Assembly: GCA_973895155.1 (NCBI GenBank)
Contig: OZ316894.1
Span: 26,769,240-26,833,239, forward strand
Length of the DNA: 64,000 bases
Direction: 5' to 3'
Origin: Marsupella aquatica
Lineage: Eukaryota; Plantae; Marchantiophyta
Notes under the pieces: generated by a model
The model's database searches: none
Told to the model about the DNA's origin: nothing
What the model saw: the letters and a program-made list of their open reading frames with translations, nothing else
Part shown: in pieces, positions 1 through 64,000 of the stretch
Numbering within the stretch: the first letter of the stretch is position 1
Layout of the letters: every line of letters begins with the position of its first letter
Translations under genes and position numbers: made by a program

Positions 1-2237
1 AATCAGATGTGCGTGTAGGGACTGCCCTCTTACAAATGTATGCAAAGAGTGGCACTATCGATGACGCCCGACTAGTTTTTGACAGAATGGAGAAACGTGA
101 TGGAGTGACATGGACTGCAATGCTTAGAGCATATGCAGAAGCTGGTCATGGTGTGGAAGCATATCGACTATTCCTCCAAATGAGACGGGAAGGCTTCGAA
201 CCGGATGCAATCACTTATCTGAGCATCCTGAATGCATCTGCAAGTGCGGGGGCTTTGGAGTGGGTGAAGGAGGTTCATGGCCACGCTAGCAAAGCCGGAC
301 TGGAGTCGGATTTGCGTGTGAGCAATGCACTCGTTCACATGTATGCAAAGAGTGGCAGTATACATGATGCCCGACTGGTTTTTGACAGAATGGAGAAACG
401 CGACGTAATCACATGGAATGTAATGATAGGAGGACTTGCACAACATGGATGTGGGCACGAAGCATATCGATTGTTTCTCCAAATGAGACGGGAAGGCTTT
501 GAACCAGATGCATTCACTTATGCGAGTATTCTGAATGCATCTGCAAGTGCGGGGGCTTTGGAGTGGGTGAAGGAGGTTCATGGCCATGCTAGAAATGCCG
601 GACTGGAGTCGGATTTGCGTGTGGGCATTGCACTCGTTCACATGTATGCAAAGAGTGGCAGTATAGATGATGCCCGACTGGTGTTTGACAGAATGGAGAA
701 ACGTGATGTTGTCACATGGAATACCATGATTGGGGGACTTGCACAACATGGATCTGGGCATGAAGCATATCGAGTGTTTCTCCAAATGAGACGGGAAGGC
801 TTCGAACCAGATGCATTCACTTATGCGAGTATTCTGAATGCATCTGCAAGTGCGGGGGCTTTGGAGTGGGTGAAGGAGGTTCATGGCCATGCTAGAAATG
901 CCGGACTGGAGTCGGATCTGCGTGTGGGCATTGCACTCGTTCACATGTATGCAAAGAGTGGCAGTATAGATGATGCCCGACTGGTGTTTGACAGAATGGA
1001 GAAACGCGATGTAGTCACTTGGAATGTAATGATAGGAGGACTTGCACAACATGGATGTGGGCATGAAGCATACCGATTGTTTCTCCAGATGAGACGGGAC
1101 GGCTCTGAACCAGATGCGTTCACTTATGCGAGTATTCTGAATGCACCTGCAAGTGCGGGGGCTTTGGAGTGGGTGAAGGAGGTTCATGGCCACGCTCGCA
1201 CTGCCGGACTGGAGTCGGATTTGCGTGTAGGCAACGCACTCGTTCACATGTATGCAAAGAGTGGCAGTATAGATGACGCCCAACAAGTTTTTGGCAGACT
1301 CGGGAAACACGATGTAATCACATGGAACATAATGATCGGTGGACTTGCACAACACGGACATGGGCATGAAGCGCTGGAACTTTTCAGGCAAATGACTGCA
1401 GACTATGTGAAGCCCATCGAGACGTCATTCACAGCTGTGTTGTCAGCGTGTGCCCATGGAGGCCTTGTTGATGATGGCCGTAGAATCTTTTCAACTATGA
1501 CGCAAGATTATGGTATCGAGCGTACTGTTGTTCACTACAACCTCATGGTGGATATCCTTGGGCGGGCGGGACGCTTGGAGGAAGCAAAGCAGTTGATCAG
1601 TAAGATGCCGATCGAACCAGATGATGTAACTTGGACAGCCTTGCTCGGGGCTTGTAGAACGTACGGGAACGTGGAGCTGGGTGAGCGTGCCGCTAACGAG
1701 CTTTTCAAGTTGGAACCCGTTAAGGCCTCTACATATGTGCTGCTCTCCAATATCTATGCTGCAGCTGGGAAGTGGGAGAAGGTGTCATCTGTGCGCACTA
1801 TGATGCATGAGAGAGGTGTTCGGAAAGAACCAGGACGTAGCTGGATTGAAGTTGATAATAAGATCCATGAATTTGTTGCGGGGGACACATCTCACCCAGA
1901 AGCGGAGGCGATCTATACTGAGCTGAATAAATTGAGTGAAAAACTGAAGGCTGAAGGCTACGTTCCGGATACCCAACTTGTGTTGCATGATATTAATGAG
2001 GAGGATAAAGAGCTAGCTCTTTGCTCTCATAGTGAGAAGTTGGCTATTGTTTTCGGACTTATGCACCTACCTTGGGGAGAACCAATTCGTGTAAGTAAGA
2101 ACCTTCGGGTGTGTTCAGATTGCCACTCAGCAACCAAGTATATCTCTAAGGTGACCGGACGCGAGATTATTGCGAGGGATGCAAATCGGTTCCACCATTT
2201 TAAAGATGGAATGTGTTCTTGTGGTGATTACTGGTGA
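1..2237 (+). CDS. PLS-class PPR protein with E1/E2/DYW domains (organellar C-to-U editing factor); 5' part lies outside the window
   Basis: Alternating P-L-S motifs, then P2-L2-S2, PG box (PGRSWIEV), deaminase motifs HSEKLA and CSDCH, and terminal CSCGDYW. The frame is open from the window start. Confidence 0.96.
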   Translation, partial: SDVRVGTALLQMYAKSGTIDDARLVFDRMEKRDGVTWTAMLRAYAEAGHGVEAYRLFLQMRREGFEPDAITYLSILNASASAGALEWVKEVHGHASKAGLESDLRVSNALVHMYAKSGSIHDARLVFDRMEKRDVITWNVMIGGLAQHGCGHEAYRLFLQMRREGFEPDAFTYASILNASASAGALEWVKEVHGHARNAGLESDLRVGIALVHMYAKSGSIDDARLVFDRMEKRDVVTWNTMIGGLAQHGSGHEAYRVFLQMRREGFEPDAFTYASILNASASAGALEWVKEVHGHARNAGLESDLRVGIALVHMYAKSGSIDDARLVFDRMEKRDVVTWNVMIGGLAQHGCGHEAYRLFLQMRRDGSEPDAFTYASILNAPASAGALEWVKEVHGHARTAGLESDLRVGNALVHMYAKSGSIDDAQQVFGRLGKHDVITWNIMIGGLAQHGHGHEALELFRQMTADYVKPIETSFTAVLSACAHGGLVDDGRRIFSTMTQDYGIERTVVHYNLMVDILGRAGRLEEAKQLISKMPIEPDDVTWTALLGACRTYGNVELGERAANELFKLEPVKASTYVLLSNIYAAAGKWEKVSSVRTMMHERGVRKEPGRSWIEVDNKIHEFVAGDTSHPEAEAIYTELNKLSEKLKAEGYVPDTQLVLHDINEEDKELALCSHSEKLAIVFGLMHLPWGEPIRVSKNLRVCSDCHSATKYISKVTGREIIARDANRFHHFKDGMCSCGDYW
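102..1313 (+). repeat. Four tandem 303-bp units, each encoding one P-L-S triplet
   Basis: P motifs start at 102, 405, 708 and 1011 and P2 at 1314, an exact 303-bp period. Units 2-4 are nearly identical at the DNA level. Confidence 0.93.
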
Positions 2238-3494
2238 ACCCAGATTGAAAGCTGTGTTGGGTGGGCTGGAAAGTGACTCTAAAGCTGTAGTCACTGGCAG
2301 CGCAGGTACAACCAGGTTTTCGTTGCTGCAATTCTGTGAATTTATTTTGAGATTCTGCAATTTGGGGGTGGAACTAGCCCTCTTCTGGCTGAAAGACCAT
2401 CTCATGTAAGAGGAATCTTACGCGAGTTTAGGTTTGAGAGTCGCAATCATAGATGCGTGAAATCAAGATCATGGCCTGATATGTAGAAAGTTCTTTTGAT
2501 ATTTTTGTTGCATTTTGTCGTTAGATCAGTAGAAGGGTTTGCATATAGTAGCTGCCTTGCCAAACTAACTGGAAGGGAACTCACTTTGCTGACACGAGAC
2601 GGTACTATCAAGGGCATGACGATACGATTCGCCGATGGCAACCTCCCCCAGCATTGAACTTTAAGCAATCAGTCTCAGTTTATTGACTTGGAGAGAAAGC
2701 CTTTGGCTCCTAAACTCGTGGATGTTTCCAGATCTGATACAGCTTGATGATGTAGGTTGGAGACTAGAAACTTCAATTCTAGTAAGGGGGCCATGTTCTT
2801 CTGCTTCAAAACTAGTTGGCAGTCTAAATTCAACCAAAGATGTGAAGTTCCATCTGCAACTCAACTGTTCTGAGCTTCGCAGATTCACAAGATAAAGTCG
2901 TGAAACGTGCTCTAAAGCTTGTTAACTACTCCGGGTTTAGGAAAGGAGTAAGTCCTAAACTTATGCGAGAGTGGGAATGATGCACTGTACACTGCTATGC
3001 TCGAGGATCATCGGACAAGGCAGGGAAGTGGACTGTATTTGCAGTAGAAACTTTGCTACGTTTATGGCATCATTTAAATCGGAAAGCTCATAGACTGCAC
3101 GTGAACAGAGAAGGGAGCATAGTTCTGCAAGGAATAGTGGATTAGCATGTCTGTTGCTTCTGTGGGGCCCATGCCTACTGCAAGAAAATCGATTCATCTT
3201 GGAGAAGGTCTTGAGAGAGATTAATCTGTTCTCTTCTTTTTGGTGTGAATTTGCTTGGGTGAGAATGATGTTGAAGACGTCTGGTGGAAGGACACCATTC
3301 TTCCTTGAACTAACGTGACAACATTGAGGCAGCAATCAATCCTGAACTTTAATTTGTGCATGTTCTTTAGAATGGAATGCCAATGTGAGTTGTTTTCCTC
3401 AATTGTTGGCAGTCAACACACAACAGACGAGGTATTGTATGATGCGAGCAAACAGGAAATTTTGCTAGCAAATGTGGAAATGGCCAGCGAGGCA
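2238..3494 (+). repeat. 3' flank of PPR gene 1; left arm of an inverted duplication (partner about 14990-16130)
   Basis: 2221-2290 matches the reverse complement of 16081-16147, 3165-3250 matches 15115-15200, and 3428-3492 matches 14992-15056. Confidence 0.88.
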
Positions 3495-4719
3495 ATACCC
3501 TACTGCCTGCAAATCCACTGGAATGCTCTGAGCCCAACCTGTCCCACTTATCATCTTTAGTGGTGAAGTCTCCACTGTTGCTTTAAACTCAGGCCCATCT
3601 GGTTTTGGCTCCTTTGTTTGTTGTCGCTGTTGTTGGCTTCTTGGCTGATAAGCCGAACTGGCCTTCTTGGTGGCCCAGGGGCCTCAACATTACCTCCTCC
3701 CTTGCCATTCATTGTGTCCCAAGATGATTCTCCCCCAAGAACGATCCCTTTCCATTCATTGTGTCCCAAAATGTTCTCCTCCAAGAACTATCTCCATTGT
3801 CCTAAGCCACAGGAGTTTAGGGTCCTCCTGATGGCTTCCAATGCTTAAAGGGTACACCTGTAGATGGCCTCCCTTGTGCCTACTACACTGCCCTTGCACA
3901 ATAATAGCTGGTGAATCTGTTTTCCTGTGGGAGTCCAGAGGAATGAATTCTGATTCAGCTCCCCTCCAAAAAAAGGTTTGCTACAACTGCCAGCCCCCTG
4001 CTCCGCCTGTACATAAGTTGCCACAAACTTGTGAGCCTCCTTGGAAAGGCATCCCTTAAAGTTCTGAGTCTGGTTGATGTTGCTCAGCCCAACTTCAGCT
4101 CCAGCCCAAAGAAAAGTGTAAAACCCTTTTATTTCACTCTATCCCTACTGACAACTACACACCGAGCAATGCCCATGAGTAAACAAATATAAACAAATGA
4201 CTTGTAAAAAGCTCAAAAGGAATTGCCCTATGCGCACACACCTGGCTTGGCCCTTAGTCTTAGGGACGCCTTTTTGCCAAATATGTTGGACTGTACCTCA
4301 GAACCCACTTATGTTCCCTTATTGTAACCCTAAATGTACTCAGGACTACTTAGAGCATCCACACCTCCTGGCACCTGCATCACTAACACTTTGGCGGGGT
4401 CTCAGTAGCCTGAAACTTCCCCAGACCCACGATTTTTTGGGCCCTTGCACCGGTTTAAGGCAAACAAGCCCGTTAAAATGATTCACCACCTTTCCAACCT
4501 GACTTTGGCAGTTCGAGCCCATACAATGAACTGACACGGATGGTCGCCCTCATGAATGTTTGAAGTTTTGCTTGAAGTATCTTGAATATCGAACACCATA
4601 GCCTGCAAGTGAAGTTCTCATCACTGCTTGCAAGAACTCAGTGGAATTGTTGGAGTAAACTGGCCAATCCTTGTGCATGAAGAGAGAATCTGCAATTGCA
4701 GTCGACTGCCAGCTAATTT

Positions 4720-5237
4720 CTATGGAGGAGGAGCACCATTTCTGGGTGAAGGCCATACTGACAGGTCCATTGTCTCTCCAATCATTTAGCACAACTGAGC
4801 ACAAGTGCAAACAAGGAGGGGTATCACTGCGAGGGAAGAAGCCCAATAAAGATTGGAAGAGAGAGATAGGGCATGAACTAATTTGGCAAGACTACTTTGC
4901 AGAGAATTGTACATATGACTAAGGATTTTTGTCATAGATACAGGATGACCCGCAGATTGTTCCTGAGGATTATGCTGGCAGTTTGTGCACGCGACACTTT
5001 TTCCAGCAAAAAGAGAATGATGCTAAAATGGGGTTGTCTGGTCCACAAAAAATCACAGCTTCTCTCCCGCAGCTGGCTTTTGGAATGGGGCAGATGCAAC
5101 AGATGAGTATTGTTGATTGGCAAAACCAACTGCACAAAATTTGTTATAACCAGGTTTTGTTTGGCCATTGGAGAATTGTATGAGGAGACATATTTGAGGA
5201 AGCCAGATAGGAATGATTTTGAGAGATTGCTTGTTGT
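4720..5237 (+). pseudogene. Decayed PIF/Harbinger (Pong-type) DDE transposase, N-terminal half
   Basis: Fragments across frames join to give HELIWQDYFAENCTYD / FCHRYRMTRRLFLRI / GLSGPQKITASL.QLAFG / RFCLAIGELYEETYLRKP..NDFERLL, as in plant Pong-like transposases. It carries several stops and frameshifts. A possible terminus is TTA|GAGCATCCAC at 4350-4362. Confidence 0.8.
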
Positions 5238-6295
5238 TGTCACACCATATTGCATTATGTGCAACTTTGCTAATTGCTTGCTAAGTTGTTGTCTTGCTTG
5301 TGTGTTTGGGGGTGACTTGTAGTAACAGATCACCTGGTACTTGGGGGGTTAACTTAGTGTATATTTTGGGGTACCACGTGCGATCCTAGCCTAATATAAA
5401 CACACATATTTTATAATGGGAATATTCCAAAAACATTCTCTATTTTCAATATTAATGACCTACTTTACTTTATAAAAGGTATATATTAGAGAATATTCTA
5501 TAAATATTGGTCTATAATACCTTCTTTTGCTTCCTACGCTTTTTAAAAATTTAGCTAATTTCTATGAAAAATACATATTTTGGATCGCACGTGGTTCCTA
5601 AGATTTTTGATAGTCAACCCCCCGAGACCTGGTAGGGGTGATCCATTCACCCAGGTCACTATGTCTTGTGCCAAGAAAGGGGGTATACTTTGGAGAATGA
5701 GTATTGAGGCCTCATTCTTCCAAGTGGAGCCTTCCGGCACTAGTAGAGTCTTCGTCGTGTGAGATGGCTATGGTGTGAGAGTGGAGCGATGGCGGTTGCC
5801 ATGTTAGCACATTAGTCCAACCATAGCTGGACTAAATCTGGAGTTCCACATCAATGGCTAGCGGGAGGGTTTGGCCCAACTTATAGTACATTATGACTTC
5901 GCACAAGATTACTTTGAAGAATGAGATTTGAGGTTTCTAGACTGTGCGGACAGCGGAGGAACTTGGTGGAGATTGATGATTTGTTCATTTGTTCATTCGT
6001 TGGAGTCAATTGTTGGGGGCATTTGCTGATCGTGGTGTTGAGTTGCTGGTTGGCAACAATTGTTTTCTGAACTTTGATTGGTTGAATATGGAGTGGTTCA
6101 ACGTAATTGCATCCAGAGCTTGTGGCAGTGGCTATTGCTTGTTGTGTGCCAATTGAATGCATGTGTAAGCTCTGCCCATTTTTATTAGAGAGGAGAACAT
6201 GCTACAGGATTTTGTGTGAAGAAATATCATGCAAAAACCATGGCAAAATTTTGATAGAAATAGTTGTAGAACTCAAATTGGAGAACTGTTTCTTG

Positions 6296-6639
6296 TGTTG
6301 AGCATAGACGACATTCGTAACGGCAAGCCCATGAACCATCCAACGCACAAGAGTCGACACAGAGAGATACATGGTTCACCTCCACATGAGGCTACGTCCA
6401 CGGGAACATACAAGAGCTTTACTGCACTCTAGGCCGACCGGCCATACCAAGCATCCACAGCACAAGCTCTTCCTATCTCTCAACTAGCTCCATAACAATG
6501 AGCCTTTGTTCCACCAGGGTCTGGCATCATCCCTGGCTATATACACAACAGCACTACCACTAACATTAGCTAAGTCCTAACCCGAGTTAGACTAACTGTG
6601 GTTAGCTCATGAGTCACAAGACTAGAGCAATATCTAACA
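6296..6639 (-). repeat. 3' LTR of the Copia element
   Basis: TGTTGAGC...TCTAACA; four substitutions seen relative to the other LTR. The PPT (AAGGGGGAGT on the minus strand) is adjacent at 6641-6650. Confidence 0.96.
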
Positions 6640-6846
6640 AACTCCCCCTTGACTCTTGTCTTGGGGACTGGACTAAATGCTACCATATGGAATCCTCAGC
6701 GGGAAGTTCTAGACAATCACCAAACCAGGTCTCCCCCTAAAAACCACAAGGGTTAACTAAGGGTTAACTAGAACTAAGCCGTAACCTAACAGGAATGAGT
6801 AATCCATATACAAATAGTCACACATTGCTAAATAACTCTACTTGCA

Positions 6847-9800
6847 CTACAACTGCAAAACCTGCAAAGTAGCACGGTGTCTTGAGAAACTCTCCAAAGG
6901 AATCACTTTGGTAAAGGCATCAGCGGGATTGAGCTTTCCATCAATCTTGACTAGCTCAAAAGTTTGATCAGACACTGCTTGCCTAATAAAATGGTACCTG
7001 ATATCAATGTGCTTCACCCTGCTATCCATCACCTGGTTAGCAGCCAAGTGAAGAGCACTCTGACTATCACAGTTTAGAGTCATTTTTCCATGCTCTAAAC
7101 CCATCTCCGCGATCAACTTATCCAACCAAATTGCTTCCTTTGCTGCTTCTGCTGCTGCAACATACTCTGCTTCTGTAGTAGACTGAGATATGCACTTCTG
7201 CAAGGTAGATTTCCAACTGATACATCCTCCTCCAAGAGTGTATATAAACCCAGTTGTAGATCTCCCTGTATCCAGACAGCCTCCATAGTCAGAATCTACA
7301 TAGCCAAGTAATGTTCTATCTGATCTGTTATCAAATAGTAATCCATAGTCCTGTGTACCCTTGAGATACCTGAGAATCCACTTCACAGCTTCCCAATGTA
7401 TCTTCCCTGGATTTGACATGAATCTGCTAACCTTGCCCATCGCTAGGGCCAAGTCAGGCCTAGTACAAGTCATCAAATACATCAGACTGCCTACTGCCTT
7501 CTCATAAGGAATCTTAGCCATCAGACCTTTCTCCACAACATCCGTAGGAGAGAAAGCCGATAATAACTTGAAATGTGAAGCTAAAGGAATACTCACTGGC
7601 TTACAGTTTTCCATGTTGAATCGTGCAAGTACTTTCCTCGCATACTGGCCTTGACTCAAGCACAACTGTCCAGTCTCAGAGTTCCTAAAAATCTCCATCC
7701 CTAAGATCCTCTTGGCCTTACCAAGATCCTTCATCCTGAATTCAGCACTCAATTTCGCCTTGAGACTGTCAACCTCAGATTGATCTTTAGCCACAATCAG
7801 CATGTCATCCACATAGATCACCAGAATGATGAAACCAAATACATCATTCTTGACTGATTTTGTATACACACAAGGATCATACACCATCCTTGTAAAACCT
7901 TGAGCAAGCATGAAATCATCAAACCGCTTGTTCCATTGTCTGGGGGATTGCTTCAATCCATACAAGGACTTGAGCAATTTGCAAACTAAGTTCTCTTGGC
8001 CTTTCTTCATAAAGCCTAGTGGCTGTCTCATGAAGATCAACTCTTCCAAGTTGCCATAGAGAAAGGCAGTAACAACATCCATCTGATCCATCACCAGACC
8101 AAAAAATACAACAAGCTGACACAAGATCCGAATTGTGGAATACTTAGCCACCGGTGAAAAGACCTCATTGTAGTCCACTCCTTTCTCCTGAGTGAACCCC
8201 TTGGCAACAAGCCTTGCCTTGTAGATCTTATCTCCACCCTCTGAAGGACTGTCCTTCAACTTATAAATCCACTTGCTGTCCACCACTTGTTGACCTCTTG
8301 GAAGCTCCACCAACTCCCATGTCTTGTTGTCACTCAAAGATTGCAACTCCCTCTGCATTGCTGCATTCCACTCATGCTTATGCTCTGAAGCACAAGCCTC
8401 ACTATACGAAGAAGGCTCTCCTTCTTCCAAGATCAAAGCCATGTCATCTTCATCAGGTGCAATGTCAATATCATCTAGCTTAGATGAGTCTGCCCATTGA
8501 CCATACCTGGTAGGAGCTCTAGTAGAACGACTGGAAGTTCTTCTAGTAGATGACTCAGGCTGATCTGCTGCTGCTACTGGTTGAATTTGAGGTACCCCAG
8601 CAACAATCTGCTCCTCTTGTTCCATAACAGGAACCAGCTCCAAGCCCGGAGCTTCTCCATCTCTCCTGTCATGAACTGCATCATGACTAATCTCCCCCTC
8701 AACCCCGTCCGGGATGGGAGATTTCCCCTTGTCAGTATGGGATTCTTGAGAACTCTCCCCCTCCTTTGATGATTTGGATTCATTAAAGGACACATCTCTA
8801 CTGACAATTAGTTTACAGGTTACTAGATCCCATAACCTATAACCCTTCACACCTTTCTGATAGCCAAGGAAAATGCACTTCTTCGACTTGGACTCCAGCT
8901 TGGATCGAAGGTGGGAAGGTGTAAGCACATAAGCATCACATCCAAAAATCCTCAGATGTGAGTAATCTGCTGGACGCCCGTACCTCATTTCAAATGGCGT
9001 CTTGAATCCAATAGAACTGGATGGAGAAAAATTTACCAAATAAGCTGTAGTGTTGACAGCTTCAGCCCAAAACTCATGTGGTAAGCATGATTGACTCAAC
9101 ATACTCCTCGAGCGGTCCAATAGTGTTTGGTTGAGTCTCTCAGAAACACCATTCTGCTGAGGAGTATAACTTGTTGTGAGATGGCGGGTGATCCCCTGCT
9201 CCTTACAATACGTTCCAAATTCACCGGAATTGTATTCACCGCCGTTATCCGATCGAAGATATCTCACCTTATTACCAGTCTGATTCTCAACTTGGGCTTT
9301 CCACTTCTTAAAAATGGCAAAAACATCAGACTTATTGTGTAGAAAGTATATCCACATATACCTTGAGTAATCGTCTATGAACGTGACATAATATAACCGT
9401 CCAGAATGTGAGGGAGTAGGGGCTGGACCCCACACATCACTATGTACATACTCAAGTACCTCCTTGCTGGTGTGAGTTCCAACTCCGAAGGATTTCCTGT
9501 GCTGCTTCCCTAGCACACAGTGCTCACAAAATTCCAACTTACAAGATTGCAATTTAGAAAGTAATCCTTTCTTCTGAAGAATAACCAAACCTTTTTCACT
9601 CATGTGGCCCAAACGGAAGTGCCACAGCCGGGCCGTCTCCTCATGAGATAAGGTTACATTGGCTTCATCACAAACTACACTGCCCTCCAAAACGTATAGA
9701 TTGCTATGTCTCTTTCCCTTCAATACAACTTTAGTACCAGTTGAAACCTGAAGGACACCATTAGCAGAGCTCCACTGATGGTCATTTGCTTCTAAAACTC

Positions 9801-10065
9801 CAAGTGAAATGAGATTTTTCATCATGCTGGGAATATGTCTCACATTCCTCAACTTTCTCACAGCACCATCAAACATCTGAAATCTTACAGATCCAAGTCC
9901 AACAACTTGACATGGGATTCCATTTCCCATCAAAACTGACCCGTTGGAAACCGTGTAAGAACTGAAACAATCTCTCCTAGAGCAAATGTGAAAAGTACAT
10001 GCACTATCTAGAATCCAGTCATCACTACCTGAATTTGACACTACGTTGAGAGCATAACCTTGACA
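6847..10065 (-). CDS. pol: Copia pol (protease, integrase, RT, RNase H)
   Basis: WILDSACTFH, LWHFRLGH...CEHC, VHSDVWGP, LRSDNGGEY, KARLVAKGF, YVDDM, KHIDIRYHF, NPADAFTK. The frame is open back to the gag stop codon. Confidence 0.96.
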   Translation of the reverse strand, partial: CQGYALNVVSNSGSDDWILDSACTFHICSRRDCFSSYTVSNGSVLMGNGIPCQVVGLGSVRFQMFDGAVRKLRNVRHIPSMMKNLISLGVLEANDHQWSSANGVLQVSTGTKVVLKGKRHSNLYVLEGSVVCDEANVTLSHEETARLWHFRLGHMSEKGLVILQKKGLLSKLQSCKLEFCEHCVLGKQHRKSFGVGTHTSKEVLEYVHSDVWGPAPTPSHSGRLYYVTFIDDYSRYMWIYFLHNKSDVFAIFKKWKAQVENQTGNKVRYLRSDNGGEYNSGEFGTYCKEQGITRHLTTSYTPQQNGVSERLNQTLLDRSRSMLSQSCLPHEFWAEAVNTTAYLVNFSPSSSIGFKTPFEMRYGRPADYSHLRIFGCDAYVLTPSHLRSKLESKSKKCIFLGYQKGVKGYRLWDLVTCKLIVSRDVSFNESKSSKEGESSQESHTDKGKSPIPDGVEGEISHDAVHDRRDGEAPGLELVPVMEQEEQIVAGVPQIQPVAAADQPESSTRRTSSRSTRAPTRYGQWADSSKLDDIDIAPDEDDMALILEEGEPSSYSEACASEHKHEWNAAMQRELQSLSDNKTWELVELPRGQQVVDSKWIYKLKDSPSEGGDKIYKARLVAKGFTQEKGVDYNEVFSPVAKYSTIRILCQLVVFFGLVMDQMDVVTAFLYGNLEELIFMRQPLGFMKKGQENLVCKLLKSLYGLKQSPRQWNKRFDDFMLAQGFTRMVYDPCVYTKSVKNDVFGFIILVIYVDDMLIVAKDQSEVDSLKAKLSAEFRMKDLGKAKRILGMEIFRNSETGQLCLSQGQYARKVLARFNMENCKPVSIPLASHFKLLSAFSPTDVVEKGLMAKIPYEKAVGSLMYLMTCTRPDLALAMGKVSRFMSNPGKIHWEAVKWILRYLKGTQDYGLLFDNRSDRTLLGYVDSDYGGCLDTGRSTTGFIYTLGGGCISWKSTLQKCISQSTTEAEYVAAAEAAKEAIWLDKLIAEMGLEHGKMTLNCDSQSALHLAANQVMDSRVKHIDIRYHFIRQAVSDQTFELVKIDGKLNPADAFTKVIPLESFSRHRATLQVLQL

Positions 10066-11130
10066 TCACAATATATCATCATCATCGAGTAAATCTACCT
10101 CATGCGAGCTCGATGTTGCGTTAGCAGAGGCAGTAGGGACCTTTACTCGACAATCCCTTTTCATGTGGCCAGGCTTGCCACAATTCCAACATGCAAGAGG
10201 CTTCCTCTCTTGCGATTTTTCTCTGGATTTAGATCTTCCCCGAGATGTAGATCTAAACCTGTTCTGCCCATTCGTGCGCTGCGCTGCTCTTCCCCTGTTC
10301 ACATTCAGCGCAGTGCCAGAAGAAGATGCTATCTGTGATTGACCCAGCTTCTTCTGAGCATCATCAGATAGTAAAGAGTTTACCACCTCATTATACGAAA
10401 TGGACTTCAGATCTCTGTACAAGAGCACCTGTTTCAAGCCCTGATATGATGGCGGTAAGGAGCTTAGCAGAAGCAAGGCCTTATCCTCATCTTCAACTCC
10501 TTTTCCCAGGTTTGACAGATCAACCGCTAGACTGTCAAATTCATCCAGGTGATCCTGCATCTTGCTCCCTTCCTTGAGCCTGAGGCTCATCAAGAGAGAT
10601 TTCTTGTATAGCCGGTCTGACGCATCTTCCCGGTAGTACTTCTCTCTTAGAGCTTTGAACAGTGACGCGCAATCCGCATAATCATCCAGCTGCTTGATGA
10701 TGTGCGGCTTGAGATATAGCATCACTGCATTGACAGCAATCACCTGCTCCTGTCTCCACTGTCTCAAAAAAATCTCCTCCTCTCCATCATACTGCTCTCG
10801 CGAAGAGAGCAGATGAGCTAAGCCCATGGCCCGTAGAACACCCTTCACTTGCTTCTCCCACAGCAAGTAGTCAGTACGACCATCGTACTTCTCCACCTCA
10901 AACTTTACTCCTCCGAATCTAGCCATCTCCCTCTTCTTCCCTACTATCGACAGCTCTGGTAGTAACACAACTTCCTCCACTGCACGCCGCACCGGTGATC
11001 GTACCGGTGTCACTAGTTCTTCCTCAAACGGTAGTAGCTCCTCCTCAGACTCTCTTTCTGACCGTCGCGATCCTAAAGCTCCACCGACGCCAGTTCTTCC
11101 AGTATCCTCCGAGTCACTCATATGAAACAA
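10066..11130 (-). CDS. gag: Copia gag
   Basis: VKFEVEKYDG, LLLSSLPPSY and the CCHC knuckle CWNCGKPGHMKRDC. The start codon is uncertain (MSDSED or MARFGG). Confidence 0.93.
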   Translation of the reverse strand: MFHMSDSEDTGRTGVGGALGSRRSERESEEELLPFEEELVTPVRSPVRRAVEEVVLLPELSIVGKKREMARFGGVKFEVEKYDGRTDYLLWEKQVKGVLRAMGLAHLLSSREQYDGEEEIFLRQWRQEQVIAVNAVMLYLKPHIIKQLDDYADCASLFKALREKYYREDASDRLYKKSLLMSLRLKEGSKMQDHLDEFDSLAVDLSNLGKGVEDEDKALLLLSSLPPSYQGLKQVLLYRDLKSISYNEVVNSLLSDDAQKKLGQSQIASSSGTALNVNRGRAAQRTNGQNRFRSTSRGRSKSREKSQERKPLACWNCGKPGHMKRDCRVKVPTASANATSSSHEVDLLDDDDIL

Positions 11131-12675
11131 TCATGAAAAAACGTCTTTTTTCAAAACTTCTCATAAAACTCAAAACTCAACACCGCCGCGTAGCCCACGA
11201 AGCTAGGAGTCCAATACTGAAAGCCAAAATCAAAATCAAAATTCGACGGAAAAGTTATTCAAATTTCAGTCGGGGTGAGTAAAACCTTGGGAAACTCCCC
11301 CGTTTTGACCACCTCGGAGAATAACCGAAATACCCAGTATAACCCGTCGTCGGAATCATGATGTGATCGGTGCGCCGCGTTGCTAACTCCAGTGGCAACG
11401 TCCTCACCGAAAAAGAACCAAAAAAGTTACCATTCGGCGGACGAAATCTTTGTCGGACGGCCAAAAAACAGCTCTCTGTTTTTCGGGAATATTCCCGCAT
11501 AGTACAGCAGGTCTCACAGGGGGCCGTTCCCCCTATCCAAGCGGTTAAAACGGAGGGTGGCAGGTCCCGGCACATGGGACAAACTAATGAGAGGGAAAAA
11601 AGGCTAAAAAAGGGCACTAAAGGGGGTGCTTAAGCCCCTTAAAGCCTAAAATACCCCGTAAAGGGCCGGGGGTACGAAGGGCGTATGGCCGGCGTCGGGG
11701 CGGGACGAGGGTACAGCCGCGTACAAGCGGCATAGAGCCGCAAAGGGCTGGGCATACGATGACAGGGCGGTGCCGCGGTAGCGACCGACACAGTATGGCG
11801 GAGGGCGTACGAGCGCGCAAAAAGTGCCGGCCGGTGTTGCGCAGCTCGTCGCCGCGGCTGAAGGATGAGGGGAAAACAAGGTGCGGGGGGGGGGGTCGGG
11901 CGTACAAGGGGAAACGATGGGGGACCAAGGGCCGGGAGGGTGTGTATACACACCAAAAGTGGCCCTAACCTAAGCCAAGATTTGACTTTAAAACAAAAAA
12001 GCCGTTTACACACCTTGAACGCCGCTGCTTCTCACGAGTAAAGTGAACGCCGTCGACAGGAAATGTTGCCGAATTGCACCAGCACAGTCTGCAGCTCCAG
12101 CAGAGAAAAAAATTTCCACTGCGTCACACTCACTCCGCGTCAGGTGCCAATCCCGGACTCAAAACGACCGCTTCGCCGCGATCAAACCGTTGAGCCGTAG
12201 CACTTCGCGTTTCTTCCACCGAGTCGGACGTCACGAAGAGAAACCCGGTTCAGATGAGAACAAGCTCCATAGCTTGTGAAAAAACCTGAACGCCTCCGTC
12301 ACTCGTCACGTCGCACTCGGTAACAACTCGGCAACAATCCAGCTACCAAAACGACCAGCTTGCTTCAACCTTCAACTTGAGCTACAACATGCGATGCCTC
12401 CCGCACCGCACAGCTCACACTGTTGAAAACACAAACTCTGGTCTCTCCCCCGAAAAACCGTCGAACACGAATAAAACCCTGAACGACGCAGACTTTGATT
12501 CCTCCGCACCACGGATACCGATCAGCGAGTTCTAACCACCGTTAGAAAGCCCTCTCACTAACCTATCCGCTCAGCCACACACATTCAAGTTTCATGCGAC
12601 GAAACTCCGAATGTGCCATCGACAATAAACGCTGGAAAAACACGTCACGAAAAAACCTCGTCACCTCCAAGGCAT

Positions 12676-12687
12676 GCTCTGATACCA
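12676..12687 (-). promoter_or_regulatory. Primer-binding site, initiator tRNA-Met type
   Basis: TGGTATCAGAGC on the minus strand, 2 nt from the 5' LTR. Confidence 0.95.
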
Positions 12688-12689
12688 CT

Positions 12690-13033
12690 TGTTGAGCATA
12701 GACGACATTCGTAACGGCAAGCCCATGAACCATCCAACGCACAAGAGTCGACACAGAGAGATACGTGGTTCACCTCCACATGAGGCTACGTCCACGGGAA
12801 CATACAAGAGCTTTACTGCACTCTAGGCCGACCGGCCATACCAAGCATCCACAGCACAAGCTCTTCCTATCTCTCAACTAGCTCCATAACAATGAGCCTT
12901 TGTTCCACCAGGGTCTGGCATCAGCCCTGGCTATATACACAACAGCACTACCGCTAACATTAGCTAAGTCCTAACCCGAGTTAGACTAACTATGGTTAGC
13001 TCATGAGTCACAAGACTAGAGCAATATCTAACA
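12690..13033 (-). repeat. 5' LTR of the Copia element
   Basis: 344-bp direct repeat of 6296-6639. Confidence 0.96.
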
Positions 13034-14989
13034 TCTTGTAGCCCATGTCACTGCAGTTGCATGGATGATTTTGAGTGAAAAATGAGATGGGAAGTGGATG
13101 TTAGGCCCTTCCAAAATCCACTAAATTCTAGTTGGTAGTTGGCAATTACCCGACGTTCTTCGATGGGATTTGGTGACGGAATTGCTTGTCAATTTGTGGT
13201 ATAACGTCTACTTTCTAAAGTCCATAATGTTGACAGATTTTATGGCTTGTTGTTGACTTAGTAGGGGACTTAAAACAAACTTGTTTAGACCCTACCCTGG
13301 CCTTGGAGACAAGGGGTAACCCAAGGCCAAAACCTGGTTGGTTGGTGGCATAGTTTTGGGACGAAAACCACTTGGGGGGGGGGCCTCAAGAAAAATTATT
13401 GTATGTGTGTGAGGGGCTCAAGACCTGCTCACCCACCCCCACTTGAATATTCCCTTTTGCCTATTTTATGACTTTGTGTTTACCTTGATCATTTTCATTT
13501 CGACCTTTTTACTTCTTTTTTTTCTAGATATTGTATCCCTGTTGTGCCCTTTACTTTGTTATCTTTCTCTTAATTTTTTTCCCCCTTTTAGTGCCCTTTA
13601 GCTCCGTGTTACCTTGAAAGGAGTGGGGCCAAGTTTGAAAGGGTTGGTGTGAAGAGGTGGCAAGGAGGAAGAATCCAGAGTAGGGTTGGATACCCTCGGA
13701 AGGCTCTAGGAAAGGGGCAGCCAGGGCAAAGGGGCAGCCAGGGCAAAGGGTGCTCAAGAGGGCCCGAAAGCTCCCTCGAAAGCGAAAGGATCAAAAATGG
13801 GGTGCGTGTCGGCCAGTCCCGGCCTCAGGGGTACAAGTGTACTGGGGCAGGGGCCCGAGCCTGAGGCAAGGTACGCTGGTACAGGGGAGGCAAAGGGTCT
13901 CCCGCAAGGGGACCCCCATGAGGCTGCAGATATGTTCATGGGAGGAGGGCCAGCCCGAGGTGGCAGGCTCCCAAGCCCAAGGCCAAGGTTGTGACAGGTC
14001 CCCGGTACAAGGTACCAGGCGTGTGCCAAGGTGCGTCAGGCCCTGAGTTCTTTACACGTGATCCAAAATTGATGCTAGCCCTCCACGACTACAGAGCTCT
14101 CCACACCTCAGGATCTCTACAGTAGTGTTGGATGCTTAGAACTTAAATTTTAACAAGCACTTTAACAAAACCAAAGAAAACAAGATTTTGAAAACTGACA
14201 ACAATTAGAGTTATTCTTGCTTTCTGATCAAGTTAACGGTATATTAATGTTACTCACACATAATTTAGGCGCACTTTTAATCAATAGATTGATTAACATT
14301 TATTCTTGCATAATACCCTGTTTAGGTTTTACCCTGTTTCTCACCCCCAAGTACTTAAATTTATGAGTTAAACTAACTTGTCGAGTAATTTGTAATAAAG
14401 TCGGGACCAGTCACCCATAATAATAGTGTGTCGAAAAGTTTTGGAGAAAGTTTTGGAAGTTGAAATGTGCCCAATCTTTTTGGAAGAATTAATAGCCTTG
14501 TGTAAGTGTGCCCAATCTCTTTGCCTTTGGTACCCCTCAATCTTTGGTACCCCTCAATCTTGCATTTGACCCCTCCCCTCTACATGATTCAAAAAGTTGG
14601 AGACTTTCAGCGGCAAGACAGTCGTTGCCTTTGATGCATCGCTTTCTGAACGATTGGGAGAGCCATCCAGAGGTCCATTGGTCACCGGTGTGTATGGACG
14701 CACTTCTAGCTTCCATTTCCCCCTCTTCACTTCCGCCATTGAGTTTATGCCCTCCATGTTTGTCAGTGAAATCGGATTCTCCTCTTGAATGTAATTGACT
14801 AGTCAACATTCATTGGTTTGGTAAGGTGCATGCTAATGGGGCTTCCAAGAATTGCAAAATGAATCTAAATCCTGCATGGGTGACAGGTGGTGACTCCATG
14901 ATCGGCACATTCGTTGCCTGTGCCTCATGATTTGTACTTGACTTTGGAATTGACGCAGCTTTGTGCGAAAGCGATTCGTTTTGCCGGTC

Positions 14990-16130
14990 TGCCTCCCTAG
15001 CAATTTCCAGTCTTGCTAGCAAGATTTCCTGTTTGCTCACATCATACAATACCTCGCCGGTTAAGTTTTGACTGCCGAGTATTGAGGAAAACAGCTATCA
15101 GATTGGCATGCAAATTCAAACCAAAAAAGAAGAGATATAGATTAATCTCTCTCAAGACCTTCTCCAAGATGAATCTATTTTCTTGAAGTAGGCATGGGCC
15201 CAGCAGAAGCAACAGAACATGCTAATCCATTATTCCTAACGAATTCTGCTTCCTCCTGCATACACGTGCACTGTCTACGAGCTTTCGGATTTCAATCATA
15301 CCATCAACGGAGCAAATTTTCTCCTGCAAATAAAGTCCACTTTCCTGCCTTGTCCGATAATCCTTGAGGAAAGCAATACACAGAGCATCATTCCCATTCT
15401 CGCGTAAATTGAGAACTTACGCCTTCATTAAACGCGGAGTAGTTAGCAGCTTTTGAGCACGTTTCACGACCTTATCTTGCAAATCTGCGAAGCTTAGAAT
15501 ACTTGAGTCGCAGATGGAACTTCATATCCTTCTTGGTTGAATCCAGACTGTCAACTCGCTTTGAAGCAGAAGAACATGGCCCCCTTACTAGAATTGGAAT
15601 GTCTAATCTTCAACCTACATCATCAAGTTGTATCAGATCTGGAATCTGGGAGCGAAAGGCTTCTTCTGCAAAGTCAGTGAACTATGGAACTGATTGCTTA
15701 AAGTTCTGTGCTGGTGGCGGTTGCCATCGGCGAATTTTATCGTCATTCGCTTGATTTTACCGTCTCCTGGCAGCAACGTGAGGTCCCTTCCAGTACCATG
15801 TTCACGGCAAGGCAGCTACTGTATGCAAACCCTTCTTCTAATCTACAGACCAAATTTGACGAAGATATCCAAAGAACTTTCTACATATCTCGCGAAGAGC
15901 TTGATTTCACGCATCTATGATTTCGACTCTCAAAACTAAACTCGCATAACATTTTTCTTAGATGAAATGGTCTTTGAGCCAGAGAGAGGGATGGTTACAA
16001 CCCAAATTGCAGAATTCCGAAGACAATGTTACAGAATTGCAGCAACGAAAACCTGATTGTATGTGCGCTGCCAGTGGGTACTGCTTTATAGTCACTTTCC
16101 AGCCAGCCCAGCACAGTTTTCAATCTGGGT
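14990..16130 (-). repeat. 3' flank of PPR gene 2; right arm of the inverted duplication
   Basis: Reverse-complement similarity to 2238-3494, with indels. Confidence 0.88.
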
Positions 16131-18677
16131 TCACCAGTAATCACCACAAGAGCACATTCCATCTTTGAAATGGTGGAACCTATTTGCATCCCTCGCAATA
16201 ATCTCGCGTCCGGTCACCTTAGAGATATACTTGGATGCTGAGTGGCAATCTGAACACACCCGAAGGTTCTTACTTACACGAATTGGTTCTCCCCAAGGTA
16301 GGTGCATAAGTCCGTACACAATCGCCAGCTTCTCACTATGAGAGCAAAGAGCTAGCTCTTTATCCTCCTCATTCATATCATGCAACACAAGCCGGGTATC
16401 CGGAATGTAGCCTTCAGCCTTAAGTTTTTCACTCAATTTATTCAGCTCGGTATATATCGCCTTCGCTTCTGGGTGAGATGTATCCCCCACAACAAATTCA
16501 TGGATCTTGTTATCAACTTCAATCCAGCTACGCCCTGGCTCCTTCCAAACACCTCTCTTTTGCATCATAGTGCGCACAGATGACACCTTCTCCCACTTCC
16601 CAGCTGCAGCATAGATATTGGAGAGCAGCACATACGTAGAGGCCTTACCGGGTTCCAACTTGAAAAGCTCGTTAGCAGCCAGTTCGCCCAGCTCCACGTT
16701 ACCGTAAGTTCTACAAGCTCCAAGCAAGGCCGTCCAAGTCACATCATTTGGTTCGATCGGCATCTCATTGATCAACTGCTTTGCTTCCTCCAAGTGTCCC
16801 GCCCGCCCAAGAATGTCCACCATGAGGGTATAGTGAAAAATAGTACGCTCGATACCATAATCCTGCGTCATGGCAGAAAAGATTCTACGGCCATCATCGA
16901 CAAGGCCTCCATGAGAACAGGCTGACAACACAGCTATGAATGACGTCCCGATGGGCTTCACTTGGTCTGCATTCATTTTTCTGAAAAGTTCCAGGGCTTC
17001 ATGCCCATAGCCGTGTTGTGCAAGTCCACCGATCATTATGTTCCATGTGACTACATCGCGTTTCTCCATTCTGTTAAAAACAAGTCGGGCGTCAGCTATA
17101 CTGCCAGTCTCTGCATACATGTGAACCAGTGCACTGCCCACACGCAAATCTGACTCCAGTCCCGCTTTGCTCGCATGGCCATGAACTTCCTTCACCCAAT
17201 CCAAAGCCCCCTCACTTGCAGATGCATTCAGGATGCTCACATAAGTGAATGCATTTGGTTCAAAGCCTTCACGTCTCATTTCGAGAAACAGTTGATATGC
17301 TTCACGCCCATATCCATGTTGTGCAAGTCCACCGATCAGTACAGTCCATGTGACTACATCGCGTTTCCCCATTCTGTCAAAAACAAGCCGGGCGTCAGCT
17401 ATACAGCCACTCTCTGCGTACATGTGAACCAGTGCATTGCCTACACGCAAATCTGACTCCAGTCCTGCTTTGATAGCATGCCCATGAACGTCCATCACCC
17501 ACTCCAAAGAATCCGCACCTGCCGAAGAATTCAGGATGCTCACATAAGTGATTACATTTGGTGTGAAGCCTTCACGTGTCATTTGGAGAAACCGTCGATA
17601 TGCTTCACGCCCACATCCATGTTGTGCAAGTCCACCGATCATTAAATTCCATGTGACTACATCGCGTTTCTCCATTCTGTCAAAAACTCGTTGGGCGTCA
17701 TCTACACTGCCACCCTGTGTGTACATGTGAATTAGTGCACTGCCCACACGCAAATCCGACTCCAATCCGGCTTTGCTAGCGTGGCCATGAACTTTCTTCA
17801 CCCACTCCAAAGGCTCTTTGCTTGCAGACGCATTGAGAATACTTACATAAGTGAATGCATCTGGTTCGAAGCCTGCACGTCTCATTCGGAGAAACAGTCG
17901 ATATGCTTCCACACCATCACCACCTACTGCATATGCTCCAATCATAACATTCCATGTAATGACATCTCGATTGGTCAACTTTTCGAAAACAATCCTTGCC
18001 CCGGTGATGCACCCACATTTTGCGTACATCCGTAGCAGGGCAGTCCCTACACGCACGTCTGATTCAAAGCCAGCATGTCGAATACGCTCATGAATTTCTT
18101 TTCCGCGTGTTAGAGCTAATGGGCTGGCACATCCTTTCAGGATGCTCAGATATGTCATCTCATTAGGCTGCACGCCTTCTTGGTGCATTTGATTAAAAAG
18201 GTCCGATACAGATTCAGCATGATTACTATTAGCATATCCTGCTATCATCGCGTTCCAAGTAATAACGCTCTTTTTCTCAAGTTGATCAAAAACTCGACGT
18301 GCATCTAACAATCCTCCGCATTTGATATACACATTCAAGAGCGTGACTGCTACATATGGAGGTTTATGAGTTCCACTCTCGATGATGCAATCATGAATTT
18401 GCTTGGCTGCTGAAAGGTCTTTCCAATGCGAGCACATTCGAAGAAGTTTAACATACGTGTACGAGTCTACAGTAATGCCTCGCTGTAGACGATATTTTAA
18501 AACAGCAATTGTTTCATGCACATGCCTACTGCCATTCCCTTTTGCAGTGACTTGAGACCGATCTCTCGCGCCGAATCTAACATCGGATTGAAATCCGCAG
18601 TGAGTAATCAAATTCGCCCTTGGCTTAACCCATGCTGGAGTTGACCATCCATCCACCCAAAGTGCTATCCTTGTCAT
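16131..18677 (-). CDS. PLS-class PPR-E-DYW RNA-editing factor, paralog of gene 1
   Basis: 848-aa intact ORF with an N-terminal non-repeat extension (possible targeting peptide), PLS array, PG box, HSEKLA, CSDCH and CSCGDYW. Confidence 0.96.
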   Translation of the reverse strand: MTRIALWVDGWSTPAWVKPRANLITHCGFQSDVRFGARDRSQVTAKGNGSRHVHETIAVLKYRLQRGITVDSYTYVKLLRMCSHWKDLSAAKQIHDCIIESGTHKPPYVAVTLLNVYIKCGGLLDARRVFDQLEKKSVITWNAMIAGYANSNHAESVSDLFNQMHQEGVQPNEMTYLSILKGCASPLALTRGKEIHERIRHAGFESDVRVGTALLRMYAKCGCITGARIVFEKLTNRDVITWNVMIGAYAVGGDGVEAYRLFLRMRRAGFEPDAFTYVSILNASASKEPLEWVKKVHGHASKAGLESDLRVGSALIHMYTQGGSVDDAQRVFDRMEKRDVVTWNLMIGGLAQHGCGREAYRRFLQMTREGFTPNVITYVSILNSSAGADSLEWVMDVHGHAIKAGLESDLRVGNALVHMYAESGCIADARLVFDRMGKRDVVTWTVLIGGLAQHGYGREAYQLFLEMRREGFEPNAFTYVSILNASASEGALDWVKEVHGHASKAGLESDLRVGSALVHMYAETGSIADARLVFNRMEKRDVVTWNIMIGGLAQHGYGHEALELFRKMNADQVKPIGTSFIAVLSACSHGGLVDDGRRIFSAMTQDYGIERTIFHYTLMVDILGRAGHLEEAKQLINEMPIEPNDVTWTALLGACRTYGNVELGELAANELFKLEPGKASTYVLLSNIYAAAGKWEKVSSVRTMMQKRGVWKEPGRSWIEVDNKIHEFVVGDTSHPEAKAIYTELNKLSEKLKAEGYIPDTRLVLHDMNEEDKELALCSHSEKLAIVYGLMHLPWGEPIRVSKNLRVCSDCHSASKYISKVTGREIIARDANRFHHFKDGMCSCGDYW

Positions 18678-19621
18678 CTTATGATTGAACTGAAGTGCTC
18701 TGGGCTTCCTCTGTCAGCACCGCAACCCACGATCAGATCTCGTACCAGGATAAAATCCAGGAGATTCCACGAGGTGCAATTAATTTGAAGTTATTTCTTG
18801 AGGACTATGTTTCCCAACGATCGTTCCACAGTGAATGTTCAGAAATAGATAGCAGACCGGTAAGTTCTGGAGTTCAAGTGTGCATTCCTACCTCCGTCCA
18901 AACATGTATTTTCTCGTCTCTGTTGCTCTGCTGTGATCTTTGGTAATGATAACTTGAAAAAGTTGTATTACTCCTCTTCAACTGAGAGTAACGGCTATCT
19001 GTCAAGAATGCAATGATCTTACAATAGACTACTGAAATAATTGTGAAAGGCATATCCAGGTTACTTGAGAAGCTCATTCATACTCCCGTCTTTCACTGTA
19101 ACCATAGAAAGGACAGAGGCAAGAGCCTATCGAATTGGCACTAAGGAACTTCAGCAGCAGTCACATTCGATCATTGGGTTTTGCATAGGATAGACTCTTA
19201 CGACACCTTGACAAGTGTTCATTTGTGCGTTCCCTACACTGTCCTTTCTATGCTATACACAAACCAGAATCTCAAGTTTTTTTAACCGAGATTGAAATTC
19301 ACAAATAAAGCCTGACCAGCATCTGTAGATTAGAGAATCCATTGTGATTAGACACATATGACATGAATGTGACAGCCCCCTCCCCCCACCCCACTCCCCC
19401 CCGCCCCCCGCGCCCCCCCCCCCTCTCCACCCCACCCCGCCCCGCCCTCTCTCCCTGTGTTCCTTGGAGATATAAAAATAATCATTCAAGTAAAGTCTTC
19501 ACCTCATAGCAGGAAATTCACTGAACTACAAACTACAAATGTCACACCGTGGTGTTGGAACAAGAGGTCCTATTCAAAAGTAGGTACGCATAACGTCGAA
19601 ATCGCTCTTCAGTCTCATTAC

Positions 19622-20344
19622 CTGAAGCCCTTGTACAAGAACAATGGCTGATGCCCATACCAATTGAACCAGACGACGAAGGATGAAGTCTGCAGATCAA
19701 ACGTTTTTGTTGAGAATGCATTCCGGGTCGTTTGATCACATCATAATCCAACAAATGACATGCATACAAAATTAATCATACCTGGTTGTGGCGTGTTGCC
19801 TAAAGCGGTCCATATCCAAAATTTCCATCGCGTCAGATTCGTTCCCGTGCCGGGACTACAGAGCTTAATGGTACAGTTGTGAGAAATATGATCCTACCTG
19901 TTTGACAAACATTCAAATCAGTTTAGGTAGTGCAATCTTGCAGAGCCCTCAAATCTCAAGTCTCATCTTTCCTTCCCCTTGGACTAAGGCAAAAATTCAC
20001 TAAGTGAAGGCTCTGTTGGGGAAACCTTCGGGCAGGGGAATCTCAGCTCAACGCAACAGTTGAACCCCCTGAAGGCATGGGAGTAGCAGTATCTTCTCCA
20101 GGATGACGTCCTCCTTCATTAACAATTTAGAATTAAGAATTGCTGCACTCTTCTAAGAATTATCCCAGCTTTGCCATCCACACTTGAGAATCAAAACTAC
20201 AGGTTTTGAGAGGGAAAAGTATGAGAATTAACAAATCCCAAAGCAACCACCAGCATACCTGCACATTGCCCCCTGAAAAAGTTTGGCGCAAGTGCTCTTG
20301 TTTATCACCCTCCAAGAAAGAACCTTTTCCAACCGAACTGTCCT
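19622..20344 (-). other. Possible small spliced exons upstream of PPR gene 2
   Basis: AG/GT-bounded segments on the minus strand: about 20260-20343 (tgtatgcag...CAG|gtatgc), a donor CAG|gtatga near 19781, and about 19622-19689 (tgatctgcag...CAG|gtaatg). Only splice motifs support this; no homology was recognised. Confidence 0.3.
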
Positions 20345-21360
20345 GCATACAAACGAAAAATTGACGACATTTCTTCAAAGAGGAACTTGTGAACAGGTGA
20401 TATTGATATGCAGAGCGTGTAAGTAGCAAATTGGGCAGGCTCGACAATTCTTTCAGAATAAGAAGTTCAAGCAAGTGGGAACAAAATTGATCTAGGATGT
20501 GATGGGGCAATAAAAGAAGCTCATAACGGGGACATCCTTTAAAGTTTGACATGTCTAAAAAAAGAGGCAAATGCTTATAATTGCAGGCAGCAGGAGACGT
20601 CATCTAAGAATTGAGCAGGACTTGAATCAGGATGAAGAGACGAAAAGTATCTCAGACTGAAAAAGAGATTCTGTCCTGCTTCCTTGGGCACTAAGAGTTG
20701 ACAAGTATTGTTGCCCCGCAAATTAGGGTTGAAACGCAGACGATCATCGAGTATGGCTAGGGCCTTCCTAGGAATTCTCTGCCCAAAAGACATCGCGAAG
20801 GCGGTGTAAGAGTGGTAACGCGAACTTAACAGGGATCACTGGATTCGTCAGCGAGCTACACACAGCTCGGTACCAGCTCCCCGACAAGTAAGTAAAGCGA
20901 CATCAAATAATGAGGTACGACAAGTAATTCTTAGCAGTTGTGAATTCTACAAGCATTACCAGCTTGCGACAGCCCGAGATCGGGATAGCCAGCGGGGATC
21001 TCCTTCGATTCATGTAGAGATGTAGGTGGCGAGGAAGAGGAAGAGGAGGAGCACTGAGAAGCGGCACTGTTAAACCTGAGCTGTCACTCGCATTCTCGCA
21101 GAAACCTTTATCTTCAGTTGGAATTCAGCTGAACTGAGCCCAGCTACGTGAGCCGAACTGCGTATTCCGAATTCGAACTGCGATTCGACTGGGGATTGAT
21201 TGCCAACAGTTAAACCACAACTGCCCCTGCAAAGGGCTACGGGTAACAAAACAATTGTGCCGCTGATCCAATTGAGGTGAGGTAAAAGAAGAGATTTGAC
21301 TGCACTATGATGTCCTGAGGATCCCTCAATAGCCACAACTAAATGCATCACTCAGAGAAA

Positions 21361-21477
21361 ACTTAAACTAAGACTCTCTGGTGGTTTGAGAGAATACTTC
21401 CACACTTCACGACTCTTCAACTTAAACTAAGATTCTGTGGTGGTTGAGAGAATAAATGCGCACTTCACGACTCTCAA
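21361..21477. repeat. Two-copy tandem repeat of about 59 bp
   Basis: CTTAAACTAAGA..CT.TGGTGGTT...CACTTCACGACTCT occurs twice. Confidence 0.8.
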
Positions 21478-24148
21478 ATGTCTGCAGACCAGATTGTGAT
21501 GGACAAGATTGTGATGTAGTGAGGATCCTCAATATACATCATTCTAGTGCTTGACTATTTTAACTTATTGAAAAATATATTAAAAACCTAAGTTATACTA
21601 TCACTCCTAAATTTATTAAATCATAGAAATATAAGATAACTATAAAGTATAGAAATATAAGATAATAAGAAATATAAAGTAACTATAAATTTGCAATGAT
21701 GGAAAATTGAAGCGCATCAAACTGTGTGCCCAAGTACAACTGTGTGCCCAAGTACAACGAGGCGCGGGCCAGAGGAGGTTGTGTGTCATGGAATGATTCT
21801 TTAAATGTAAAATAGTACTTGCTCTGCACAGCAGATCTGTGTGATGCACTGGTAGAAGAGCCTAGTCTGGTCCTTGAGGTAGTGTGTTCAAGTCGGGCAT
21901 GAAGTAATTTTCTTTTCCAATCAACTCACGGCAGAGAAAAGGTGGCAGAGTAATAAATGAGCTTAAAGGGGTTCAATCAATTCCTACATTGAAATATATG
22001 TGGAGGAGTGCCTTGTTTGGAGGTGGTGTCTTCTGATTCCTTATCTTTCTTCCCCCTAATCTTCTTCCCATCATACTCTAGGTGTGGTGCATCCCATGGC
22101 TCCCTAAACCCAAGAAACCCCCCGGCACAAGCCGATTTCCGCAGGTTTCGCTCTTGGCAAGGCTGGTTCTGCGGCTTATCGGCATGGGACGCTGCTACTA
22201 ACATTTTACACACATATACGGTCTAGATTCTATGTCTTCCCTTGTCTTCCTCTCCTGGTCTTCCTTTAGATATGTTTGGATTCCGCCGCCGGAATGATCC
22301 CCAATTGGCTTGGGTTAGCCGCTAAGACCTCTCTCAGCTCAACACATCCAACTCTTACCACCCTGCTTAAGTCCCTTCTCTCTTGGTTGATGTGGGCAAT
22401 CTTCAAACAAGTTAATGCGACACACAAATAGCAAAATGACTCCTTCTGACTGAGTTATACCATACACTTGCCATACAAACAGTACTTCTCATACACAAGA
22501 CACAAGATCTGCGAACTAAGCCGTGAGGCCAACTCTATTCAGCTCTTAGGCATGAGGAAACATGAATATACACAAGGGTCACTGTATAACTAACCAAGAG
22601 CTACTTTTACTACTTGATCCCAGCCCTGTTGGTGCACTAAAAACTTGCTAAAGAAGAAGGCCCTTAACTCCCCGCTACCCAGGTACTTATCCTGGCAGCG
22701 GATCCGCCTAATTCCTTGTAGCATAAGCCTAATCTATCCTAAGTGTAATCTACCTATGTACAGCGAGGCAGGAGCACAAGTGTTGCTCTTACCAGTGGAT
22801 CCGCAATCCCACTAATCTAAGTGTTAGGGCCGCCCCTTGGTCCTGATCCTAATTTCTAAACTTAGAGATTTGCGCCCGCCTTGCCCACTCACGCCTCCTC
22901 CCTCCACGTCCGCCCTCCTTTAAAGGAGCGGCCCTCCACCACCGTCATGGTAGTGGTGGTTGATCCTCAATGGACGCCCCCAACGCTTCCTCCGTAGCCA
23001 CTGCCGTAGGTCCATCTTCTGACAGATTACCTGCCCTAGACCAAGTCAACTCTCCCACGGCCTGACCGGGTCCACCCTCTGCTTCGGCCTCCCCTTCGGC
23101 TACGGCCTCAGATCCAGCTACGGCCTCCCCGGCCTGCTCTAGTGGTGGCTCCGCTACCCCGGTTTCATCAATGATCGTCCGGCCTCGGCCTTGCCATCCT
23201 CGCCTTCTAGGATAGTTGAATCCTCTGTTGTGACCTTGCCTGAGGCTGGTGCCGTTTTCTCCTCCTTGGTCATGGTGGCTTGAGAAGCCGTGTTGCTCCC
23301 TGACCCGAAAGGTTTTCGCTTCTTCCTCTTCCCTGGTTCGGCAGCTGGCCCCTCCCTTTGCCACTTACCTCCGGCACCGGTGCAAGTGTCGCGGCTTGTC
23401 CCTTGGCCAGTACTACCCCTGGCAACTTTGTTGCCACAAGCACTTAAATACTGCGGCTTGTTTCTTCAGCTGCTCCGTTTGGTTGTCGGCCCGCCGTTGT
23501 AAGTTCTCCATCTTCCGCGTGCTTTCCTCCAACTCCTCCTGCGTTTCGTCTAGGTCCCTGCGTGCCTCCTCTAGCTCCTTCTGGGCTTCCTCCAATTCCT
23601 TCTTTAAGGTAGCCCTCTCTTCCTGGGTTGCTCTCAGCTCCCTATCGAGCTCCGTTACGACCTCAAACTCCATCTGGTTCATCTTGGCGTAAGTTTGATC
23701 AAGCTGGTCGTCCTTCTCATGCAGGTCGGCCTTGAAGCTGGCCATCAGGGATGCAAGCTCTTGCTGCAGCACAATAATCCCTTGATAGGTGTGACGCCGC
23801 TGGTACGGCGAGTAATGAGTTATTCAGTCTAAACCGTGCTTAGCACGCGCGTTAGGGGTATCTTAAGCCGCTATGATTAGCATAACAACAGTATTTAGGT
23901 AGCCATTATGAGTAGGAAATCATTAGTCAATAAGGGGAATTCATGTTTGGGTTGGCGGCGCGTCGCCATTTGCACGCCCGGGTTACGAGCGTGGAGGGGC
24001 CCCTCCCTCCGGTCTGTATAACAAACTTTGGGAGGCATCCACTGACACGCGATGACTCAGACCGGCGGAGTGGCCGGTACACTACAAGCGTGAACGGTTC
24101 AGCCTATAGGCAACGAGGAGATGTCGGGGGAGCGACAAGCCCTCAAGG

Positions 24149-24156
24149 TATAAAAA
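24149..24156 (+). promoter_or_regulatory. Candidate TATA box of the family-B LTR
   Basis: TATAAAAA in a GC-rich context about 100 bp upstream of the ATG at 24257, followed by a pyrimidine-rich leader. Confidence 0.55.
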
Positions 24157-25376
24157 GGGAGCCGACCCTTTGTAGTGCACCAGTCCATCAGTCCGCGCGC
24201 CAGCTTCGACCCCAGCTCTCTCGTTCGCTCTTACTCGCCACTACTATCTCCTCTGAATGTCGCACACGGTCCTCTCCAGTTCGGCCAGTCGATTCTGGAC
24301 GCAGTTCCTATCTACCGGAAGACACTTGGCCGACTCGTTGAAACACGCCAACCCGCACCGATACAAAATCGAACGCGAGTACGAGAGAGCCATCCGCCTA
24401 GCAGGACGACACCGCTATATCCTTAACTTTGACTACCCATCTCAGAGCGAGCTCTACCGACCAGCAGAGGTATCTGGGTACTTCTTCAACGAAGACAAAT
24501 ATATCGGTTTTGGGGAAGCATTGCTTCGGCTCTCGGACAAGGTCTTCAATATCCCGGGTACGATCGACTTGCAACGACATCACTTCGACCACATCCCTAC
24601 TCAGGTTCAGGCTATCATCAACAACGAGTCCAGCGCTACCCGTCCGACAAGGACATCTGCACTTGCTTTGGAGAACCTCTACCAGCACCTGCAAAGCTTC
24701 ATGGGAACTAGACCCTCAACCGCCGGCGCCGGCCCAGTCGGCCCCATACCCGTACCCGCACCAATTCAGCTTCAGCCTCAACTTTAGCCTCAACTTCAGC
24801 CTCAACCTCAACCTAGCCAAACCCAACCGCCGATTGCCCCGCCAGTACAAGTACGCTCTGTCATCGACGCAGTGGATCTTAGCGACGACAACGAGGCTAC
24901 CCCACCCTTGCTCAGGCGGCCCAGAAGAGCAAACACTCAAGGGGCCGATACTACATCGTCCCCTCCCCATGCTCGGACCCAAGGAGCGGCTCCAGCAGAC
25001 AACACGGTGACCGTGGCCGCTCCCGGCCCATTACTAAAGGTGGTAGCACTACCTATGCCCGATAGAGAGGATGGGGAGGTGTCACCTTCCCCGAGCCAGT
25101 CACGGGGGAAGAAGAGGAAGGAACCCACCATTGTATCCGGGTTACCATTGGCCACGGTAGCCGTGGCCAAGGTGACAATGCACCGCATGGGGGAAAACGT
25201 GCATAAAAACATCCTCCATCCCAAGCATGCGGTGTACCTGAAGACTCAGGGATTCGAGCACCTCGCCTCTCTCCCCTGGAACACTTGCAGGTACTACGGG
25301 GAGGACATGACGGAATTCGTCAGGAATTATGATGACGCACGTCAACAAACTTGGCTGCGGGGAAGGAATATGTCCC

Positions 25377-28300
25377 TGTGGTGCGTCCCATGGCTCCCTA
25401 AACCCAAGAAACCCCCCAGCTCAAGCCGATTCCCGCAGGTTTCGTGCTCGGCGAGGCCGTTTCCGCGGCTTAGCGGCATGGGACGCTGCTAACCTTCTAC
25501 TACTACTATTAACATTTTACACACATATACTGGACAGATCCTTCATCGGGTCATGAGATACGTAGCCGGCCTAATATAGGCCTTCCCCTGTCTTCCCCTG
25601 TCTTCCCCTCCGTCTTGTTAGGTATGTTTGGATTCCGCCGCCGGAATGATCCCCAATAGGCTTGGTTAAGCCGCTAAGACCTCTCTCAGCTCGACACATC
25701 CAACTCTCACTCCCCTGCTTACTTTCCTTCCTTCTGTTGATGTGGGCACTCTTCACACAAGTTAATGCGACACACAAATAGCAAAATGACTCATTCTGAC
25801 TGAGTCATACCATGCACTTGCCATACAAACAGTACATCTCATACACAAGTTCTGCGAACTAAGCCGTGAGGCCAACTCTATTCAGCTCTTAGGCATGAGG
25901 AAACATGAATATACACAAGGGTCACTGTATGACTAACCGAGAGCTTCTCATACTACTTGATCCCAGCCCGGCTGGTGCAAACTAAAAACTTGCTAAAGAA
26001 GAGGCCCTGAGCTCCCCGCTGCCCAGGTACTTATCCTGGTAGTGGATCCGCCATTCTTTGCATCATAAGCCTAATCTACTTAACAGTAATCTACTTGCCC
26101 GAATCTACCTATGTACAGCAAGGCAGGAGCACAAGTGTTGCTCCTACCAGTGGGACCGCAATCCCACTAAGCTAAGTGTCAGGGCCGCTCCTGGTTCTGA
26201 TCCTAATCCTAAACGTGGAGATCCATGCCCGCCCTGCCCACTCACGCCTCCTCCCTCCACGTCCGCCCTCCCTAAAAGGAACGGCGCCCTTGCACCGTCA
26301 CGACACCGGTGGTGGATCCTCAATGGACGCCCCCAACACTTCCTCCTCAGCCACTGCCGTTGGCCCGCCTACTGACAGATTACCTGCCCTTGACCGAGTC
26401 AACTCTCCATCGGCCTGACTGGGTCCACCTTCGGCTTCAGCCTCGACACCGGCCTCGGCAATACCCACGGCTTCGGCCTCAGCCACTCCCACGGCTTCGG
26501 CTTCAGCCACTCCCACGGCTTCGGCTTCAGCCACTCCCACGGCTTCGGCTTCCCCTTCCCCTAGGGTAGTTGGATCCTTAGCCGTGACCCTGTCTGGGGT
26601 CGGTGCTGGGTCTACCTCCTTGATCACCACGGCCTGTGAAGTCGTATTACTCCTTGACCCTGAAGGTTTCCGCTTCTTCTTCGTTGGTGGCTCGGCAGCT
26701 GGTCCCTTCCCCTTCCCACTTACTTCCGGCACTGGTGCAGGTGGCGCGGCTTGTCCTTCGGCAATTACCACCCCTGGTAACTGGTTTGTCCCAACAGGAG
26801 ATGGACCTGCTGCAGCTAAGCATTTAAATACTGCGGCTTGTTTCTTCAGCCGCTCTGTTTGGTTGTCGGCCCGCCGCTGTAGGTTCTCCATCTTCCTCGT
26901 GATTTCCTCCAACTCCTCTTGGGTTTCATCCAGGTCCTTACGTGCCCCCTCCAGCTCGTTTTTGGCCTCCTCCTGCTCCCTGTGGGCTTCCTCCAATTCC
27001 TTCTTCAAGGTAGCCTTCTCCTCCTGGGTTGCTCTTAGCTCCTTGTCGAGCTCTGCAATGATGACAGACTCCATCTGGTTCATCTTGGCGTAAGTCTGTT
27101 CGAGCATCTCGTCCTTCTCCCTTAGGTCGGCCTTGAAGCTGGCCGTCAGGGACGCAAGCTCCTGCTGCAGCGCCATAATCCCTTGATAGGATTTCCCTAA
27201 CTCGACCTCCTTCTGCTCAAGGGCTCCGCGGATTTTCTCGAGCTCCCCTTTCAACGCCCATTCCTTTCTTTGGGTCTCCGCCATGGCCCGGCTGTTGGCT
27301 GTTATGTGGGCCTCCTCTGTATTCTTCAGCTCTTGCTTCCACTTTTCCCTTTCTTTGATCGTGTCGGCCAACTCTTCCTGCGTCTGAGTCAGTTTATCCT
27401 TGATATTCTGATTATCAGCCTGCGCGGCGTCCAACTGCCCCTGCATGATGTTCAGCTCATGTCGTTTAATCCGCAGTTCATCTTGGGCTTTCTTGGCCGC
27501 CCTTAGATCTTCAATCTCGGCTTCCATCCTCCTAAGCCGCCGAATGACCTCGTCCTTCTTGCTTCTCTCTAAAGCCACCGCTTCTTCTAATTGGTGCTTC
27601 TCCAACTGCTCCCTATGGAAAAAGGGTCCTACCTCCAACTCCTCTCCAAAGATGCCGAGCGCAAGTTCCCCACACATCTCACCATACTCCATGGCTCTAT
27701 TCTTAGCGTAGGTGGAGTAAGTAGAAGTGATCGGCATTGCCCATCGTGGCCTCTGCTCCCAAGCCGTCCTGCGGATCTCTTCAATCGTGGCTAGAGGTTT
27801 GCTTCCTTTTTCGGCTAGCCGCCTGATGTCCTCCGGCCAATCTCCTCCTGGTAAATCCTTTTCCTTAGCCAGGGCGGCCTCTTCCTCCTCCTTGATTCGC
27901 TCCTGAAATTCCTGCACCGTCTGTTTTATGCCGTCGAAGCTCGGGGGAGCAACATCTGGTGGGGGAGACTCAGGGCTACTCTGCTGGTTGGGGTCCCCTC
28001 GCACTACCCTTGGAAGTGTGGGGACAAACCGGCCACAGGTCCTTACTCCTGGAACGTGATGGTCCGACCCATAGCCGGAATTATCATGGCTGCAGTCCTC
28101 CACTGCCTCCTCTACCTCTTGGACATCCGGCTTCTCCCTCTCCTCTTCGTTGGTAGGAGCTTCAGGCAATTCTGCCTCAGATTCGGAGCTTGAGGTTCCC
28201 ACGTACATTCGAACACCTGGCTTGGATTCCGGCCTGATTCTCTCCTTGTCTCCAGCAAAGGGGTTTTCTCTTGTGAGCCGGTGTAGGCCTACCTCTGTAG

Positions 28301-30058
28301 TAGTGTCCTGCATTGTTGCCGTTGCCGTTGTTTTTGCCGATGCCGATCTCTTTTCTTTCTCCAGTAGTTTCAGCAGACTCTGCATGCCTGGTTGCTGCAT
28401 CGGCAAGTCTTCCTTCCTGGGCCTAAACACCTGCTCGATCGTAGGACTAACAGGTGGTTGAGGCTTCTCAGCCAACGGCCTCGGCGTTGGAGCTTCCTCG
28501 GGTGCCCTTACCTGCAGGGGAAGTACCGGGGCAAAAGTCTGACCTCTGGCATACCGGCACAACAGCGGCATGTGATAGCCAAGCCGCGACACGCTCCCCA
28601 TGCTGATTACCTGCTGCTCCTCCTTTAAGATCTTCTTCAATTGGTTGAGGAGGTACCCGTTGTAGTCCCGGCTTGGGTCTGGCCTTTCTGCCAGATAGAC
28701 CTGTGCCTTGCCGATCTCTGCCCTCGGCAAGTTACAATGCATGGTCACCCGCAAGAAGTCGATCATCTCTCCTATGTGCGGGTTGGTGCAGGTGTTCCGG
28801 AAGAAGCCATTCTTCGTTGATGGCCCGGGGAACGACCGGAACTCCTTGTCAGGCAAGGTCTTCCTGGTATCAACTTTGGTCTTATTGCCCATCGGCAAGC
28901 CAAACACTTCGGCAATCACCTTGGGAGTAAGATAGAAATCCTTCCCATATATCCTCGTGCAATTGGTCTCGGGTTCCCATGACCCCACGAATTCTAATAG
29001 GTCTGACTCCGGTACCTCCGGCTTCAGCCATGGTAATCTTACAAAGGCCTCCAAGCCGGATCCGGCCATGAAGCCTTGGTACTTCTTGGTCTGCATGGCC
29101 GTAAAGCATGCATCCTCCTCCCGTGCAAAATGTAGTTGCACCTCCACCGGTAGGGTTGCCGCCCAGCCCTTCCAGGTGTCATCCCTGGTTGGAATGGCCT
29201 TGATGGGATCGACCTCCTCCTCTTCGGCTTCTCCCTGCCTCCTGCTCTGCTGCTCGGCTGGCTTCTTTGGTGCCGCCGACCTCGTTCTTTTTGCCGGGGT
29301 GGCTTCATCATTGACGGCTCCCTTCCTCTATCTCTGCTGCCGTGGAGGTTTCTCCTAGCACCGTTGCCCGGGTCCACCTTTCCGTGCTACCCTTTAATTC
29401 CCAGTGTATGTCGTTGCAGTTCTTGATGGCCTCTCGGATGCCGACGACGCTGTCTTTGCAAAACAGAAGATCGTCGAGTTGATTGGAAGTAGGCGTCCAC
29501 AGGAACTCGTCCTTGATGAGTTTGCCTCCTAAGAAAGCCGTCTTCTGCAGCTCCCACAATCGAGCGAGCTCCTGCCGTTCTCGAGCTGCCCTTTCTGACT
29601 CCTCGTCCTCGTAAGTCTTGATGTACTCAGTTGCCCGTTCGAACAGGCATCCCCAGAAATGTGCCGCTTGATTGACGTTGCTCATACCCTCCTTAGGTTG
29701 ATCGTCGGTATCTACTCTCTCCCCGAGTGCTTGCCTAAGCAGCTGACAGTAGTTGGCCTCCCGTAGTCGTCTGCCTAGTTCGTGCTCGCAAATGAGCCAC
29801 CATCTCCTGCAAGCGCTCCTTACCCCTCTCCTCTGCCGGTCCTTCTTCCCGTTGATCCTTCCTAGCCGCCGACGCTTAACGCGCCCTAACCCTAATCGGT
29901 TTTTCACCCTCAGCCTTACCTCCGGCCTCTGCCCGGGTTCCATGGTTGCCCCTAATTGTTTATATTTTCCTTGTTTTGTCACTATACTAAGGTGTTCCTA
30001 GGGTGCCTTCCTGCTTTACCCACTTAACCGGCCGAGTGATTCCTGTCTAGGCATCACA
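25377..30058 (-). repeat. 3' LTR of the family-A element (4682 bp)
   Basis: Near-identical to 36280-40937, and 24 bp longer because of one extra AEAEAVGV unit. Confidence 0.96.
26298..29943 (-). pseudogene. LTR-encoded PMD-like/coiled-coil protein, 3' LTR copy, with a single 2-bp frameshift near 29330
   Basis: ORFs 29308-29982 and 26298-29147 join into the frame that is continuous in the solo LTR (GAG ATG AAG AGG there, GAG ATA GAG here). Confidence 0.88.
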
Positions 30059-33000
30059 TAGCTCCCCACTTAATTGTGAAGCGTCCTCGCGAACAACTTC
30101 ATCTTCGTCCATATAGTATTTCTTGAGGCGGTCATAATGGATGCGAACTGGATATACCTCTCCCGTAATGTTGGCCAATTGTACGGAGCCATTGGGGAAC
30201 ATCATGGTTACTCTAAAGGGTCCTAACCAGCGAGTGTAAAGCTTCCCTGGAAACCTACTATACCTACTGTCATAAAGTAACACAAGATCACCGGTATGAA
30301 TACTAACTACTTTTAACCTTTTATCATACTGCTGCTTCATGATATTCTGTCTATATTCTACTCTCTCGGCTGAAATCATTCTCGCTTCCTCTAAAGCTTC
30401 TAACCTATATTCTCGCTCCTTTAGGCTCTCCTCCGCTGAGGCTCTTTCCTCAATTGTAACTTGAAATGTCGGTATCTCAAGTTGCATGGGTACCAGGGCT
30501 TCTTGTCCAAAGGTTAAGAAGAAGGGTGTATGACCGGTAGTGGATTTATAGGCCAGATTGTAAGCAAAAACAGCAGCAAACAATTTATCATCCCAATCGA
30601 GTTTGTTCTGAGCTACTGTCTTGTTCAATATCTTTCCTATGATTCCGTTTGCTCGTTCTGTCAACCCGTTTGCCTTTGGATGGTAGGGAGTAGTAGGCCT
30701 ATGTTTAACTAAATATTGCTCATTTAAACGACTAATTATATCATTCAAAAATTGGGTTCCTCTATCACTAACTAATTCTAGGGGTGCTCCATACCTGGTG
30801 AAGATCTGCTCATACATGAATCTAGCCGTAGTAATTGCATCATCCTTCATTGTTGGTCTGGCCTCTACCCATTTAGTTGCATAATCCGTAGCCAGGATTA
30901 TGTACTTGTTCCGTCGAGGGTGGGTCAGTGGTTTCAGAGGTCCAACGTAATCAATACCCCACTTCTCGAATGGTGCCAGAGGTAGAATAGGGTGCAGTGG
31001 ATGCCTGGTGGACGCCCTTGGTCCTCCCGCTCGTTGACAAGGATCGCATTGTTTGATAAACTGATAGACATCCTTGTGCAAGGTGGGCCACCAGTAACCG
31101 GCATTTAATATTTTCTTAGACGTGGTTACTGGGGCAAAATGTCCTCCGGCCTCCTCTCCATGCATGGCCCGTAGGACTCGTTTTACCTCTCTCTTTTCCA
31201 AACACCTTTGAATCGTGCCGTTGATTCCATGCTTGTGCAGTATGCCTTTAATGCACTGATACTGTCTGACCTTCCGCACAAAGACTGCGGCTTGCTCTCG
31301 GCTTAATCCTGGCTGTAATCTGGAAGTGCTGAGAAATTGTAAAATCTCAGGGTACCATGTACCAGCTATTTCCACAACGAATAGCTCCTCGTCGGGGAAT
31401 CGATCATCGATGCAATCCGTGGCAGGTTTACCTGTGATCCTTGAAAAGAAGTCGGCATTGGCATGTAACTTTCCCGGCTTGATCCTCAGCTCATAGTCAA
31501 ACTCCTGTAATAGCAAAATCCATCTTGCTACTCTGCCTGTAAGGTCCGGCTTATTGACTAGGTACTTCAAACTTTCATGATCAGTATGAAAGATTACCTT
31601 GTACCCTAGTAAATAATGCCTAAACTTTTTACAAGAATAAATGACTCCTAATGCTTCTCTTTCCGTGGTAGAGTAGTTCCGTTCGGCATCGGCAAGCTGA
31701 CGGCTTGCGAAGTATATGGGATGGTCCCTTCCTTTCTCATCCAACTGACTTAGTACTGAGCCAATACAGAAGCCCGAGACATCTACAAAAACATGAAAAT
31801 CTTTGTTCCAGTCCGGTGCTATCATGACTGGGGCCTCTACTAACATCTGCTTCAATTCTACCACCGCTGTGACTCGTTCGGGTGTGGGTTCGAAGTCTGC
31901 TCCTGCCTTGAGCATATTGGTTAATGGTAAAGCCAGCTTGGAAAAATCCTTGATGAACCGGCGATAGTAACCAATGCATCCCAAGAAGGATCTTACATCC
32001 TTTATGTTCTTAGGTTGCATGATATCTAGCCATACTGCTAGCTTACCTTTGTCAATCTCAATGCCCTTCCTTGATACCTTGTGACCTAGTAGCACCCCCT
32101 CGGTTACTGCAAAAAAACATTTATCTGGGTGTAACTTGAGACCCACCTCCCTACATCTCATGAAGGTTTTCCTGAGGTATTTAGCATGTTTCGATGCCTT
32201 CCCGAATACTGCAAAGTCATCAATGAAGATTTCCATGAACTTTCTCAAGTAATCATGAAAAATGTTCACCATTAATCGTTGGAACATAGCTGGTGCGTTG
32301 CAGAGTCCAAACGGCATACGATTGAAGACATAGATCCCCCATTCCGTGATGAAGGCCGTCTTGATTTGGTCTTCCTGCCGAATCCTGATTTGGTTATAAC
32401 CAGAGTATCCATCCATGAATGAATATAGTTCATGACTGGCTACCATGTCTAGTACCATATCAGTAAACGGTAAAGGAAAATGGTCTTTTAATGTTGCTTC
32501 ATTCAGCTTCCTGTAATCCTGACAAACCCGGATCTTGGGTTTACCATCGGGTCCAGCTTTTTTGGGAACTATCACAATTGGAGACACCCAGTCTGAATGC
32601 AGGATTGGAGTGATGAATCCAGCTTCCACTAGTTTGTCGATTTCTGTTTTGACCAGCAGGGAATACTTCGGGTTCATCCTTCGAATTGGTTGTCGAAATG
32701 ATTTGGCTCCTAACATGAGATCAATTCGATGTTCCCCTAGTGTTGGATCTACGCCCTTTAGATCTTGGTGACTCCATGCAAACACATCCTGAAATTCAAT
32801 CAATAAGTCACTGATCTCTTTCTCGAGCTCAGGTGCTAGGTTTCTCCCTAAGTTCAGTTCTCTTCCCTCTCCTAAGTCGAGCTTCCGATATTGCCGTGCT
32901 TGGATCATATTAATCTGCTTCTTCAAATTCGGGTCCAGTTCGGCTTCCAGTCTCTCTAATCTCATACCTCCATAAACTGGGATCTCGGCTGGACTAGCCG

Positions 33001-33313
33001 AGTCGGTCCCTTCCTTGGTGTCCATAGATTGTCCCCTTACCGGTCTATTCAGTCTTGAATTAGTGGCCGGCTCCCCTTCCTGCCTTGGCTCTGGATCGTG
33101 TCTGTCCATCTCATCCACCTCTTGCTCCTGCAAGTTAGGCCGCTGTGCTCTCTCGGCTTCTAATAGGGCCTCAATTTGTTCTGCCCTCGTAATCGGCTTG
33201 TATGCCGATCCCTTGGTATTTAATTCCTTGCCGATGATCGATGGCGTTGTGGACCCCGTCGGCTCTGCCACAATGCCTGCAGAAAATCCACTGTCCCTGC
33301 TACTGCTCCCCAC
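30047..33313 (-). CDS. pol: Gypsy pol (RT, RNase H, integrase)
   Basis: WVSPIVIVPKK, CQDYRKLN, FMDGYSGYNQI, MPFGLCNAP, FIDDF, NYSTTEREAL, H...H...CDPC, WGIDYVGP, SDRGTQF, WLGPF. The stop codon lies inside the 3' LTR. Confidence 0.96.
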   Translation of the reverse strand: MGSSSRDSGFSAGIVAEPTGSTTPSIIGKELNTKGSAYKPITRAEQIEALLEAERAQRPNLQEQEVDEMDRHDPEPRQEGEPATNSRLNRPVRGQSMDTKEGTDSASPAEIPVYGGMRLERLEAELDPNLKKQINMIQARQYRKLDLGEGRELNLGRNLAPELEKEISDLLIEFQDVFAWSHQDLKGVDPTLGEHRIDLMLGAKSFRQPIRRMNPKYSLLVKTEIDKLVEAGFITPILHSDWVSPIVIVPKKAGPDGKPKIRVCQDYRKLNEATLKDHFPLPFTDMVLDMVASHELYSFMDGYSGYNQIRIRQEDQIKTAFITEWGIYVFNRMPFGLCNAPAMFQRLMVNIFHDYLRKFMEIFIDDFAVFGKASKHAKYLRKTFMRCREVGLKLHPDKCFFAVTEGVLLGHKVSRKGIEIDKGKLAVWLDIMQPKNIKDVRSFLGCIGYYRRFIKDFSKLALPLTNMLKAGADFEPTPERVTAVVELKQMLVEAPVMIAPDWNKDFHVFVDVSGFCIGSVLSQLDEKGRDHPIYFASRQLADAERNYSTTEREALGVIYSCKKFRHYLLGYKVIFHTDHESLKYLVNKPDLTGRVARWILLLQEFDYELRIKPGKLHANADFFSRITGKPATDCIDDRFPDEELFVVEIAGTWYPEILQFLSTSRLQPGLSREQAAVFVRKVRQYQCIKGILHKHGINGTIQRCLEKREVKRVLRAMHGEEAGGHFAPVTTSKKILNAGYWWPTLHKDVYQFIKQCDPCQRAGGPRASTRHPLHPILPLAPFEKWGIDYVGPLKPLTHPRRNKYIILATDYATKWVEARPTMKDDAITTARFMYEQIFTRYGAPLELVSDRGTQFLNDIISRLNEQYLVKHRPTTPYHPKANGLTERANGIIGKILNKTVAQNKLDWDDKLFAAVFAYNLAYKSTTGHTPFFLTFGQEALVPMQLEIPTFQVTIEERASAEESLKEREYRLEALEEARMISAERVEYRQNIMKQQYDKRLKVVSIHTGDLVLLYDSRYSRFPGKLYTRWLGPFRVTMMFPNGSVQLANITGEVYPVRIHYDRLKKYYMDEDEVVREDASQLSGELCDA
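30061..30070 (-). promoter_or_regulatory. Short polypurine tract
   Basis: AGTGGGGAGC, 2 nt before the 3' LTR and within the pol reading frame. Confidence 0.7.
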
Positions 33314-34911
33314 TTAGCCGTTTCATCCAATTGGTCTACATCCTTAACTTCCTCCGGAATTGCAGCTAAAAAGGTGGATTCTATTGTAAAGCAGTCCTCG
33401 ACCTCTTCGTCTTCTTCTTCCAAGTCACCTTCCATTGGTTCTTGCCATAATCCGCTGGGGGGTACCTCTGGTCCAAAGACACCTTCTTTGGTTAGGTTAG
33501 TGAAGCATTCTAACCAACGTACTTCATCGGCTGACTCCAGTCCACTATCGTACCCATCTACTTCCCTTATGCTTTTCCTACGGTCATCCTTAGTGTCCCA
33601 GGATACCGTGATAGAGGGGGTCCCGAAAGTGAACTGCTTTTTACCCCAATCTTCTATTACCTCGGCTAGGTACAGCCATGGCCTACCAATCAATAGCCGG
33701 AATGACGTAGGATTTACCGGCTTCATTACTACATAGTTAATGCTAAAGAAGATACCTCCTATCTCTGTCTTGATGCCGGTTAACACTCCCGTCGGAATGA
33801 CCTGATATCCATTGGCCATGTTCAACACTCTTCCAGTCATCTCCGGTGTTAGACCCCACCCTTTTGCTGTTGAATCAATCATAATACATACCCCTGATCC
33901 TCCATCGATGGGTACCCGTAGTAATAATTCTCCTTGAATCATTAATGGTAATGCTGGGGCTCCTTGATCTTCTTCTATCATTAGTACGTCGGATCTGGTT
34001 GCTACCTTGGGTAATCTCGGCTTGCCGAGAATAGCCTTCCTTAATTGCTTCCGGAAGTACGGGCTATTTTTCAATAGTTGACCTACTGTTGCCGAGACTC
34101 TAGATTCTAGTACATCTTTAGCCAGGTCATAGGGAACAATCGGCTTCTCCTCTGGTGGTGTTTCCTTGGATTCGGCCAGTTTTGCCACGCTAGTCTCCAC
34201 AGCTGTTGGGTCTTCCGAAGCAAACAATGCTTTTGCTCGTTTTACATCTTTGGCAATGGCTTCGGTATTCTCCAGGGTTTCTAATTCTCTTAGTTGTTCC
34301 TTAACACTAGCCGTAACAGAGGGGTAGAACAACTTAGGATGATCTCGATTGAAGTCGCTATCTTGTGAAGGATTGGTTTCACTGGTGGGCTCATGGCTTA
34401 CCTGTATTGCCGGAGCCCTCCCTTCTCCTTCTGTTGATGTTGACGAAGAGTCGATCCTTTCCTCCGTAACCTTCCCTTTATTTTTGGCTAGCCCATCCCA
34501 CCTTTCCTTCCTTCTGGTAGATCGAGTAGAGACCCGGTAGCAATCATGATCTAAATCCTCCTCTGAGAAGGTTGATAGGGCTTCGGCCTCATCATCAGAT
34601 GGTACGAACTCTGCCTCGGCATCCTCTTGCCATCCTAGTTCGATGTGGTTGATTTGAACTCCTCCGGGGGTAGTACCTGGTGGTAAGATCTTGATCGGCA
34701 AAAGCTTATGATTTGCGGCCAGGCCTGCCAACCAAGTAGGACATTGCCCTAGCATATGACCTTCCTGTCGGCATCCCATACATAGCTGAGCTGGTTGTCC
34801 ATCACCCTGTTTGCGTGCATTCGGGCATTCTCTAGCAAAATGGCCAGGTTGACCACAATTATAGCACGCCGCAAATCTTTGCACATTCGGCCTAGGAGGT
34901 ACTGACGGGTT
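33220..34911 (-). CDS. Gag C-terminus (two CCHC knuckles) plus aspartic protease
   Basis: CYNCGQPGHFAREC, CMGCRQEGHMLGQC, VPIDGGSGV and LLIGRPWL. It is in frame with gag across one TAG. Confidence 0.9.
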   Translation of the reverse strand, partial: NPSVPPRPNVQRFAACYNCGQPGHFARECPNARKQGDGQPAQLCMGCRQEGHMLGQCPTWLAGLAANHKLLPIKILPPGTTPGGVQINHIELGWQEDAEAEFVPSDDEAEALSTFSEEDLDHDCYRVSTRSTRRKERWDGLAKNKGKVTEERIDSSSTSTEGEGRAPAIQVSHEPTSETNPSQDSDFNRDHPKLFYPSVTASVKEQLRELETLENTEAIAKDVKRAKALFASEDPTAVETSVAKLAESKETPPEEKPIVPYDLAKDVLESRVSATVGQLLKNSPYFRKQLRKAILGKPRLPKVATRSDVLMIEEDQGAPALPLMIQGELLLRVPIDGGSGVCIMIDSTAKGWGLTPEMTGRVLNMANGYQVIPTGVLTGIKTEIGGIFFSINYVVMKPVNPTSFRLLIGRPWLYLAEVIEDWGKKQFTFGTPSITVSWDTKDDRRKSIREVDGYDSGLESADEVRWLECFTNLTKEGVFGPEVPPSGLWQEPMEGDLEEEDEEVEDCFTIESTFLAAIPEEVKDVDQLDETAKWGAVAGTVDFLQALWQSRRGPQRHRSSARN

Positions 34912-36210
34912 CTAAATAATCCGAGGATACATCTCTCCTGGATTGTTCCTTAACCCTGACCACAGAGATGCAGGTCTGTTGGATAGGTCTCGTGCTCCAG
35001 TCTCACTGATGCCGAAAACACTATCAGCGGCATCTCCCAAAAAGTACTCTACTTCTCCCTGACATGGTCTGATCTCGGCCACATGCCGAACATGATTAGT
35101 ATTAAGCTTAGGACAAGCATCTTTATGGTGTCCGGTTTTATAACATAAGGCACACCATACAGAGCTATCCTCCTGTACTACCTTCTTCTTTGGTTTTACC
35201 TCTGCAATGATAGCCTTAAGTTGCTCGGTAAGGGCTACGATGTTATCTGGTGGCTTAGCCTCCATCTTGACTTTCGTCTTCCCTCTCCTTCTGCCCTTCC
35301 TTTTCCTAGTTTTTTCTTCTTCAGAACTAGAAGATGACTCACTCTTGCTACTCCCACTATCCGAGCTTGACTTATCACTTCTAGACTTCTTGGAATGTTT
35401 CTTCTTCTTATCTTTTTTCTTATGGGGTGATCCCTCCTCTGATGAGGAACTCTCAGACTTAAGCTGTTTCTTCCGGCTTGTGATATCTGCATTAATGTAT
35501 AATTGAATATCCTTAATTGCTTCGGCTAAGGTCTCTGGGTTCTCCTTCCTAATTGCAAAACTCATCTTCTGTGGCAAAGCATTCACCAACCATTGAAGTT
35601 GCATACCTTCAGATGCATTGGTCTTTGTACGTCTTACCAGTTTCTGAAAGCGTTGCAAGAACTTCCTGAAGGATTTGTTCTCCTTGAACCGAAGTTGTCC
35701 CAACTTCAGCACTGCTAGTTCTGAAGTTCCAATGGGTCGAAACTCCTTAACAAAGAGTGTTTTGAAGATATCCCAGATGGCTTGATCTTCCACATCTAAT
35801 GCTCTGTACCAAGGCCTAGCCTCACCCTTGAACAGGCCGGGAAGAATCTGCATCTTGATGGCCGATTCTCCATTTGCTGCAGCGGTTCCCTCGAAATCAT
35901 CCAACCATTCGTCCGGATCCTCATCTCCTCTCCCATGAAATGCCTTGTAATGTATGCGCGACCGCTGGCTCAATCTGGTCCCTGGCCTCTCGTCTGGCCG
36001 TGCCTCTGGTTCCCCCATGTCGGTTGGAGACTCACTTCTCCTTACCGACTCTTCTTCTGGTATGTCTTCTTCGACGCCACTTCCAGTTTCGGAGCTACCA
36101 GCTCTTTCTGCCCCTCTCAGTCGCTGTGTATCATGCCACCCGGCGAGCTGCTGCAGTCGAGCTCTCTCCCGTTGAATCACTCTTTCTTCCCTCGGCGTAA
36201 GGTCAGTCAT
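34912..36210 (-). CDS. gag: Gypsy gag (capsid domain, Ser/Lys-rich linker, CCHC knuckle)
   Basis: FHGRGDEDPDEWLDDFE, GEARPWY, WDIFKTLFVKEF and CALCYKTGHHKDAC; the ATG is about 70 nt after the 5' LTR. Confidence 0.92.
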   Translation of the reverse strand: MTDLTPREERVIQRERARLQQLAGWHDTQRLRGAERAGSSETGSGVEEDIPEEESVRRSESPTDMGEPEARPDERPGTRLSQRSRIHYKAFHGRGDEDPDEWLDDFEGTAAANGESAIKMQILPGLFKGEARPWYRALDVEDQAIWDIFKTLFVKEFRPIGTSELAVLKLGQLRFKENKSFRKFLQRFQKLVRRTKTNASEGMQLQWLVNALPQKMSFAIRKENPETLAEAIKDIQLYINADITSRKKQLKSESSSSEEGSPHKKKDKKKKHSKKSRSDKSSSDSGSSKSESSSSSEEEKTRKRKGRRRGKTKVKMEAKPPDNIVALTEQLKAIIAEVKPKKKVVQEDSSVWCALCYKTGHHKDACPKLNTNHVRHVAEIRPCQGEVEYFLGDAADSVFGISETGARDLSNRPASLWSGLRNNPGEMYPRII

Positions 36211-36256
36211 TACCTACGCTTCCGTTCTAACTTCATATCTCACGGCTTAAGAAATG

Positions 36257-36275
36257 CCCCCTCCATCTAGCGCCA
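36257..36275 (-). promoter_or_regulatory. Primer-binding site (non-Met type)
   Basis: TGGCGCTAGATGGAGGGGG, 4 nt after the 5' LTR. A TGGCG start is typical of non-chromovirus elements. The cognate tRNA was not assigned. Confidence 0.8.
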
Positions 36276-36279
36276 AAAA

Positions 36280-39200
36280 TGTGGTGCGTCCCATGGCTCC
36301 CTAAACCCAAGAAACCCTCCAGCTCAAGCCGATTCCCGCAGGTTTCGTGCTCGGCGAGGCCGTTTCCGCGGCTTAGCGGCATGGGACGCTGCTAACCTTC
36401 TACTACTACTATTAACATTTTACACACATATACTGGACAGATCCTTCATCGGGTCATGAGATACGTAGCCGGCCTAATATAGGCCTTCCCCTGTCTTCCC
36501 CTGTCTTCCCCTCCGTCTTGTTAGGTATGTTTGGATTCCGCCGCCGGAATGATCCCCAATAGGCTTGGTTAAGCCGCTAAGACCTCTCTCAGCTCGACAC
36601 ATCCAACTCTCACTCCCCTGCTTACTTTCCTTCCTTCTGTTGATGTGGGCACTCTTCACACAAGTTAATGCGACACACAAATAGCAAAATGACTCATTCT
36701 GACTGAGTCATACCATGCACTTGCCATACAAACAGTACATCTCATACACAAGTTCTGCGAACTAAGCCGTGAGGCCAACTCTATTCAGCTCTTAGGCATG
36801 AGGAAGCATGAATATACACAAGGGTCACTGTATGACTAACCGAGAGCTTCTCGTACTACTTGATCCCAGCCCGGCTGGTGCAAACTAAAAACTTGCTAAA
36901 GAAGAGGCCCTGAGCTCCCCGCTGCCCAGGTACTTATCCTGGTAGTGGATCCGCCATTCTTTGCATCGTAAGCCTAATCTACTTAACAGTAATCTACTTG
37001 CCCGAATCTACCTATGTACAGCAAGGCAGGAGCACAAGTGTTGCTCCTACCAGTGGGACCGCAATCCCACTAAGCTAAGTGTCAGGGCCGCTCCTGGTTC
37101 TGATCCTAATCCTAAACGTGGAGATCCGTGCCCGCCCTGCCCACTCACGCCTCCTCCCTCCACGTCCGCCCTCCCTAAAAGGAACGACGCCCTTGCACCG
37201 TCACGACACCGGTGGTGGATCCTCAATGGACGCCCCCAACACTTCCTCCTCAGCCACTGCCGTTGGCCCGCCTACTGACAGATTACCTGCCCTTGACCGA
37301 GTCAACTCTCCATCGGCCTGACTGGGTCCACCTTCGGCTTCAGCCTCGACACCGGCCTCGGCAATACCCACGGCTTCGGCCTCAGCCACTCCCACGGCTT
37401 CGGCTTCAGCCACTCCCACGGCTTCGGCTTCCCCTTCCCCTAGGGTAGTTGGATCCTTAGCCGTGACCCTGTCTGGGGTCGGTGCTGGGTCTACCTCCTT
37501 GATCACCACGGCCTGTGAAGTCGTATTACTCCTTGACCCTGAAGGTTTCCGCTTCTTCTTCATTGGTGGCTCGGCAGCTGGTCCCTTCCCCTTCCCACTT
37601 ACTTCCGGCACTGGTGCAGGTGGCGCGGCTTGTCCTTCGGCAATTACCACCCCTGGTAACTGGTTTGTCCCAACAGGAGATGGACCTGCTGCAGCTAAGC
37701 ATTTAAATACTGCGGCTTGTTTCTTCAGCCGCTCTGTTTGGTTGTCGGCCCGCCGCTGTAGGTTCTCCATCTTCCTCGTGATTTCCTCCAACTCCTCTTG
37801 GGTTTCATCCAGGTCCTTACGTGCCCCCTCCAGCTCGTTTTTGGCCTCCTCCTGCTCCCTGTGGGCTTCCTCCAATTCCTTCTTCAAGGTAGCCTTCTCC
37901 TCGTGGGTTGCTCTTAGCTCCTTGTCGAGCTCTGCAATGATGACAGACTCCATCTGGTTCATCTTGGCGTAAGTCTGTTCGAGCATCTCGTCCTTCTCCC
38001 TTAGGTCGGCCTTGAAGCTGGCCGTCAGGGACGCAAGCTCCTGCTGCAGCGCCATAATCCCTTGATAGGATTTCCCTAACTCGACCTCCTTCTGCTCAAG
38101 GGCTCCGCGGATTTTCTCGAGCTCCCCTTTCAACGCCCATTCCTTTCTTTGGGTCTCCGCCATGGCCCGGCTGTTGGCTGTTATGTGGGCCTCCTCTGTA
38201 TTCTTCAGCTCTTGCTTCCACTTTTCCCTTTCTTTGATCGTGTCGGCCAACTCTTCCTGCGTCTGAGTCAGTTTATCCTTGATATTCTGATTATCAGCCT
38301 GCGCGGCGTCCAACTGCCCCTGCATGATGTTCAGCTCATGTCGTTTAATCCGCAGTTCATCTTGGGCTTTCTTGGCCGCCCTTAGATCTTCAATCTCGGC
38401 TTCCATCCTCCTAAGCCGCCGAATGACCTCGTCCTTCTTGCTTCTCTCTAAAGCCACCGCTTCTTCTAATTGGTGCTTCTCCAACTGCTCCCTATGGAAA
38501 AAGGGTCCTACCTCCAACTCCTCTCCAAAGATGCCGAGCGCAAGTTCCCCACACATCTCACCATACTCCATGGCTCTATTCTTAGCGTAGGTGGAGTAAG
38601 TAGAAGTGATCGGCATTGCCCATCGTGGCCTCTGCTCCCAAGCCGTCCTGCGGATCTCTTCAATCGTGGCTAGAGGTTTGCTTCCTTTTTCGGCTAGCCG
38701 CCTGATGTCCTCCGGCCAATCTCCTCCTGGTAAATCCTTTTCCTTAGCCAGGGCGGCCTCTTCCTCCTACTTGATTCGCTCCTGAAATTCCTGCACCGTC
38801 TGTTTTATGCCGTCGAAGCTCGGGGGAGCAACATCTGGTGGGGGAGACTCAGGGCTACTCTGCTGGTTGGGGTCCCCTCGCACTACCCTTGGAAGTGTGG
38901 GGACAAACCGGCCACAGGTCCTTACTCCTGGAACGTGATGGTCCGACCCATAGCCGGAATTATCATGGCTGCAGTCCTCCACTGCCTCCTCTACCTCTTG
39001 GACGTCCGGCTTCTCCCTCTCCTCTTCGTTGGTAGGAGCTTCAGGCAATTCTGCCTCAGATTCGGAGCTTGAGGTTCCCACGTACATTCGAACACCTGGC
39101 TTGGATTCCGGCCTGATTCTCTCCTTGTCTCCAGCAAAGGGGTTTTCTCTTGTGAGCCGGTGTAGGCCTACCTCTGTAGTAGTGTCCTGCATTGTTGCCG

Positions 39201-40937
39201 TTGCCGTTGTTTTTGCCGATGCCGATCTCTTTTCTTTCTCCAGTAGTTTCAGCAGACTCTGCATGCCTGGTTGCTGCATCGGCAAGTCTTCCTTCCTGGG
39301 CCTAAACACCTGCTCGATCGTAGGACTAACAGGTGGTTGAGGCTTCTCAGCCAACGGCCTCGGCGTTGGAGCTTCCTCGGGTGCCCTTACCTGCAGGGGA
39401 AGTACCGGGGCAAAAGTCTGACCTCTGGCATACCGGCACAACAGCGGCATGTGATAGCCAAGCCGCGACACGCTCCCCATGCCGATTACCTGCTGCTCCT
39501 CCTTTAAGATCTTCTTCAATTGGTTGAGGAGGTACCCGTTGTAGTCCCGGCTTGGGTCTGGCCTTTCTGCCAGATAGACCTGTGCCTTGCCGATCTCTGC
39601 CCTCGGCAAGTTACAATGCATGGTCACCCGCAAGAAGTCGATCATCTCTCCTATGTGCGGGTTGGTGCAGGTGTTCCGGAAGAAGCCATTCTTCGTTGAT
39701 GGCCCGGGGAACGACCGGAACTCCTTGTCAGGCAAGGTCTTCCTGGTATCAACTTTGGTCTTATTGCCCATCGGCAAGCCAAACACTTCGGCAATCACCT
39801 TGGGAGTAAGATAGAAATCCTTCCCATATATCCTCGTGCAATTGGTCTCGGGTTCCCATGACCCCACGAATTCTAATAGGTCTGACTCCGGTACCTCCGG
39901 CTTCAGCCATGGTAATCTTACAAAGGCCTCCAAGCCGGATCCGGCCATGAAGCCTTGGTACTTCTTGGTCTGCATGGCCGTAAAGCATGCATCCTCCTCC
40001 CGTGCAAAATGTAGTTGCACCTCCACCGGTAGGGTTGCCGCCCAGCCCTTCCAGGTGTCATCCCTGGTTGGAATGGCCTTGATGGGATCGACCTCCTCCT
40101 CTTCGGCTTCTCCCTGCCTCCTGCTCTGCTGCTCGGCTGGCTTCTTTGGTGCCGCCGACCTCGTTCTTTTTGCCGGGGTGGCTTCATCGTTGACGGCTCC
40201 CTTCCTCTATCTCTGCTGCCGTGGAGGTTTCTCCTAGCACCGTTGCCCGGGTCCACCTTTCCGTGCTACCCTTTAATTCCCAGTGTATGTCGTTGCAGTT
40301 CTTGATGGCCTCTCGGATGCCGACGACGCTGTCTTTGCAAAACAGAAGATCGTCGAGTTGATTGGAAGTAGGCGTCCACAGGAACTCGTCCTTGATGAGT
40401 TTGCCTCCTAAGAAAGCCGTCTTCTGCAGCTCCCACAATCGAGCGAGCTCCTGCCGTTCTCGAGCTGCCCTTTCTGACTCCTCGTCCTCGTAAGTCTTGA
40501 TGTACTCAGTTGCCCGTTCGAACAGGCATCCCCAGAAATGTGCCGCTTGATTGACGTTGCTCATACCCTCCTTAGGTTGATCGTCGGTATCTACTCTCTC
40601 CCCGAGTGCTTGCCTAAGCAGCTGACAGTAGTTGGCCTCCCGTAGTCGTCTGCCTAGTTCGTGCTCGCAAATGAGCCACCATCTCCTGCAAGCGCTCCTT
40701 ACCCCTCTCCTCTGCCGGTCCTTCTTCCCGTTGATCCTTCCTAGCCGCCGACGCTTAACGCGCCCTAACCCTAATCGGTTTTTCACCCTCAGCCTTACCT
40801 CCGGCCTCTGCCCGGGTTCCATGGTTGCCCCTAATTGTTTATATTTTCCTTGTTTTGTCACTATACTAAGGTGTTCCTAGGGTGCCTTCCTGCTTTACCC
40901 ACTTAACCGGCCGAGTGATTCCTGTCTAGGCATCACA
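36280..40937 (-). repeat. 5' LTR of the family-A element (4658 bp)
   Basis: Direct repeat of 25377-30058, followed by the PBS and gag. Confidence 0.96.
37201..40822 (-). pseudogene. LTR-encoded protein, 5' LTR copy
   Basis: Carries the same 2-bp deletion (near 40209) plus an in-frame TAG at 38767-38769. Confidence 0.88.
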
Positions 40938-43900
40938 GTCCCTCACGGAAGAACGGCTCAAGATGATCTTTCGGTTACCCGAAGGGGACCACCGAGTCGA
41001 ATCACGGGCCCCCGGGGGCAAGGGAGCCAAGTACCAATCCTCGAGCTTTCCCTCAGAGGGAGCAGTGGACAACGGGTTCGTGATGAGGACCTGCCTCATC
41101 CCCGAGATAGCCGAGCGACTAGAGTTCCAAAGGTACGCCCTCCACATGATGGAACCCCGGGGGGAGATCTTCGCCGCCCAGGTTATCCAGGTCGAGAACT
41201 ATCGACCTAGGAAGTGGGCGTCGTACTTTGTTAAGAAATTCCATGAAGAGATGGAGCGGCGAAGGAAGACGTTGTACATTGGAGGGAAGGCGTATTTCAC
41301 TGGCCACATTGAGATCATTCTTGAGTGGTACGCTCGGTTGGATCGACGAACCCTTCCCCGTGTCAACATTACAAGGCTGGTCCCAGCTAGGTGGGTTTTC
41401 CCGGCCTTGGAGAGACGGCCCCAACCCGAGGCCCGAAGTCCAGCGGACACGCAGGCTTCATCCACCCCACCCCCACAAGTAGCTGTAGTCGTGACCGAGG
41501 AGGTACCGGATGGGTCGGTTATCGCAACCGTAGATGCAATCCAACAAGTTGGGCTAAGTACAGAAGTCGGTACAGCGGAGGTCTTACTCGAGCCCGGGTC
41601 TCCCAAAGACCCACCGGTGGCTGTTTTGGAGAACCAGACTTTGCTGCAGGAGGACACTCCAGCCCCTTCCAACACGTCCCCAGGGCTGGATGTCACTGCC
41701 CCGGCCCCCGCGCGTGTTGACGTCTGCGCGTGTCCAACTCTGGACAGGCACAACCTGGACCACCCGGAACTCTTTGTACCGGATATATTTCTGAACGGGC
41801 TTCTAGGAGATTTCTCTCATCAAATTGCCCGGGATACCGGGGAGTTCATGGCCCGGAAGGTAGCCTGTTTCTTCAATCAGGAGTTGGTTGCCGCAGTAAA
41901 AGCAGGTCGGGCTCAATCAGAGGCCCTTCAGAGGATAGAGCGGTACCGAGTGGAGTCCGTATACTTAAAGAATGAAGTTGCAGCTCAAGAGGCTGAGCTT
42001 CTGCAACTACGACCCAAAGTTGCAGCCGCCGACGAGTTGTTAGCAAAGGTGCACACCCTTACCGCCCTAGCGAGCAGGCCAAAGCTGGAAACGAGGCCGA
42101 GATTTCACGGCTCCGGTCCCAGATTGACAGTTTGAAGAATCAAATTGTCATCTGGCAGAAAGACCTGGAGGAGGCCGAAGAACGGGCCCAGCGGGACACT
42201 GCGGAGATAGCCACGCTACAAGCCGAAGTAGCGCAGCTTCAAACCAAAGCCGGGAAGCAGGACCAGTTGGTGGGCAAGCTGACGAGCGATGCCCAGCAGC
42301 TGGAAGAGGCATGCTAGGAGGCAGCGGAGGAGACGGACGCGGCGAAGCGAGAGAACAAATCTCTGCTAGACCAAGTCCAGCTCCTCAAGTCGGACAACGC
42401 CAGACTTCGCAAGCAGTGGGATGACCGTTCCCACTCGGACGGCTCTGGCAAGCGTGCCAGACATTAGCGGCGGAGAGGAATAGAATAGGGTTAGGAATAG
42501 CTAAGTCAGGCTATTGGGACAGGCACCTGCCTTAGTTATAGCAGCACTGCCATGTTGTCCAGCCTGCGTAGATTAGGATCTTCTAATAAGACACAGCCGT
42601 TTTTTGGCCTGACAGTCAGCTTAGTTAGGACCTTAGTCAGCAAATCTTCGGGCGGGAGGACACTCTGTTTCTTGGCCCTCAGTATTTAGTGCACCCCTCG
42701 GTAGAAGCAAGGGGGGGTTTTTAGTCTCAGAGTTGGACATCCGTGGTATGTGCGGGGAGTCCCGACCTCTGGGAGTGAAAGAGTACCAAGGGGAGGGGGG
42801 TAGGACTAAGCTCGCCGAGCGAGTGTGGAGCCGGGCTCCGTTGTAGTGTACACCCTCGGCCTTGAACCTGTTCATTCCGGAGCTGTCGGGTCAACCAAGT
42901 GTACACTTATGTCCCCTGTGTAGTAAAATCCTTTCCCATTACTTCCTTCGTGTAAATCGAGATTGTATGCTTGTGCGTGTGTATGCGTGTATGAATCTCG
43001 TGTATAGGTGACAACGCCGGGCCGAACGCACTCCTCGAGTCGTGCACGAGGTGCAGCTTGCGAGTATGTGGTTGCGAGCACGGGTTGAGGACCTGTATCA
43101 TTGAATCCGGATCAAAGGCGGACAACACAAAGGTTTAGAAGTCCTTAGGCCGGGGTCGATCCTGCTATCGACTAAGGTACGTTCCGGCGGCGGAACACAA
43201 ACCATACCTAGGAGGTGTCTGTATCTAACAATATGCGCACTTAGCGCTAATTTACATGAATTAGGTGCATTACGTTCTTCCCTCCCTGCCCGAACCCTCA
43301 TATTTACGAAGGATGTGCCCGTTTAAAGCTGAAGCCCGAGTTAAGGCCAAGGCTGATGACATGACAATAGGATTTCCCTAACTCGGCCTCCTTCTGCTCA
43401 AGGGCTCCGCGGAGATCCTCGAGCTCCCCCTTCAGCGCCCTCTCCTTCCTCTGTGTCTCCGCCATGGCCCAATTGTTGGTTTCTCTGTGGGCCTCCTCTG
43501 CGTCCTTCAGCTCCCACTTCCATTTCTCCTTTTCCTTGACCGCGTCGGCCAACTCCCCTTGGGTCCGAGTCAGTTTATCTTTGATAATCTGATTATCAGA
43601 TTGAGCGGTATCCAATTAGCCTTGCATGATGTTGAGCTCATGCCACTTAATCCGCAGCTCATCTTGGGCTTTCTTGGCCGCTTTCAAGTCTTTTGCCTTG
43701 GCTTCCTTCTCCCTAAGCCGTCGGATGACCTCGTCTTTCTTCCTCCTCTCCAAAGCCACCGCTTCTTCCAATCGGTTTTTTTCCAACATCTCCCTCTGGA
43801 AAAAGGGTCCCTGCTCCAACTCCTCCCCAAAGATGTTGAGCGCAAGTTCCCCACACATCTTCCCGTACTCCATGGCTCTGTCTTGCGTATAGGTGGAGTG

Positions 43901-46900
43901 AGTAGTAGTCATTGGCATCACCCATCGCGGCCTTTCTTCCTAAGCCGCCTTTTGGATCTCTTCTATCATGATTGGAGGGCTGCTTCATCTTTCTGCAAGC
44001 CGTCGGATGTCCTCTGGCCATTCTCTCCTATGTAAATCCTTCTCCTTGGCCAGGGCTACCTTCTCTTCTTCCGTGAGTCGCTCCTGAAACTCCTGTGCCA
44101 TCTATTTTATCTCGTCAAATCTTGGGGGAGCAACATCTGGTGGGGGAGACTTGGGGCTGGTCTGCTGGGTGGGGTCCCCTCAAAATACTCTAGGAAGCGT
44201 GGGGATAAAACGGCCATAGGTCCTTACTCCTGGGACATGATGTTCCGACCTGTAGCCGGAGTCGTCATTGCCGTAGTCCTCCACCACCTCCTCCCCGGCT
44301 TGGACTACCGGCTCCCCCCGTTCTTCTCCTGATCTTGCTGCAAACGCGGCCTCCTGCCAAACACAACTCATGAGTCCTGGTTCCTCCTTCGGCTTCCAGG
44401 CTGTCCTCTCCTTCTGTTTATCGTGACCAGGAGCTTTGGGCTGCTCTCCCTCGACTTCTGGACTTGCGGCTCCCACATACATTCGAACCCCCGACTCATG
44501 TTCCGACCTCCTTCTTTCCTTGGCTCCGGTAAAGGGGTATTCCCTTGTGAGTTTGCTTAGGCCTACTTCCTAAGCAGTGTCCTATACCGGTGCCGTTGCC
44601 ATCGCAGCCTTCTTTTCCTTCTCCAGCAATTTCAGAAGATTTTGCATGCTTGGTTGCTGCATCGGCAAGTCTTCCGTCCTTGTCCTAAACACTTGCTCGA
44701 TTGTAGGACTGCCGGGCTGGTTGGGTTTCTCTACTGCCAGCCTCTAGTCCAGAACCTCCTCTGGTGCCCTTGCCTACAGGGGAAGTACTGGGGCAAAGAT
44801 CTGACTCCGGGCATACCGGCACAACAGCGGCATGTGATAGCCAAGTCGGGACACGCTTCCCTTGCCGATCACCTATTGTTCCTCCTTCAAGATCTTCTTC
44901 AGTTGGGTGAGGAGTTACCCGTTGTAGTCCCGGCTTGGGTCTGGTCTCTCCGCTAGGTAGACTTGTGCCTTGCTGATCTCTGGCCTAGGTAGGTTGCAGT
45001 GCATGGTTACCCACAAGAAATTGATCATCTCCCCAATGTGTGGGTTGGTGCAGGTGTTCCGGAAGAAGCCATTCTTTGTTGATGGCCCTAGGAATGACCA
45101 AAACTCCTTGTCTAGCAAGGTCTTCCTGGTATCTACTTTGGTCTTATTGCCCATCGGCAAGCCAAACACTTCAACAATCACCTGGGGAGTGAGATAGAAA
45201 TCCTTCCCATACAATTTGTCTCGGGATCCCATGATCCCACAAATTCTAATAAGTCAAAATCCGGCACCTCCAGCTTCAGCCATGGTAATTTCATGAAGGC
45301 TTCCAAGCCGGATCCGGCCACGAAGCCCTGGTACTTCCGAGTCTGCATAGCCGTAAAGCATGCATCCTCCTCGTGCAAAGTGTAATTGCACTTCCTCAGG
45401 GAGGGTTGCCGCCCAGCCCCTCCAGGTGTCATCCCTTGTTGGAACGGTATTAATGGGGTCGACCTCCTCCTCTTCCGCTTCCCCCTACCTCCTGCTTCCT
45501 TGCTCGGCTGGCTTCCTTGGTGCCGCCGACCTCATTCTCTTTGTAGGGGTGGCCTCTTTGTTTTTGGACCCTTTCCTCTTCATGGTGGCTACTGTGGATG
45601 TTTCTCTGAGTATGGTTGCCTTCATCCACACCTCCGTGCTACCCTTTAGCTCCCAGTGTATGTCGTTGCAGCGGTTGATGGCTTCCTAGATGCCGACTGT
45701 GATGCCTAGCCAGGAATCACTAGCCCGGTTTAATGGTAAAGCAGGAGTGTACCTTGGAAACACCTTAGTATAGGAACAAAACAAGGAAAATATAAACAAT
45801 TAAGGGTGACTATGGAACCCGGGCCGAGGCTGGAAGTAAGGATGCGGGGGGAGAGAACACGATTAGGGTTAGGGCGCGCTAAGCGTTGGCGGCTAGGGGT
45901 GACCAACAGGAGGGAAGACCTTAGGAGGAGAGGGGTAAGGACCGCTCACGAGGAATAGTGGCTCATTTGCAAGAACGAACTGGGCAGACGACTATGGGAG
46001 GCCAATCGCTGTCAGCTGCTTAGGCAAGCACTTGGGGTGGGAACAGATACCAACGATCGACTCAAGGAGGGTATGAGCAACGTCAATCAAACGGCACATT
46101 TTTGGGGATGCCTATTCAAACGGGCAGGTGAGTACATCAGGACTTACCAGGACGAGGAATCGGAGAGAGTAGCTCGAGAACGACAGGAACTCGCTCGGCT
46201 CTGGGAACTACAGAAGACGGCTTTCTTAGGAGGAGAACTTATCAAAGCCAAGTTCTTGTGGACTCCTACTGCCAATCAGCTTGACGACCTTCTGTTTTGC
46301 AAAAACAGAATCGTCGGCATCCGGGAAGCCATCAATCGCTGCAGCGACCTACACTGGGAGTTGAAGTGTAACACGGACGGGTGGACGAAGGCAACCTTGC
46401 TAGGAGAAACATCCACGGCAGCCGAGATGAAGAGGAAAGAAAACAACAACGAAGAGGCCACCCCGGCAAAAAGAACGAGGTCGGCGGCACCTAGGAAGCC
46501 AGCAGCGCAGCAGAGCGGGACTAGGGGAGAAGCCGAGGAGGAAGAGGTCGATCCCATCAATGCCATTCCAACAAACGATGACACCTGGAAAGGCTGGACG
46601 GCGACCCTACCGGAGGAAGTGCAATTACACTTTGCACGAGAGGAGGATGCATGCTTTATGGCCATGCAGACCAAGAAGTACCAAGGCTTCATGGCCAGAT
46701 CCGGCTTGGAAGCCTTCGTAAGATTACCATGGCTAAAGCCGGAGGTGTCGGACTCAAACTTATTAGAATTCGTGGGATCATGGGAACTCGAGACCAATTC
46801 CACGAGGGTGTATGGGAAGGATTTCTATCTCACTCCCCGGGTGATTGCCGAGGTGTTTGGCTTGCCGATAGGTAATAAGACCAAGGTTGATACCAGGAAG

Positions 46901-48253
46901 ACCTTACCTGACAAGGAGTTCCGGTCATTCCCAGGACCATCAACGAAGAATGGCTTCTTCCGGAACACTTGCACCAACCCGCACATCGGAGAGATGATCG
47001 ATTTCTTGCGGGTGATCATGCACTGTAACTTGCCAAGGGCAGAGATCGGCAAGGCTCAGGTCTACCTGGCAGAAAGGCCAGACCCAAGCCGGGATTACAA
47101 CGGGTACCTCCTCAACCAACTGAAGAAGATCTTGAAGGAGGAACAGCAGGTGATCGGCGTGGGAAGCGTGTCCTGGCTTGGCTATCACATGCCGCTGTTG
47201 TGCCGGTATGCCAGAAGTCAAATCTTTGCCCCAGTGTTTCCCCTATCGGCAAGGGCACCGGAGGAGGTTCCGGAGCAGAGGCCGGCACCAGAGAAGCCCA
47301 ACCAACCAGACAATTTGATGATCGAGTAGGTGTTTTGGACAAGGAAAGAAGACGTGCCGATGCAGCAACCAGGCATGCAAAGTCTGTTGAACTTACTGGA
47401 GAAGGAAAGGAGAACGGTTCCGGCAACGGCAACGGCAAGGATACAGGACGATGCCCCAGAGGTCGGCTTAAGCTGACTCAGAGGGGAAGATCCCTTTACC
47501 GGAGCCAAGGAGAGAAGGAGGCCAGAACACAAGCAGGGAGTGCGGATGTATGTGGGAGCCTCAAGCCCCGAATCAAAGGCAGAGTAGCCTAAGGCTCCTT
47601 TCCGCGAAGAGCAGAAGGAGACGACAGCCTGGAAACCAGAGGAACCAGAGGCCGTTTTCACGACTGGACCAGGGGAACAAGGGGAGAAGGCGGGAGTCCA
47701 AGTAGTGGAGGAGGCGGGAGAGGACTACAACAATGATAACTCCGGCTATGGGTCGGATCATCATGTTCCAGGAGTAAGGACCTGTGGCCGATTTATCCCC
47801 ACGCTTCCAAGAGTAGTTTGAGGGGACCCCAACCAGCAGAGTAGCCCGAGTCTCCCCCACCAGAGATTTCTCCCCCGAGCTTTGACGGCATAAAGCAGAC
47901 GGCACAAGAATTTCAGGAGCGACTTAGGGAAGAAGAGAAAGCAGCCCTGGCTAGGGAGAAGGATTTACCAAGAGGAGATTGGCCGAAGGACATCAGGCGG
48001 CTTGCCGAAAAAAGAAGCAACCCTCTTGCCACCATAGAAGAAATCCGCAAGACGGCTTGGGAGCAGAGGCCGCGGTGGGTAATGCCGATGACTTCTAGTT
48101 ACTCCACCTATGCTAAGGATAGAGCCATGGAGTATGGGGAGATGTGTGGGGAACTGGCGTGTGATGCCTAGACAGGAATCACTCGGCCGGTTAGGTGGGT
48201 AAAGCAGGAAGGCACCCTAGGAACACCTTAGTATAGTGACAAAACAAGGAAAA

Positions 48254-48259
48254 TATAAA
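48254..48259 (+). promoter_or_regulatory. Candidate TATA box near the 5' end of the family-A LTR
   Basis: AAATATAAAC about 95 bp from the LTR start, conserved in the older copy at about 45788-45797. Confidence 0.45.
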
Positions 48260-48274
48260 CAATTAGGGGCAACC

Positions 48275-51200
48275 ATGGAACCCGGGCAGAGGCCGGAGGT
48301 AAGGCTGAGGGTGAAAACCCGATTAGGGTTAGGGCGCGTTAAGCGTCGGCGGCTAGGAAGGATCAACGGGAAGAAGGACCGGCAGAGGAGAGGGGTAAGG
48401 AGCGCTTGCAGGAGATGGTGGCTCATTTGCGAGCACGAACTAGGCAGACGACTACGGGAGGCCAACTACTGTCAGCTGCTTAGGCAAGCACTCGGGGAGA
48501 GAGTAGATACCGACGATCAACCTAAGGAGGGTATGAGCAACGTCAATCAAGCGGCACATTTCTGGGGATGCCTGTTCGAACGGGCAACTGAGTACATCAA
48601 GACTTACGAGGACGAGGAGTCAGAAAGGGCAGCTCGAGAACGGCAGGAGCTCGCTCGATTGTGGGAGCTGCAGAAGACGGCTTTCTTAGGAGGCGAACTC
48701 ATCAAGGACGAGTTCCTGTGGACGCCTACTTCCAATCAACTCGACGATCTTCTGTTTTGCAAAGACAGCGTCGTCGGCATCCGAGAGGCCATCAAGAACT
48801 GCAACGACATACACTGGGAATTAAAGGGTAGCACGGAAAGGTGGACCCGGGCAACGGTGCTAGGAGAAACCTCCACGACAGCAGAGATGAAGAGGAAGGG
48901 AGCCGTCAACGATGAAGCCACCCCGGCAAAAAGAACGAGGTCGGCGGCACCAAAGAAGCCAGCCGAGCAGCAGAGCAGGAGGCAGGGAGAAGCCGAAGAG
49001 GAGGAGGTCGATCCCATCAAGGCCATTCCAACCAGGGATGACACCTGGAAGGGCTGGGCGGCAACCCTACCGGTGGAGGTGCAACTACATTTTGCACGGG
49101 AGGAGGATGCATGCTTTACGGCCATGCAGACCAAGAAGTACCAAGGCTTCATGGCCGGATCCGGCTTGGAGGCCTTTGTAAGATTACCATGGCTGAAGCC
49201 GGAGGTACCGGAGTCAGACCTATTAGAATTCGTGGGGTCATGGGAACCCGAGACCAATTGCACGAGGATATATGGGAAGGATTTCTATCTTACTCCCAAG
49301 GTGATTGCCGAAGTGTTTGGCTTGCCGATGGGCAATAAGACCAAAGTTGATACCAGGAAGACCTTGCCTGACAAGGAGTTCCGGTCGTTCCCCGGGCCAT
49401 CAACGAAGAATGGCTTCTTCCGGAACACCTGCACCAACCCGCACATAGGAGAGATGATCGACTTCTTGCGGGTGACCATGCATTGTAACTTGCCGAGGGC
49501 AGAGATCGGCAAGGCACAGGTCTATCTGGCAGAAAGGCCAGACCCAAGCCGGGACTACAACGGGTACCTCCTCAACCAATTGAAGAAGATCTTAAAGGAG
49601 GAGCAGCAGGTAATCGGCATGGGGAGCGTGTCGCGGCTTGGCTATCACATGCTGCTGTTGTGCCGGTATGCCAGAGGTCAGACTTTTGCCCCGGTACTTC
49701 CCCTGCAGGTAAGGGCACCCGAGGAAGCTCCAACGCCGAGGCCGTTGGCTGAGAAGCCTCAACCACCTGTTAGTCCTACGATCGAGCAGGTGTTTAGGCC
49801 CAGGAAGGAAGACTTGCCGATGCAGCAACCAGGCATGCAGAGTCTGCTGAAACTACTGGAGAAAGAAAAGAGATCGGCATCGGCAAAAACAACGGCAACG
49901 GCAACAATGCAGGACACTACTACAGAGGTAGGCCTACACCGGCTCACAAGAGAAAACCCCTTTGCTGGAGACAAGGAGAGAATCAGGCCGGAATCCAAGC
50001 CAGGTGTTCGAATGTACGTGGGAACCTCAAGCTCCAAATCTGAGGCAGAATTTCCTGAAGCTCCTACCAACGAAGAGGAGAGGGAGAAGCCGGACGTCCA
50101 AGAGGTAGAGGAGGCAGTGGAGGACTGCAGCCATGATAATTCCGGCTATGGGTCGGACCATCACGTTCCAGGAGTAAGGACCTGTGGCCGGTTTGTCCCC
50201 ACACTTCCAAGGGTAGTGCGAGGGGACCCCAACCAGCAGAGTAGCCCTGAGTCTCCCCCACCAGATGTTGCTCCCCCGAGCTTCGACGGCATAAAACAGA
50301 CGGTGCAGGAATTTCAGGAGCGAATCAAGCAGGAGGAAGAGGCCGCCCTGGCTAAGGAAAAGGATTTACCAGGAGGAGATTGGCCGGAGGACATCAGGCG
50401 GCTAGCCGAAAAAGGAAGCAAACCTCTAGCCACGATTGAAGAGATCCGTAGGACGGCTTGGGAGCAGAGGCCACGATGGGCGATGCCGATCACTTCTACT
50501 TACTCCACCTACGCTAAGAATAGAGCCATGGAGTATGGTGAGATGTGTGGGGAACTTGCGCTCGGCATCTTTGGAGAGGAGTTGGAGGTAGGACCCTTTT
50601 TCCATAGGGAGCAGTTGGAGAAGCACCAATTAGAAGAAGCGGTGGCTTTAGAGAGAAGCAAGAAGGATGAGGTCATTCGGCGGCTTAGGAGGATGGAAGC
50701 CGAGATTGAAGATCTAAGGGCGGCCAAGAAAGCCCAAGATGAACTGCGGATTAAATGACATGAGCTGAACATCATGCAGGGGCAGTTGGACGCCGCGCAG
50801 GCTGATAATCAGAATATCAAGGATAAACTGACTCAGACGCAGGAAGAGTTGGCCGACACGATCAAAGAAAGGGAAAAGTGGAAGCAAGAGCTGAAGAATA
50901 CAGAGGAGGCCCACATAACAGCCAACAGCCGGGCCATGGCGGAGACCCAAAGAAAGGAATGGGCGTTGAAAGGGGAGCTCGAGAAAATCCGCGGAGCCCT
51001 TGAGCAGAAGGAGGTCGAGTTAGGGAAATCCTATCAAGGGATTATGGCGCTGCAGCAGGAGCTTGCGTCCCTGACGGCCAGCTTCAAGGCCGACCTAAGG
51101 GAGAAGGACGAGATGCTCGAACAGACTTACGCCAAGATGAACCAGATGGAGTCTGTCATCATTGCAGAGCTCGACAAGGAGCTAAGAGCAACCCACGAGG

Positions 51201-51898
51201 AGAAGGCTACCTTGAAGAAGGAATTGGAGGAAGCCCACAGGGAGCAGGAGGAGGCCAAAAACGAGCTGGAGGGGGCACGTAAGGACCTGGATGAAACCCA
51301 AGAGGAGTTGGAGGAAATCACGAGGAAGATGGAGAACCTACAGCGGCGGGCCGACAACCAAACAGAGCGGCTGAAGAAACAAGCCGCAGTATTTAAATGC
51401 TTAGCTGCAGCAGGTCCATCTCCTGTTGGGACAAACCAGTTACCAGGGGTGGTAATTGCCGAAGGACAAGCCGCGCCACCTGCACCAGTGCCGGAAGTAA
51501 GTGGGAAGGGGAAGGGACCAGCTGCCGAGCCACCAATGAAGAAGAAGCGGAAACCTTCAGGGTCAAGGAGTAATACGACTTCACAGGCCGTGGTGATCAA
51601 GGAGGTAGACCCAGCACCGACCCCAGACAGGGTCACGGCTAAGGATCCAACTACCCTAGGGGAAGGGGAAGCCGAAGCCGTGGGAGTGGCTGAAGCCGAA
51701 GCCGTGGGAGTGGCTGAGGCCGAAGCCGTGGGTATTGCCGAGGCCGGTGTCGAGGCTGAAGCCGAAGGTGGACCCAGTCAGGCCGATGGAGAGTTGACTC
51801 GGTCAAGGGCAGGTAATCTGTCAGTAGGCGGGCCAACGGCAGTGGCTGAGGAGGAAGTGTTGGGGGCGTCCATTGAGGATCCACCACCGGTGTCGTGA
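48275..51898 (+). pseudogene. LTR-encoded protein, best-preserved copy (1207 codons from ATG 48275, or 1121 from ATG 48533)
   Basis: A single reading frame broken only by CGA>TGA at 50756-50758; the two other young copies have CGA at this codon. Confidence 0.9.
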
Positions 51899-54526
51899 CG
51901 GTGCAAGGGCGCCGTTCCTTTTAGGGAGGGCGGACGTGGAGGGAGGAGGCGTGAGTGGGCAGGGCGGGCACGGATCTCCACGTTTAGGATTAGGATCAGA
52001 ACCAGGAGCGGCCCTGACACTTAGCTTAGTGGGATTGCGGTCCCACTGGTAGGAGCAACACTTGTGCTCCTGCCTTGCTGTACATAGGTAGATTCGGGCA
52101 AGTAGATTACTGTTAAGTAGATTAGGCTTACGATGCAAAGAAGGGCGGATCCACTACCAGGATAAGTACCTGGGCAGCGGGGAGCTCAGGGCCTCTTCTT
52201 TAGCAAGTTTTTAGTTTGCACCAGCCGGGCTGGGATCAAGTAGTACGAGAAGCTCTCGGTTAGTCATACAATGACCCTTGTGTATATTCATGTTTCCTCA
52301 TGCCTAAGAGCTGAATAGAGTTGGCCTCACGGCTTAGTTCGCAGAACTTGTGTATGAGATGTACTGTTTGTATGGCAAGTGCATGGTATGACTCAGTCAG
52401 AATGAGTCATTTTGCTATTTGTGTGTCGCATTAACTTGTGTGAAGAGTGCCCACATCAACAGAAGGAAGGAAAGTAAGCAGGGGAGTGAGAGTTGGATGT
52501 GTCGAGCTGAGAGAGGTCTTAGCGGCTTAACCAAGCCTATTGGGGATCATTCCGGCGGCGGAATCCAAACATACCTAACAAGACGGAGGGGAAGACAGGG
52601 GAAGACAGGGGAAGGCCTATATTAGGCCGGCTACGTATCTCATGACCCGATGAAGGATCTGTCCAGTATATGTGTGTAAAATGTTAATAGTAGTAGTAGA
52701 AGGTTAGCAGCGTCCCATGCCGCTAAGCCGCGGAAACGGCCTCGCCGAGCACGAAACCTGCGGGAATCGGCTTGAGCTGGGGGGTTTCTTGGGTTTAGGG
52801 AGCCATGGGACGCACCACATGGCGCTCAGCATCTTTGGGGAGGAGTTGGAGCAAGGACCCTTTTTCCAAAGGGAGATGTTGGAAAAGCACCGATTAGAAG
52901 AAGCGGTGGCTTTGGAGAGGAGCAAGAAGGACGAGGTTATCCGGCGGCTTAAGGAGAAGGAAGCCGAGATGGAAATCCTGCAGGTGGCCAAGAAAGCCCA
53001 AGATGAACTACGGATTAAGCGGCATGAGCTAAACATCATGCAGGGGCAGTTGGATACCGCTCAGTCTGACAATCAGATTATCAAAGATAAACTGACTCGG
53101 ACCCAAGGAGAGTTGGCCGGCGCAGTCAAGGAAAGAGAGAAATGGAAGCGGGAGCTAAGGGATGCAGAGGAGGCCCACTTAGCAACCAACAATCGGGCCA
53201 TGGCGGAGAACCATAGAAAAGAGAGGGCGTTGAAAGGAGAGCTCGAAGATATCCGCGGAGCCCTTGAGCATAAGGAAGCAGAGTTAAGGAAATCCTATCA
53301 AGGGTTTATTGCGCTGCAGTAGGAGCTTGCGTCCCTGACGGCCAGCTTCAAGGCCGACCTGCGTGAAAAGGACAACCAGCTCGACCAGACTTATGCCAAG
53401 ATGAATAAAATGGAGTCTGTGGTCGTAGCAGAGCTCGACAAGGAGCTAAGAGCAACCCAGGAGGAGAGGGCTACCTTAAGGAGGGAATTGGAGGAAGCCA
53501 ATAAGGAGCTGGAGGAGGCGCGCAAGGACCTGGACGAGACCCAGGAGGAGTTGGAGGAAATCACGAGAAAGATGGAGAACCTACAACGGCGGGCCGACAA
53601 CCAAATAGAGCGGCTGAAGACACAAGCCGCAGTATTTAAATGCTTGGCTTCATCAGGTCCAACTCCAATTGGGGGAACCCAATTACCAGGGGTAGTATTG
53701 GCCGCAGGACAAGCCAAAACACTCACCCCGGTGCCGAAGGTAGGTGGCAAGGGGAAGGAACTGGCTGTCAAAATAGGGAAGAAGAAGAAGCGGAAACCTT
53801 CTAGGTCTGGGAGTTATACGGCTTCTCAAGCCGAGGGGACCGAGAGGATAAACCCGACATCAATCTCCAGCATCAGAACGGCGGTGGATCCACCAGTCCT
53901 AGGAAGTGGAGATGGACCGGATCCTCCGCTAGAGCATGTCGGGGAGGCCGTAGCCGTATCGGAGGCCGTAGCCGTATCGGAGGCCGTAGCCGTATCGGAG
54001 GCCGGGACCGATGATGAAGCCAAAGCCGAGGGTGGACCCAGTCATGCCGATGAAGAGTTGACTCGGTCAAGGGCAGGTAATCTGTCAGTGGACGGACCAA
54101 CGGTAGTGGCTGCGGAGGAAACGTTGGGGGCATCCATTGAGAACCAGCCACCGGTGTCGTGACGGTGTAAGGGCGCCGTCCCTTTTAGGGAGGGCGGACG
54201 TGGAGGTAGGAGGCGTGAGTGGGCAAGACGGGCGCTGATCTCCAAGTTTAGATTTAGGATCAGGACCAGGAGACGGCCCTGACACTTAGATTAGTGAGAT
54301 TTTGGATCCGCGGGTGAGGCACTAGAAGGAAATCGGGATTTTATCACTACCTAATTCACTTGTTTCAGAGTGATAACGGACAATTTACAACTCAATGGTT
54401 TGAGTGCACTAATGTCAGTCGCTTTAGACAACTAGTCGTATTGAGCATGAAGTCGTTTATAACAAGTACTCAAAATGTATGAGTGGTTTATGTCACCGTC
54501 GGTTTCAAACCCAACGGTCTTAAATA

Positions 54527-55055
54527 ACTAGAAAAATAACAGTTATTTAAATTTTGCCCAAAACAACTACTATGGTGACTTTTTTTGACAAATGATACTT
54601 AGACATGTGGCGGTCTCCACAATCATTGGGGGTGACATTTGCCAAAAGTCAATTGTGGTCAATGCACCTTGAACCTCAAACAACTTCTTTCATGACTAGA
54701 ATTCAAGTAGAAACTATATAGCCCTTGCCACTATATGACTAGATTTTGAGTCTTAAAGATACTTTGTGTCAAACTTTTAATACTAATTATATGACTAGAA
54801 AAATAACAATTATTAAATTTTGCCCAAAACTACTATGGTGACTTTTTTTGACAAATGATACCTAAACATGTGGAGGTCTCCACAATCATTGGGGGTGACA
54901 ATTGCCAAAAGTCAATTATGGTCAATGCACCCTGAACCTCAAATAACTTCTTTCGTGACTAGAATTCAAGTAGAAACTATATAGCCCTTGCCACTATATG
55001 ACTAGATTTTGAGTCTTAAAGATACTTTGTGTTAACTTTTAATACTAGTTATATG
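54527..55055. repeat. Two-copy tandem repeat of about 265 bp in the CACTA subterminal region
   Basis: Units start ACTAGAAAAATAAC at 54527 and 54794 and are highly similar. Confidence 0.9.
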
Positions 55056-55769
55056 ACTAGAATTGAAATCATAATCAAATTACATTTACAACTTGTAGTG
55101 TCACTAAATTTAAAGTGATAACATGACATATTAGACACATGTAGTACTTGCAGCTATATAACTAAGTTTGATGTAATAAAGATATTATTTTACAATTTAG
55201 TTTTTGATATATATCTGAAATTGAAGTAGTAATTGTAAAGCTTTTGTTATTTGTTATATATGACTGTATTTACAGACCTATCATTCAGTCCATTATTACT
55301 TGCTATATGACTACATCTTAAGTGTTATAGATTGCTACGTTACGACTTTAAAATGGGTGATGAACATCATATCTTTAATAACTATAGTTGCAGTAGTATG
55401 GCCATGGTCTAGTATTGATCACTTCAATTGTAGTGATTTGGGTGTACTATAGAACTTGAATGATAGTACATTGGAATGTCGAATCACTAGATGTAGAGTC
55501 ATTAGTTTCGAAGTTCTAAACCCTAAATAGCAATAGCAAAAACCTCAAATGTCTCACATACACATTCAAATAAATTTGAGAAATGACACAATCTTAGTAA
55601 GTCATCATTTCAAACACCAACAAAATTCCAGAGTGATACACATCTGGGAATCCAAAAACTGAGAACCATAGTTGCACAATAGTATCCATGCTACCTATAT
55701 GGGAACCTACATACTTCTTCAATCACATGGATTCTCTATTGCAAGCTCTACTCCTCAATTACTAATCCT

Positions 55770-58737
55770 ACTTCCTCATTAACTTCTGCCTCCACAAAAA
55801 TGGGTGCCCCTTCACATGTTTGAGGGCTACCAAGCCTTCTGGGTGCTTTTCTTGGAGAGGTGCATCTCCATTCAAAATAGAAACAGCTTTGACAATCAAG
55901 AAGCCAGTAGGAACTGGGTTGTCATAATATCAATCAAGTCCACATACTCCATCGATTCTGGCAATAGCAATCACCTACTAATCCACTGGTGATTTCAATT
56001 TCACCATGTCTCCTACTTTAAACTGTCACACATCAACAACATAACACAGCCATTTCATTACTTAGACTTGTTAATGACAAGTTACAGCAAATAAACGAAT
56101 AGGACATGTATTGAAAGCAATCACTTGCTTTTGCTCACCTTCAAGACAAAAGGTGAAGGGATCGACTTTGAAAACTTTGTAACAATGGCTTCTTCAGATG
56201 ACTTTGTCAAAACAACTTCAGGTGTCAAAGCTTCTATTATCTCCTGCAAAATAGATTAGGGTGAGACAACTTACATAAGCATACCCTACCAGGTTCACAT
56301 TACAAATTCATGGGATAATGAACACATTAATAGTACAAAGTTTAGGGTTTAGATGGTATTCCAACCTTATCTTTGCCTGCTTGATCATGCTGCGCAGGCG
56401 AACTGTATACCACCTCTGTTTCTTCATTGATCTCTTGCTTCACAATCACTGGGTCATAATTGTATTCCACAGCAGCATTGAGATCAATCCCCTGATCATC
56501 TTCAACTGCCCATTAACATTTCAAGACATTAGAAAATATTCACTAATCCAAGTCATGCATGCTTGATTACACATACTTTAACTGCCCTCTATAAAGAACA
56601 TACCTTCTTTGGTCAAGTTCACCAAAAAGTCTAGTTTCACAGCTGAAGTACTACGGCCTGAATGGCTTTTCGGAACTGAACTCATTCGTGGGCATTGAAG
56701 ACTGTCCCGGCCCAACTGGGACAGTTCTGGTTTCTTCCACATCTTGACTTAGGCTAGGTTTTGTCAAAACAGTTAACATTTTTTGAAACCCAACACTCAT
56801 CCCTGTACTTATTGCATTCACAATTGTACTCAACATACGCTCATCACGTCCTTCCTCGTCTCCCATCATAGCCCTGGAACCTGGAGTCTGCAACCATTGA
56901 ACAATCATACAAAAGTTAGTGGATATCACCTAGACTTGGCAATTTGGAAATCAAAAATTGGACTTGTGAACTAATACTCACAATTGACTTTCTGCCTCTC
57001 CGATGAGATGGTGTGGTCTGTCCTGTGACAGATCTCACACTTGATACTCCAAATCTATCATCTTTTGAGCGTAGCTCAGATAGAGGTGGACTTTCCCCTC
57101 TTTTTCTCTTCTGAGCAATGAAACCAAACAATACATATTAGAATGAAACTTCTTGCTTCTTTGCATACCAATTGCTAAAACAAAGAAAGACACATGTTGT
57201 AAGCCTACTTGTTGTTTACAAACATTCATAATAACTGTAAATGAATCTTGTATACTTACAAAGTCAGACTCCTTCCCACGGTAGCCACCTCGTCCAACCC
57301 TTGATGGATTAATGACTTTAGATCTTGCATACTTCATCTTGTCAATGCTAGACATCCCTTCTAGAGACAGCCACCACTCACACAATGCCTTCCAATGTTC
57401 AGGCTTCACATTCTCAGGGGGCTTCTTGTCCAAGCGTCTTCCACCTTCCTGAAAATGTTTGTGGAGTCTTGCTCGCTGTGCTTTCATTACTGCTGAACAA
57501 TGAGACCTGAACTTCTTCATTGACAGAGTCCCCTGTACATATTCCCAATCGTTCTCCAACACAGCATAAACATGAAGAAGAACCCCTGAGTCTTGCTTCT
57601 TAATCTCATGGATAGAAGGATTCAGTTTACCCATACACACAGCACGAAGATCATCTCCCCAATGTGCCCGATATGGATCACTAGGATCAACATCATTGTT
57701 CCAAATCTACACACAATGCATCATAAGAGACCAATAACAGAGGACAAACAATAAATCACAAGCATGATCTTTCACAAGCAACATACAGTGATTGCAGCTT
57801 TCTTCAAGCCCAACTTGCGACGCTCGCTTGTGTTCTCTTCCCATTGTTTCTTTGCAGCACAAGATGATTGTCGTACGTGTGTCTGTTCTGATCTTTCTGT
57901 GACAATTCCATCATCCAGATCACGAGTAGATGCTCTAGGCAAGGGTGTCACTACCACAACCAACCAAAGAGATTCTGTTAGCAAGTCAAACATTAATGTA
58001 ACTTGTGACAATCAATCTGCAACTGTGAGAATCTTTGAACTCAGGATTCACTTGGCAAGTCAAAAACAAGTTCATGGCAAGTGAGGTAATGAATAAATTA
58101 CTTACACACACTCACTTCCTTTGTCCTAGGATCCACATAATATTTAAGCCCTGACTTTCGGGGAGCCTGAGGATAATAGTGTGCACATTCAAGTAATTAG
58201 TAACAGTAGCACCAGATTGAGATATACGGAAATTGGACAATTAATGCAATTAGCTTCAATTGAAGTAAAAAATGACAATGAGTCTTCTCCTACCTTACGT
58301 GGCTCTTCAACACCATCTGATTCAACGCCATCACTTAAACCTGCCCCATAGTTTGTGTCAGCTGACTGTTCAGACCCATCACTCCCATTGTTATCACTCT
58401 CCATGATTTTCTCCAAGTGCCTGCCAAGTAATCGTGAACTCCTACGCTTTGCTACAGACGGTTGATTCTGTTCAGTCTTCTTTGACAACTTAGAAAGACG
58501 CTTGCGCCTTGACTCTCCCTGTAAACTGCAATCACCCTGACAATGTCATGAGTGTGAACCATTAGTAATAAAGTCAAGGCATAAATTCAAAACTATATAG
58601 GGATAGAGTACATACTTTAAATCACTTGCAGCAGTTCCTACGAACCGGTCAAGTATAGCTTTGTTGGCTGCTATGTTCCTATTCCTCTGTGCCTCATAGG
58701 CATTCTCAGAACCTTTCACCCCAGACCGATCATGCAT
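55770..58737 (-). CDS. CACTA second gene (TnpA-like), multi-exon, boundaries approximate
   Basis: An exon reads KPPENVKPEHWKALCEWW...KMKYARSKVINPSRVGRGGY, as in En/Spm TnpA-type proteins. An N-terminal exon reads YEAQRNRNIAANKAIL, and GT/AG introns are visible. Confidence 0.65.
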
Positions 58738-58811
58738 TTCAATTCAAAACTGCATAAAAAAACACTCTCACCAAAGAGCAATCAGTACTTCCTACCCCAA
58801 GAGGCACATTC

Positions 58812-59742
58812 TCACTCTTCATCTGAATCTTCTTCATCTTCCCAGACATCATCATCATCACTATCACTTCTTGTCAACATTGCCATCTCCTGAAAAACTA
58901 CAATTTCTCCTTCATCCAAGGACACTCGTCTGTTAGCTGCTGCAACAAGCTCAGCCTCAACAGCCTCATGACGATCCACAAGATCATTAAACTCAAGGTC
59001 ATTTATACCCTCAACAACTCATCGAGACCTCCCTTCCTTATGGAGAACATGTCTCCAAGAGGCCCCGGCTGTGTTTGGGTAGAAGAAAACCTGCTCAATC
59101 TGACTGGGCAAGACATAATCTAATTTCTCAACTGAGGGATAAGGCATATTAAAATTAGCAAGCCATAGGCCAGTCTCATCATGTTTCATTGATGGATTAG
59201 ACCTCTCCTCTTCCCACTTAGACCGCACCCACTTTGCCTTCAAGATTATGGCTAGTTCAGAATGTAACAGAGGTCCATAGTCAAGCACAAGTATCTGTGT
59301 CATAACCCCCACATATGTAAGCTTGGCCAAATTCACCCCAGTTTCTTCCCTGATCTGCTCATGGAAAGTTGTGGCCACCCCTGAATCGAATGTAGCATAT
59401 CCTTGACAATCAGTGTCCCTGAGAGTGGACATCTCACGCCATTCACCATTCCTATCTTTGCAGCACATCACTCTATAATGGTTCCCAAAAGCCTTCATTG
59501 AATTGTAAGACAAAGCCTTCTGGCTTGGTGGAAAAGAAATTGCAGTCAACAACAACTTGTCCTCATTGTCATCCAGGTTAGCCTTGTGTATTGTATCCCT
59601 GAACCACACTCCAAAAGGAATGGAAGCAAATTCAGCAGGACAGACCATTGCTTGACGTCTGCCTCGTCGTCGTTCTGCATTATTCTGTCTTCCAACAGCT
59701 TCCCTTTCTATCCTTTGCTCCTCCTCTTCTGACTCATATAAC
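58812..59742 (-). pseudogene. C-terminal exon of the CACTA transposase (TnpD, DUF4216-like region)
   Basis: FGVWFRD, FGNHYRV, TFDSGV, YVGVMTQILVLDYG, LKAKWV, YVLPSQIEQVFF and WRHVL. There is a premature TGA at 59019-59021 before an acidic tail. Confidence 0.82.
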
Positions 59743-59860
59743 CTTCCAAGCAAGCAAAGAACAATGTCAGATATCATAAAAGAAATACTGTCGTATTGTG
59801 AAAGCGCATTTAGAACTACATTACTGAACACTGAGACAGCCATAAACAAAATGATGTAGT

Positions 59861-60501
59861 CACTAGTAGAAACCGGGGGGTATTTAGACCCCATTAAACG
59901 ACTATTCAGTACCGTATAGGACTTGGAAACGACTGGGAAGGACTCTAGTCCTTTATAGGACTGCGAGTCGTATGTTTTGTTACTATAATCAACTGAGTCC
60001 TTTATAGAACTGGTTTATAAGTCGTTTAATAGACTGGATTTTCAGTCTATTTTAGTCTTTGTGTGGGTAGCTTTGGTGAGTCGTTTTTAGTCTTTTATGG
60101 GCTGCGATGATGAGTCGTTGGGAACGACTAAAAAGGTTATGGAGGGTAGTCTTTAAATATACTTTGTGGGGTATGTATAAGTCTTTTATGTCAACTGGAT
60201 ATGAGTGATGAAGACCCCACTATACTACTTGGAATGAACCCACTCTTGTGCACAAATAACATATTGCATTCATGTTTTATTGTGTACTTGGAATGAACTC
60301 ACTCTATAAGTTCACCATTCATCATGTTAACATTAGAATACATAGTTTCAGAAAGCCATCTTCTATACCATGTACACTAATATGAATTCACAGATTCAAA
60401 CTTCATAGACTACAAAGAAGGTCACAAAGTATTCCTCTATACCATACACACTAATACTGAAATGATAAAATAGATTCAAGTATCATAGACAATCACCATA
60501 G
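59861..60501. mobile_element. End of a second CACTA element, inserted in a transposase intron
   Basis: CACTAGTAGAAA terminus followed by AACGACT/AGTCGTT-type subterminal repeats in both orientations. The other end is not in the window. Confidence 0.7.
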
Positions 60502-63500
60502 TGTTGTAGCTCATCAACAACTAACTCCTTTATTCATTCCTCTTCCAATACATATAGTCCCTTAGGCAGGTAGGGTAGTTAGGCGGTTAGTCTTAACCAA
60601 CTGTGGTAGGTCTAACCTTAGTTAGGCTAGAGTTAACTCGGGTTACAACACTCCCCCTTGGGTGTAACATGGTCTTGGGAAGGAATGTTGCACCCACATT
60701 TAGTTTACTCTAGGTGGTGGGAATGTAACCTCATTAAAACCCCCCCTCCTTTCTTGTGGGGGGAAAGAGTGTTACCATTCCTTCTTAAAAATGTAATTCG
60801 TAAGTGTAATTGTGTTGTGTTAGTGGTAAATTACTTGTAAAGTCTAGTGTAGGTAATAGGAATGAAGTGTAAACGCCCTAATGTATTTGCGGATTGTGTG
60901 GTCGATTGTTTCGTTTGTGAGTAGGGAGCTCTTCGGTTCGAGTGGGGGAAGATTCGCTTTCGATTGCTTCACGTTGTAAGTGGATTCGGAGATGGAGGTC
61001 GGGCGAATCTCCCCCTGAAGGTTGCCAGTTGAGCTTCTCACTGTCGATGGTCGAATCGATGTTGGTTCTTGTTTCTCCCAGGTTCGTTGTTGCGGCTCCT
61101 CCATGTTCTAAGTGCTTCACCGAGTGATTCTTTGTGACCTGGCGTACCTGTGATGTCGTGTCTGCATTCCGATCATTGTGTCTCGAGTTTATTGATTCGA
61201 TCCGGTCTGCAGTTGAGATAGGCTTCGCATCCCTATCGAGTGTGTATGCTGGTTGTGTAGATTCGGTGGGAGTGCTTTCGTAAACATGTCTGCAGAGTTG
61301 GATTCGCTAGAGATCCACTGAACTGCGATGCTTTTGTTCTGCTGCTCGTGAGTAAAGAAAAACTTAGGTGCAATGTGTTTCGTTCTGTCTCCCTTGATGA
61401 ACCCTGCTTGGATTTGATCGACACACGGTCTATTGTCTTCATAGAGTTGTGTGGGTGTGGTCAATCTCGGTATGCCTGTGTTTTCGTGTATGTGGTTGAT
61501 CACATTGCGTAGCCATATGCATTCCCGGCTCGCCTCGTATAATGCGATTATTTCGGAGTGGTTTGACGAGGTTGTGGTCAATGTTTGCTTGTTGCTCCTC
61601 CATGAGATGGCCGTATTGCCCATCAGGAACACATACCCTGTCTGTGATTTCGCATCTGCGGGGTCCGACAGGTATCCTGCATCCGCGTACCCGGTAAGTA
61701 AGTAAGTATCATGCTTGGGGTAGAATAAGCCGAGGTCTGTCGTGCCTCTTAAGTATCTGAAGATTCTTTTAATGCCGTTCCAGTGTCTTATGGTTGGCGT
61801 TGCGCTATGGCGTGCCAGTAGGTTCACTGAGAATGCCAGATCGGGTCTTGTCTGGTTAGCGAGGAACATCAGGACCCCTATTGCAGATAGGTATGGTTTG
61901 TCTGAGCCAAGTAGTGGTTCGTTCTCGTTCCTCTTCCGGAAAATGTCCTTGTCCATATCCAATGAGCGAATGTCCATTGGGGATTTGACTGGTTTGGACT
62001 GATGCATATTGAATTGCTTCAGTATTTTTCTTGTATAAGTAGATTGGTGCAGTAGGATTCCATTTGGCAGATGTTCGAATTGTAGGCCGAGGCAGAAAGT
62101 AGTCTGTCCCAAGTCTCGCACCTCAAATGCCTTTTTCAGTAATTGGATAGTTTCCAGCATGATTCGGCTGGTCCCGAATAAGTTCAGGTCATCCACATAT
62201 ATTGCAATGATTATAACTTCACGTCCTTCCTGCTTGAGGAATATGCAAGGTGTGATATCTGAATTTTTAAATCCCATGGTTAACATTTCAGATTTAAATC
62301 TCTTATACCAAGTTAGGCCGCTCTGTTTCAGGCCATACATGGAGCGAAGGACTTGCACTGCAAAACGAGTTTGCTTGGTGAGCATTTGCTTTGAAGAAGC
62401 TTTTAGTGCAATTGATTTGGCTATTGTATGTAGTACTGCCTCATTGGTGTGATCGAATTTGCTTTTCTCAGTGTGATCTAGTCTCATGGGTGTCTGCTCC
62501 CCCTGGCAGTGGTGTTCCACACGTTGTATCAACTCGGGTGGTGCTTCCATGTGTATAACTGTGTCCAGGTGCCCATATAAGTATGCCGTCACTATGTCCA
62601 GTTGGTGCATGGATAAGTTGTGGTACTGTGAAAAGGTGATTAGGTAGCGGTAAGTGATGGCGTCCATCACTGGGGAGTACGTGAGGTCGTAGTCACGGCC
62701 CGGGATTTGGGTAAAGCCCTTTGCTACTAGTCGGGCCTTATGTCTGACTACTTCCCCCTGTGCATTCCGTTTCTTCACAAAGGTCCATCTGCAGCCTGTG
62801 AGGTGAATGCCTGGTGCTGCTGGAGTGATGGGGCCGAAGACATGGCGAGATATAAGGGAGTCTAGTTCTAGGTTAATTGCTTTTTCCCACTCGGGCCAGT
62901 CTGAGTGGGTTTGTGCTTCCCGGATTGTCTTTGGATCATGTGAGTCTTCGTCTATTTGTTGGGATATATGGAACGCGAATTTATCATCTATTGTTGTGTG
63001 TGTTCTGTCCCATATGTGCCCTGTGCTTCCATAATTGATAGCGATCTCGTCGTTATCTTCTGGTGTGGTGGTCTGAGGGGTTGGCAGTTCTGAATGTGGT
63101 GATGGAGCTCTTGGAGGTGCTGCTTTCCTTTGTCTGGGTTGTTTGTCTGTAGCTCCTAGGGGGCGTCCCCGCTTTGCTCGTGGTGAGGTTACAGTTGCCG
63201 GTTGGATGTCCATCTGTATGCGCGAAGGTGTGTTTGCTGCCGGTATGTGTGATCGGGTTATTTTTGCGGCATCTGCAAAAGAGTCTGGTAGGTGTTCTAT
63301 CAGGTTTGTGAGGTGGAGTATTCTTTTAACTTCCGTGTCAGATTGGCTAGTTCGGGGATCCTGCCAAAATGCAGATTGGATTTGCCAGGTGAGAGATTTG
63401 TCGCTATCTGTTTCCTGTCTTGTTTGTAGTTTTGGAAATGTAGTTTCATAGAAGTGGCAGTCGCTGAATCGGGCCTTAAAAACGTCGGCTGTGGTGGGTT

Positions 63501-64000
63501 CCAGGTATCGAATGATGGATGTGGAATCACATCCAATGTATATTCCTGCTTGCCGCTGAGGGCCCATTTTGGTTCGTTTGGGGCCCAGTATTGGTACCAT
63601 TACTTGGCAGCCAAAGGTTCGAAGGTGAGTTATGTTGGGGATGGTGCCGAGTGCCAGAGTGTGTGGTGAGCTTGAGTTGTATGCTGACGGTCTGTAACTG
63701 AGTAGTGTGGCAGAGTGTAGGATGGCATGTCCCCATGCGGTTGTGGGGAGGTTGCTCTGCATCAGTATTGGTCTGGCAATTATTTGGAGGCGTTTTATCA
63801 ATGATTCCGCTGTCCCGTTTTGGAAGTGGACGTGGGGGACGGGGTACTGTACGTCTATGCCTGTAGCAGTGCAAAAGTCTTCAAAGGTTTTGGAGGTAAA
63901 TTCCCCTGCATTGTCCACTCTGATTGTCTGGATCTGGTTATCCGGGAATTGTGCTCTTAGTTTCAAGATGTGAGCCAGTAAGCGAGGGAAAACTAGATTT
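60502..64000 (-). mobile_element. Ty1/Copia element, Bianca-like, 5' part outside the window
   Basis: 149-bp LTR TGTTGTA...TACAACA (60502-60650), PPT AAGGGGGAG (60651-60659) and a pol ORF. Confidence 0.9.
61189..64000 (-). CDS. pol: Copia pol (integrase, RT, RNase H), partial
   Basis: IRVDNAGEF, KARLVAKGF, TYSPVMD, YVDDLN, KHIAPKFFFTHE (Bianca-type RNase H signature) and ADMFTKALP. Confidence 0.94.
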   Translation of the reverse strand, partial: NLVFPRLLAHILKLRAQFPDNQIQTIRVDNAGEFTSKTFEDFCTATGIDVQYPVPHVHFQNGTAESLIKRLQIIARPILMQSNLPTTAWGHAILHSATLLSYRPSAYNSSSPHTLALGTIPNITHLRTFGCQVMVPILGPKRTKMGPQRQAGIYIGCDSTSIIRYLEPTTADVFKARFSDCHFYETTFPKLQTRQETDSDKSLTWQIQSAFWQDPRTSQSDTEVKRILHLTNLIEHLPDSFADAAKITRSHIPAANTPSRIQMDIQPATVTSPRAKRGRPLGATDKQPRQRKAAPPRAPSPHSELPTPQTTTPEDNDEIAINYGSTGHIWDRTHTTIDDKFAFHISQQIDEDSHDPKTIREAQTHSDWPEWEKAINLELDSLISRHVFGPITPAAPGIHLTGCRWTFVKKRNAQGEVVRHKARLVAKGFTQIPGRDYDLTYSPVMDAITYRYLITFSQYHNLSMHQLDIVTAYLYGHLDTVIHMEAPPELIQRVEHHCQGEQTPMRLDHTEKSKFDHTNEAVLHTIAKSIALKASSKQMLTKQTRFAVQVLRSMYGLKQSGLTWYKRFKSEMLTMGFKNSDITPCIFLKQEGREVIIIAIYVDDLNLFGTSRIMLETIQLLKKAFEVRDLGQTTFCLGLQFEHLPNGILLHQSTYTRKILKQFNMHQSKPVKSPMDIRSLDMDKDIFRKRNENEPLLGSDKPYLSAIGVLMFLANQTRPDLAFSVNLLARHSATPTIRHWNGIKRIFRYLRGTTDLGLFYPKHDTYLLTGYADAGYLSDPADAKSQTGYVFLMGNTAISWRSNKQTLTTTSSNHSEIIALYEASRECIWLRNVINHIHENTGIPRLTTPTQLYEDNRPCVDQIQAGFIKGDRTKHIAPKFFFTHEQQNKSIAVQWISSESNSADMFTKALPPNLHNQHTHSIGMRSLSQLQTGSNQ

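What the first reader, a model, noticed from the sequence alone, without database searches (positions are those of the whole stretch)
23790..43366. A second, divergent giant LTR family encodes a homologous protein
Seen: removing the nested element restores a 4.0-kb TSD-bounded TG...CA unit with a TATA box and a frame of about 880 codons. Its central domain (GFEHLASLPW...EFV...TWLRG..MSLT....MIFRLPEG...FP...NGF..RTC..PEIAE.LEF.R.ALH...PRGEIFAAQV) aligns motif by motif with family A (GLEAFVRLPW...EFV...TRIYG..FYLT....EVFGLPMG...FP...NGF..NTC..PHIGE.IDF.R.TMH...PRAEIGKAQV). Both proteins have a basic KRK patch before the domain and a coiled coil after it. No DNA similarity is obvious except the TGTGAYGCC end. 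Inference: the gene-in-LTR layout is an old, selected, lineage-wide trait rather than a one-off capture.
Basis: partly seen in the sequence, partly recalled or inferred. Interest (0 to 1): 0.85.

Follow-up and report, generated by a model that had tools for sequence, protein, structure and literature searches.

The report
Giant LTRs carrying VANC-fold protein gene
Two very divergent plant retrotransposon families carry the same kind of extra gene inside their terminal repeats, and its protein is predicted to fold like the DNA-binding anti-silencing factor VANC21, so even leftover solo repeats could likely make a factor that protects the family from silencing.

Summary
Observation confirmed. 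B (23790-25376 + 40938-43366, 4,011 bp without the nested element) has TG...CA ends, an ATAGG target duplication, a TATA box and a broken frame of about 881 codons. Its central domain is 26.5% identical to family A's over 185 aa (E 5e-16; 0 of 2,000 shuffles). New: (1) the model of the A domain matches one solved fold, VANC21 (Z 8.7, next 2.2 of 48,161 chains; Foldseek E only 0.83), pointing to the PMD/VANC/Athila-ORF group; (2) a weaker N-terminal domain is shared too; (3) a 14-bp non-coding motif is identical in A and B tails, so DNA similarity is not confined to the end; (4) the A domain has dN/dS 0.11-0.13. A's repeats are proven LTRs. B is a multi-copy family in public contigs of four species labels, with the same right end. 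No full-length B element was found, so its LTR status rests on homology. 'Lineage-wide' is unproven: liverwort homologues exist, but their position is untested. Such ORFs are known between the LTRs of Ogre/Athila elements; the position inside the LTR, in a probable bryophyte, is the new part. Anti-silencing is inferred. No earlier scan note covers this.

The parts
23785..23789 (.). left target-site duplication of B (ATAGG)
23790..25376 (+). B unit, 5' part (starts TGTGACGCC); probable solo LTR
24149..24155 (+). TATA box of B, followed by GGG..CCCTTTGTA and a CT-rich tract; 108 bp before the ATG (promoter role inferred)
24257..25375 (+). B LTR ORF, first part: N-terminal domain (about 24281-24590), stop at 24785, low-complexity linker, KKRK patch, first third of the VANC-like domain (about 25160-25375)
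25377..40937 (-). nested full-length family A Ty3/Gypsy element, GTCCC duplication
25377..30058 (-). A 3' LTR with the LTR ORF (29308-29997 and 26298-29327, out of frame with each other in this copy)
30059..30071 (-). polypurine tract of A, directly before the 3' LTR; the pol stop lies in the first bases of the LTR
30047..36213 (-). gag, zinc knuckle, protease-like motif (read by eye), RT, RNase H, integrase of A; Pfam lists no chromodomain and no second RNase H region
36260..36275 (-). primer-binding-site-like TGGCGCTAGATGGAGG, 4 bases after the A 5' LTR
36280..40937 (-). A 5' LTR; 12 substitutions against the 3' LTR in 4,658 aligned bases
40943..42467 (+). B LTR ORF, second part: rest of the VANC-like domain (about 40945-41350), linker, coiled coil (about 41920-42440; frameshift near 42070, stop near 42318), basic C-terminus
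42468..43366 (+). B non-coding tail (899 bp), TGTA-rich, ends CATGACA
43182..43210 (+). non-coding motif shared by A and B tails (core TTCCGGCGGCGGAA, 43182-43195)
43367..43371 (.). right target-site duplication of B (ATAGG)
22083..45697 (-). older A-subfamily LTR (A3) that received B; pieces 22083-23789 and 43367-45697
45698..54318 (+). A-subfamily LTR (A2), interrupted by a solo A LTR and truncated at its 3' end
48160..52819 (+). solo A LTR (TGGCG duplication); ORF probably 48533-51898 with one internal stop; TATAAA near 48255

Best explanation
B is most likely the solo LTR of a second, anciently diverged Ty3/Gypsy family whose LTR, like family A's, holds an accessory gene for a protein predicted to have the VANC/PMD DNA-binding fold, likely acting in the nucleus to keep the family's copies from being silenced. 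Shown: the layout in both families (370-470 bp leader with a TATA box, ORF, about 900 bp tail with a shared motif); LTR status and gag-pol-sense ORF for A; protein homology; purifying selection in A; no transmembrane segment. Predicted: the VANC21-like fold (modelled for A's domain, extended to B by homology) and a C-terminal coiled coil. Inferred: the LTR promoter drives the ORF as the first cistron, in the place that Ogre's 5' PMD-coiled-coil ORF holds but upstream of the PBS, so it is copied into both LTRs at each transposition. Every solo LTR left by recombination would then keep promoter, gene and 3' signals and could supply the protein in trans. The protein would oligomerise by the coiled coil, bind short motifs in its own family's non-coding DNA and locally counter silencing, as VANC does for VANDAL.
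For: Structure and TSDs. Homology E 5e-16, 0 of 2,000 shuffles. Second shared N-terminal domain: a profile of B, P0017 and P0028 scores A at 14.6 bits against a maximum of 6.2 in 1,000 shuffles. Shared tail motif. dN/dS 0.13 (0.07-0.23) and 0.11 (0.06-0.18) in the domain, 0.17-0.26 in the coiled coil, 1.26 (0.67-3.14) before the likely start. Model pLDDT 77, pTM 0.77. VIA: VANC21 9LNK Z 8.7, 197 of 217 residues aligned, next Z 2.2. Foldseek top hit VANC21 9LNJ, TMq 0.54. Atlas leads PF20167 and PF03078. VANC is structurally homologous to MAIN, and VANC and the Athila domain are predicted to oligomerise by coiled coils (PMC13547354). VANC21 binds a 9-base motif and causes demethylation (PMC5735166). 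Other B copies end at the same base with mixed flanks.
Against: No full-length B element and no PBS after B's end were seen. The Foldseek E-value is 0.83, rmsd is 4-6 A at 9-12% identity, and the tool warns that Z near 8 can be a common arrangement. Atlas scores are under 0.9, leads only. Pfam finds no PMD, Transposase_32 or ATHILA match in the LTR-ORF queries or in 18 of 18 homologues. The same fold serves silencing in MAIN/MAIL1 (PMC5418596), so fold does not give the direction of the effect. No VANC-type motif arrays lie in the non-coding LTR parts. CpG is depleted in all A units (obs/exp 0.53-0.69; B 0.81-0.92), so A copies were not kept free of methylation over time. No expression data. 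Pairwise A-B similarity of the N-domain alone is marginal (54 of 2,000 shuffles).
Confidence: 0.5

Rival explanations
1. Same anatomy and fold, but the protein steers integration: it binds family DNA or heterochromatin and tethers the integration complex, replacing a chromodomain.
For: Pfam lists no chromodomain in A's pol. All four nested insertions in 22083-54318 (B into A3, A into B, A2 at the end of A3, solo A into A2) are in these LTRs.
Against: One window only. Nesting is common for large plant retrotransposons (general knowledge). No interaction with integrase was tested.
Confidence: 0.2
2. The ORF lies in U3 with its own promoter (or is read from a spliced RNA), and the genomic RNA starts in the tail near the shared motif; the gene entered the LTR when the PPT came to lie upstream of a former pol-3'LTR ORF, the place of Athila's ORF. 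Function as above or another nuclear role.
For: A's pol ends at the 3' LTR with no spacer. A 4-kb R/U5 would need a very long strong-stop DNA and read-through of the ORF's 3' signals. Atlas leads point to Athila-type ORFs.
Against: The only TATA[AT]A[AT] match in B lies upstream of the ORF, and its context resembles the usual LTR core promoter (recalled, not tested).
Confidence: 0.15
3. B is not the LTR of an autonomous family but a non-autonomous or self-contained unit, moved by A-type enzymes or left from an extinct partner.
For: No B-linked gag-pol or PBS was seen.
Against: TG...CA ends, 5-bp duplication, no internal terminal repeats, same layout and tail motif as proven A LTRs. The search was weak: short contigs, consensus of mixed flanks, 40 loose-end rows not shown.
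Confidence: 0.08
4. The ORF is an env-like membrane protein.
For: Sense orientation and a coiled coil, as in plant env-like ORFs (PMC7264820).
Against: The best 19-residue hydropathy window is 1.36 or less in A and B. Basic patches and the VANC-like fold point to the nucleus.
Confidence: 0.03
5. The gene is a neutral captured relic.
For: Every copy in the window has at least one break.
Against: dN/dS far below 1 between subfamilies at dS 0.3-0.7. Contigs of all four runs differ from this B copy by an indel at its frameshift site, so that break is not family-wide.
Confidence: 0.04

Closest known systems
Ogre/Tat eORFs with plant mobile domain plus coiled coil (Ustyantsev et al. 2015, PMC4408406; Neumann et al. 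2019, PMC6317226; passages read)
   Same: Ty3/Gypsy accessory ORF with a PMD-group fold (predicted here) and a coiled coil; in Tat lineage IV it is sense and 5' of gag; LTRs up to about 5 kb occur in non-chromoviruses.
   Different: Here the ORF is inside the LTR (upstream of the PBS, downstream of the PPT), so it is present twice and in solo LTRs. No Pfam PMD match. No second RNase H. PMC4408406 reports no eORFs in moss Tat-like elements, and PMC6317226 calls Phygy/Selgy short.
Athila ORF-1 (PF03078) / Transposase_32 (PF20167) ORFs
   Same: Nearest named clusters by language-model features for two family members (0.87-0.89); sense ORF; coiled coil.
   Different: No HMM match. Sense eORFs of Athila-type elements are described between pol and the 3' LTR (PMC7264820).
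VANC21 anti-silencing protein of VANDAL21 (PDB 9LNJ/9LNK; Hosaka et al. 2017, PMC5735166)
   Same: Only clear structural match (Z 8.7); transposon-encoded; coiled coil plus globular domain.
   Different: VANC is on a MuDR DNA transposon and is called dicot-specific (PMC13547354). Identity is 9-12%. No tandem target arrays were found here. DNA binding and demethylation are untested.
MAIN/MAIL1 PMD proteins (Ikeda et al. 2017, PMC5418596)
   Same: Same fold group through VANC (PMC13547354); a Gypsy-borne PMD is one proposed source.
   Different: Host genes that silence; that survey describes angiosperms.
Retroviral genes in the LTR (MMTV sag, HIV nef overlapping U3; recalled, no call)
   Same: Accessory gene inside the terminal repeat.
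   Different: Unrelated proteins, far shorter LTRs, animal viruses.

Membership tests
Solo LTR of a Ty3/Gypsy element (unit B) | TG...CA ends and 4-6 bp target duplication | tested here: met
Solo LTR of a Ty3/Gypsy element (unit B) | same terminus reused by other copies with other flanks | tested here: met
   right end only: loose ends begin at 43366 in X1 (4 contigs, agreement 0.57) and X4 (6 contigs, 0.53); left end not tested
Solo LTR of a Ty3/Gypsy element (unit B) | occurs as a direct repeat around gag-pol with PBS and PPT | tested here: inconclusive
   no PBS in the mixed loose-end consensus; no loci from viral or metagenome contigs; no genome held
Solo LTR of a Ty3/Gypsy element (unit B) | homology to a proven LTR | tested here: met
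   ORF, tail motif and layout shared with A
Ty3/Gypsy LTR retrotransposon (family A) | two LTRs, PBS, PPT, TSD, order gag-PR-RT-RH-INT | tested here: met
   (protease read by eye)
OTA non-chromovirus clade (Athila/Tat) | RT/RH/INT tree position | not tested
   no reference set obtained (one search found none); the PBS form and missing chromodomain only suggest it
Tat clade | additional archaeal-type RNase H | tested here: not met
   Pfam shows one RNase H region in A's pol
PMD (PF10536) / Transposase_32 (PF20167) / ATHILA (PF03078) | match to the family HMM | tested here: not met
   no hit at E 0.1 for the LTR-ORF pieces, none at E 1 for 18 of 18 homologues
PMD/VANC/Athila-ORF fold group | structural match to the VANC21 domain | tested here: met
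   A-domain model: Z 8.7, rmsd 4.0, 197 aligned, next 2.2; Foldseek weak, E 0.83; B itself not modelled
VANC anti-silencing system | encoded by a VANDAL/MuDR DNA transposon | tested here: not met
   encoded in retrotransposon LTRs
VANC anti-silencing system | short target motifs in tandem arrays in non-coding parts | tested here: inconclusive
   TRF finds only short low-score repeats in the tails; TTAG is about twofold enriched in both families, weak after multiple testing
VANC anti-silencing system | sequence-specific DNA binding and demethylation in trans | not testable with these tools
   needs binding assays and methylomes
env-like ORF | transmembrane segment | tested here: not met
   best hydropathy window 1.36 or less

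The most novel reading that the evidence does not exclude
Bryophyte Ty3/Gypsy elements carry a VANC-type anti-silencing gene inside the LTR, so that solo-LTR formation, the host's main way of deleting retrotransposons, leaves behind working anti-silencing genes; this retrotransposon-borne domain predates angiosperms and is a candidate source of both PMD silencing proteins and VANC.
Probability: 0.25. Interest if true: 0.88.

Novelty: new variant of a known kind. Interest (0 to 1): 0.64.

Why it matters
The role of plant retrotransposon accessory ORFs is an open question (PMC7264820, PMC4408406). A structural link to VANC21, a protein with known DNA targets and a crystal structure, makes it testable: find the motif, then measure methylation. 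A selected gene inside the LTR turns solo LTRs from debris into potential trans-acting genes. The domain's presence in two divergent families here and in liverwort gene models moves the PMD/VANC fold on mobile elements well before angiosperms. That bears on the proposal that VANC arose by capture of host MAIN-like genes (PMC13547354) and on the report that moss Tat-like elements lack eORFs (PMC4408406).

Tried and rejected
No genome is held for the window. Word-indexed protein searches gave none with the A domain, none with alignment A1 among long proteins, and only an input sequence with A2. Contig scans found no loci: viral contigs with the A domain, the B domain piece, A's RT and the tail motif; metagenome contigs with the B piece and P0028. 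PDB by sequence: 0 and 2 chance rows. Viral fold library: top row an unnamed protein, E 5.5e-3, TMq 0.33, rmsd 19.8, not followed. The N-domain model was too poor to search (pLDDT 45). The second VIA look never ran. No RNA holder was listed, which says nothing on expression. The tail motif does not fold better than shuffles (z -0.9 to 0.5), so an RNA hairpin role is unsupported. In one search the pairwise A_N rows used a wrong frame and were redone; the profile search there used six frames and stands. Three of 21 phmmer hits (P0005, P0018, P0020) were dropped as repeat-protein artefacts. A's first in-frame ATG (48275) was rejected as the start because the next 90 codons show dN/dS 1.26 and the N-domain alignment starts at the later Met. 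Earlier scan notes: none near, none by sequence, two unrelated by words. Two papers were not held: Sasaki 2022 and Tanaka 2026, the VANC21 structure.
Full report
1. Anatomy. Half of the window (22083-54318) is one nest of large repeats. A full-length family A element (25377-40937, minus strand) has two LTRs of 4.66-4.68 kb that differ by 12 substitutions in 4,658 aligned bases. It has a GTCCC duplication, a PBS-like TGGCGCTAGATGGAGG four bases after the 5' repeat, a purine tract directly before the 3' repeat, and gag, zinc knuckle, RT, RNase H and integrase between them. A's repeats are therefore true LTRs; a solo copy with its own TGGCG duplication lies at 48160-52819. This element sits inside unit B, which begins TGTGACGCC at 23790, ends CATGACA at 43366 and is flanked by ATAGG; the A LTRs show the empty site. 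B is 4,011 bp and has no internal terminal repeats. The neighbours are PPR-DYW genes and Copia elements. I infer a bryophyte host from the PPR repeat type (recalled) and from liverwort homologues; this was not tested directly.

2. The B frame. It runs from ATG 24257 to 42467, about 881 codon positions, with two stops, one frameshift and the nested insertion. Read with X at the breaks, it aligns to A's LTR protein at 26.5% over 185 aa (E 5e-16); 0 of 2,000 shuffles reach the domain score.

3. (a) An N-terminal domain of about 100 aa: B matches the Calypogeia protein P0017 (0 of 2,000 shuffles). A profile of B, P0017 and P0028 ranks A's N-terminal frames first among unrelated targets of 833 (E 0.0012; 14.6 bits against at most 6.2 in 1,000 shuffles). 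The direct A-B pair is marginal (54 of 2,000). (b) TTCCGGCGGCGGAA stands in the non-coding tail of B and of the four A-type LTRs that keep their tail, 184 and 269 bp from the end in B and the solo A; chance gives 0.00. (c) The layout matches: leader 373 bp (A) and 467 bp (B) with a TATA-like box, then the ORF, then a tail of 921 and 899 bp. These make B a homologue of a proven LTR.

4. Selection. Between three A subfamilies in the window (dS 0.3-0.7), dN/dS is 0.13 and 0.11 in the central domain, 0.21 in the N-domain, 0.17-0.26 in the coiled coil and 1.26 in the 90 codons before the likely start (Nei-Gojobori with bootstrap). The gene was under protein-level constraint while the subfamilies diverged. 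B could not be tested this way.

5. B elsewhere. Six of 7 listed runs hold B words, under four species labels and four studies. Laid at 80% likeness, 6,114, 9,285, 275 and 42 contigs fall on B's right part plus 334 bases of A flank, covering 30, 30, 30 and 26 of 30 bins. Contigs of all four runs differ from this copy by an indel at its frameshift site, so that break is not family-wide. In X1 and X4, contigs leave the sequence at exactly 43366 with mixed flanks (4 and 6 contigs), as expected for a real terminus. No PBS could be read from the mixed consensus, and 40 rows were not shown. A full-length B element remains unseen; contig scans gave no loci.

6. What the domain is. Pfam gives nothing for the LTR-ORF pieces except a sub-threshold coiled-coil hit. 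phmmer over 1.84 billion representatives gave 21 hits; I kept 18, and none matches a Pfam family at its cut-off. Three of 10 looked up are Calypogeia fissa gene models. An AlphaFold2 model of A's domain on a 23-row alignment has pLDDT 77 and pTM 0.77. Among 48,161 representative chains only VANC21 scores Z 5 or more (9LNK, Z 8.7, rmsd 4.0, 197 residues, 9% identity; next 2.2). Foldseek also ranks VANC21 first but weakly (E 0.83, probability 0.63, TMq 0.54). Language-model features of A's domain and of a B-like homologue point to Transposase_32 and ATHILA ORF-1 clusters at 0.87-0.89, lead level only. A published structural survey links VANC to the PMD protein MAIN and predicts coiled-coil oligomers for VANC and the Athila domain (PMC13547354; passages and section 10; preprint passages). 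I judge the fold assignment about 80% likely. There is no transmembrane segment, so 'env-like' does not fit.

7. How it likely works. Shown: gene inside A's LTR, sense to gag-pol, selected, homologous in B. Predicted: VANC/PMD fold and coiled coil. Inferred: the LTR promoter upstream of the ORF expresses it from any LTR, solo ones included; the protein binds its family's DNA and counters silencing as VANC21 does through a 9-base motif (PMC5735166, passages). Against this: no motif arrays were found; A units are CpG-depleted; the same fold silences in MAIN/MAIL1 (PMC5418596, passages); there are no RNA data. Integration targeting is the main rival, suggested by the four nested insertions. Whether the ORF lies in R/U5 or U3 is open.

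8. Comparison with what is known. PMD, Transposase_28 and Athila ORF-1 eORFs are common in Ogre, Retand and Athila, which also have LTRs up to about 5 kb (PMC6317226, passages). PMD-coiled-coil eORFs occur 5' sense or 3' antisense, and moss Tat-like elements were reported to have none (PMC4408406, passages). A review places aORFs in the internal region (PMC7264820, first of three parts). So the protein type works like a known kind, but it fails the Pfam membership tests and the VANC context test. I found no report of such an ORF inside a plant LTR in searches (listings only), nor of a VANC fold in a retrotransposon ORF in searches. Steinbauerova 2011 was not looked up; Sasaki 2022 and Tanaka 2026 were not held; the supplements of PMC6317226, which list eORF positions, were not read and may bear on novelty. 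PMC11728184 and PMC12844716 were seen as passages only.

9. Verdict. A real feature and a new variant of a known kind: a PMD/VANC-fold accessory gene placed inside giant LTRs of two divergent families. B's LTR status is very likely but indirect, 'lineage-wide' is open, and anti-silencing is a testable inference. Interest 0.64.

Noticed in passing
window 29308-29997 and 40184-40876 against 48221-50758: Both LTRs of the full-length A element share a frameshift between the N-domain and the rest of the LTR ORF, while the solo copy is in frame there; the element apparently transposed with a broken accessory gene, which fits supply in trans.
   Followed up: partly
window 30047-36213: In A the protease-like motif is in the gag frame (gag interrupted by one stop) and RT-RH-INT starts in an overlapping frame; PMC4408406 describes Gag-PR fusion as a trait of flowering-plant Tat lineages. 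One copy only, so a mutation is not excluded.
   Followed up: no
window 30047-30058: A's pol stop codon lies within the first bases of the 3' LTR; the PPT is inside the integrase coding end.
   Followed up: no
window 3-2237 (+) and 16131-18713 (-): Two PPR-E-DYW RNA-editing factor genes, 86% alike, in inverted orientation, with 303-bp internal repeat units.
   Followed up: no
window about 6296-13033: Ty1/Copia element with 344-bp LTRs 98.8% alike (6296-6639, 12690-13033); gag and pol separated by a single stop.
   Followed up: no
window 61189-64000: A second Copia pol frame running off the window.
   Followed up: no
window 57035-60014: Two ORFs (223 and 331 aa) without Pfam match that read like pieces of a CACTA-type transposon (recalled resemblance).
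   Followed up: no
window 45698 and 54318: A3 lacks its first 600 or so bases at the A2 boundary and A2 lacks its 3' end, so the nest was rearranged after insertion.
   Followed up: partly
non-coding heads and tails of A and B: TTAG/CTAA occurs 24 times in each family against about 12 in shuffles, with TTAGGGTT-like telobox words; a candidate binding motif, statistically weak.
   Followed up: partly
proteins P0014, P0017, P0021: Three Calypogeia fissa 'unnamed' gene models carry the domain and are probably transposon-derived; P0017 also has the N-domain.
   Followed up: partly
B right part, table 3: Most well-supported differences of this copy from other copies are transitions towards T or A, as expected from decay of methylated cytosines.
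   Followed up: no

Follow-up and report, generated by a model that had tools for sequence, protein, structure and literature searches.

A large gene inside the long terminal repeats of a Ty3/gypsy retrotransposon of the liverwort Marsupella aquatica

Introduction

The nearest known design to the locus described here is, by analogy, the sag gene of MMTV, which encodes a retroviral membrane superantigen of about 320 codons within a 1.3-kb LTR. The sag/naf ORF lies in U3 and, in the account of PMC9412291, is expressed from the U3 promoter P2. Among plant Ty3/gypsy elements, Athila carries a sense extra ORF 3' of pol that is internal, between pol and the PPT; the ATHILAfinder preprint states that such ORFs have no assigned function, and their role is a standing question. 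The anti-silencing VANC proteins of VANDAL Mutator-like elements (PMC5735166, PDB 9lnk) and the PMD proteins (bioRxiv 2024.09.27.615353) are described as transposon-encoded accessory proteins that combine conserved domains with variable, repeat-bearing stretches and a coil. VANC is described as dicot-specific (PMC5735166), and VANDAL as a DNA transposon with the gene in the element body and target motifs in tandem arrays. Published descriptions link PMD structurally with DUF1985/VANC and also predict that VANC and, in PMC13547354, the Athila domain form oligomers through a coil. Ogre, Retand and Tekay-Retrosat2 are reported with very long LTRs, from 3 kb up to about 5 kb, and with extra ORFs described as internal (PMC6317226, PMC3485330, PMC7264820); a break between protease and RT and an additional RNase H are described for Ogre and Retand. 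The Tat Z1/Z2 lineages, defined by RT phylogeny, are reported from liverworts and other non-flowering plants, with a PR/RT break as in Tat and no additional RNase H (PMC10508981, PMC13468544).

We analyzed a 64,000-nucleotide stretch of M. aquatica DNA (the window; GCA_973895155.1, contig OZ316894.1) that holds a 15.6-kb Ty3/gypsy element, family 1. As with MMTV sag, a whole ORF lies in the LTR (here in both LTRs and in solo LTRs), is doubled at replication and has a putative upstream LTR promoter. Unlike sag, it belongs to a retrotransposon, has about 1,120 codons, would encode a nuclear-type protein and fills 72% of a 4.7-kb LTR, and its U3 position is putative. Targeted full-text literature searching found no retrotransposon precedent for a large gene inside an LTR, which supports an earlier suggestion, made from the sequence, that the architecture is undescribed; the doubling of the gene at each replication, also suggested then, follows by definition from its position.

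Like Athila as treated in REXdb, the element has a 5-bp TSD, no aRH, no chromodomain and a size inside the range of 7.3-22.8 kb (as given in PMC6317226, PMC11728184 and the ATHILAfinder preprint), and its sense extra ORF also lies 3' of pol, with a domain that Atlas puts beside PF03078/PF20167. Unlike Athila, it has this ORF inside the LTR with the PPT overlapping the end of pol, gag-PR and RT in separate frames, and an extra-ORF domain without a Pfam hit. Brassicaceae Athila are described with LTRs of 1-2 kb, compared to 4.7 kb here, and their PBS and the one found here have only TGGCGC in common. The protein organization described for VANC and PMD recurs in family 1, in a retrotransposon rather than a DNA transposon and in the LTR rather than the element body. 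LTR length and the presence of an extra ORF are as reported for Ogre, Retand and Tekay-Retrosat2, and the break between protease and RT is as in Ogre and Retand; unlike the extra ORFs described for those elements, the one here is not internal. Absence of an additional RNase H is shared with Z1/Z2, as are the PR/RT break and occurrence in a liverwort.

Structure of the family 1 element

Features located in the window are listed in Table 1. The two ends of the full-length element are direct repeats (25377-30058 vs 36280-40937) with 99.2% identity, differing by 12 substitutions in 4,658 aligned bases and by a single indel of 24 bp, which falls in the AEAEAVGV repeat; the element is young. Its empty-site joint (25371/40938) was found in contigs of 3 of 4 public runs. 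The young solo LTR has termini identical to those of the full element and a TSD of its own, and the same termini recur at one end each of old copies B and C. Both young family 1 insertions have a 5-bp TSD, and the terminal inverted repeat of the LTR matches at 7 of 8 positions. A PBS-like sequence starting with TGGCGCTAGA begins 4 nt past the 5' LTR and is putatively of the tRNA-Asn type; for Athila, REXdb gives a PBS for tRNA-Asp/Asn. The boundaries proposed in the earlier note (TG/CA ends, TSD, PBS and PPT) were thus all located, with GTCCC on both sides, and its estimate that LTRs make up about 60% of the element agrees with the 60.0% measured.

Table 1. Positions of features in the 64,000-nucleotide window.
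Feature	Position	Strand	Details
Full-length Ty3/gypsy element, family 1	25377..40937	-	15,561 bp; TSD GTCCC at 25372-25376 and 40938-40942
5' LTR of family 1 element	36280..40937	-	4,658 bp, TG..CA
3' LTR of family 1 element	25377..30058	-	4,682 bp, TG..CA
Young family 1 solo LTR	48160..52819	+	4,660 bp, TSD TGGCG; interrupts old copy B
LTR gene, 5' LTR copy, Met87 to stop	37201..40564	-	2-bp deletion near 40208; stop 38767-38769
LTR gene, 3' LTR copy	26298..29685	-	2-bp deletion near 29329, as in 5' LTR; one extra 8-aa repeat unit
LTR gene, solo LTR copy	48533..51898	+	1,121 codons from Met87; internal stop 50756-50758
Central conserved domain	49010..49681 (+); 39418-40089 (-); 28539-29210 (-)		VANC/DUF1985/ATHILA-ORF1-like lead
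Sole TATAAA of 4.66-kb LTR	48254..48259 (+); 40838-40843 and 29959-29964 in element LTRs		LTR position 95
Non-coding LTR tail	51899..52819	+	921 bp; TGTA/TGTG-rich block; TATATTA at LTR 4459
Hairpin-like motif TTCCGGCGGCGGAA, then CAAAC(C)ATACCTA	52550..52563	+	common to family 2 (43182); also 36549, 25646, 22294 (-)
Primer binding site (PBS) TGGCGCTAGATGGAGGGG	36258..36275	-	putative tRNA-Asn type
Polypurine tract (PPT) AAGTGGGGAGCTA	30059..30071	-	within last pol codons; abuts 3' LTR
Gag-protease frame	33220..36210	-	Retrotrans_gag, zinc knuckle, protease-like region; in-frame stop 34912-34914
RT-RNase H-integrase frame	30047..33289	-	entered through -1 frame change
Frameshift site candidate	33213..33289	-	in-register G_GAT_TTT heptamer, 5 nt spacer, H-type pseudoknot candidate
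Old family 1 LTR copy B	45698..54318 (45698-48159 + 52825-~54318)	+	3'-truncated; split by young solo LTR
Old family 1 LTR copy C	22083..45697 (43372-45697 + 22083-23784)	-	5' part missing; split by family 2 solo LTR
Family 2 solo LTR	23790..43366 (23790-25376 + 40943-43366)	+	4,011 bp, TG..CA, TSD ATAGG
Family 2 LTR gene, part 1	24257..25375	+	N-domain, start of central domain; in-frame stop 24785
Family 2 LTR gene, part 2	40939..42470	+	rest of central domain, linker, coiled-coil-like tail

The gene within the LTR

Each family 1 LTR contains one sense ORF, which occupies 72% of the LTR counted from Met87 (consistent with the previous claim of more than 70%) and 78% from the first ATG. The whole gene is retained in solo LTRs; in the young solo LTR, the ORF counted from the first ATG has 1,207 codons and is interrupted once, by a stop at codon 828. 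All 3 young copies are broken, each by the 1-2 lesions reported previously; every lesion is open in another copy. A form without the 2-bp deletion was present in contigs of all 4 public runs, making up 36-100% of the depth at 40208, and the stop at 38769 had a different letter in contigs of all 4 runs (99-100%). The lesions are private or partial. Because the 2-bp deletion is common to both LTRs, the parent RNA likely carried a broken gene already, which would fit action in trans.

The protein consists of an N-domain, a basic patch, the central domain, an acidic linker, a coiled-coil-like region, KKKRK and AEAEAVGV repeats. The coiled-coil call rests on the sequence itself and on a weak Pfam match to ATG16 (E 0.003). 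NLS-like basic motifs are present (PAKRTR and KKKRK), and no transmembrane segment was found in the protein (maximum Kyte-Doolittle 19-mer of 1.1). A second, divergent family in the window carries a related gene in its LTR, with 28% protein identity to that of family 1 (E 3e-10 to 4e-10 within the window). Homologues P0006, P0023, P0030 and P0019 and the family 2 gene all start with M-x-(F/L)W at the position that aligns with Met87.

We measured dN/dS against the two older family 1 copies, B and C. Values for the central domain were 0.145 vs copy B and 0.116 vs copy C (Fisher p 3e-12 and 3e-19), compared to 0.22/0.29 for the N-domain and 0.26/0.16/0.21 for the coil; as comparisons between copies, these reflect selection on active ancestors and not on the window copies themselves. 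Shifted-frame controls for the N-domain and central domain gave 0.84-1.81. Judged from these ratios, the LTR gene is under purifying selection. Since the first 86 or so codons appear unselected (dN/dS 1.29), the gene probably starts at Met87 and encodes a protein of about 1,120 aa, with the upstream 86 codons as a leader. The size of about 1,100-1,200 codons given in the earlier note is thereby corrected to about 1,120. Its proposal of purifying selection was borne out for the domain, with dN/dS across copies far from 1 (0.12-0.15); its contrast with drifting linkers needs correction, as linkers and coil are also under selection.

Putative promoter and non-coding tail

TATAAA occurs once per LTR, 5' of the gene, in both divergent families. 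In family 1 it lies upstream of Met87 and is unchanged in old copy B, and we infer that it is the promoter of the LTR gene. The order of parts is the same in the LTRs of both families (TATA, leader, gene, TGTA-rich block, hairpin, end).

Divergence of the tail from copy C was 0.11, compared to a dS of 0.43-0.70 (86 of 843 differences vs 68 of 192 synonymous, p 6e-16); by this comparison, the non-coding tail is constrained. Its TGTA/TGTG-rich block appears poly(A)-like. TATATTA is the single TATA-like box downstream; in the young copies a TGTGTAAAATGTTAA block comes after it, and old copy C lacks this box, which leaves a second, main promoter in the tail putative. The hairpin motif shared by the two families had a local score of 41 compared to 30 for the best of 200 shuffles; a peak in depth at the motif, with loose ends to either side, suggests that further families share it. 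TTAGG, a motif picked post hoc, was in excess in non-coding parts (11 vs 2.7 and 7 vs 2.2 expected), with a top motif count of at least 11 reached in 53 of 300 shuffles. No tandem array of a target motif of the VANC type was found in the non-coding parts of the element.

Internal region and lineage

The Pfam domain order of family 1 is gag, then PR-RT-RH-INT, and the protease-like region can be aligned to relatives with Asp_protease hits. The G_GAT_TTT heptamer and pseudoknot candidate (9 of 10 and 7 of 8 pairs; 16 pairs reached by 0 of 300 shuffles) likely form a programmed -1 frameshift site. In the RT-RNase H-integrase frame, Pfam gave a single RNase H region with the integrase directly after it, no additional RNase H and no chromodomain hit. 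The element lacks the additional archaeal-type RNase H of Tat (Ogre, Retand, TatI-III). Phygy and Selgy (4-bp TSD, 4.4-10 kb, no extra ORF) were excluded by the 5-bp TSD of both young insertions and the 15.6-kb length.

Protein family and predicted fold

Pfam searches of the window central domain and 20 homologues gave no ATHILA, Transposase_32, DUF1985 or PMD hit at E up to 1, and no window ORF matched PF03078 or PF20167 at E up to 0.1. Relatives of the central domain include a homologue in the liverwort Calypogeia. In Atlas, the window domain had ATHILA ORF-1 (score 0.90, 157 shared features) and Transposase_32 (0.89) as language-model neighbors, and the Calypogeia homologue had DUF1985 and PMD (0.85 each); such scores are leads only. 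These leads suggest that the protein is probably no orphan but belongs, distantly, to the group of accessory domains of plant transposons (ATHILA ORF-1 / Transposase_32 / DUF1985-VANC / PMD).

The VANC hypothesis was fixed before the fold search. VANC21-DNA (9lnk_A) ranked first of 48,161 PDB chains with a weak match (rmsd 5.0, 160 of 199 residues aligned, approximately 6% identity) whose Z of 3.8 falls short of the 7-8 that the tool states as background, from a query model with pLDDT 55.6 and pTM 0.53; the runner-up had a Z of 2.4 with 81 residues aligned. With a poorer model (pLDDT 46), VANC21 was absent from the best 50 of 96 matches. Foldseek gave no match in PDB or BFVD, and profile searches of PDB sequences did not find VANC21. 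A resemblance of the product to VANC proteins is thus weakly predicted.

Proposed function and alternatives

We propose, with a probability of about 0.5, that the purifying-selected gene of about 1,120 codons in both LTRs, which likely forms a self-contained unit with its TATA box and poly(A)-like tail, encodes a predicted DNA-binding protein of the nucleus, akin to VANC, plant-mobile-domain and ATHILA-ORF1 proteins, that would keep the family's own copies unsilenced. The unit could have arisen when the plus-strand primer site shifted upstream, so that an Athila-type 3' extra ORF became U3; we infer this origin because the PPT is now in the last pol codons and the pol stop (30047-30049) falls within the 3' LTR. 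The 5' TATA box would be a dedicated promoter, as P2 is for sag in MMTV, with genomic RNA starting in the tail, a U3 model to which we give even odds. The central domain may bind a short motif in the non-coding parts of the LTR (candidates are TTAGG and the shared hairpin block), and the protein would oligomerize via its coil and act in trans. Broken copies could then still transpose, and every solo LTR would be a source of the factor.

A wider form of this proposal is possible, though doubtful. The LTR of a non-flowering-plant Ty3/gypsy lineage would be an autonomous anti-silencing cassette that encodes a VANC-type DNA-binding protein and also carries its own promoter and the target sites of the protein; working counter-defense genes would remain after solo-LTR formation, and ATHILA ORF-1, Transposase_32, PMD and VANC would be one ancient fold family older than flowering plants. 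A gene in the LTR outlives solo-LTR formation and doubles per insertion, so removal of the element affects counter-defense differently. If the proposal is true, solo-LTR formation, the usual host route for deleting retrotransposons, would leave copies of a counter-defense gene. With the gene, its likely promoter and a constrained short tail in one 4.7-kb unit in two families, binding and anti-silencing can be tested via the intact central domain.

Possible, though doubtful, is a map in which the 5' TATA box is the only promoter, whatever the function of the protein. The gene would then lie in an R region of approximately 4 kb, early polyadenylation in the 5' LTR would give the gene mRNA, read-through would give a genomic RNA of approximately 15 kb that contains the gene twice, and expression of gag-pol would depend on splicing or on a transcript with its own start. 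The single 5'-end TATAAA and the common order of parts in both families fit this map, as does the absence of TATATTA from copy C. However, polyadenylation in the 5' LTR would have to be leaky and U3 as short as ~125 nt, while TATATTA and the TGTGTAAAATGTTAA block of the young copies could yield a normal short R, and a PPT shift would reach the U3 arrangement in one step.

Rather unlikely is an incidental LTR position, in which a shift of the PPT swept an ordinary 3' extra ORF into U3, full elements express the gene from their 3' LTR alone (by subgenomic or spliced RNA), and the 5' and solo copies are silent passengers. The PPT does lie directly at the pol end, every window copy of the gene is broken, and dN/dS is blind to which LTR copy is expressed. 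Against this, the TATA box and leader within the LTR give each copy the same promoter sequence, and the layout persists, with a length of about 4-4.7 kb, in two families with only 28% protein identity, which points to retention over the long term.

It is unlikely that the protein steers integration as a chromatin tether instead of acting against silencing. Insertion of all four nested elements inside LTR genes of two families, an integrase without a chromodomain hit, and the long coil and NLS-like motifs of the protein would suit a tether; however, nesting also arises passively where DNA is rich in repeats, the pattern comes from a single window, and the weak fold lead is a DNA-binding anti-silencing protein. 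An env-like membrane protein is strongly disfavored: a sense ORF 3' of pol is in the env-like aORF position (PMC7264820) and has a coiled coil, but no hydrophobic segment accompanies its NLS-like motifs. Least probable of all, odd as 72% coding content is for a 4.7-kb repeat, is a segmental duplication, assembly artefact or separate transposon inserted twice, which is ruled out by the TSDs that flank identical termini in both of the independent young insertions and by the PBS and PPT abutting the repeat, with the terminal inverted repeat, the shared ends of copies B and C and the empty sites in public runs also against it.

Older copies and nested insertions

The older copy placed at 46037-47329 by the earlier note exists, but as only a part of split LTR copy B, and copy C is a further one. 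The family 1 element is inserted inside the family 2 solo LTR, whose own empty site was found in contigs of all 4 public runs. Part 1 of the family 2 gene begins at the first ATG downstream of the single TATAAA (24149), and part 2 is broken again, by additional stops and a change of frame near 42000-42135. All 4 nested insertions in the window lie within LTR genes of families 1 and 2.

Structure of the element and its LTRs

Self-BLAST of the window showed that 25377-30058 and 36280-40937 form a 99.2% direct repeat and placed a third LTR copy near 48160-52820, inverted relative to the other two. The first two are the LTRs of a Ty3/gypsy element (family 1), and the third is a young solo LTR. An earlier note on this DNA had described LTRs with TG/CA ends, a TSD, a PBS and a PPT that made up about 60% of the element; these features were all found, and the measured LTR share was 60.0%.

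Features of the window, with positions and strands
Feature	Position	Strand	Remarks
Family-1 element	25377-40937	-	TSD GTCCC on either side
5' LTR	40937-36280	-	4,658 bp
3' LTR	30058-25377	-	4,682 bp
PBS-like TGGCGCTAGATGGAGGGG	after TTTT spacer 3' of 5' LTR	-	
PPT AAGTGGGGAGCTA	between gag-pol and 3' LTR	-	
Candidate frameshift signal	33213-33289	-	protease/RT boundary
Solo LTR, family 1	48160-52819	+	own TSD TGGCG
Purine-rich tract, then TG	~51938-51952		solo LTR ~3779-3793
Old LTR copy B, family 1	45698-48159, 52825-~54318		
Old LTR copy C, family 1	43372-45697, 22083-23784		
Solo LTR, family 2	23790-25376, 40943-43366		4,011 bp, TG..CA, TSD ATAGG
Hairpin block TTCCGGCGGCGGAA..CAAAC.ATACC	43175-43210; 52550, 36549, 25646, 22294		both families
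N-domain remnant, third diverged family	3854-4090	-	42% identity
Nest	22083-54318		five layers
PPR-E-DYW gene	1-2234	+	
PPR-E-DYW gene, inverted paralogue	16131-18713	-	77% amino-acid identity
Young copia element	6296-13033	-	344-bp LTRs (98.8%), TSD TCTTG
Two decayed ORFs	57035-60014	-	no Pfam match
Tandem repeat, ~267 bp	54520-55062		93.6%; directly past truncated end of copy B

Between the LTRs of the element there are 12 substitutions over 4,658 bases and a length difference of one 24-bp repeat unit, a divergence that dates the insertion to approximately 0.1-0.15 million years ago at a rate that we assumed to be 0.9-1.3e-8. Four public runs, of 4 coded organisms, had contigs that covered the whole element, and in 3 of these runs contigs also showed its empty site. 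A duplication artefact was rejected as the source of the 4.7-kb repeats. There were no tRNA genes within the 64-kb window.

Lineage and gag-pol

Pfam matched gag, zinc knuckle, RT, RNase H and integrase in the element, and found neither a second RNase H nor a chromodomain. Judged by the REXdb summary table, a 15.6-kb element with a 5-bp TSD, a single RNase H and no chromodomain fits Athila or aRH-less Tat; Phygy, Selgy, Ogre and Retand were excluded by the same features. The pol stop lies 12 bases into the 3' LTR, and there is thus zero spacer between pol and the LTR. A stop in gag, between the zinc knuckles, probably represents a lesion. Protease and RT are separated by a -1 change that is likely programmed, because an in-register G_GAT_TTT and an H-type pseudoknot candidate (matched by 0 of 300 shuffles) coincide with it. 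Nested folding at this signal was not unusual (z -0.65), and the pseudoknot count alone stands out. Programmed -1 frameshifts are unusual at the protease-RT junction.

A pol scan of metagenomes yielded 19 loci from 101 matches (34-48% identity), in three of which gag and pol form one frame of about 2,040-2,100 codons. The central domain, the conserved domain of the LTR gene product, was detected by HMM in none of the 19; this result is weak because only 7 loci had at least 3.5 kb downstream, several loci were the same element, and the HMM was built from window copies, which made its positive control circular. A metagenome scan with an alignment of the LTR ORF yielded no locus from 76 pattern matches, and an integrase scan of viral contigs none from 3. 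One metagenome relative (L007) has a 252-codon sense frame just past gag-pol (its positions 7076-7831, +), with no Pfam match and unrelated to the central domain.

The LTR gene is under purifying selection

The frame of the solo LTR from its first ATG has 1,207 codons with a single stop at codon 828. The element's two LTR genes have a 2-bp deletion in common, to which the 5' copy adds one stop, in agreement with the one or two lesions per young copy reported previously. The intact ORF that the note had proposed to look for was found in 0 of the 3 young copies, every lesion being open in another copy. The central domain carries no lesion in the window's copies. Contigs of all 4 runs contained the form without the 2-bp deletion (36-100% of depth) and, at the 5'-LTR stop site, another letter (99-100%). 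The older copies B and C are each split by later insertions.

We compared the young solo LTR gene with B and C by Nei-Gojobori counts. In the central domain (codons 246-469), dN/dS was 0.145 against B and 0.116 against C. Codons 88-205 gave 0.22 and 0.29, the linker gave 0.33 and 0.29, three values in the coil were 0.26, 0.16 and 0.21, and the C-terminus had 0.64 and 0.47. All eight tested regional values were below 1 (Fisher test, p 0.03 to 3e-19), and a shifted-frame control over the central domain and the conserved N-domain before it gave 0.84-1.81. The purifying selection that had been suspected is therefore confirmed (0.116-0.33 in domains, linker and coil). The stretch 46037-47329, said to keep its domain while the linkers drift, belongs to B; its central domain does have a low dN/dS, but linker and coil are also constrained.

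Codons 1-87 are probably a leader because their dN/dS was 1.29 (p 0.71). The homologues and the family-2 gene have an M-x-(F/L)W start that aligns in register with Met87, and these two observations point to a product of about 1,120 aa. The first ATG was rejected as the gene start, since the codons after it are unselected and it lies just 21 nt from the TATA. A gene of about 1,100-1,200 codons per LTR, as first described, stands as a single frame with a probable later start. The product has no hydrophobic segment and contains PAKRTR and KKKRK motifs; an env-like role was rejected.

Layout of the LTR

TATAAA occurs once in the 4.66-kb family-1 LTR, at position 95, and is identical in copy B. The gene stop is followed by 921 non-coding bases, whose divergence from C is 0.11 versus a dS of 0.43-0.70 (p 6e-16). 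This tail consists of a TGTA/TGTG-rich block, which we take to resemble plant poly(A) signals, then TTCCGGCGGCGGAA, and then, in young copies, TATATTA, which is absent from copy C. Each LTR looks like a promoter-gene-terminator unit.

We give roughly even odds to a genomic RNA that starts in the tail, with the gene in U3. We prefer this map since moving the PPT upstream to the end of pol, in one shift, would bring an Athila-type 3' ORF and its promoter into the LTR. A start at the 5' TATA, which would place the gene in R, is less likely, and other transcript maps account for the rest. Directly past the gene stop, a purine-rich tract followed by TG is kept in B and C. It may be a relic plus-strand primer or a second one, a weak reading because three like tracts lie inside the gene by the same rule.

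A second family with the same layout

The family-1 element is inserted in a 4,011-bp segment that itself lies within copy C and whose empty site was found in 4 of 4 public runs. This segment is the solo LTR of another family (family 2). Its one TATAAA lies at position 360 and is followed by a CT-rich leader, and the first ATG after it is at 468. The gene, which is broken, spans roughly 880 codons and has the N-domain and central domain of family 1 as well as a coil. The central domains are 28% identical (E about 3e-10, search within the window), and the halves of the split family-2 domain abut in the alignment. The N-domains were not significantly similar by pairwise BLAST (E 0.07); their homology is based on the multiple alignment. 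Since a second family has the same layout, the LTR-gene architecture is old and shared, and no one-off.

The family-2 tail is TGTA-rich and shares with family 1 a 29-base hairpin block (score 41; best of 200 shuffles, 30). Further LTR families likely share the block, because contigs diverge on either side of it and depth peaks at it. How family 2 is oriented with respect to its gag-pol is presumed from the shared motif only. The 22 contig loose ends listed, of 103, showed no PBS past the end of the family-2 LTR.

All four insertions of the nest lie inside LTR genes of families 1 and 2: the family-1 element in the family-2 solo LTR, the latter in C, B also in C, and the young solo LTR in B.

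Homologues and possible function

Pfam had no matches for the LTR gene domain. Searching 1.84 billion representatives with phmmer gave 20 matches at E up to 0.001; two are annotated in the liverwort Calypogeia fissa, where a profile search added a third. These matches and the adjacent PPR-DYW genes suggest that the DNA is from a land plant, likely a bryophyte. P0014, a repetitive bacterial-type false match, was excluded from every alignment, and the matches of P0004, P0006 and P0008 are confined to the N-domain. Word-index searches found nothing with an 827-aa piece and, among longer proteins, nothing with alignment A1 and 2 matches with alignment A2. As leads only, ESM Atlas neighbors were ATHILA ORF-1 (0.90) and Transposase_32 (0.89) for the window domain, and DUF1985 and PMD (0.85 each) for a Calypogeia homologue. 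Published work (bioRxiv 2024.09.27.615353, PMC13547354) reports a resemblance between PMD and the DUF1985 domain of VANC, the VANDAL anti-silencing protein, and predicts that VANC and the Athila domain oligomerize through coils.

VANC was noted as a hypothesis ahead of the fold search, for which an AlphaFold model from 24 sequences (pLDDT 55.6, pTM 0.53) was the query. VIA-align ranked DNA-bound VANC21 (9lnk) first of 48,161 chains with a Z of 3.8, below the tool's usual background (rmsd 5.0, 160 of 199 residues); the next chain had a Z of 2.4 over 81 residues. With an earlier, poorer model (pLDDT 46), VANC21 was not among the matches listed and the other searches were blank. Foldseek of the PDB returned nothing for the domain model, and profile searches of PDB sequences nothing useful. 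A link of the central domain to the VANC / PMD / ATHILA ORF-1 group is somewhat better than an even bet, and we put the probability that the product is anti-silencing or transactivating at about 0.5. The figures for rival explanations are in part independent of each other, and their total is not one.

Most likely, transcription from the LTR promoter would yield an mRNA for a protein that is nuclear, oligomeric and DNA-binding. We infer that this protein would bind motifs in the LTRs of its family and relieve silencing in trans. Because the gene is located in the LTR, it doubles with every insertion and outlasts solo-LTR formation; its presence in both LTRs and the solo LTR upholds the earlier idea of an accessory gene duplicated at each replication. 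The shared 2-bp deletion implies that insertion was still possible for an element whose gene was broken, which fits a trans-acting factor. The data establish where the gene lies, that it was selected, where it starts and how the LTR is laid out; its expression, DNA binding and anti-silencing are proposals. The proposed function is weakly supported and testable.

The architecture is unusual and well supported, and retrotransposon accessory genes as such are already known. Full-text literature searches for genes borne in retrotransposon LTRs turned up only MMTV, with most subscription journals, Repbase and GyDB outside their scope; this result alone does not establish novelty. Where PMC6673714 speaks of "ORFs within the LTRs", it deals with the annotation of full-length elements and not with LTR-borne genes.

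Other features of the window

PPR-E-DYW proteins are typical organellar RNA-editing factors; of the two paralogues, the plus-strand gene reaches the window edge without stops. The decayed ORFs resemble CACTA transposase remnants, judged by eye from their motifs. The copia element has one stop between its gag and pol frames.

Follow-up and report, generated by a model that had tools for sequence, protein, structure and literature searches.

A Ty3/gypsy element of the liverwort Marsupella aquatica with an accessory gene inside its giant LTRs, possibly placed there by a shift of the LTR start between two polypurine tracts

The closest described systems belong to the Athila clade of Ty3/gypsy retrotransposons, which are large, lack aRH and chromodomain, generate 5-bp target-site duplications (TSDs) and carry a sense extra ORF downstream of pol; the REXdb criterion for the clade includes a primer binding site (PBS) for tRNA-Asp, -Asn or -Ala (PMC6317226). 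In Athila this ORF lies between pol and the terminal polypurine tract (PPT), as at the angiosperm Athila-type locus L010, where a Transposase_32 ORF precedes the terminal PPT, and a second PPT has been reported for Athila4 and Calypso (PMC2829016). Single traits recur elsewhere. Ogre and other long-LTR elements have LTRs of up to 5–6.5 kb and are described with their extra ORFs in the internal region (PMC6431247, PMC6317226), while Tat, Ogre and Retand have an additional aRH domain, and Phygy and Selgy have 4-bp TSDs (NCGN for Phygy), no extra ORF and a size of 5–9 kb. In the group A chromoviruses of the CRM lineage pol runs into the 3' LTR, the overlap codes for the CR targeting motif and the PBS is of the tRNA-Met type (PMC3059260). 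Whole accessory ORFs within an LTR are represented by sag/rem of MMTV and nef of HIV-1, located in U3 (PMC12789967). A literal-phrase full-text search, with most subscription journals outside its scope, found no paper on ORFs inside plant LTRs.

The window, that is, the whole 64-kb stretch of M. aquatica DNA analysed, contains a young non-chromovirus Ty3/gypsy element of 15.6 kb on the minus strand, with giant LTRs at both ends (Table 1). Gag, RT, RNase H and integrase follow each other between TG...CA LTRs, and PBS, PPT and TSD are present; the protease label derives from a DGG motif common to relatives, with no Pfam match. As in Athila, the TSD measures 5 bp; the PBS is putatively of the tRNA-Asn type, which would be one of those typical of the clade, and no tRNA gene was found within the 64-kb window. 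Neither aRH, for which pol has no room, nor a chromodomain was detected in the element by Pfam scan, which separates it from Tat, Ogre and Retand, and its nearest relatives are non-chromoviruses, unlike those of CRM; TSD, extra ORF and size distinguish it from Phygy and Selgy. It differs from Athila itself in that the extra ORF lies within both LTRs, and probably also in the position of its pol: in a tree of RT–RNase H–integrase built without REXdb references, the window sequence groups with those of the liverwort Riccia and of metagenomes (support 100) and separately from those of angiosperms. No pol relative was found in the viral sequence collection searched. A second exact copy of the PPT 10-mer, at 33315, was considered as a central PPT and is likely due to chance; its Trp-Gly codons are also found in relatives.

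Table 1. Positions, within the 64-kb window, of the element and of the other LTR copies
Feature	Position	Strand	Remarks
5' LTR	36280..40937	-	4,658 bp; TSD GGGAC
Primer binding site	36258..36275	-	4 nt after 5' LTR
gag (Retrotrans_gag)	34912..36213	-	in-frame stop at end
Zinc knuckle and protease-like region	33220..34911	-	gag frame continued
RT–RNase H–integrase ORF	30047..33313	-	frame differs from gag; stop at LTR nt 10–12
Functional PPT (AAGTGGGGAG) and 3-nt spacer	30059..30071	-	within integrase codons
3' LTR	25377..30058	-	4,682 bp
TATA-like site	29959..29964	-	LTR nt 95; kept in an older copy
LTR-borne extra ORF	26298..29685	-	~1,120 codons, sense; likely start at LTR nt 374
Conserved core domain	28506..29135	-	dN/dS 0.11–0.14 vs two older copies
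Predicted coiled-coil region of LTR ORF	26840..27560 (approximate)	-	from sequence; weak ATG16 coil match
Candidate relic PPT	26260..26290	-	just past ORF stop, then TG at 26259; kept in older copies
Distal non-coding part of LTR	25377..26297	-	921 nt
Young solo LTR, same family	48160..52819	+	TSD TGGCG; the two ORF parts share a frame, with one internal stop
Second, divergent 4.0-kb solo LTR, left part	23790..25376	+	TG...CA, TSD ATAGG; host of the element
Second solo LTR, right part	40938..43366	+	homologous ORF domain, ~0.9 kb non-coding end
Older giant LTR copy, distal part	22083..23789	-	78% identity
Older giant LTR copy, middle part	43367..45697	-	~81% identity
Older giant LTR	45698..54318	+	81–83% identity; split by young solo LTR; truncated near 54318

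The left edge of both LTRs is determined by the PPT that primes the plus strand and by the TG end that comes after it. This edge is fixed independently at 30058, since three copies open with TGTGATGCC (at 30058, at 40937 and, in the young solo LTR, at 48160), close with CACCACA and are accompanied by 5-bp TSDs; the two LTRs of the element differ by 12 substitutions and one 24-nt indel. From 30075 to 30047 the minus strand reads AATTAAGTGGGGAGCTA up to the boundary and TGTGATGCCTAG from there on, translated in the pol frame as ...SQLSGELCDA and a stop, so that the purine tract (30071–30062) and its spacer are coded as integrase. The sequence-only reading of this stretch, according to which the element has no 3' UTR and pol passes through the PPT to end 12 nt into the LTR, was correct on both points. 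The tract opens with a TAA, which is one base out of the pol frame. Among 116 relatives with an integrase end, six stop at ...EDAHG or ...GDAHG, two residues past a motif that reads VREDA in the window, and the read-through of 12 nt is therefore likely to be a small frame difference. A PPT-like tract directly behind integrase is common to all five closest loci examined (L001, L002, L003, L081 and L082). Overlap of pol with the LTR is by itself already known from CRM group A (PMC3059260), and here it amounts to three residues; the main finding is the contents of the LTR, about 72% of which is coding.

A boundary shift from a downstream to an upstream PPT, involving at least two changes and of unsure direction, is the likely origin of this arrangement, and its fuller form, which places the earlier LTR start at a PPT behind an accessory gene, with a product predicted to fold like VANC21, and the present one at a PPT ahead of this gene, is on balance favoured. 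Evidence comes from L002, a metagenome relative in which the pol stop is followed by a PPT-like cassette that has no TG at the normal spacing, a homologous ORF of 745 codons and a second cassette, which continues with TGTGATG, 991 nt, the PBS and gag. The ORF is thus flanked by two PPT-like sites, and only the downstream one has a proper TG end, which suggests an LTR of ~1 kb. The sister arrangement that the sequence-only reading proposed to look for, an ORF between integrase and a short LTR, is found here as regards the ORF and its flanking sites; the short LTR is deduced from motifs, because L002 is a collapsed contig holding one LTR, and a giant LTR would assemble alike. Spacings are similar, with 451 nt from cassette to ATG in L002 and 373 nt in the window LTR, and ~1.1 kb from ORF stop to LTR end in L002, 921 nt in the window and ~900 nt in the second LTR family. 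This family, compared like the other copies within the window and via contigs, has the layout of the giant LTR (TATA at +360, a CT-rich leader and an ATG at +468); its ORF domain is 29% identical over 134 aa, and the N-terminal similarity of the two ORFs is marginal, being reached by 46 of 2,000 shuffles.

The vestigial PPT with TG that the sequence-only reading proposed to seek in the distal LTR has a candidate in the right place, as the best PPT-like window of the whole 4.68-kb LTR falls directly after the ORF stop, although its score, based on five sites, is modest (reached by 9/30 whole-LTR and 30/300 distal shuffles, and by 5/300 when scored with the L002 terminal site alone). The 921 nt that follow the ORF are likely the ancestral short LTR; they contain a TGTA-rich stretch (25739–25929) and a hairpin (25633–25646) common to the second family, and their comparison with the L002 LTR gave no DNA similarity. 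The flanks of contigs covering the distal part are mixed where the LTR truly ends (agreement 0.39–0.58), but mixed flanks at the relic, expected of a short-LTR form, were not seen among the 24 loose-end rows listed (377 further), contigs being unable to show absence.

The proposed mechanism would start from a state like that of L002, with one PPT-like cassette directly behind integrase, as observed in this bryophyte-type clade, and a second one behind the extra ORF. In at least two changes, a usable TG end would have arisen at the upstream cassette and the downstream cassette would have lost priority, so that the 373-nt spacer, the ORF and the relic PPT would have joined the old ~0.9-kb LTR and been copied to both ends, the 12-nt read-through of pol being a by-product. 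Every LTR, solo LTRs included, would then amount to a gene cassette, headed by a candidate TATA promoter and closed by a candidate poly(A) region. Of the original proposal, that a switch to an upstream PPT absorbed the extra-ORF region into U3 in one step, L002 and the relic favour the shift itself. The single step is not supported, since the upstream site requires, besides its PPT, a TG attachment end and has to prevail over the downstream PPT (PMC2829016), and neither is the assignment to U3, as the best TATA-like sites of the LTR lie upstream of the ORF and point to a possible location in R.

In this second scenario, compatible with the boundary shift and tentatively entertained, genomic RNA would start at the proximal promoter, near LTR nt 125, and the ORF would belong to an R of ~4 kb. 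TATA-like sites precede the ORF at +95 in the window LTR, where the site is conserved and a candidate promoter of the ORF, at +360 in the second LTR and at +459 in L003, whereas the distal parts of the second family and of an older copy have no matching TATA, the sole distal site of the window LTR being missing from the latter; past the ORF there are TGTA-rich stretches. On the other hand, L001 and L002 have no TATA match ahead of their ORFs, TATA-less promoters are common, and gag, preceded by a 4.5-kb leader that itself contains a long ORF, would presumably need a distal promoter or splicing anyway.

It is less probable that the ORF was inserted, the internal ORF having been lost earlier (as in Diaspora) so that integrase came to lie beside the terminal PPT, and an ORF cassette having entered the LTR from a relative by template switching. 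ORF-less members of the Athila lineage with pol near the PPT are indeed described (PMC1142308), the second LTR family has no relic PPT (best windows 72–82, the shuffle level), and the working cassette of the window resembles the downstream cassette of L002 (score 50, with TGTGATG shared) more than the post-integrase one (score 22), a likeness that would likewise result if the terminal cassette had been copied or the internal region lost. Against insertion speak the post-integrase cassettes of all five closest loci, the agreement in order and spacings with L002, and the absence of any sign of a nested insert, whether terminal repeats or a resemblance of the proximal LTR part to the distal one.

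A slightly lower probability is given to the reverse direction or repeated toggling, in which the ORF-containing LTR would be old in the clade and L002 would have shortened its LTR through the downstream PPT. A TG behind the post-integrase cassette is found in L001, L003 and the window, which represent different subclades. L001 and L003 branch to either side of the window, so that the direction of change is not fixed; these are quick trees with support of 91–92 and the window on a long branch. In L003, moreover, the 215 nt past the ORF contain no PPT-like site, and two divergent families of the window have the same layout. Against this direction, the post-integrase cassettes of L081 and L082, which fall outside the clade holding the window, have no TG (as in L002), and angiosperm relatives are reported to keep the extra ORF internal (PMC7264820).

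As for the gene itself, its substitution pattern indicates purifying selection, dN/dS being 0.11–0.59 in 13 of 14 segments and 1.26 only ahead of the likely start, where codons evolve neutrally; the ATG at LTR nt 116 was rejected as the ORF start on this ground. The frame is broken near 29330 in both LTRs (by 2 nt in the 5' copy, which also contains one stop), which implies that the product is not needed in cis. That the ORF is a decaying passenger without present function, as a frame break or stop in all three young LTR copies might suggest, is very improbable in view of the low dN/dS of the core domain against two older copies, of contigs joining both frames in 4/4 runs and of the 568 representatives of the domain family at E ≤ 0.001.

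A single-sequence search with residues 60–500 found no homologue among 7,996 candidates, whereas profile searches did match: the core domain is homologous to the extra ORFs of L001–L003 and of 155 relatives (hhalign 97.9% with E 6e-13, compared with E 0.55 for the reversed control), and its HMM scores 21.4 bits, where none of 500 shuffles exceeds 5.2. No Pfam family was assigned to the LTR ORF or to the extra ORFs of L001–L003, PF20167 (Transposase_32) and PF03078 (ATHILA ORF-1) being atlas leads at 0.88; the family profile matches Transposase_32-bearing ORFs at 43.8% (E 2e-4), the window profile directly at only 6.4%.

A single structural model of the core domain, made from the solo-LTR copy (49085–49714; pLDDT 80.8), predicts a VANC21/PMD-like fold. 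It matches the VANC21–DNA structures (PDB 9lnj/9lnk) with Z 7.9–8.0 and rmsd 3.8 over 186 aligned residues, the next match among 48,161 chains having Z 2.4, although the Foldseek E-value is just 3.9 and identity 9–10%; the LTR ORF gave nothing clear in a viral structure library or a PDB sequence search. VANC21 is an anti-silencing protein encoded by VANDAL21 DNA transposons (PMC8756742, PMC13547354), and VANC has been described as structurally homologous to the PMD protein MAIN and as multimerising through coiled coils (PMC13547354). The LTR ORF resembles it in predicted fold, coiled-coil part and coding by a transposon; it differs in being carried by a retrotransposon LTR, and the sequence-specific DNA binding and demethylation of its own family that characterise a VANC-type factor are hypothetical here. 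A shared fold by itself shows no function; the likely product is a coiled-coil protein that binds DNA and assists the family in evading silencing by the host. MMTV and HIV-1 differ in being vertebrate retroviruses with unrelated proteins, whereas this is a plant protein with a predicted PMD/VANC fold.

The 'env-like' extra ORFs of Athila-related elements have long been unexplained, and the predicted VANC21-like fold gives a functional lead, suggesting that they act in DNA binding and against silencing, not as an envelope. A move of the LTR start from one to the other of two PPTs on either side of an accessory gene would be a testable route to giant LTRs, with L002 as its likely natural counterpart. 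It is conceivable, as a more speculative proposal, that in a bryophyte clade two PPTs enclose a VANC-like anti-silencing gene and that some families of this clade shifted the LTR start to the upstream PPT, each LTR, solo LTRs included, becoming an anti-silencing gene complete in itself, promoter included. Such genes would be overlooked by annotation pipelines in which LTRs count as non-coding, and such solo LTRs would have to be regarded as gene copies. If this proposal is true, the formation of solo LTRs, normally a means by which the host removes an element, would leave a counter-defence gene behind.

The PPT of the element lies in the coding end of the integrase, as had been read from the sequence, and pol stops inside the LTR. 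The PPT and its 3-nt spacer consist of integrase codons, and the TAA at its start is out of frame by one base. The same EDA/GDA motif, with a stop two residues later, is found in 6 of the 116 relatives that have an integrase end. In group A CRM, all elements have a polyprotein running into the 3' LTR (PMC3059260), a likeness shared by the window element, and the overlap is not very unusual; the read-through probably arises as a side effect of the PPT cassette (the PPT-like site, with or without a TG end) sitting on the integrase end. Eight contigs of run X4 match at most 7 nt into the LTR, up to 30052, and continue in other AT-rich sequence; they may stem from a further family that shares the PPT cassette but has a different LTR. 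The second copy of the PPT 10-mer, which lies on Trp-Gly codons, is likely due to chance.

Features in the window
Feature	Position	Details
Two related PPR gene copies	1-3257, 15107-18713	E, E+ and DYW domains in one copy; 303-bp repeats
Diverged fragment of LTR ORF, N-terminal part	3854-4090	41% over 91 aa; distant from any LTR
Ty1/copia element	6296-13033	344-bp LTRs, 98.8% identical; stop between gag and pol
Nested LTR units	22083-54318	Older LTR holding second-family solo LTR holding full element; adjoining older LTR holding young solo LTR
Second-family solo LTR	23790-25376, 40938-43366	TG...CA, 4,011 bp; TSD ATAGG
Element	25377-40937 (-)	15,561 bp, LTR share 60%; TSD GGGAC
Young solo LTR	48160-52819 (+)	TSD TGGCG
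LTR starts	30058, 40937, 48160	TGTGATGCC in three copies
LTR ends	25377, 36280, 52819	CACCACA in three copies
pol end	30075-30047 (-)	SQLSGELCDA and stop, pol frame; stop at LTR nt 10-12
PPT	30071-30062	
Second copy of PPT 10-mer	33306-33315	Exact; at protease/RT joint
gag-protease and RT-RH-INT	33220-33313	Overlap, different frames
Hairpin-forming 14-mer	25633-25646, 43180-43193	In 29-nt match, 170-270 nt before LTR end
TTAG enrichment	25377-26297, 42469-43366	Noncoding parts of both families; z about 4

The insertion is young, as 12 substitutions in 4,658 aligned columns and a single 24-nt indel are all that separates its two LTRs. Pfam matches comprise gag, zinc knuckle, RT, RNase H and integrase, and neither an aRH nor a chromodomain was found in the element by Pfam. 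The frame change between gag-protease and RT-RH-INT may be natural; an X4 contig crosses the overlap gap-free, and in the related metagenome locus L002 this joint holds just one stop. Together with the missing aRH, the 5-bp TSD excludes Phygy, Selgy and Tat when set against the table in PMC6317226, and the element is provisionally called Athila-related. The host is probably a bryophyte; six sequencing runs, from four organisms and four studies, contain 0.46-0.74 of the words sampled from the window, and one of them may be its source. The closest named pol relatives are liverworts, Calypogeia fissa (64-67%, partial matches) and Riccia (mostly 45-57%), and many metagenome proteins match pol at up to 58% over almost the full region. 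Quick trees (90/124 rows; 53 chosen rows) unite the window, Riccia and metagenome rows in a clade with support 100, apart from the angiosperm rows, and place the window on a long branch as sister to the clade of locus L003, with support of only 91-92. Loci L081 and L082 fall outside the window's clade; they are plant-type retrotransposon contigs in a cyanobacterial genome bin, likely a contamination from a plant host.

An integrase end is present in 43 of the 80 metagenome loci, and the three closest (L001-L003, 51-56%) all carry a sense extra ORF downstream of it. The domain of these three ORFs matches that of the LTR ORF at 87% in hhalign, with small alignments; with 155 relatives, picked out of 182 by a profile of L001-L003 only from a pool drawn with a profile that included the window, the value is 97.9% (E 6e-13; reversed control, E 0.55). 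Scored with the HMM of these relatives, the window ORF reaches 21.4 bits, whereas none of 500 shuffles exceeds 5.2. L002 is a whole element, circularly permuted, in the order pol stop, PPT-like cassette lacking a TG at the usual distance, 745-codon ORF, second cassette, 991 nt, PBS and gag. Its second cassette lies 124 nt past the ORF stop and is followed by TGTGATG. The sister arrangement that had been anticipated, with the ORF between integrase and a short LTR, thus agrees with the layout of L002, but the short LTR itself is deduced from the position of the TG end, at the downstream cassette; the contig contains a single LTR, and a giant LTR, once collapsed, would look identical. In the angiosperm-type locus L010, a Transposase_32 ORF precedes the terminal PPT.

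The edge of an LTR is set by the priming PPT and the TG end. In L001, L003 and the window a TG comes after the cassette behind the integrase; in L002, L081 and L082 this TG is missing. The upstream PPTs of Sireviruses have no TG end and are thought to lose a kinetic race to the terminal PPT, and a single extra PPT is present in Athila4 and in Calypso (PMC2829016); a shift would therefore take two changes, gain of a TG end upstream and weakening of the downstream PPT, and not the single step that had been envisaged. A move of the boundary from the downstream to the upstream PPT is, by a modest preference, the favoured origin of the giant LTR. That the LTR captured the ORF is unlikely, and the reverse direction, or toggling between the two states, is marginally less likely still.

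A vestigial PPT had been expected in the distal LTR. In a scan with five cassettes the top match, LTR nt 3766-3815, lies directly past the ORF stop and is kept in both older copies, but it is only modestly significant: its score is reached by 9 of 30 whole-LTR shuffles and, in the distal 921 nt, by 30/300 with five sites, 5/300 with the L002 terminal site and 1/300 with both L002 sites, these sets being compared post hoc on data already seen. The same scan found no clear relic in the second family. The working cassette is closer to the terminal cassette of L002 than to the upstream one of that locus (50 vs 22). No short-LTR form was seen among the contig matches listed. One contig of run X2 (26231/25377) has the LTR end connected directly with LTR nt ~3828, near the candidate relic, and may reflect either a nested insertion or a tandem distal unit.

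The ORF may lie in U3, as the sequence-only reading proposed, or in R: TATA-like sites are present upstream of the ORF (window LTR +95, conserved; second family +360; L003 +459), and their placement, with that of TGTA-rich stretches found 350-550 nt before the LTR end in each family, argues against U5. No such site was found upstream of the ORF in L001 or L002, and the sole distal TATA-like site is absent from one older copy. These sequence motifs suggest that the LTR ORF has its own candidate promoter. Both ORF parts are in one frame in the young solo LTR, the element's LTRs being two bases short there, and joined-frame contigs are present in all four sequencing runs compared. Compared pairwise with two older copies, the first 86 codons have a dN/dS of 1.26 and the other 13 segments one of 0.11-0.59, so that the ORF likely starts at LTR nt 374 (~1,120 codons); the lowest values, 0.11 and 0.14, fall in its 210-residue core domain. 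Long LTRs (PMC6431247, PMC6317226), internal extra ORFs (PMC7264820) and ORFs in retroviral U3 (PMC12789967) are already known; a full-text search of limited literature coverage found no paper on ORFs inside plant LTRs.

The element sits within the second TG...CA unit, in which neither a PBS nor internal repeats were seen and whose empty site is joined by contigs in three of four runs. Its DNA is unlike that of the first LTR except for one short common hairpin, and no DNA match between the two families is better than the 29-nt one. Its ORF domain is homologous (29% over 134 aa, E 9e-10) and its layout (467 nt, ORF, ~900 nt) matches; at least two families therefore share the coding-LTR design. 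The nesting may reflect a preference for insertion into kin LTRs. Besides TTAG, AGCGC is enriched in a noncoding part of L002 (6574-7565) and CGGAA in one of L003 (2389-3158), which recalls VANC target arrays, but in control regions other words are enriched to a similar degree.

The core domain was modelled with AlphaFold2 (60 rows, pLDDT 80.8); no Foldseek match to the model was significant, although VANC21-DNA was prominent by TM-score (0.40, E 3.9). VIA-align gave Z 7.9 against VANC21-DNA and, among 48,161 chains, Z 8.0 (rmsd 3.8, 186 aligned; next 2.4), although a Z near 8 is possible for a common arrangement. The wide gap to the next match and the near-full coverage favour true kinship of the modelled domain with VANC21. 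VANC is described as a structural relative of MAIN, and for VANC and Athila-domain proteins alike multimers formed via coiled coils are predicted (PMC13547354). A long coil is predicted in the LTR protein. VANC21 acts on its own transposon, which it demethylates and mobilises (PMC8756742). Given this activity, the coil and the VANC21-like fold of a single model, anti-silencing is the preferred putative function of the LTR protein.

Follow-up and report, generated by a model that had tools for sequence, protein, structure and literature searches.

A solo LTR in Marsupella aquatica holds a broken accessory gene of a Ty3/gypsy family, with a predicted VANC/PMD-like core

We analyzed a window of 64,000 nucleotides of Marsupella aquatica DNA (contig OZ316894.1), in which the segment 48160–52819 is best explained as a solo long terminal repeat (LTR) of a Ty3/gypsy family with a selected accessory gene. 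The product of this gene would be VANC/PMD-like and act in trans, and the present copy is likely decaying; we assign this reading as a whole a probability of roughly 0.55. The segment has the anatomy of an LTR, and the gene lies wholly within the LTR in two families, was under purifying selection between subfamilies, and is broken in all copies in the window.

The young solo LTR of this family (family A) occupies 4,660 bp on the forward strand and has the termini TG..CA. The target-site duplication TGGCG was found on its left (48155–48159) and right (52820–52824) sides, which confirmed the duplication-bounded solo LTR proposed in a first-pass annotation of this DNA. Because both flanks are made up of an older LTR copy of this family that runs on to either side, the segment stands as a solo LTR, with no primer-binding site (PBS), polypurine tract (PPT), or internal sequence beside it. 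It was 99.5–99.6% identical to both LTRs of a full-length element at 25377–40937, with 17 and 22 substitutions relative to the 5' and 3' LTR, respectively, over 4,658 aligned bases. LTR ends and a duplication in the 4–6 bp range are thereby combined with a match to the LTR pair of an element that has gag, reverse transcriptase (RT), RNase H (RH), integrase, PBS, and PPT.

The full-length element (15.6 kb, 5-bp duplication, reverse strand) sits inside the ORF of a second family (family B), and its 5' LTR (36280–40937) and 3' LTR (25377–30058) differ by 0.26%. On the same strand, the PBS TGGCGCTAGA (36266–36275) comes after a 4-T spacer, and the same loose end was found in three of four runs; the window contains no tRNA genes. 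Gag, a zinc knuckle, RT, RH, and integrase are encoded at 30047–36213, the pol stop being within the 3' LTR and the PPT (30059–30071) within the last pol codons. In both this element and its relative L060 from a metagenome, the PPT is found at the very end of pol, ahead of the ORF. In the 5' LTR, the ORF is broken by a frameshift (codon 205) and by a stop (codon 686); the copy in the 3' LTR shares the frameshift. As this frameshift occurs in the two LTRs of a young element, transposition apparently does not require an intact gene in cis.

Pfam searches of the three internal ORFs found no match to an additional RNase H or a chromodomain. The closest named relatives of the element were from Calypogeia, and its RT–RH grouped with Calypogeia proteins with a support of 1.0 (FastTree, 35 pieces, midpoint root) and stood separate from loci that carry ATHILA ORF-1 and Transposase_32. 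The element thus falls outside the Athila clade, and the additional RNase H that marks the Tat clade was not found in it. The available text of PMC6317226 and PMC13468544 describes Phygy and the liverwort 'Tat Z2' as clades without this domain.

The host of the solo LTR is an older family A LTR on the forward strand (part one, 45698–48159, ~84–87% identical; part two, truncated, 52820–54301) with six stops in all. An oldest family A LTR on the reverse strand, with ~81% identity, consists of an inner part with its 5' end missing (43367–45697) and a 3' part (22083–23789), and shows a total of 13 stops along with several frameshifts. Four insertions within the window hit LTRs of families A and B that carry the ORF.

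The first-pass annotation had also claimed a like arrangement in family B, which stood for the layout and the domain and failed for an intact copy. The family B solo LTR (4,011 bp, forward strand, ATAGG duplication) is in two parts. Part one (23790–25376) holds TATAAAAAG at 24149, a pyrimidine-rich leader, and an ORF that starts at 24257 and has a stop at codon 177; part two (40943–43366) holds the remainder of the ORF, a frameshift near 42070, a stop at 42315, a T/G-rich stretch, and the CA end. The profile of the family A core domain matched both parts (E 1e-14 and 2e-25, respectively). The copy is dead, with the codon 177 stop, the 15.6-kb insertion, the frameshift, and a further stop. The claim that LTR–LTR recombination spares the accessory gene was upheld, flanks included, by two families in the window. 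In L060 the core domain lies downstream of the LTR start; the profile matched it at E 1e-4 in the ORF-level search, and its 5.2-kb contig has one LTR end only. A six-frame search of 80 metagenome loci, L060 included, gave no profile match.

The solo LTR contains a single reading frame at 48275–51898 (forward strand, 1,207 codons) with a lone in-frame TGA at 50756–50758 (codon 828). The change is a transition at a CpG site; both sister LTRs have a sense codon there, as did 97–100% of the contig depth in four of four runs, so the stop is rare among other copies, and a whole ORF with one CpG nonsense change was correctly described. Codons 1–86 (48275–48532) are likely a 5' leader rather than coding: their dN/dS was 1.26, and an older copy has a stop at codon 48. 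As these codons show no constraint, the constrained gene likely begins at the ATG at 48533 and extends to 51898 (codons 87–1207), broken in this copy. The dN/dS by region was 0.11–0.30 over codons 87–1040 relative to two older copies and 0.39–0.62 in the tail beyond codon 1040, versus 0.90–1.27 in shifted frames. Compared with the nearer old copy, codons 87–1207 had 235 synonymous and 286 non-synonymous differences (neutral share 0.33, P=6e-9), and 38 of the 60 differences in the core domain were synonymous (P=1.5e-6). The accessory ORF is a real gene of family A that was under purifying selection in the transposing lineage. Its conserved core (codons 247–471, 49013–49687) had a dN/dS of 0.11–0.14 and is free of breaks in the window. 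Codons 771–1040 (50585–51394, dN/dS 0.20–0.27) are a likely coiled coil, with weak ATG16 and Filament Pfam matches below the cut-off, and a lysine-rich KKKRK at residue 1089 would fit nuclear import. Downstream of the ORF, the LTR continues for 921 bp (51899–52819), in agreement with the 0.9 kb described previously, and includes a T/G-rich stretch (~52260–52460) that is the putative 3'-end region.

In the window, six of the six gene-bearing LTRs were disrupted, three of them at less than 0.5% divergence. The changes on the young copies, mostly CG/CHG transitions, comprised 11 non-synonymous or nonsense versus 4–5 synonymous; these counts are small and weak constraint is still possible (Fisher P 0.19–0.32 versus the between-subfamily ratio). 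The recent changes fit neutral decay, which is one half of the outcome that the first-pass annotation had named as counting against its proposal that solo LTRs could supply the protein. Nonsense changes make up about 3–5% of coding substitutions under neutral loss. The solo copy itself is an ordinary young pseudogene in a retrotransposon nest. Protein supply in trans from solo LTRs is plausible, the more so because the predicted fold resembles a class that acts in trans (VANC). In run X5, the summed contig depth was ~34–83 thousand for the LTR and 6–11 thousand for gag-pol, which is not a copy number.

The model of the core (pLDDT 82, pTM 0.81) was compared with 48,161 chains. VANC21 (9lnk_A) ranked first with Z 8.6, rmsd 4.2, and 210 of 231 residues aligned, the next chain having Z 3.2; a Z near 8 can, for this tool, be a common arrangement among helical proteins. 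Foldseek also placed VANC21 first (TM 0.46, next 0.14; E 0.53), and the sequence identity was 8–13%. The core is accordingly predicted to resemble the VANC21/DUF1985/plant mobile domain (PMD) fold, with moderate scores. A control model of an Athila Transposase_32 (pLDDT 42, too low for a verdict) gave no Z of 5 or more and no VANC21 row, and the viral structure library gave no match at E≤0.001; the top entry there, an unnamed protein of 805 aa, had E 0.03 and rmsd 18.5. Pfam gave no family for the core at E≤10 and none at the curated cut-off for the first 827 residues of the accessory protein, and PMD, DUF1985, Transposase_32, and ATHILA ORF-1 were absent from 23 of its 23 relatives. A PDB sequence search with the core profile returned two chance matches only. 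Profile–profile comparison aligned a helix-hairpin-helix motif of the accessory ORF, at the same place, to all three Athila-side ORF types; these alignments were weak (probability 1–11%, P 0.003–0.06; two controls, P 0.14 and 0.22).

Among 1.84 billion representatives, 23 relatives of the accessory protein were found at E≤0.001, covering the core and codons 91–246; four of the ten looked up were named Calypogeia fissa proteins. Word-indexed searches with the core matched none of 411 candidates and none of 3,166, the latter result being uninformative because only proteins of 1,303–3,720 aa were covered. None of 61 pattern matches in viral contigs was a relative, and the 80 metagenome loci contained no close one (best 53%).

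The TATA-like box described in the first-pass annotation, a putative promoter of the gene, was present (TATAAA at 48254–48259, forward strand), but it did not exceed chance expectation (P=0.57 over the whole LTR and 0.075 over the first 400 nt). It is the sole one in the solo LTR, is retained at 45791 in the older copy, and lies only ~20 nt upstream of the first ATG of the frame. The 'complete transcription unit' claimed for solo LTRs would be made up of a promoter and a poly(A) site that we place from composition. Composition alone favours the order promoter–ORF–terminator, which is R-like, over an ORF in U3. For an R region as long as about 4 kb, the strong-stop DNA would have to be unusually long. 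If the ORF instead lies in U3, full-length elements would be the main source of its transcripts, through the 3' LTR or through splicing from a downstream promoter as in MMTV sag, and the solo LTRs would be silent by-products from the outset. The length of such an R region, the chance-level TATA-like box, a second TATA-like site at 52618, and the CG/CHG transitions, which are typical of methylated DNA, all speak for U3, as do several sag promoters outside the U3 start in the excerpted text of PMC4667437. The 52618 site, however, is located past the T/G-rich stretch, and a search of the oldest copy did not find it; in family B the TATAAAAAG is clear and a leader of 67% pyrimidine directly precedes the ATG, with L060 likewise; we regard a U3 location as possible but doubtful. 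It is next to inconceivable that the 4.7-kb repeat is a tandem or assembly duplicate of the 3' internal region and a short LTR. A precedent exists at the Athila-side locus L002, where a TATA-like box and an ORF of 1,226 codons lie between pol and PPT; its 6.2-kb repeat was considered as a second ORF-bearing LTR and rejected because the PPT follows the ORF, the true LTR being 1.4 kb. In family A, both 4.7-kb repeats have TG after the PPT or duplication and CA before the PBS or duplication, loose contig ends occur at the LTR start and end in other runs, and the duplicate reading is refuted by two independent insertions that have target-site duplications at the same ends.

With regard to function, the protein might be a different accessory factor, for integration targeting or particle/RNA trafficking, that oligomerises through the coiled coil. 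The evidence from the fold is moderate, no VANC-like target motif was found in the non-coding LTR parts and leader, and a targeting factor could explain the four insertions into ORF-bearing LTRs. Insertions nested in repeat-rich regions are, however, commonplace in the absence of targeting, and the one structural neighbour that stands out clearly is an anti-silencing protein bound to DNA. The functions of plant extra ORFs are an open question (PMC7264820), which leaves room for such a factor, although we consider it unlikely. Distinctly improbable is the strong form of the earlier proposal, namely that solo LTRs whose ORF is intact serve as an enduring source of the protein, maintained by selection, or have undergone domestication in the host. 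The codon 828 stop is missing from most copies in other runs, the excess of LTR over gag-pol depth in X5 is a weak hint of many LTR-only copies, and gypsy elements, which encode PMD-A, may be the source of PMD genes in hosts (PMC5418596, in part). Against this stand the six broken ORFs of six, the 6 and 13 stops in the old copies, and, in the parts available of PMC4667437, orthologous solo sag copies without constraint.

In the reading that we prefer, that of a selected accessory gene carried in the LTR, the protein would likely bind DNA or chromatin in trans and keep the family expressed, possibly opposing silencing as VANC does. The gene would have its own promoter near the 5' end of the LTR and end in the T/G-rich stretch ~400 nt beyond its stop, and, with promoter and end so placed, a fresh solo LTR may be an expressible unit until methylation or mutation. 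Selection would act on transposing copies; solo copies could give protein briefly and then drift. The layout may have arisen when plus-strand priming shifted upstream of an Athila-like 3' accessory gene and drew it into the LTR, since the L002 PPT follows the ORF whereas the PPT of family A and L060 ends pol, with the ORF after it.

A gene in the LTR has its dose doubled per element and survives solo-LTR formation; surveys confined to the sequence between LTRs would overlook it, and annotation would count solo copies among orphan host genes. A VANC/PMD-like fold in a bryophyte retrotransposon would give this extra ORF a testable function, and it bears on the origin of VANC and PMD because VANC has been described as specific to dicots and the survey of PMD-A covered angiosperms. 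There might even be a bryophyte gypsy clade with a VANC-like gene between LTR promoter and terminator, in which LTR–LTR recombination, the principal route by which the host deletes retrotransposons, leaves thousands of stand-alone cassettes that demethylate and reactivate the family in trans and are raw material for host PMD-like genes, a scenario that we think rather unlikely.

For DNA transposons, anti-silencing proteins with sequence specificity have been documented (VANC), and VANC21 of VANDAL21 in Arabidopsis (PDB 9lnk/9lnj), the best structural neighbour of the core, is likewise a transposon accessory protein. Excerpts of PMC13547354 also report a coiled coil in VANC21, as is likely here, and, together with excerpts of bioRxiv 10.1101/2024.09.27.615353, the same fold for VANC DUF1985 and the MAIN/MAIL PMD; VANC transgenes led to demethylation of endogenous copies (PMC5735166, consulted portion). 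A common fold does not show function, because VANC and the PMD proteins of hosts differ in their roles. VANC comes from Mutator-like DNA transposons of dicots, whereas the present gene is in a bryophyte retrotransposon LTR. VANC also binds repeated motifs; the non-coding LTR parts and leader of family A contained no repeated short motif (top 7-, 8-, and 9-mer counts 4, 3, and 2, within the range of 200 shuffles).

According to the available parts of PMC6317226, PMC7264820, and PMC11728184, the extra ORFs carried by Ty3/gypsy elements of plants other than chromoviruses include the Ogre PMD (PF10536), Retand Transposase_28, Athila ORF-1 (PF03078), and Transposase_32 (PF20167). The family A gene resembles them as a large sense accessory ORF of a non-chromovirus element with a likely coiled coil. 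The described ORFs occupy the region between the two LTRs, upstream of gag or downstream of pol, and solo LTRs no longer have them, whereas the family A ORF is inside the LTR, occurs twice per element, has no Pfam match, and belongs to a bryophyte clade apart from Athila. Literature searches for LTR-internal ORFs in plants turned up no published case; the available text of PMC3485330, PMC7466625, PMC13468544, and PMC12885004 does not describe such ORFs, and Retrosat2 ORF0 is placed there upstream of gag-pol and is not described as LTR-internal. The closest parallel in layout is sag of MMTV-like betaretroviruses, also a gene within the LTR that is kept in solo LTRs, just as the family A ORF is wholly within the LTR and preserved in the solo LTR. 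According to the accessible part of PMC4667437, solo LTRs hold most MMTV-like sag genes, other viral genes are missing from 490 of 527 sag contigs, and orthologous copies show no dN/dS below 1. Sag belongs to an animal retrovirus and is unrelated in protein and function to the family A ORF of about 1,120 codons. Gene survival in solo LTRs is already known from MMTV-like sag; the new element is the predicted core fold with VANC21 as its first-ranked neighbour.

The copy of family A, a Ty3/gypsy family with 4.7-kb LTRs, at 48160–52819 starts with TG, ends with CA and is flanked by TGGCG on either side, and the sequence around it continues an older LTR of the same family. It is a genuine solo LTR, as the first-pass annotation had claimed. 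It differs from the 5′ and 3′ LTRs of the full-length family A element at 17 and 22, respectively, of 4,658 aligned bases. The whole ORF was found as annotated: a single frame (48275–51898) with one TGA, a CpG-type transition at codon 828. This site was sense in 97–100% of contig depth in all four runs, representing four organisms.

When dN/dS was computed for the solo ORF against two older family A LTR copies, the values were 0.24–0.25 for codons 87–246, 0.11–0.14 for the core (codons 247–471), 0.27–0.30 for codons 472–770, 0.20–0.27 for codons 771–1040 and 0.39–0.62 for the ORF tail, compared with 0.90–1.27 in shifted frames. Judged from the sequence, this ORF represents a real family A gene. 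A second region under constraint, codons 87–246 (48533–49012), has relatives of its own (proteins P0006, P0008 and P0011). Codons 1–86 gave a dN/dS of 1.26 against a single older copy, which carries a stop there; this puts the likely start of the gene at 48533 and its length at about 1,120 codons. The annotated TATA-like box is present at 48254, but its occurrence is not above chance and the first ATG follows it too closely; a start at 48533 fits better.

No Pfam family matched the ORF protein, its core or its relatives. A structure model of the core, built from 21 sequences, was confident (pLDDT 82, pTM 0.81). The sole match with Z ≥ 5 among 48,161 PDB representatives was DNA-bound VANC21 (Z 8.6, rmsd 4.2, 210 residues; next match Z 3.2), and Foldseek again ranked VANC21 first, without significance (E 0.53, probability 0.57, TM 0.46; next TM 0.14). 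In profile comparison, Transposase_32, ATHILA ORF-1 and ORFs of the type in metagenome locus L002 weakly aligned the same motif of the core. The available text of two reports gives DUF1985 of VANC and the plant mobile domain (PMD) of MAIN/MAIL the same fold (PMC13547354; bioRxiv 10.1101/2024.09.27.615353); in the accessible parts of others, PMD is a known extra-ORF domain in gypsy elements (PMC5418596, PMC6317226), and VANC, which binds short motifs, removes methylation from related copies in trans (PMC5735166). Together with this literature, the predicted fold makes a role akin to that of PMD/VANC-class chromatin factors likely for the ORF protein. It does not belong to the VANC system itself; whereas VANC binds short motifs, no over-represented motif was found in the non-coding parts of the family A LTR.

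The same arrangement had been reported for the family B solo LTR (23790–25376 + 40943–43366). This holds for the core domain (profile E 2e-25 and 1e-14 for two pieces; pairwise E 6e-12), which lies behind a clear TATA box and a pyrimidine-rich leader, but the ORF is broken by two stops, a frameshift and an insertion. At the DNA level the two families share only a hairpin-like 14-mer, TTCCGGCGGCGGAA (A, 52550–52563; B, 43182–43195), located 170–260 nt before the LTR 3′ ends and followed by similar bases (E 0.058); it is possibly a conserved cis-element. In metagenome locus L060 (2388–4978; pol identity 53%), a PPT and TG just past pol are followed by a TATA box and an ORF of 606 codons (profile match E 1e-4). 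The contig has one LTR end only, and L060 is likely a third case of an LTR-internal gene.

HMMER found 23 relatives of the ORF at E ≤ 0.001; four of the ten looked up were named Calypogeia proteins. Calypogeia fissa supplies the nearest named pol proteins (65–67% identity over the matched part, 68–70% over RT-RH). Together with a PPR-DYW gene in the window, these matches point to a leafy liverwort as the likely host. A 35-row tree grouped the full-length element with Calypogeia proteins, next to L060 and relatives without names, and separated it from Athila.

The full-length family A element (25377–40937, minus strand) has a PBS, a PPT and its own 5-bp duplication, and its two LTRs differ by 12 bases and one 24-bp repeat unit. 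Its internal region encodes only gag, zinc knuckle, RT, RNase H and integrase in Ty3/gypsy order; no additional RNase H was found in it. At 30047–30071 the pol frame reads through the PPT to a stop 12 nt inside the 3′ LTR. A gag stop at 34912–34914 is absent from the copies in sequencing run X5, so this young element is defective. It lies within the family B solo LTR (4,011 bp, ATAGG duplication), itself contained in the oldest family A LTR (22083–23789 + 43367–45697, −); a second old family A LTR (45698–54301) cuts the first and contains the young solo LTR. The four successive insertions in 22083–54301, each within the ORF of a family A or B LTR, may reflect target preference or plain heterochromatic nesting.

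Elsewhere, a full-length Ty1/copia element occupies 6296–13033; its 344-bp LTRs are 98.8% identical, it has a TCTTG duplication, and one stop lies between its gag and pol pieces. Two inverted PPR genes (1–3257, minus strand, and 15107–18713) are about 84–86% identical and have 303-bp repeats; E, E+ and DYW domains are encoded at 16131–18713. At 54520–55062 and 57035–60014 there are a 270-bp tandem duplication and ORFs, the latter looking like DNA-transposon remains; these ORFs had no Pfam match and presumably resemble CACTA-type proteins.

All six LTR ORFs in the window are broken. Besides the stop in the young solo copy and the family B lesions, the full-length element has a frameshift at codon 205 in both LTRs and a stop at codon 686 in the 5′ LTR, and the two old family A copies have 6 and 13 stops plus frameshifts. 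Among the three young LTRs, codons 87–1207 showed 11 non-synonymous or nonsense against 4–5 synonymous changes (one site unresolved), mostly CG or CHG transitions; the ratio matches the neutral share of 0.31–0.33, with counts too small to exclude weak constraint. Neutral decay of solo ORFs, which the first-pass annotation had named, along with a lack of expression, as speaking against its proposal, fits these small numbers. The broken copies and the neutral-like recent changes together assign the selection measured above to the transposing lineage. Since both LTRs of the young element share the codon 205 frameshift, the gene must already have been broken in its template, which nevertheless transposed; as far as the sequence tells, this implies that the element either does not need the ORF product in cis or receives it in trans.

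Because the accessory gene lies wholly inside the LTR, in either U3 or a very long R, each element has two copies and LTR–LTR recombination spares it, as had been proposed. Transcription would begin at a promoter near the LTR 5′ end and finish in a T/G-rich region some 400 nt downstream of the ORF, and the product would help to keep family copies expressed. The earlier suggestion that solo LTRs supply protein in trans or seed domesticated genes stands only in part: the gene survives solo-LTR formation, but the solo LTRs in the window are decaying. Fresh ones could add protein for a limited time.

The ancestor may have carried its accessory gene on the 3′ side under a promoter of its own, as L002 does, and the gene would have entered the LTR once the element began to use a PPT at the end of pol; the pol stop codon of family A now lies within the LTR. 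The 1,226-codon ORF of L002 lies between pol and the PPT, outside the LTR, in contrast with the family A gene. L002:12557–17396 is an Athila-side element; its 3′ ORF has no Pfam match, has relatives in metagenome loci L009 and L018, and shows the motif pattern of the family A core in its N-terminal part. In family A, a purine-rich tract followed by TG (51921–51960), 25–60 nt past the ORF stop and kept in an older copy, matches the PPT of L002 in position and could be what remains of a PPT, although the strand as a whole is G/A-rich.

In plant elements, extra ORFs have been described between the LTRs (PMC7264820; also the accessible part of PMC6317226), whereas the family A gene is inside the LTR. 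No LTR-internal gene from a plant turned up in our literature search, whose reach did not extend to the VANC21 structure paper or the principal survey of extra ORFs. Survival of genes in solo LTRs is already known from MMTV-like sag, which, according to the available text of PMC4667437, persists in solo LTRs as the family A gene does, its orthologous copies showing no constraint. Within this known kind of arrangement, what appears new is that the gene occupies the LTR in two or three bryophyte lineages and is predicted to encode a VANC-like fold.
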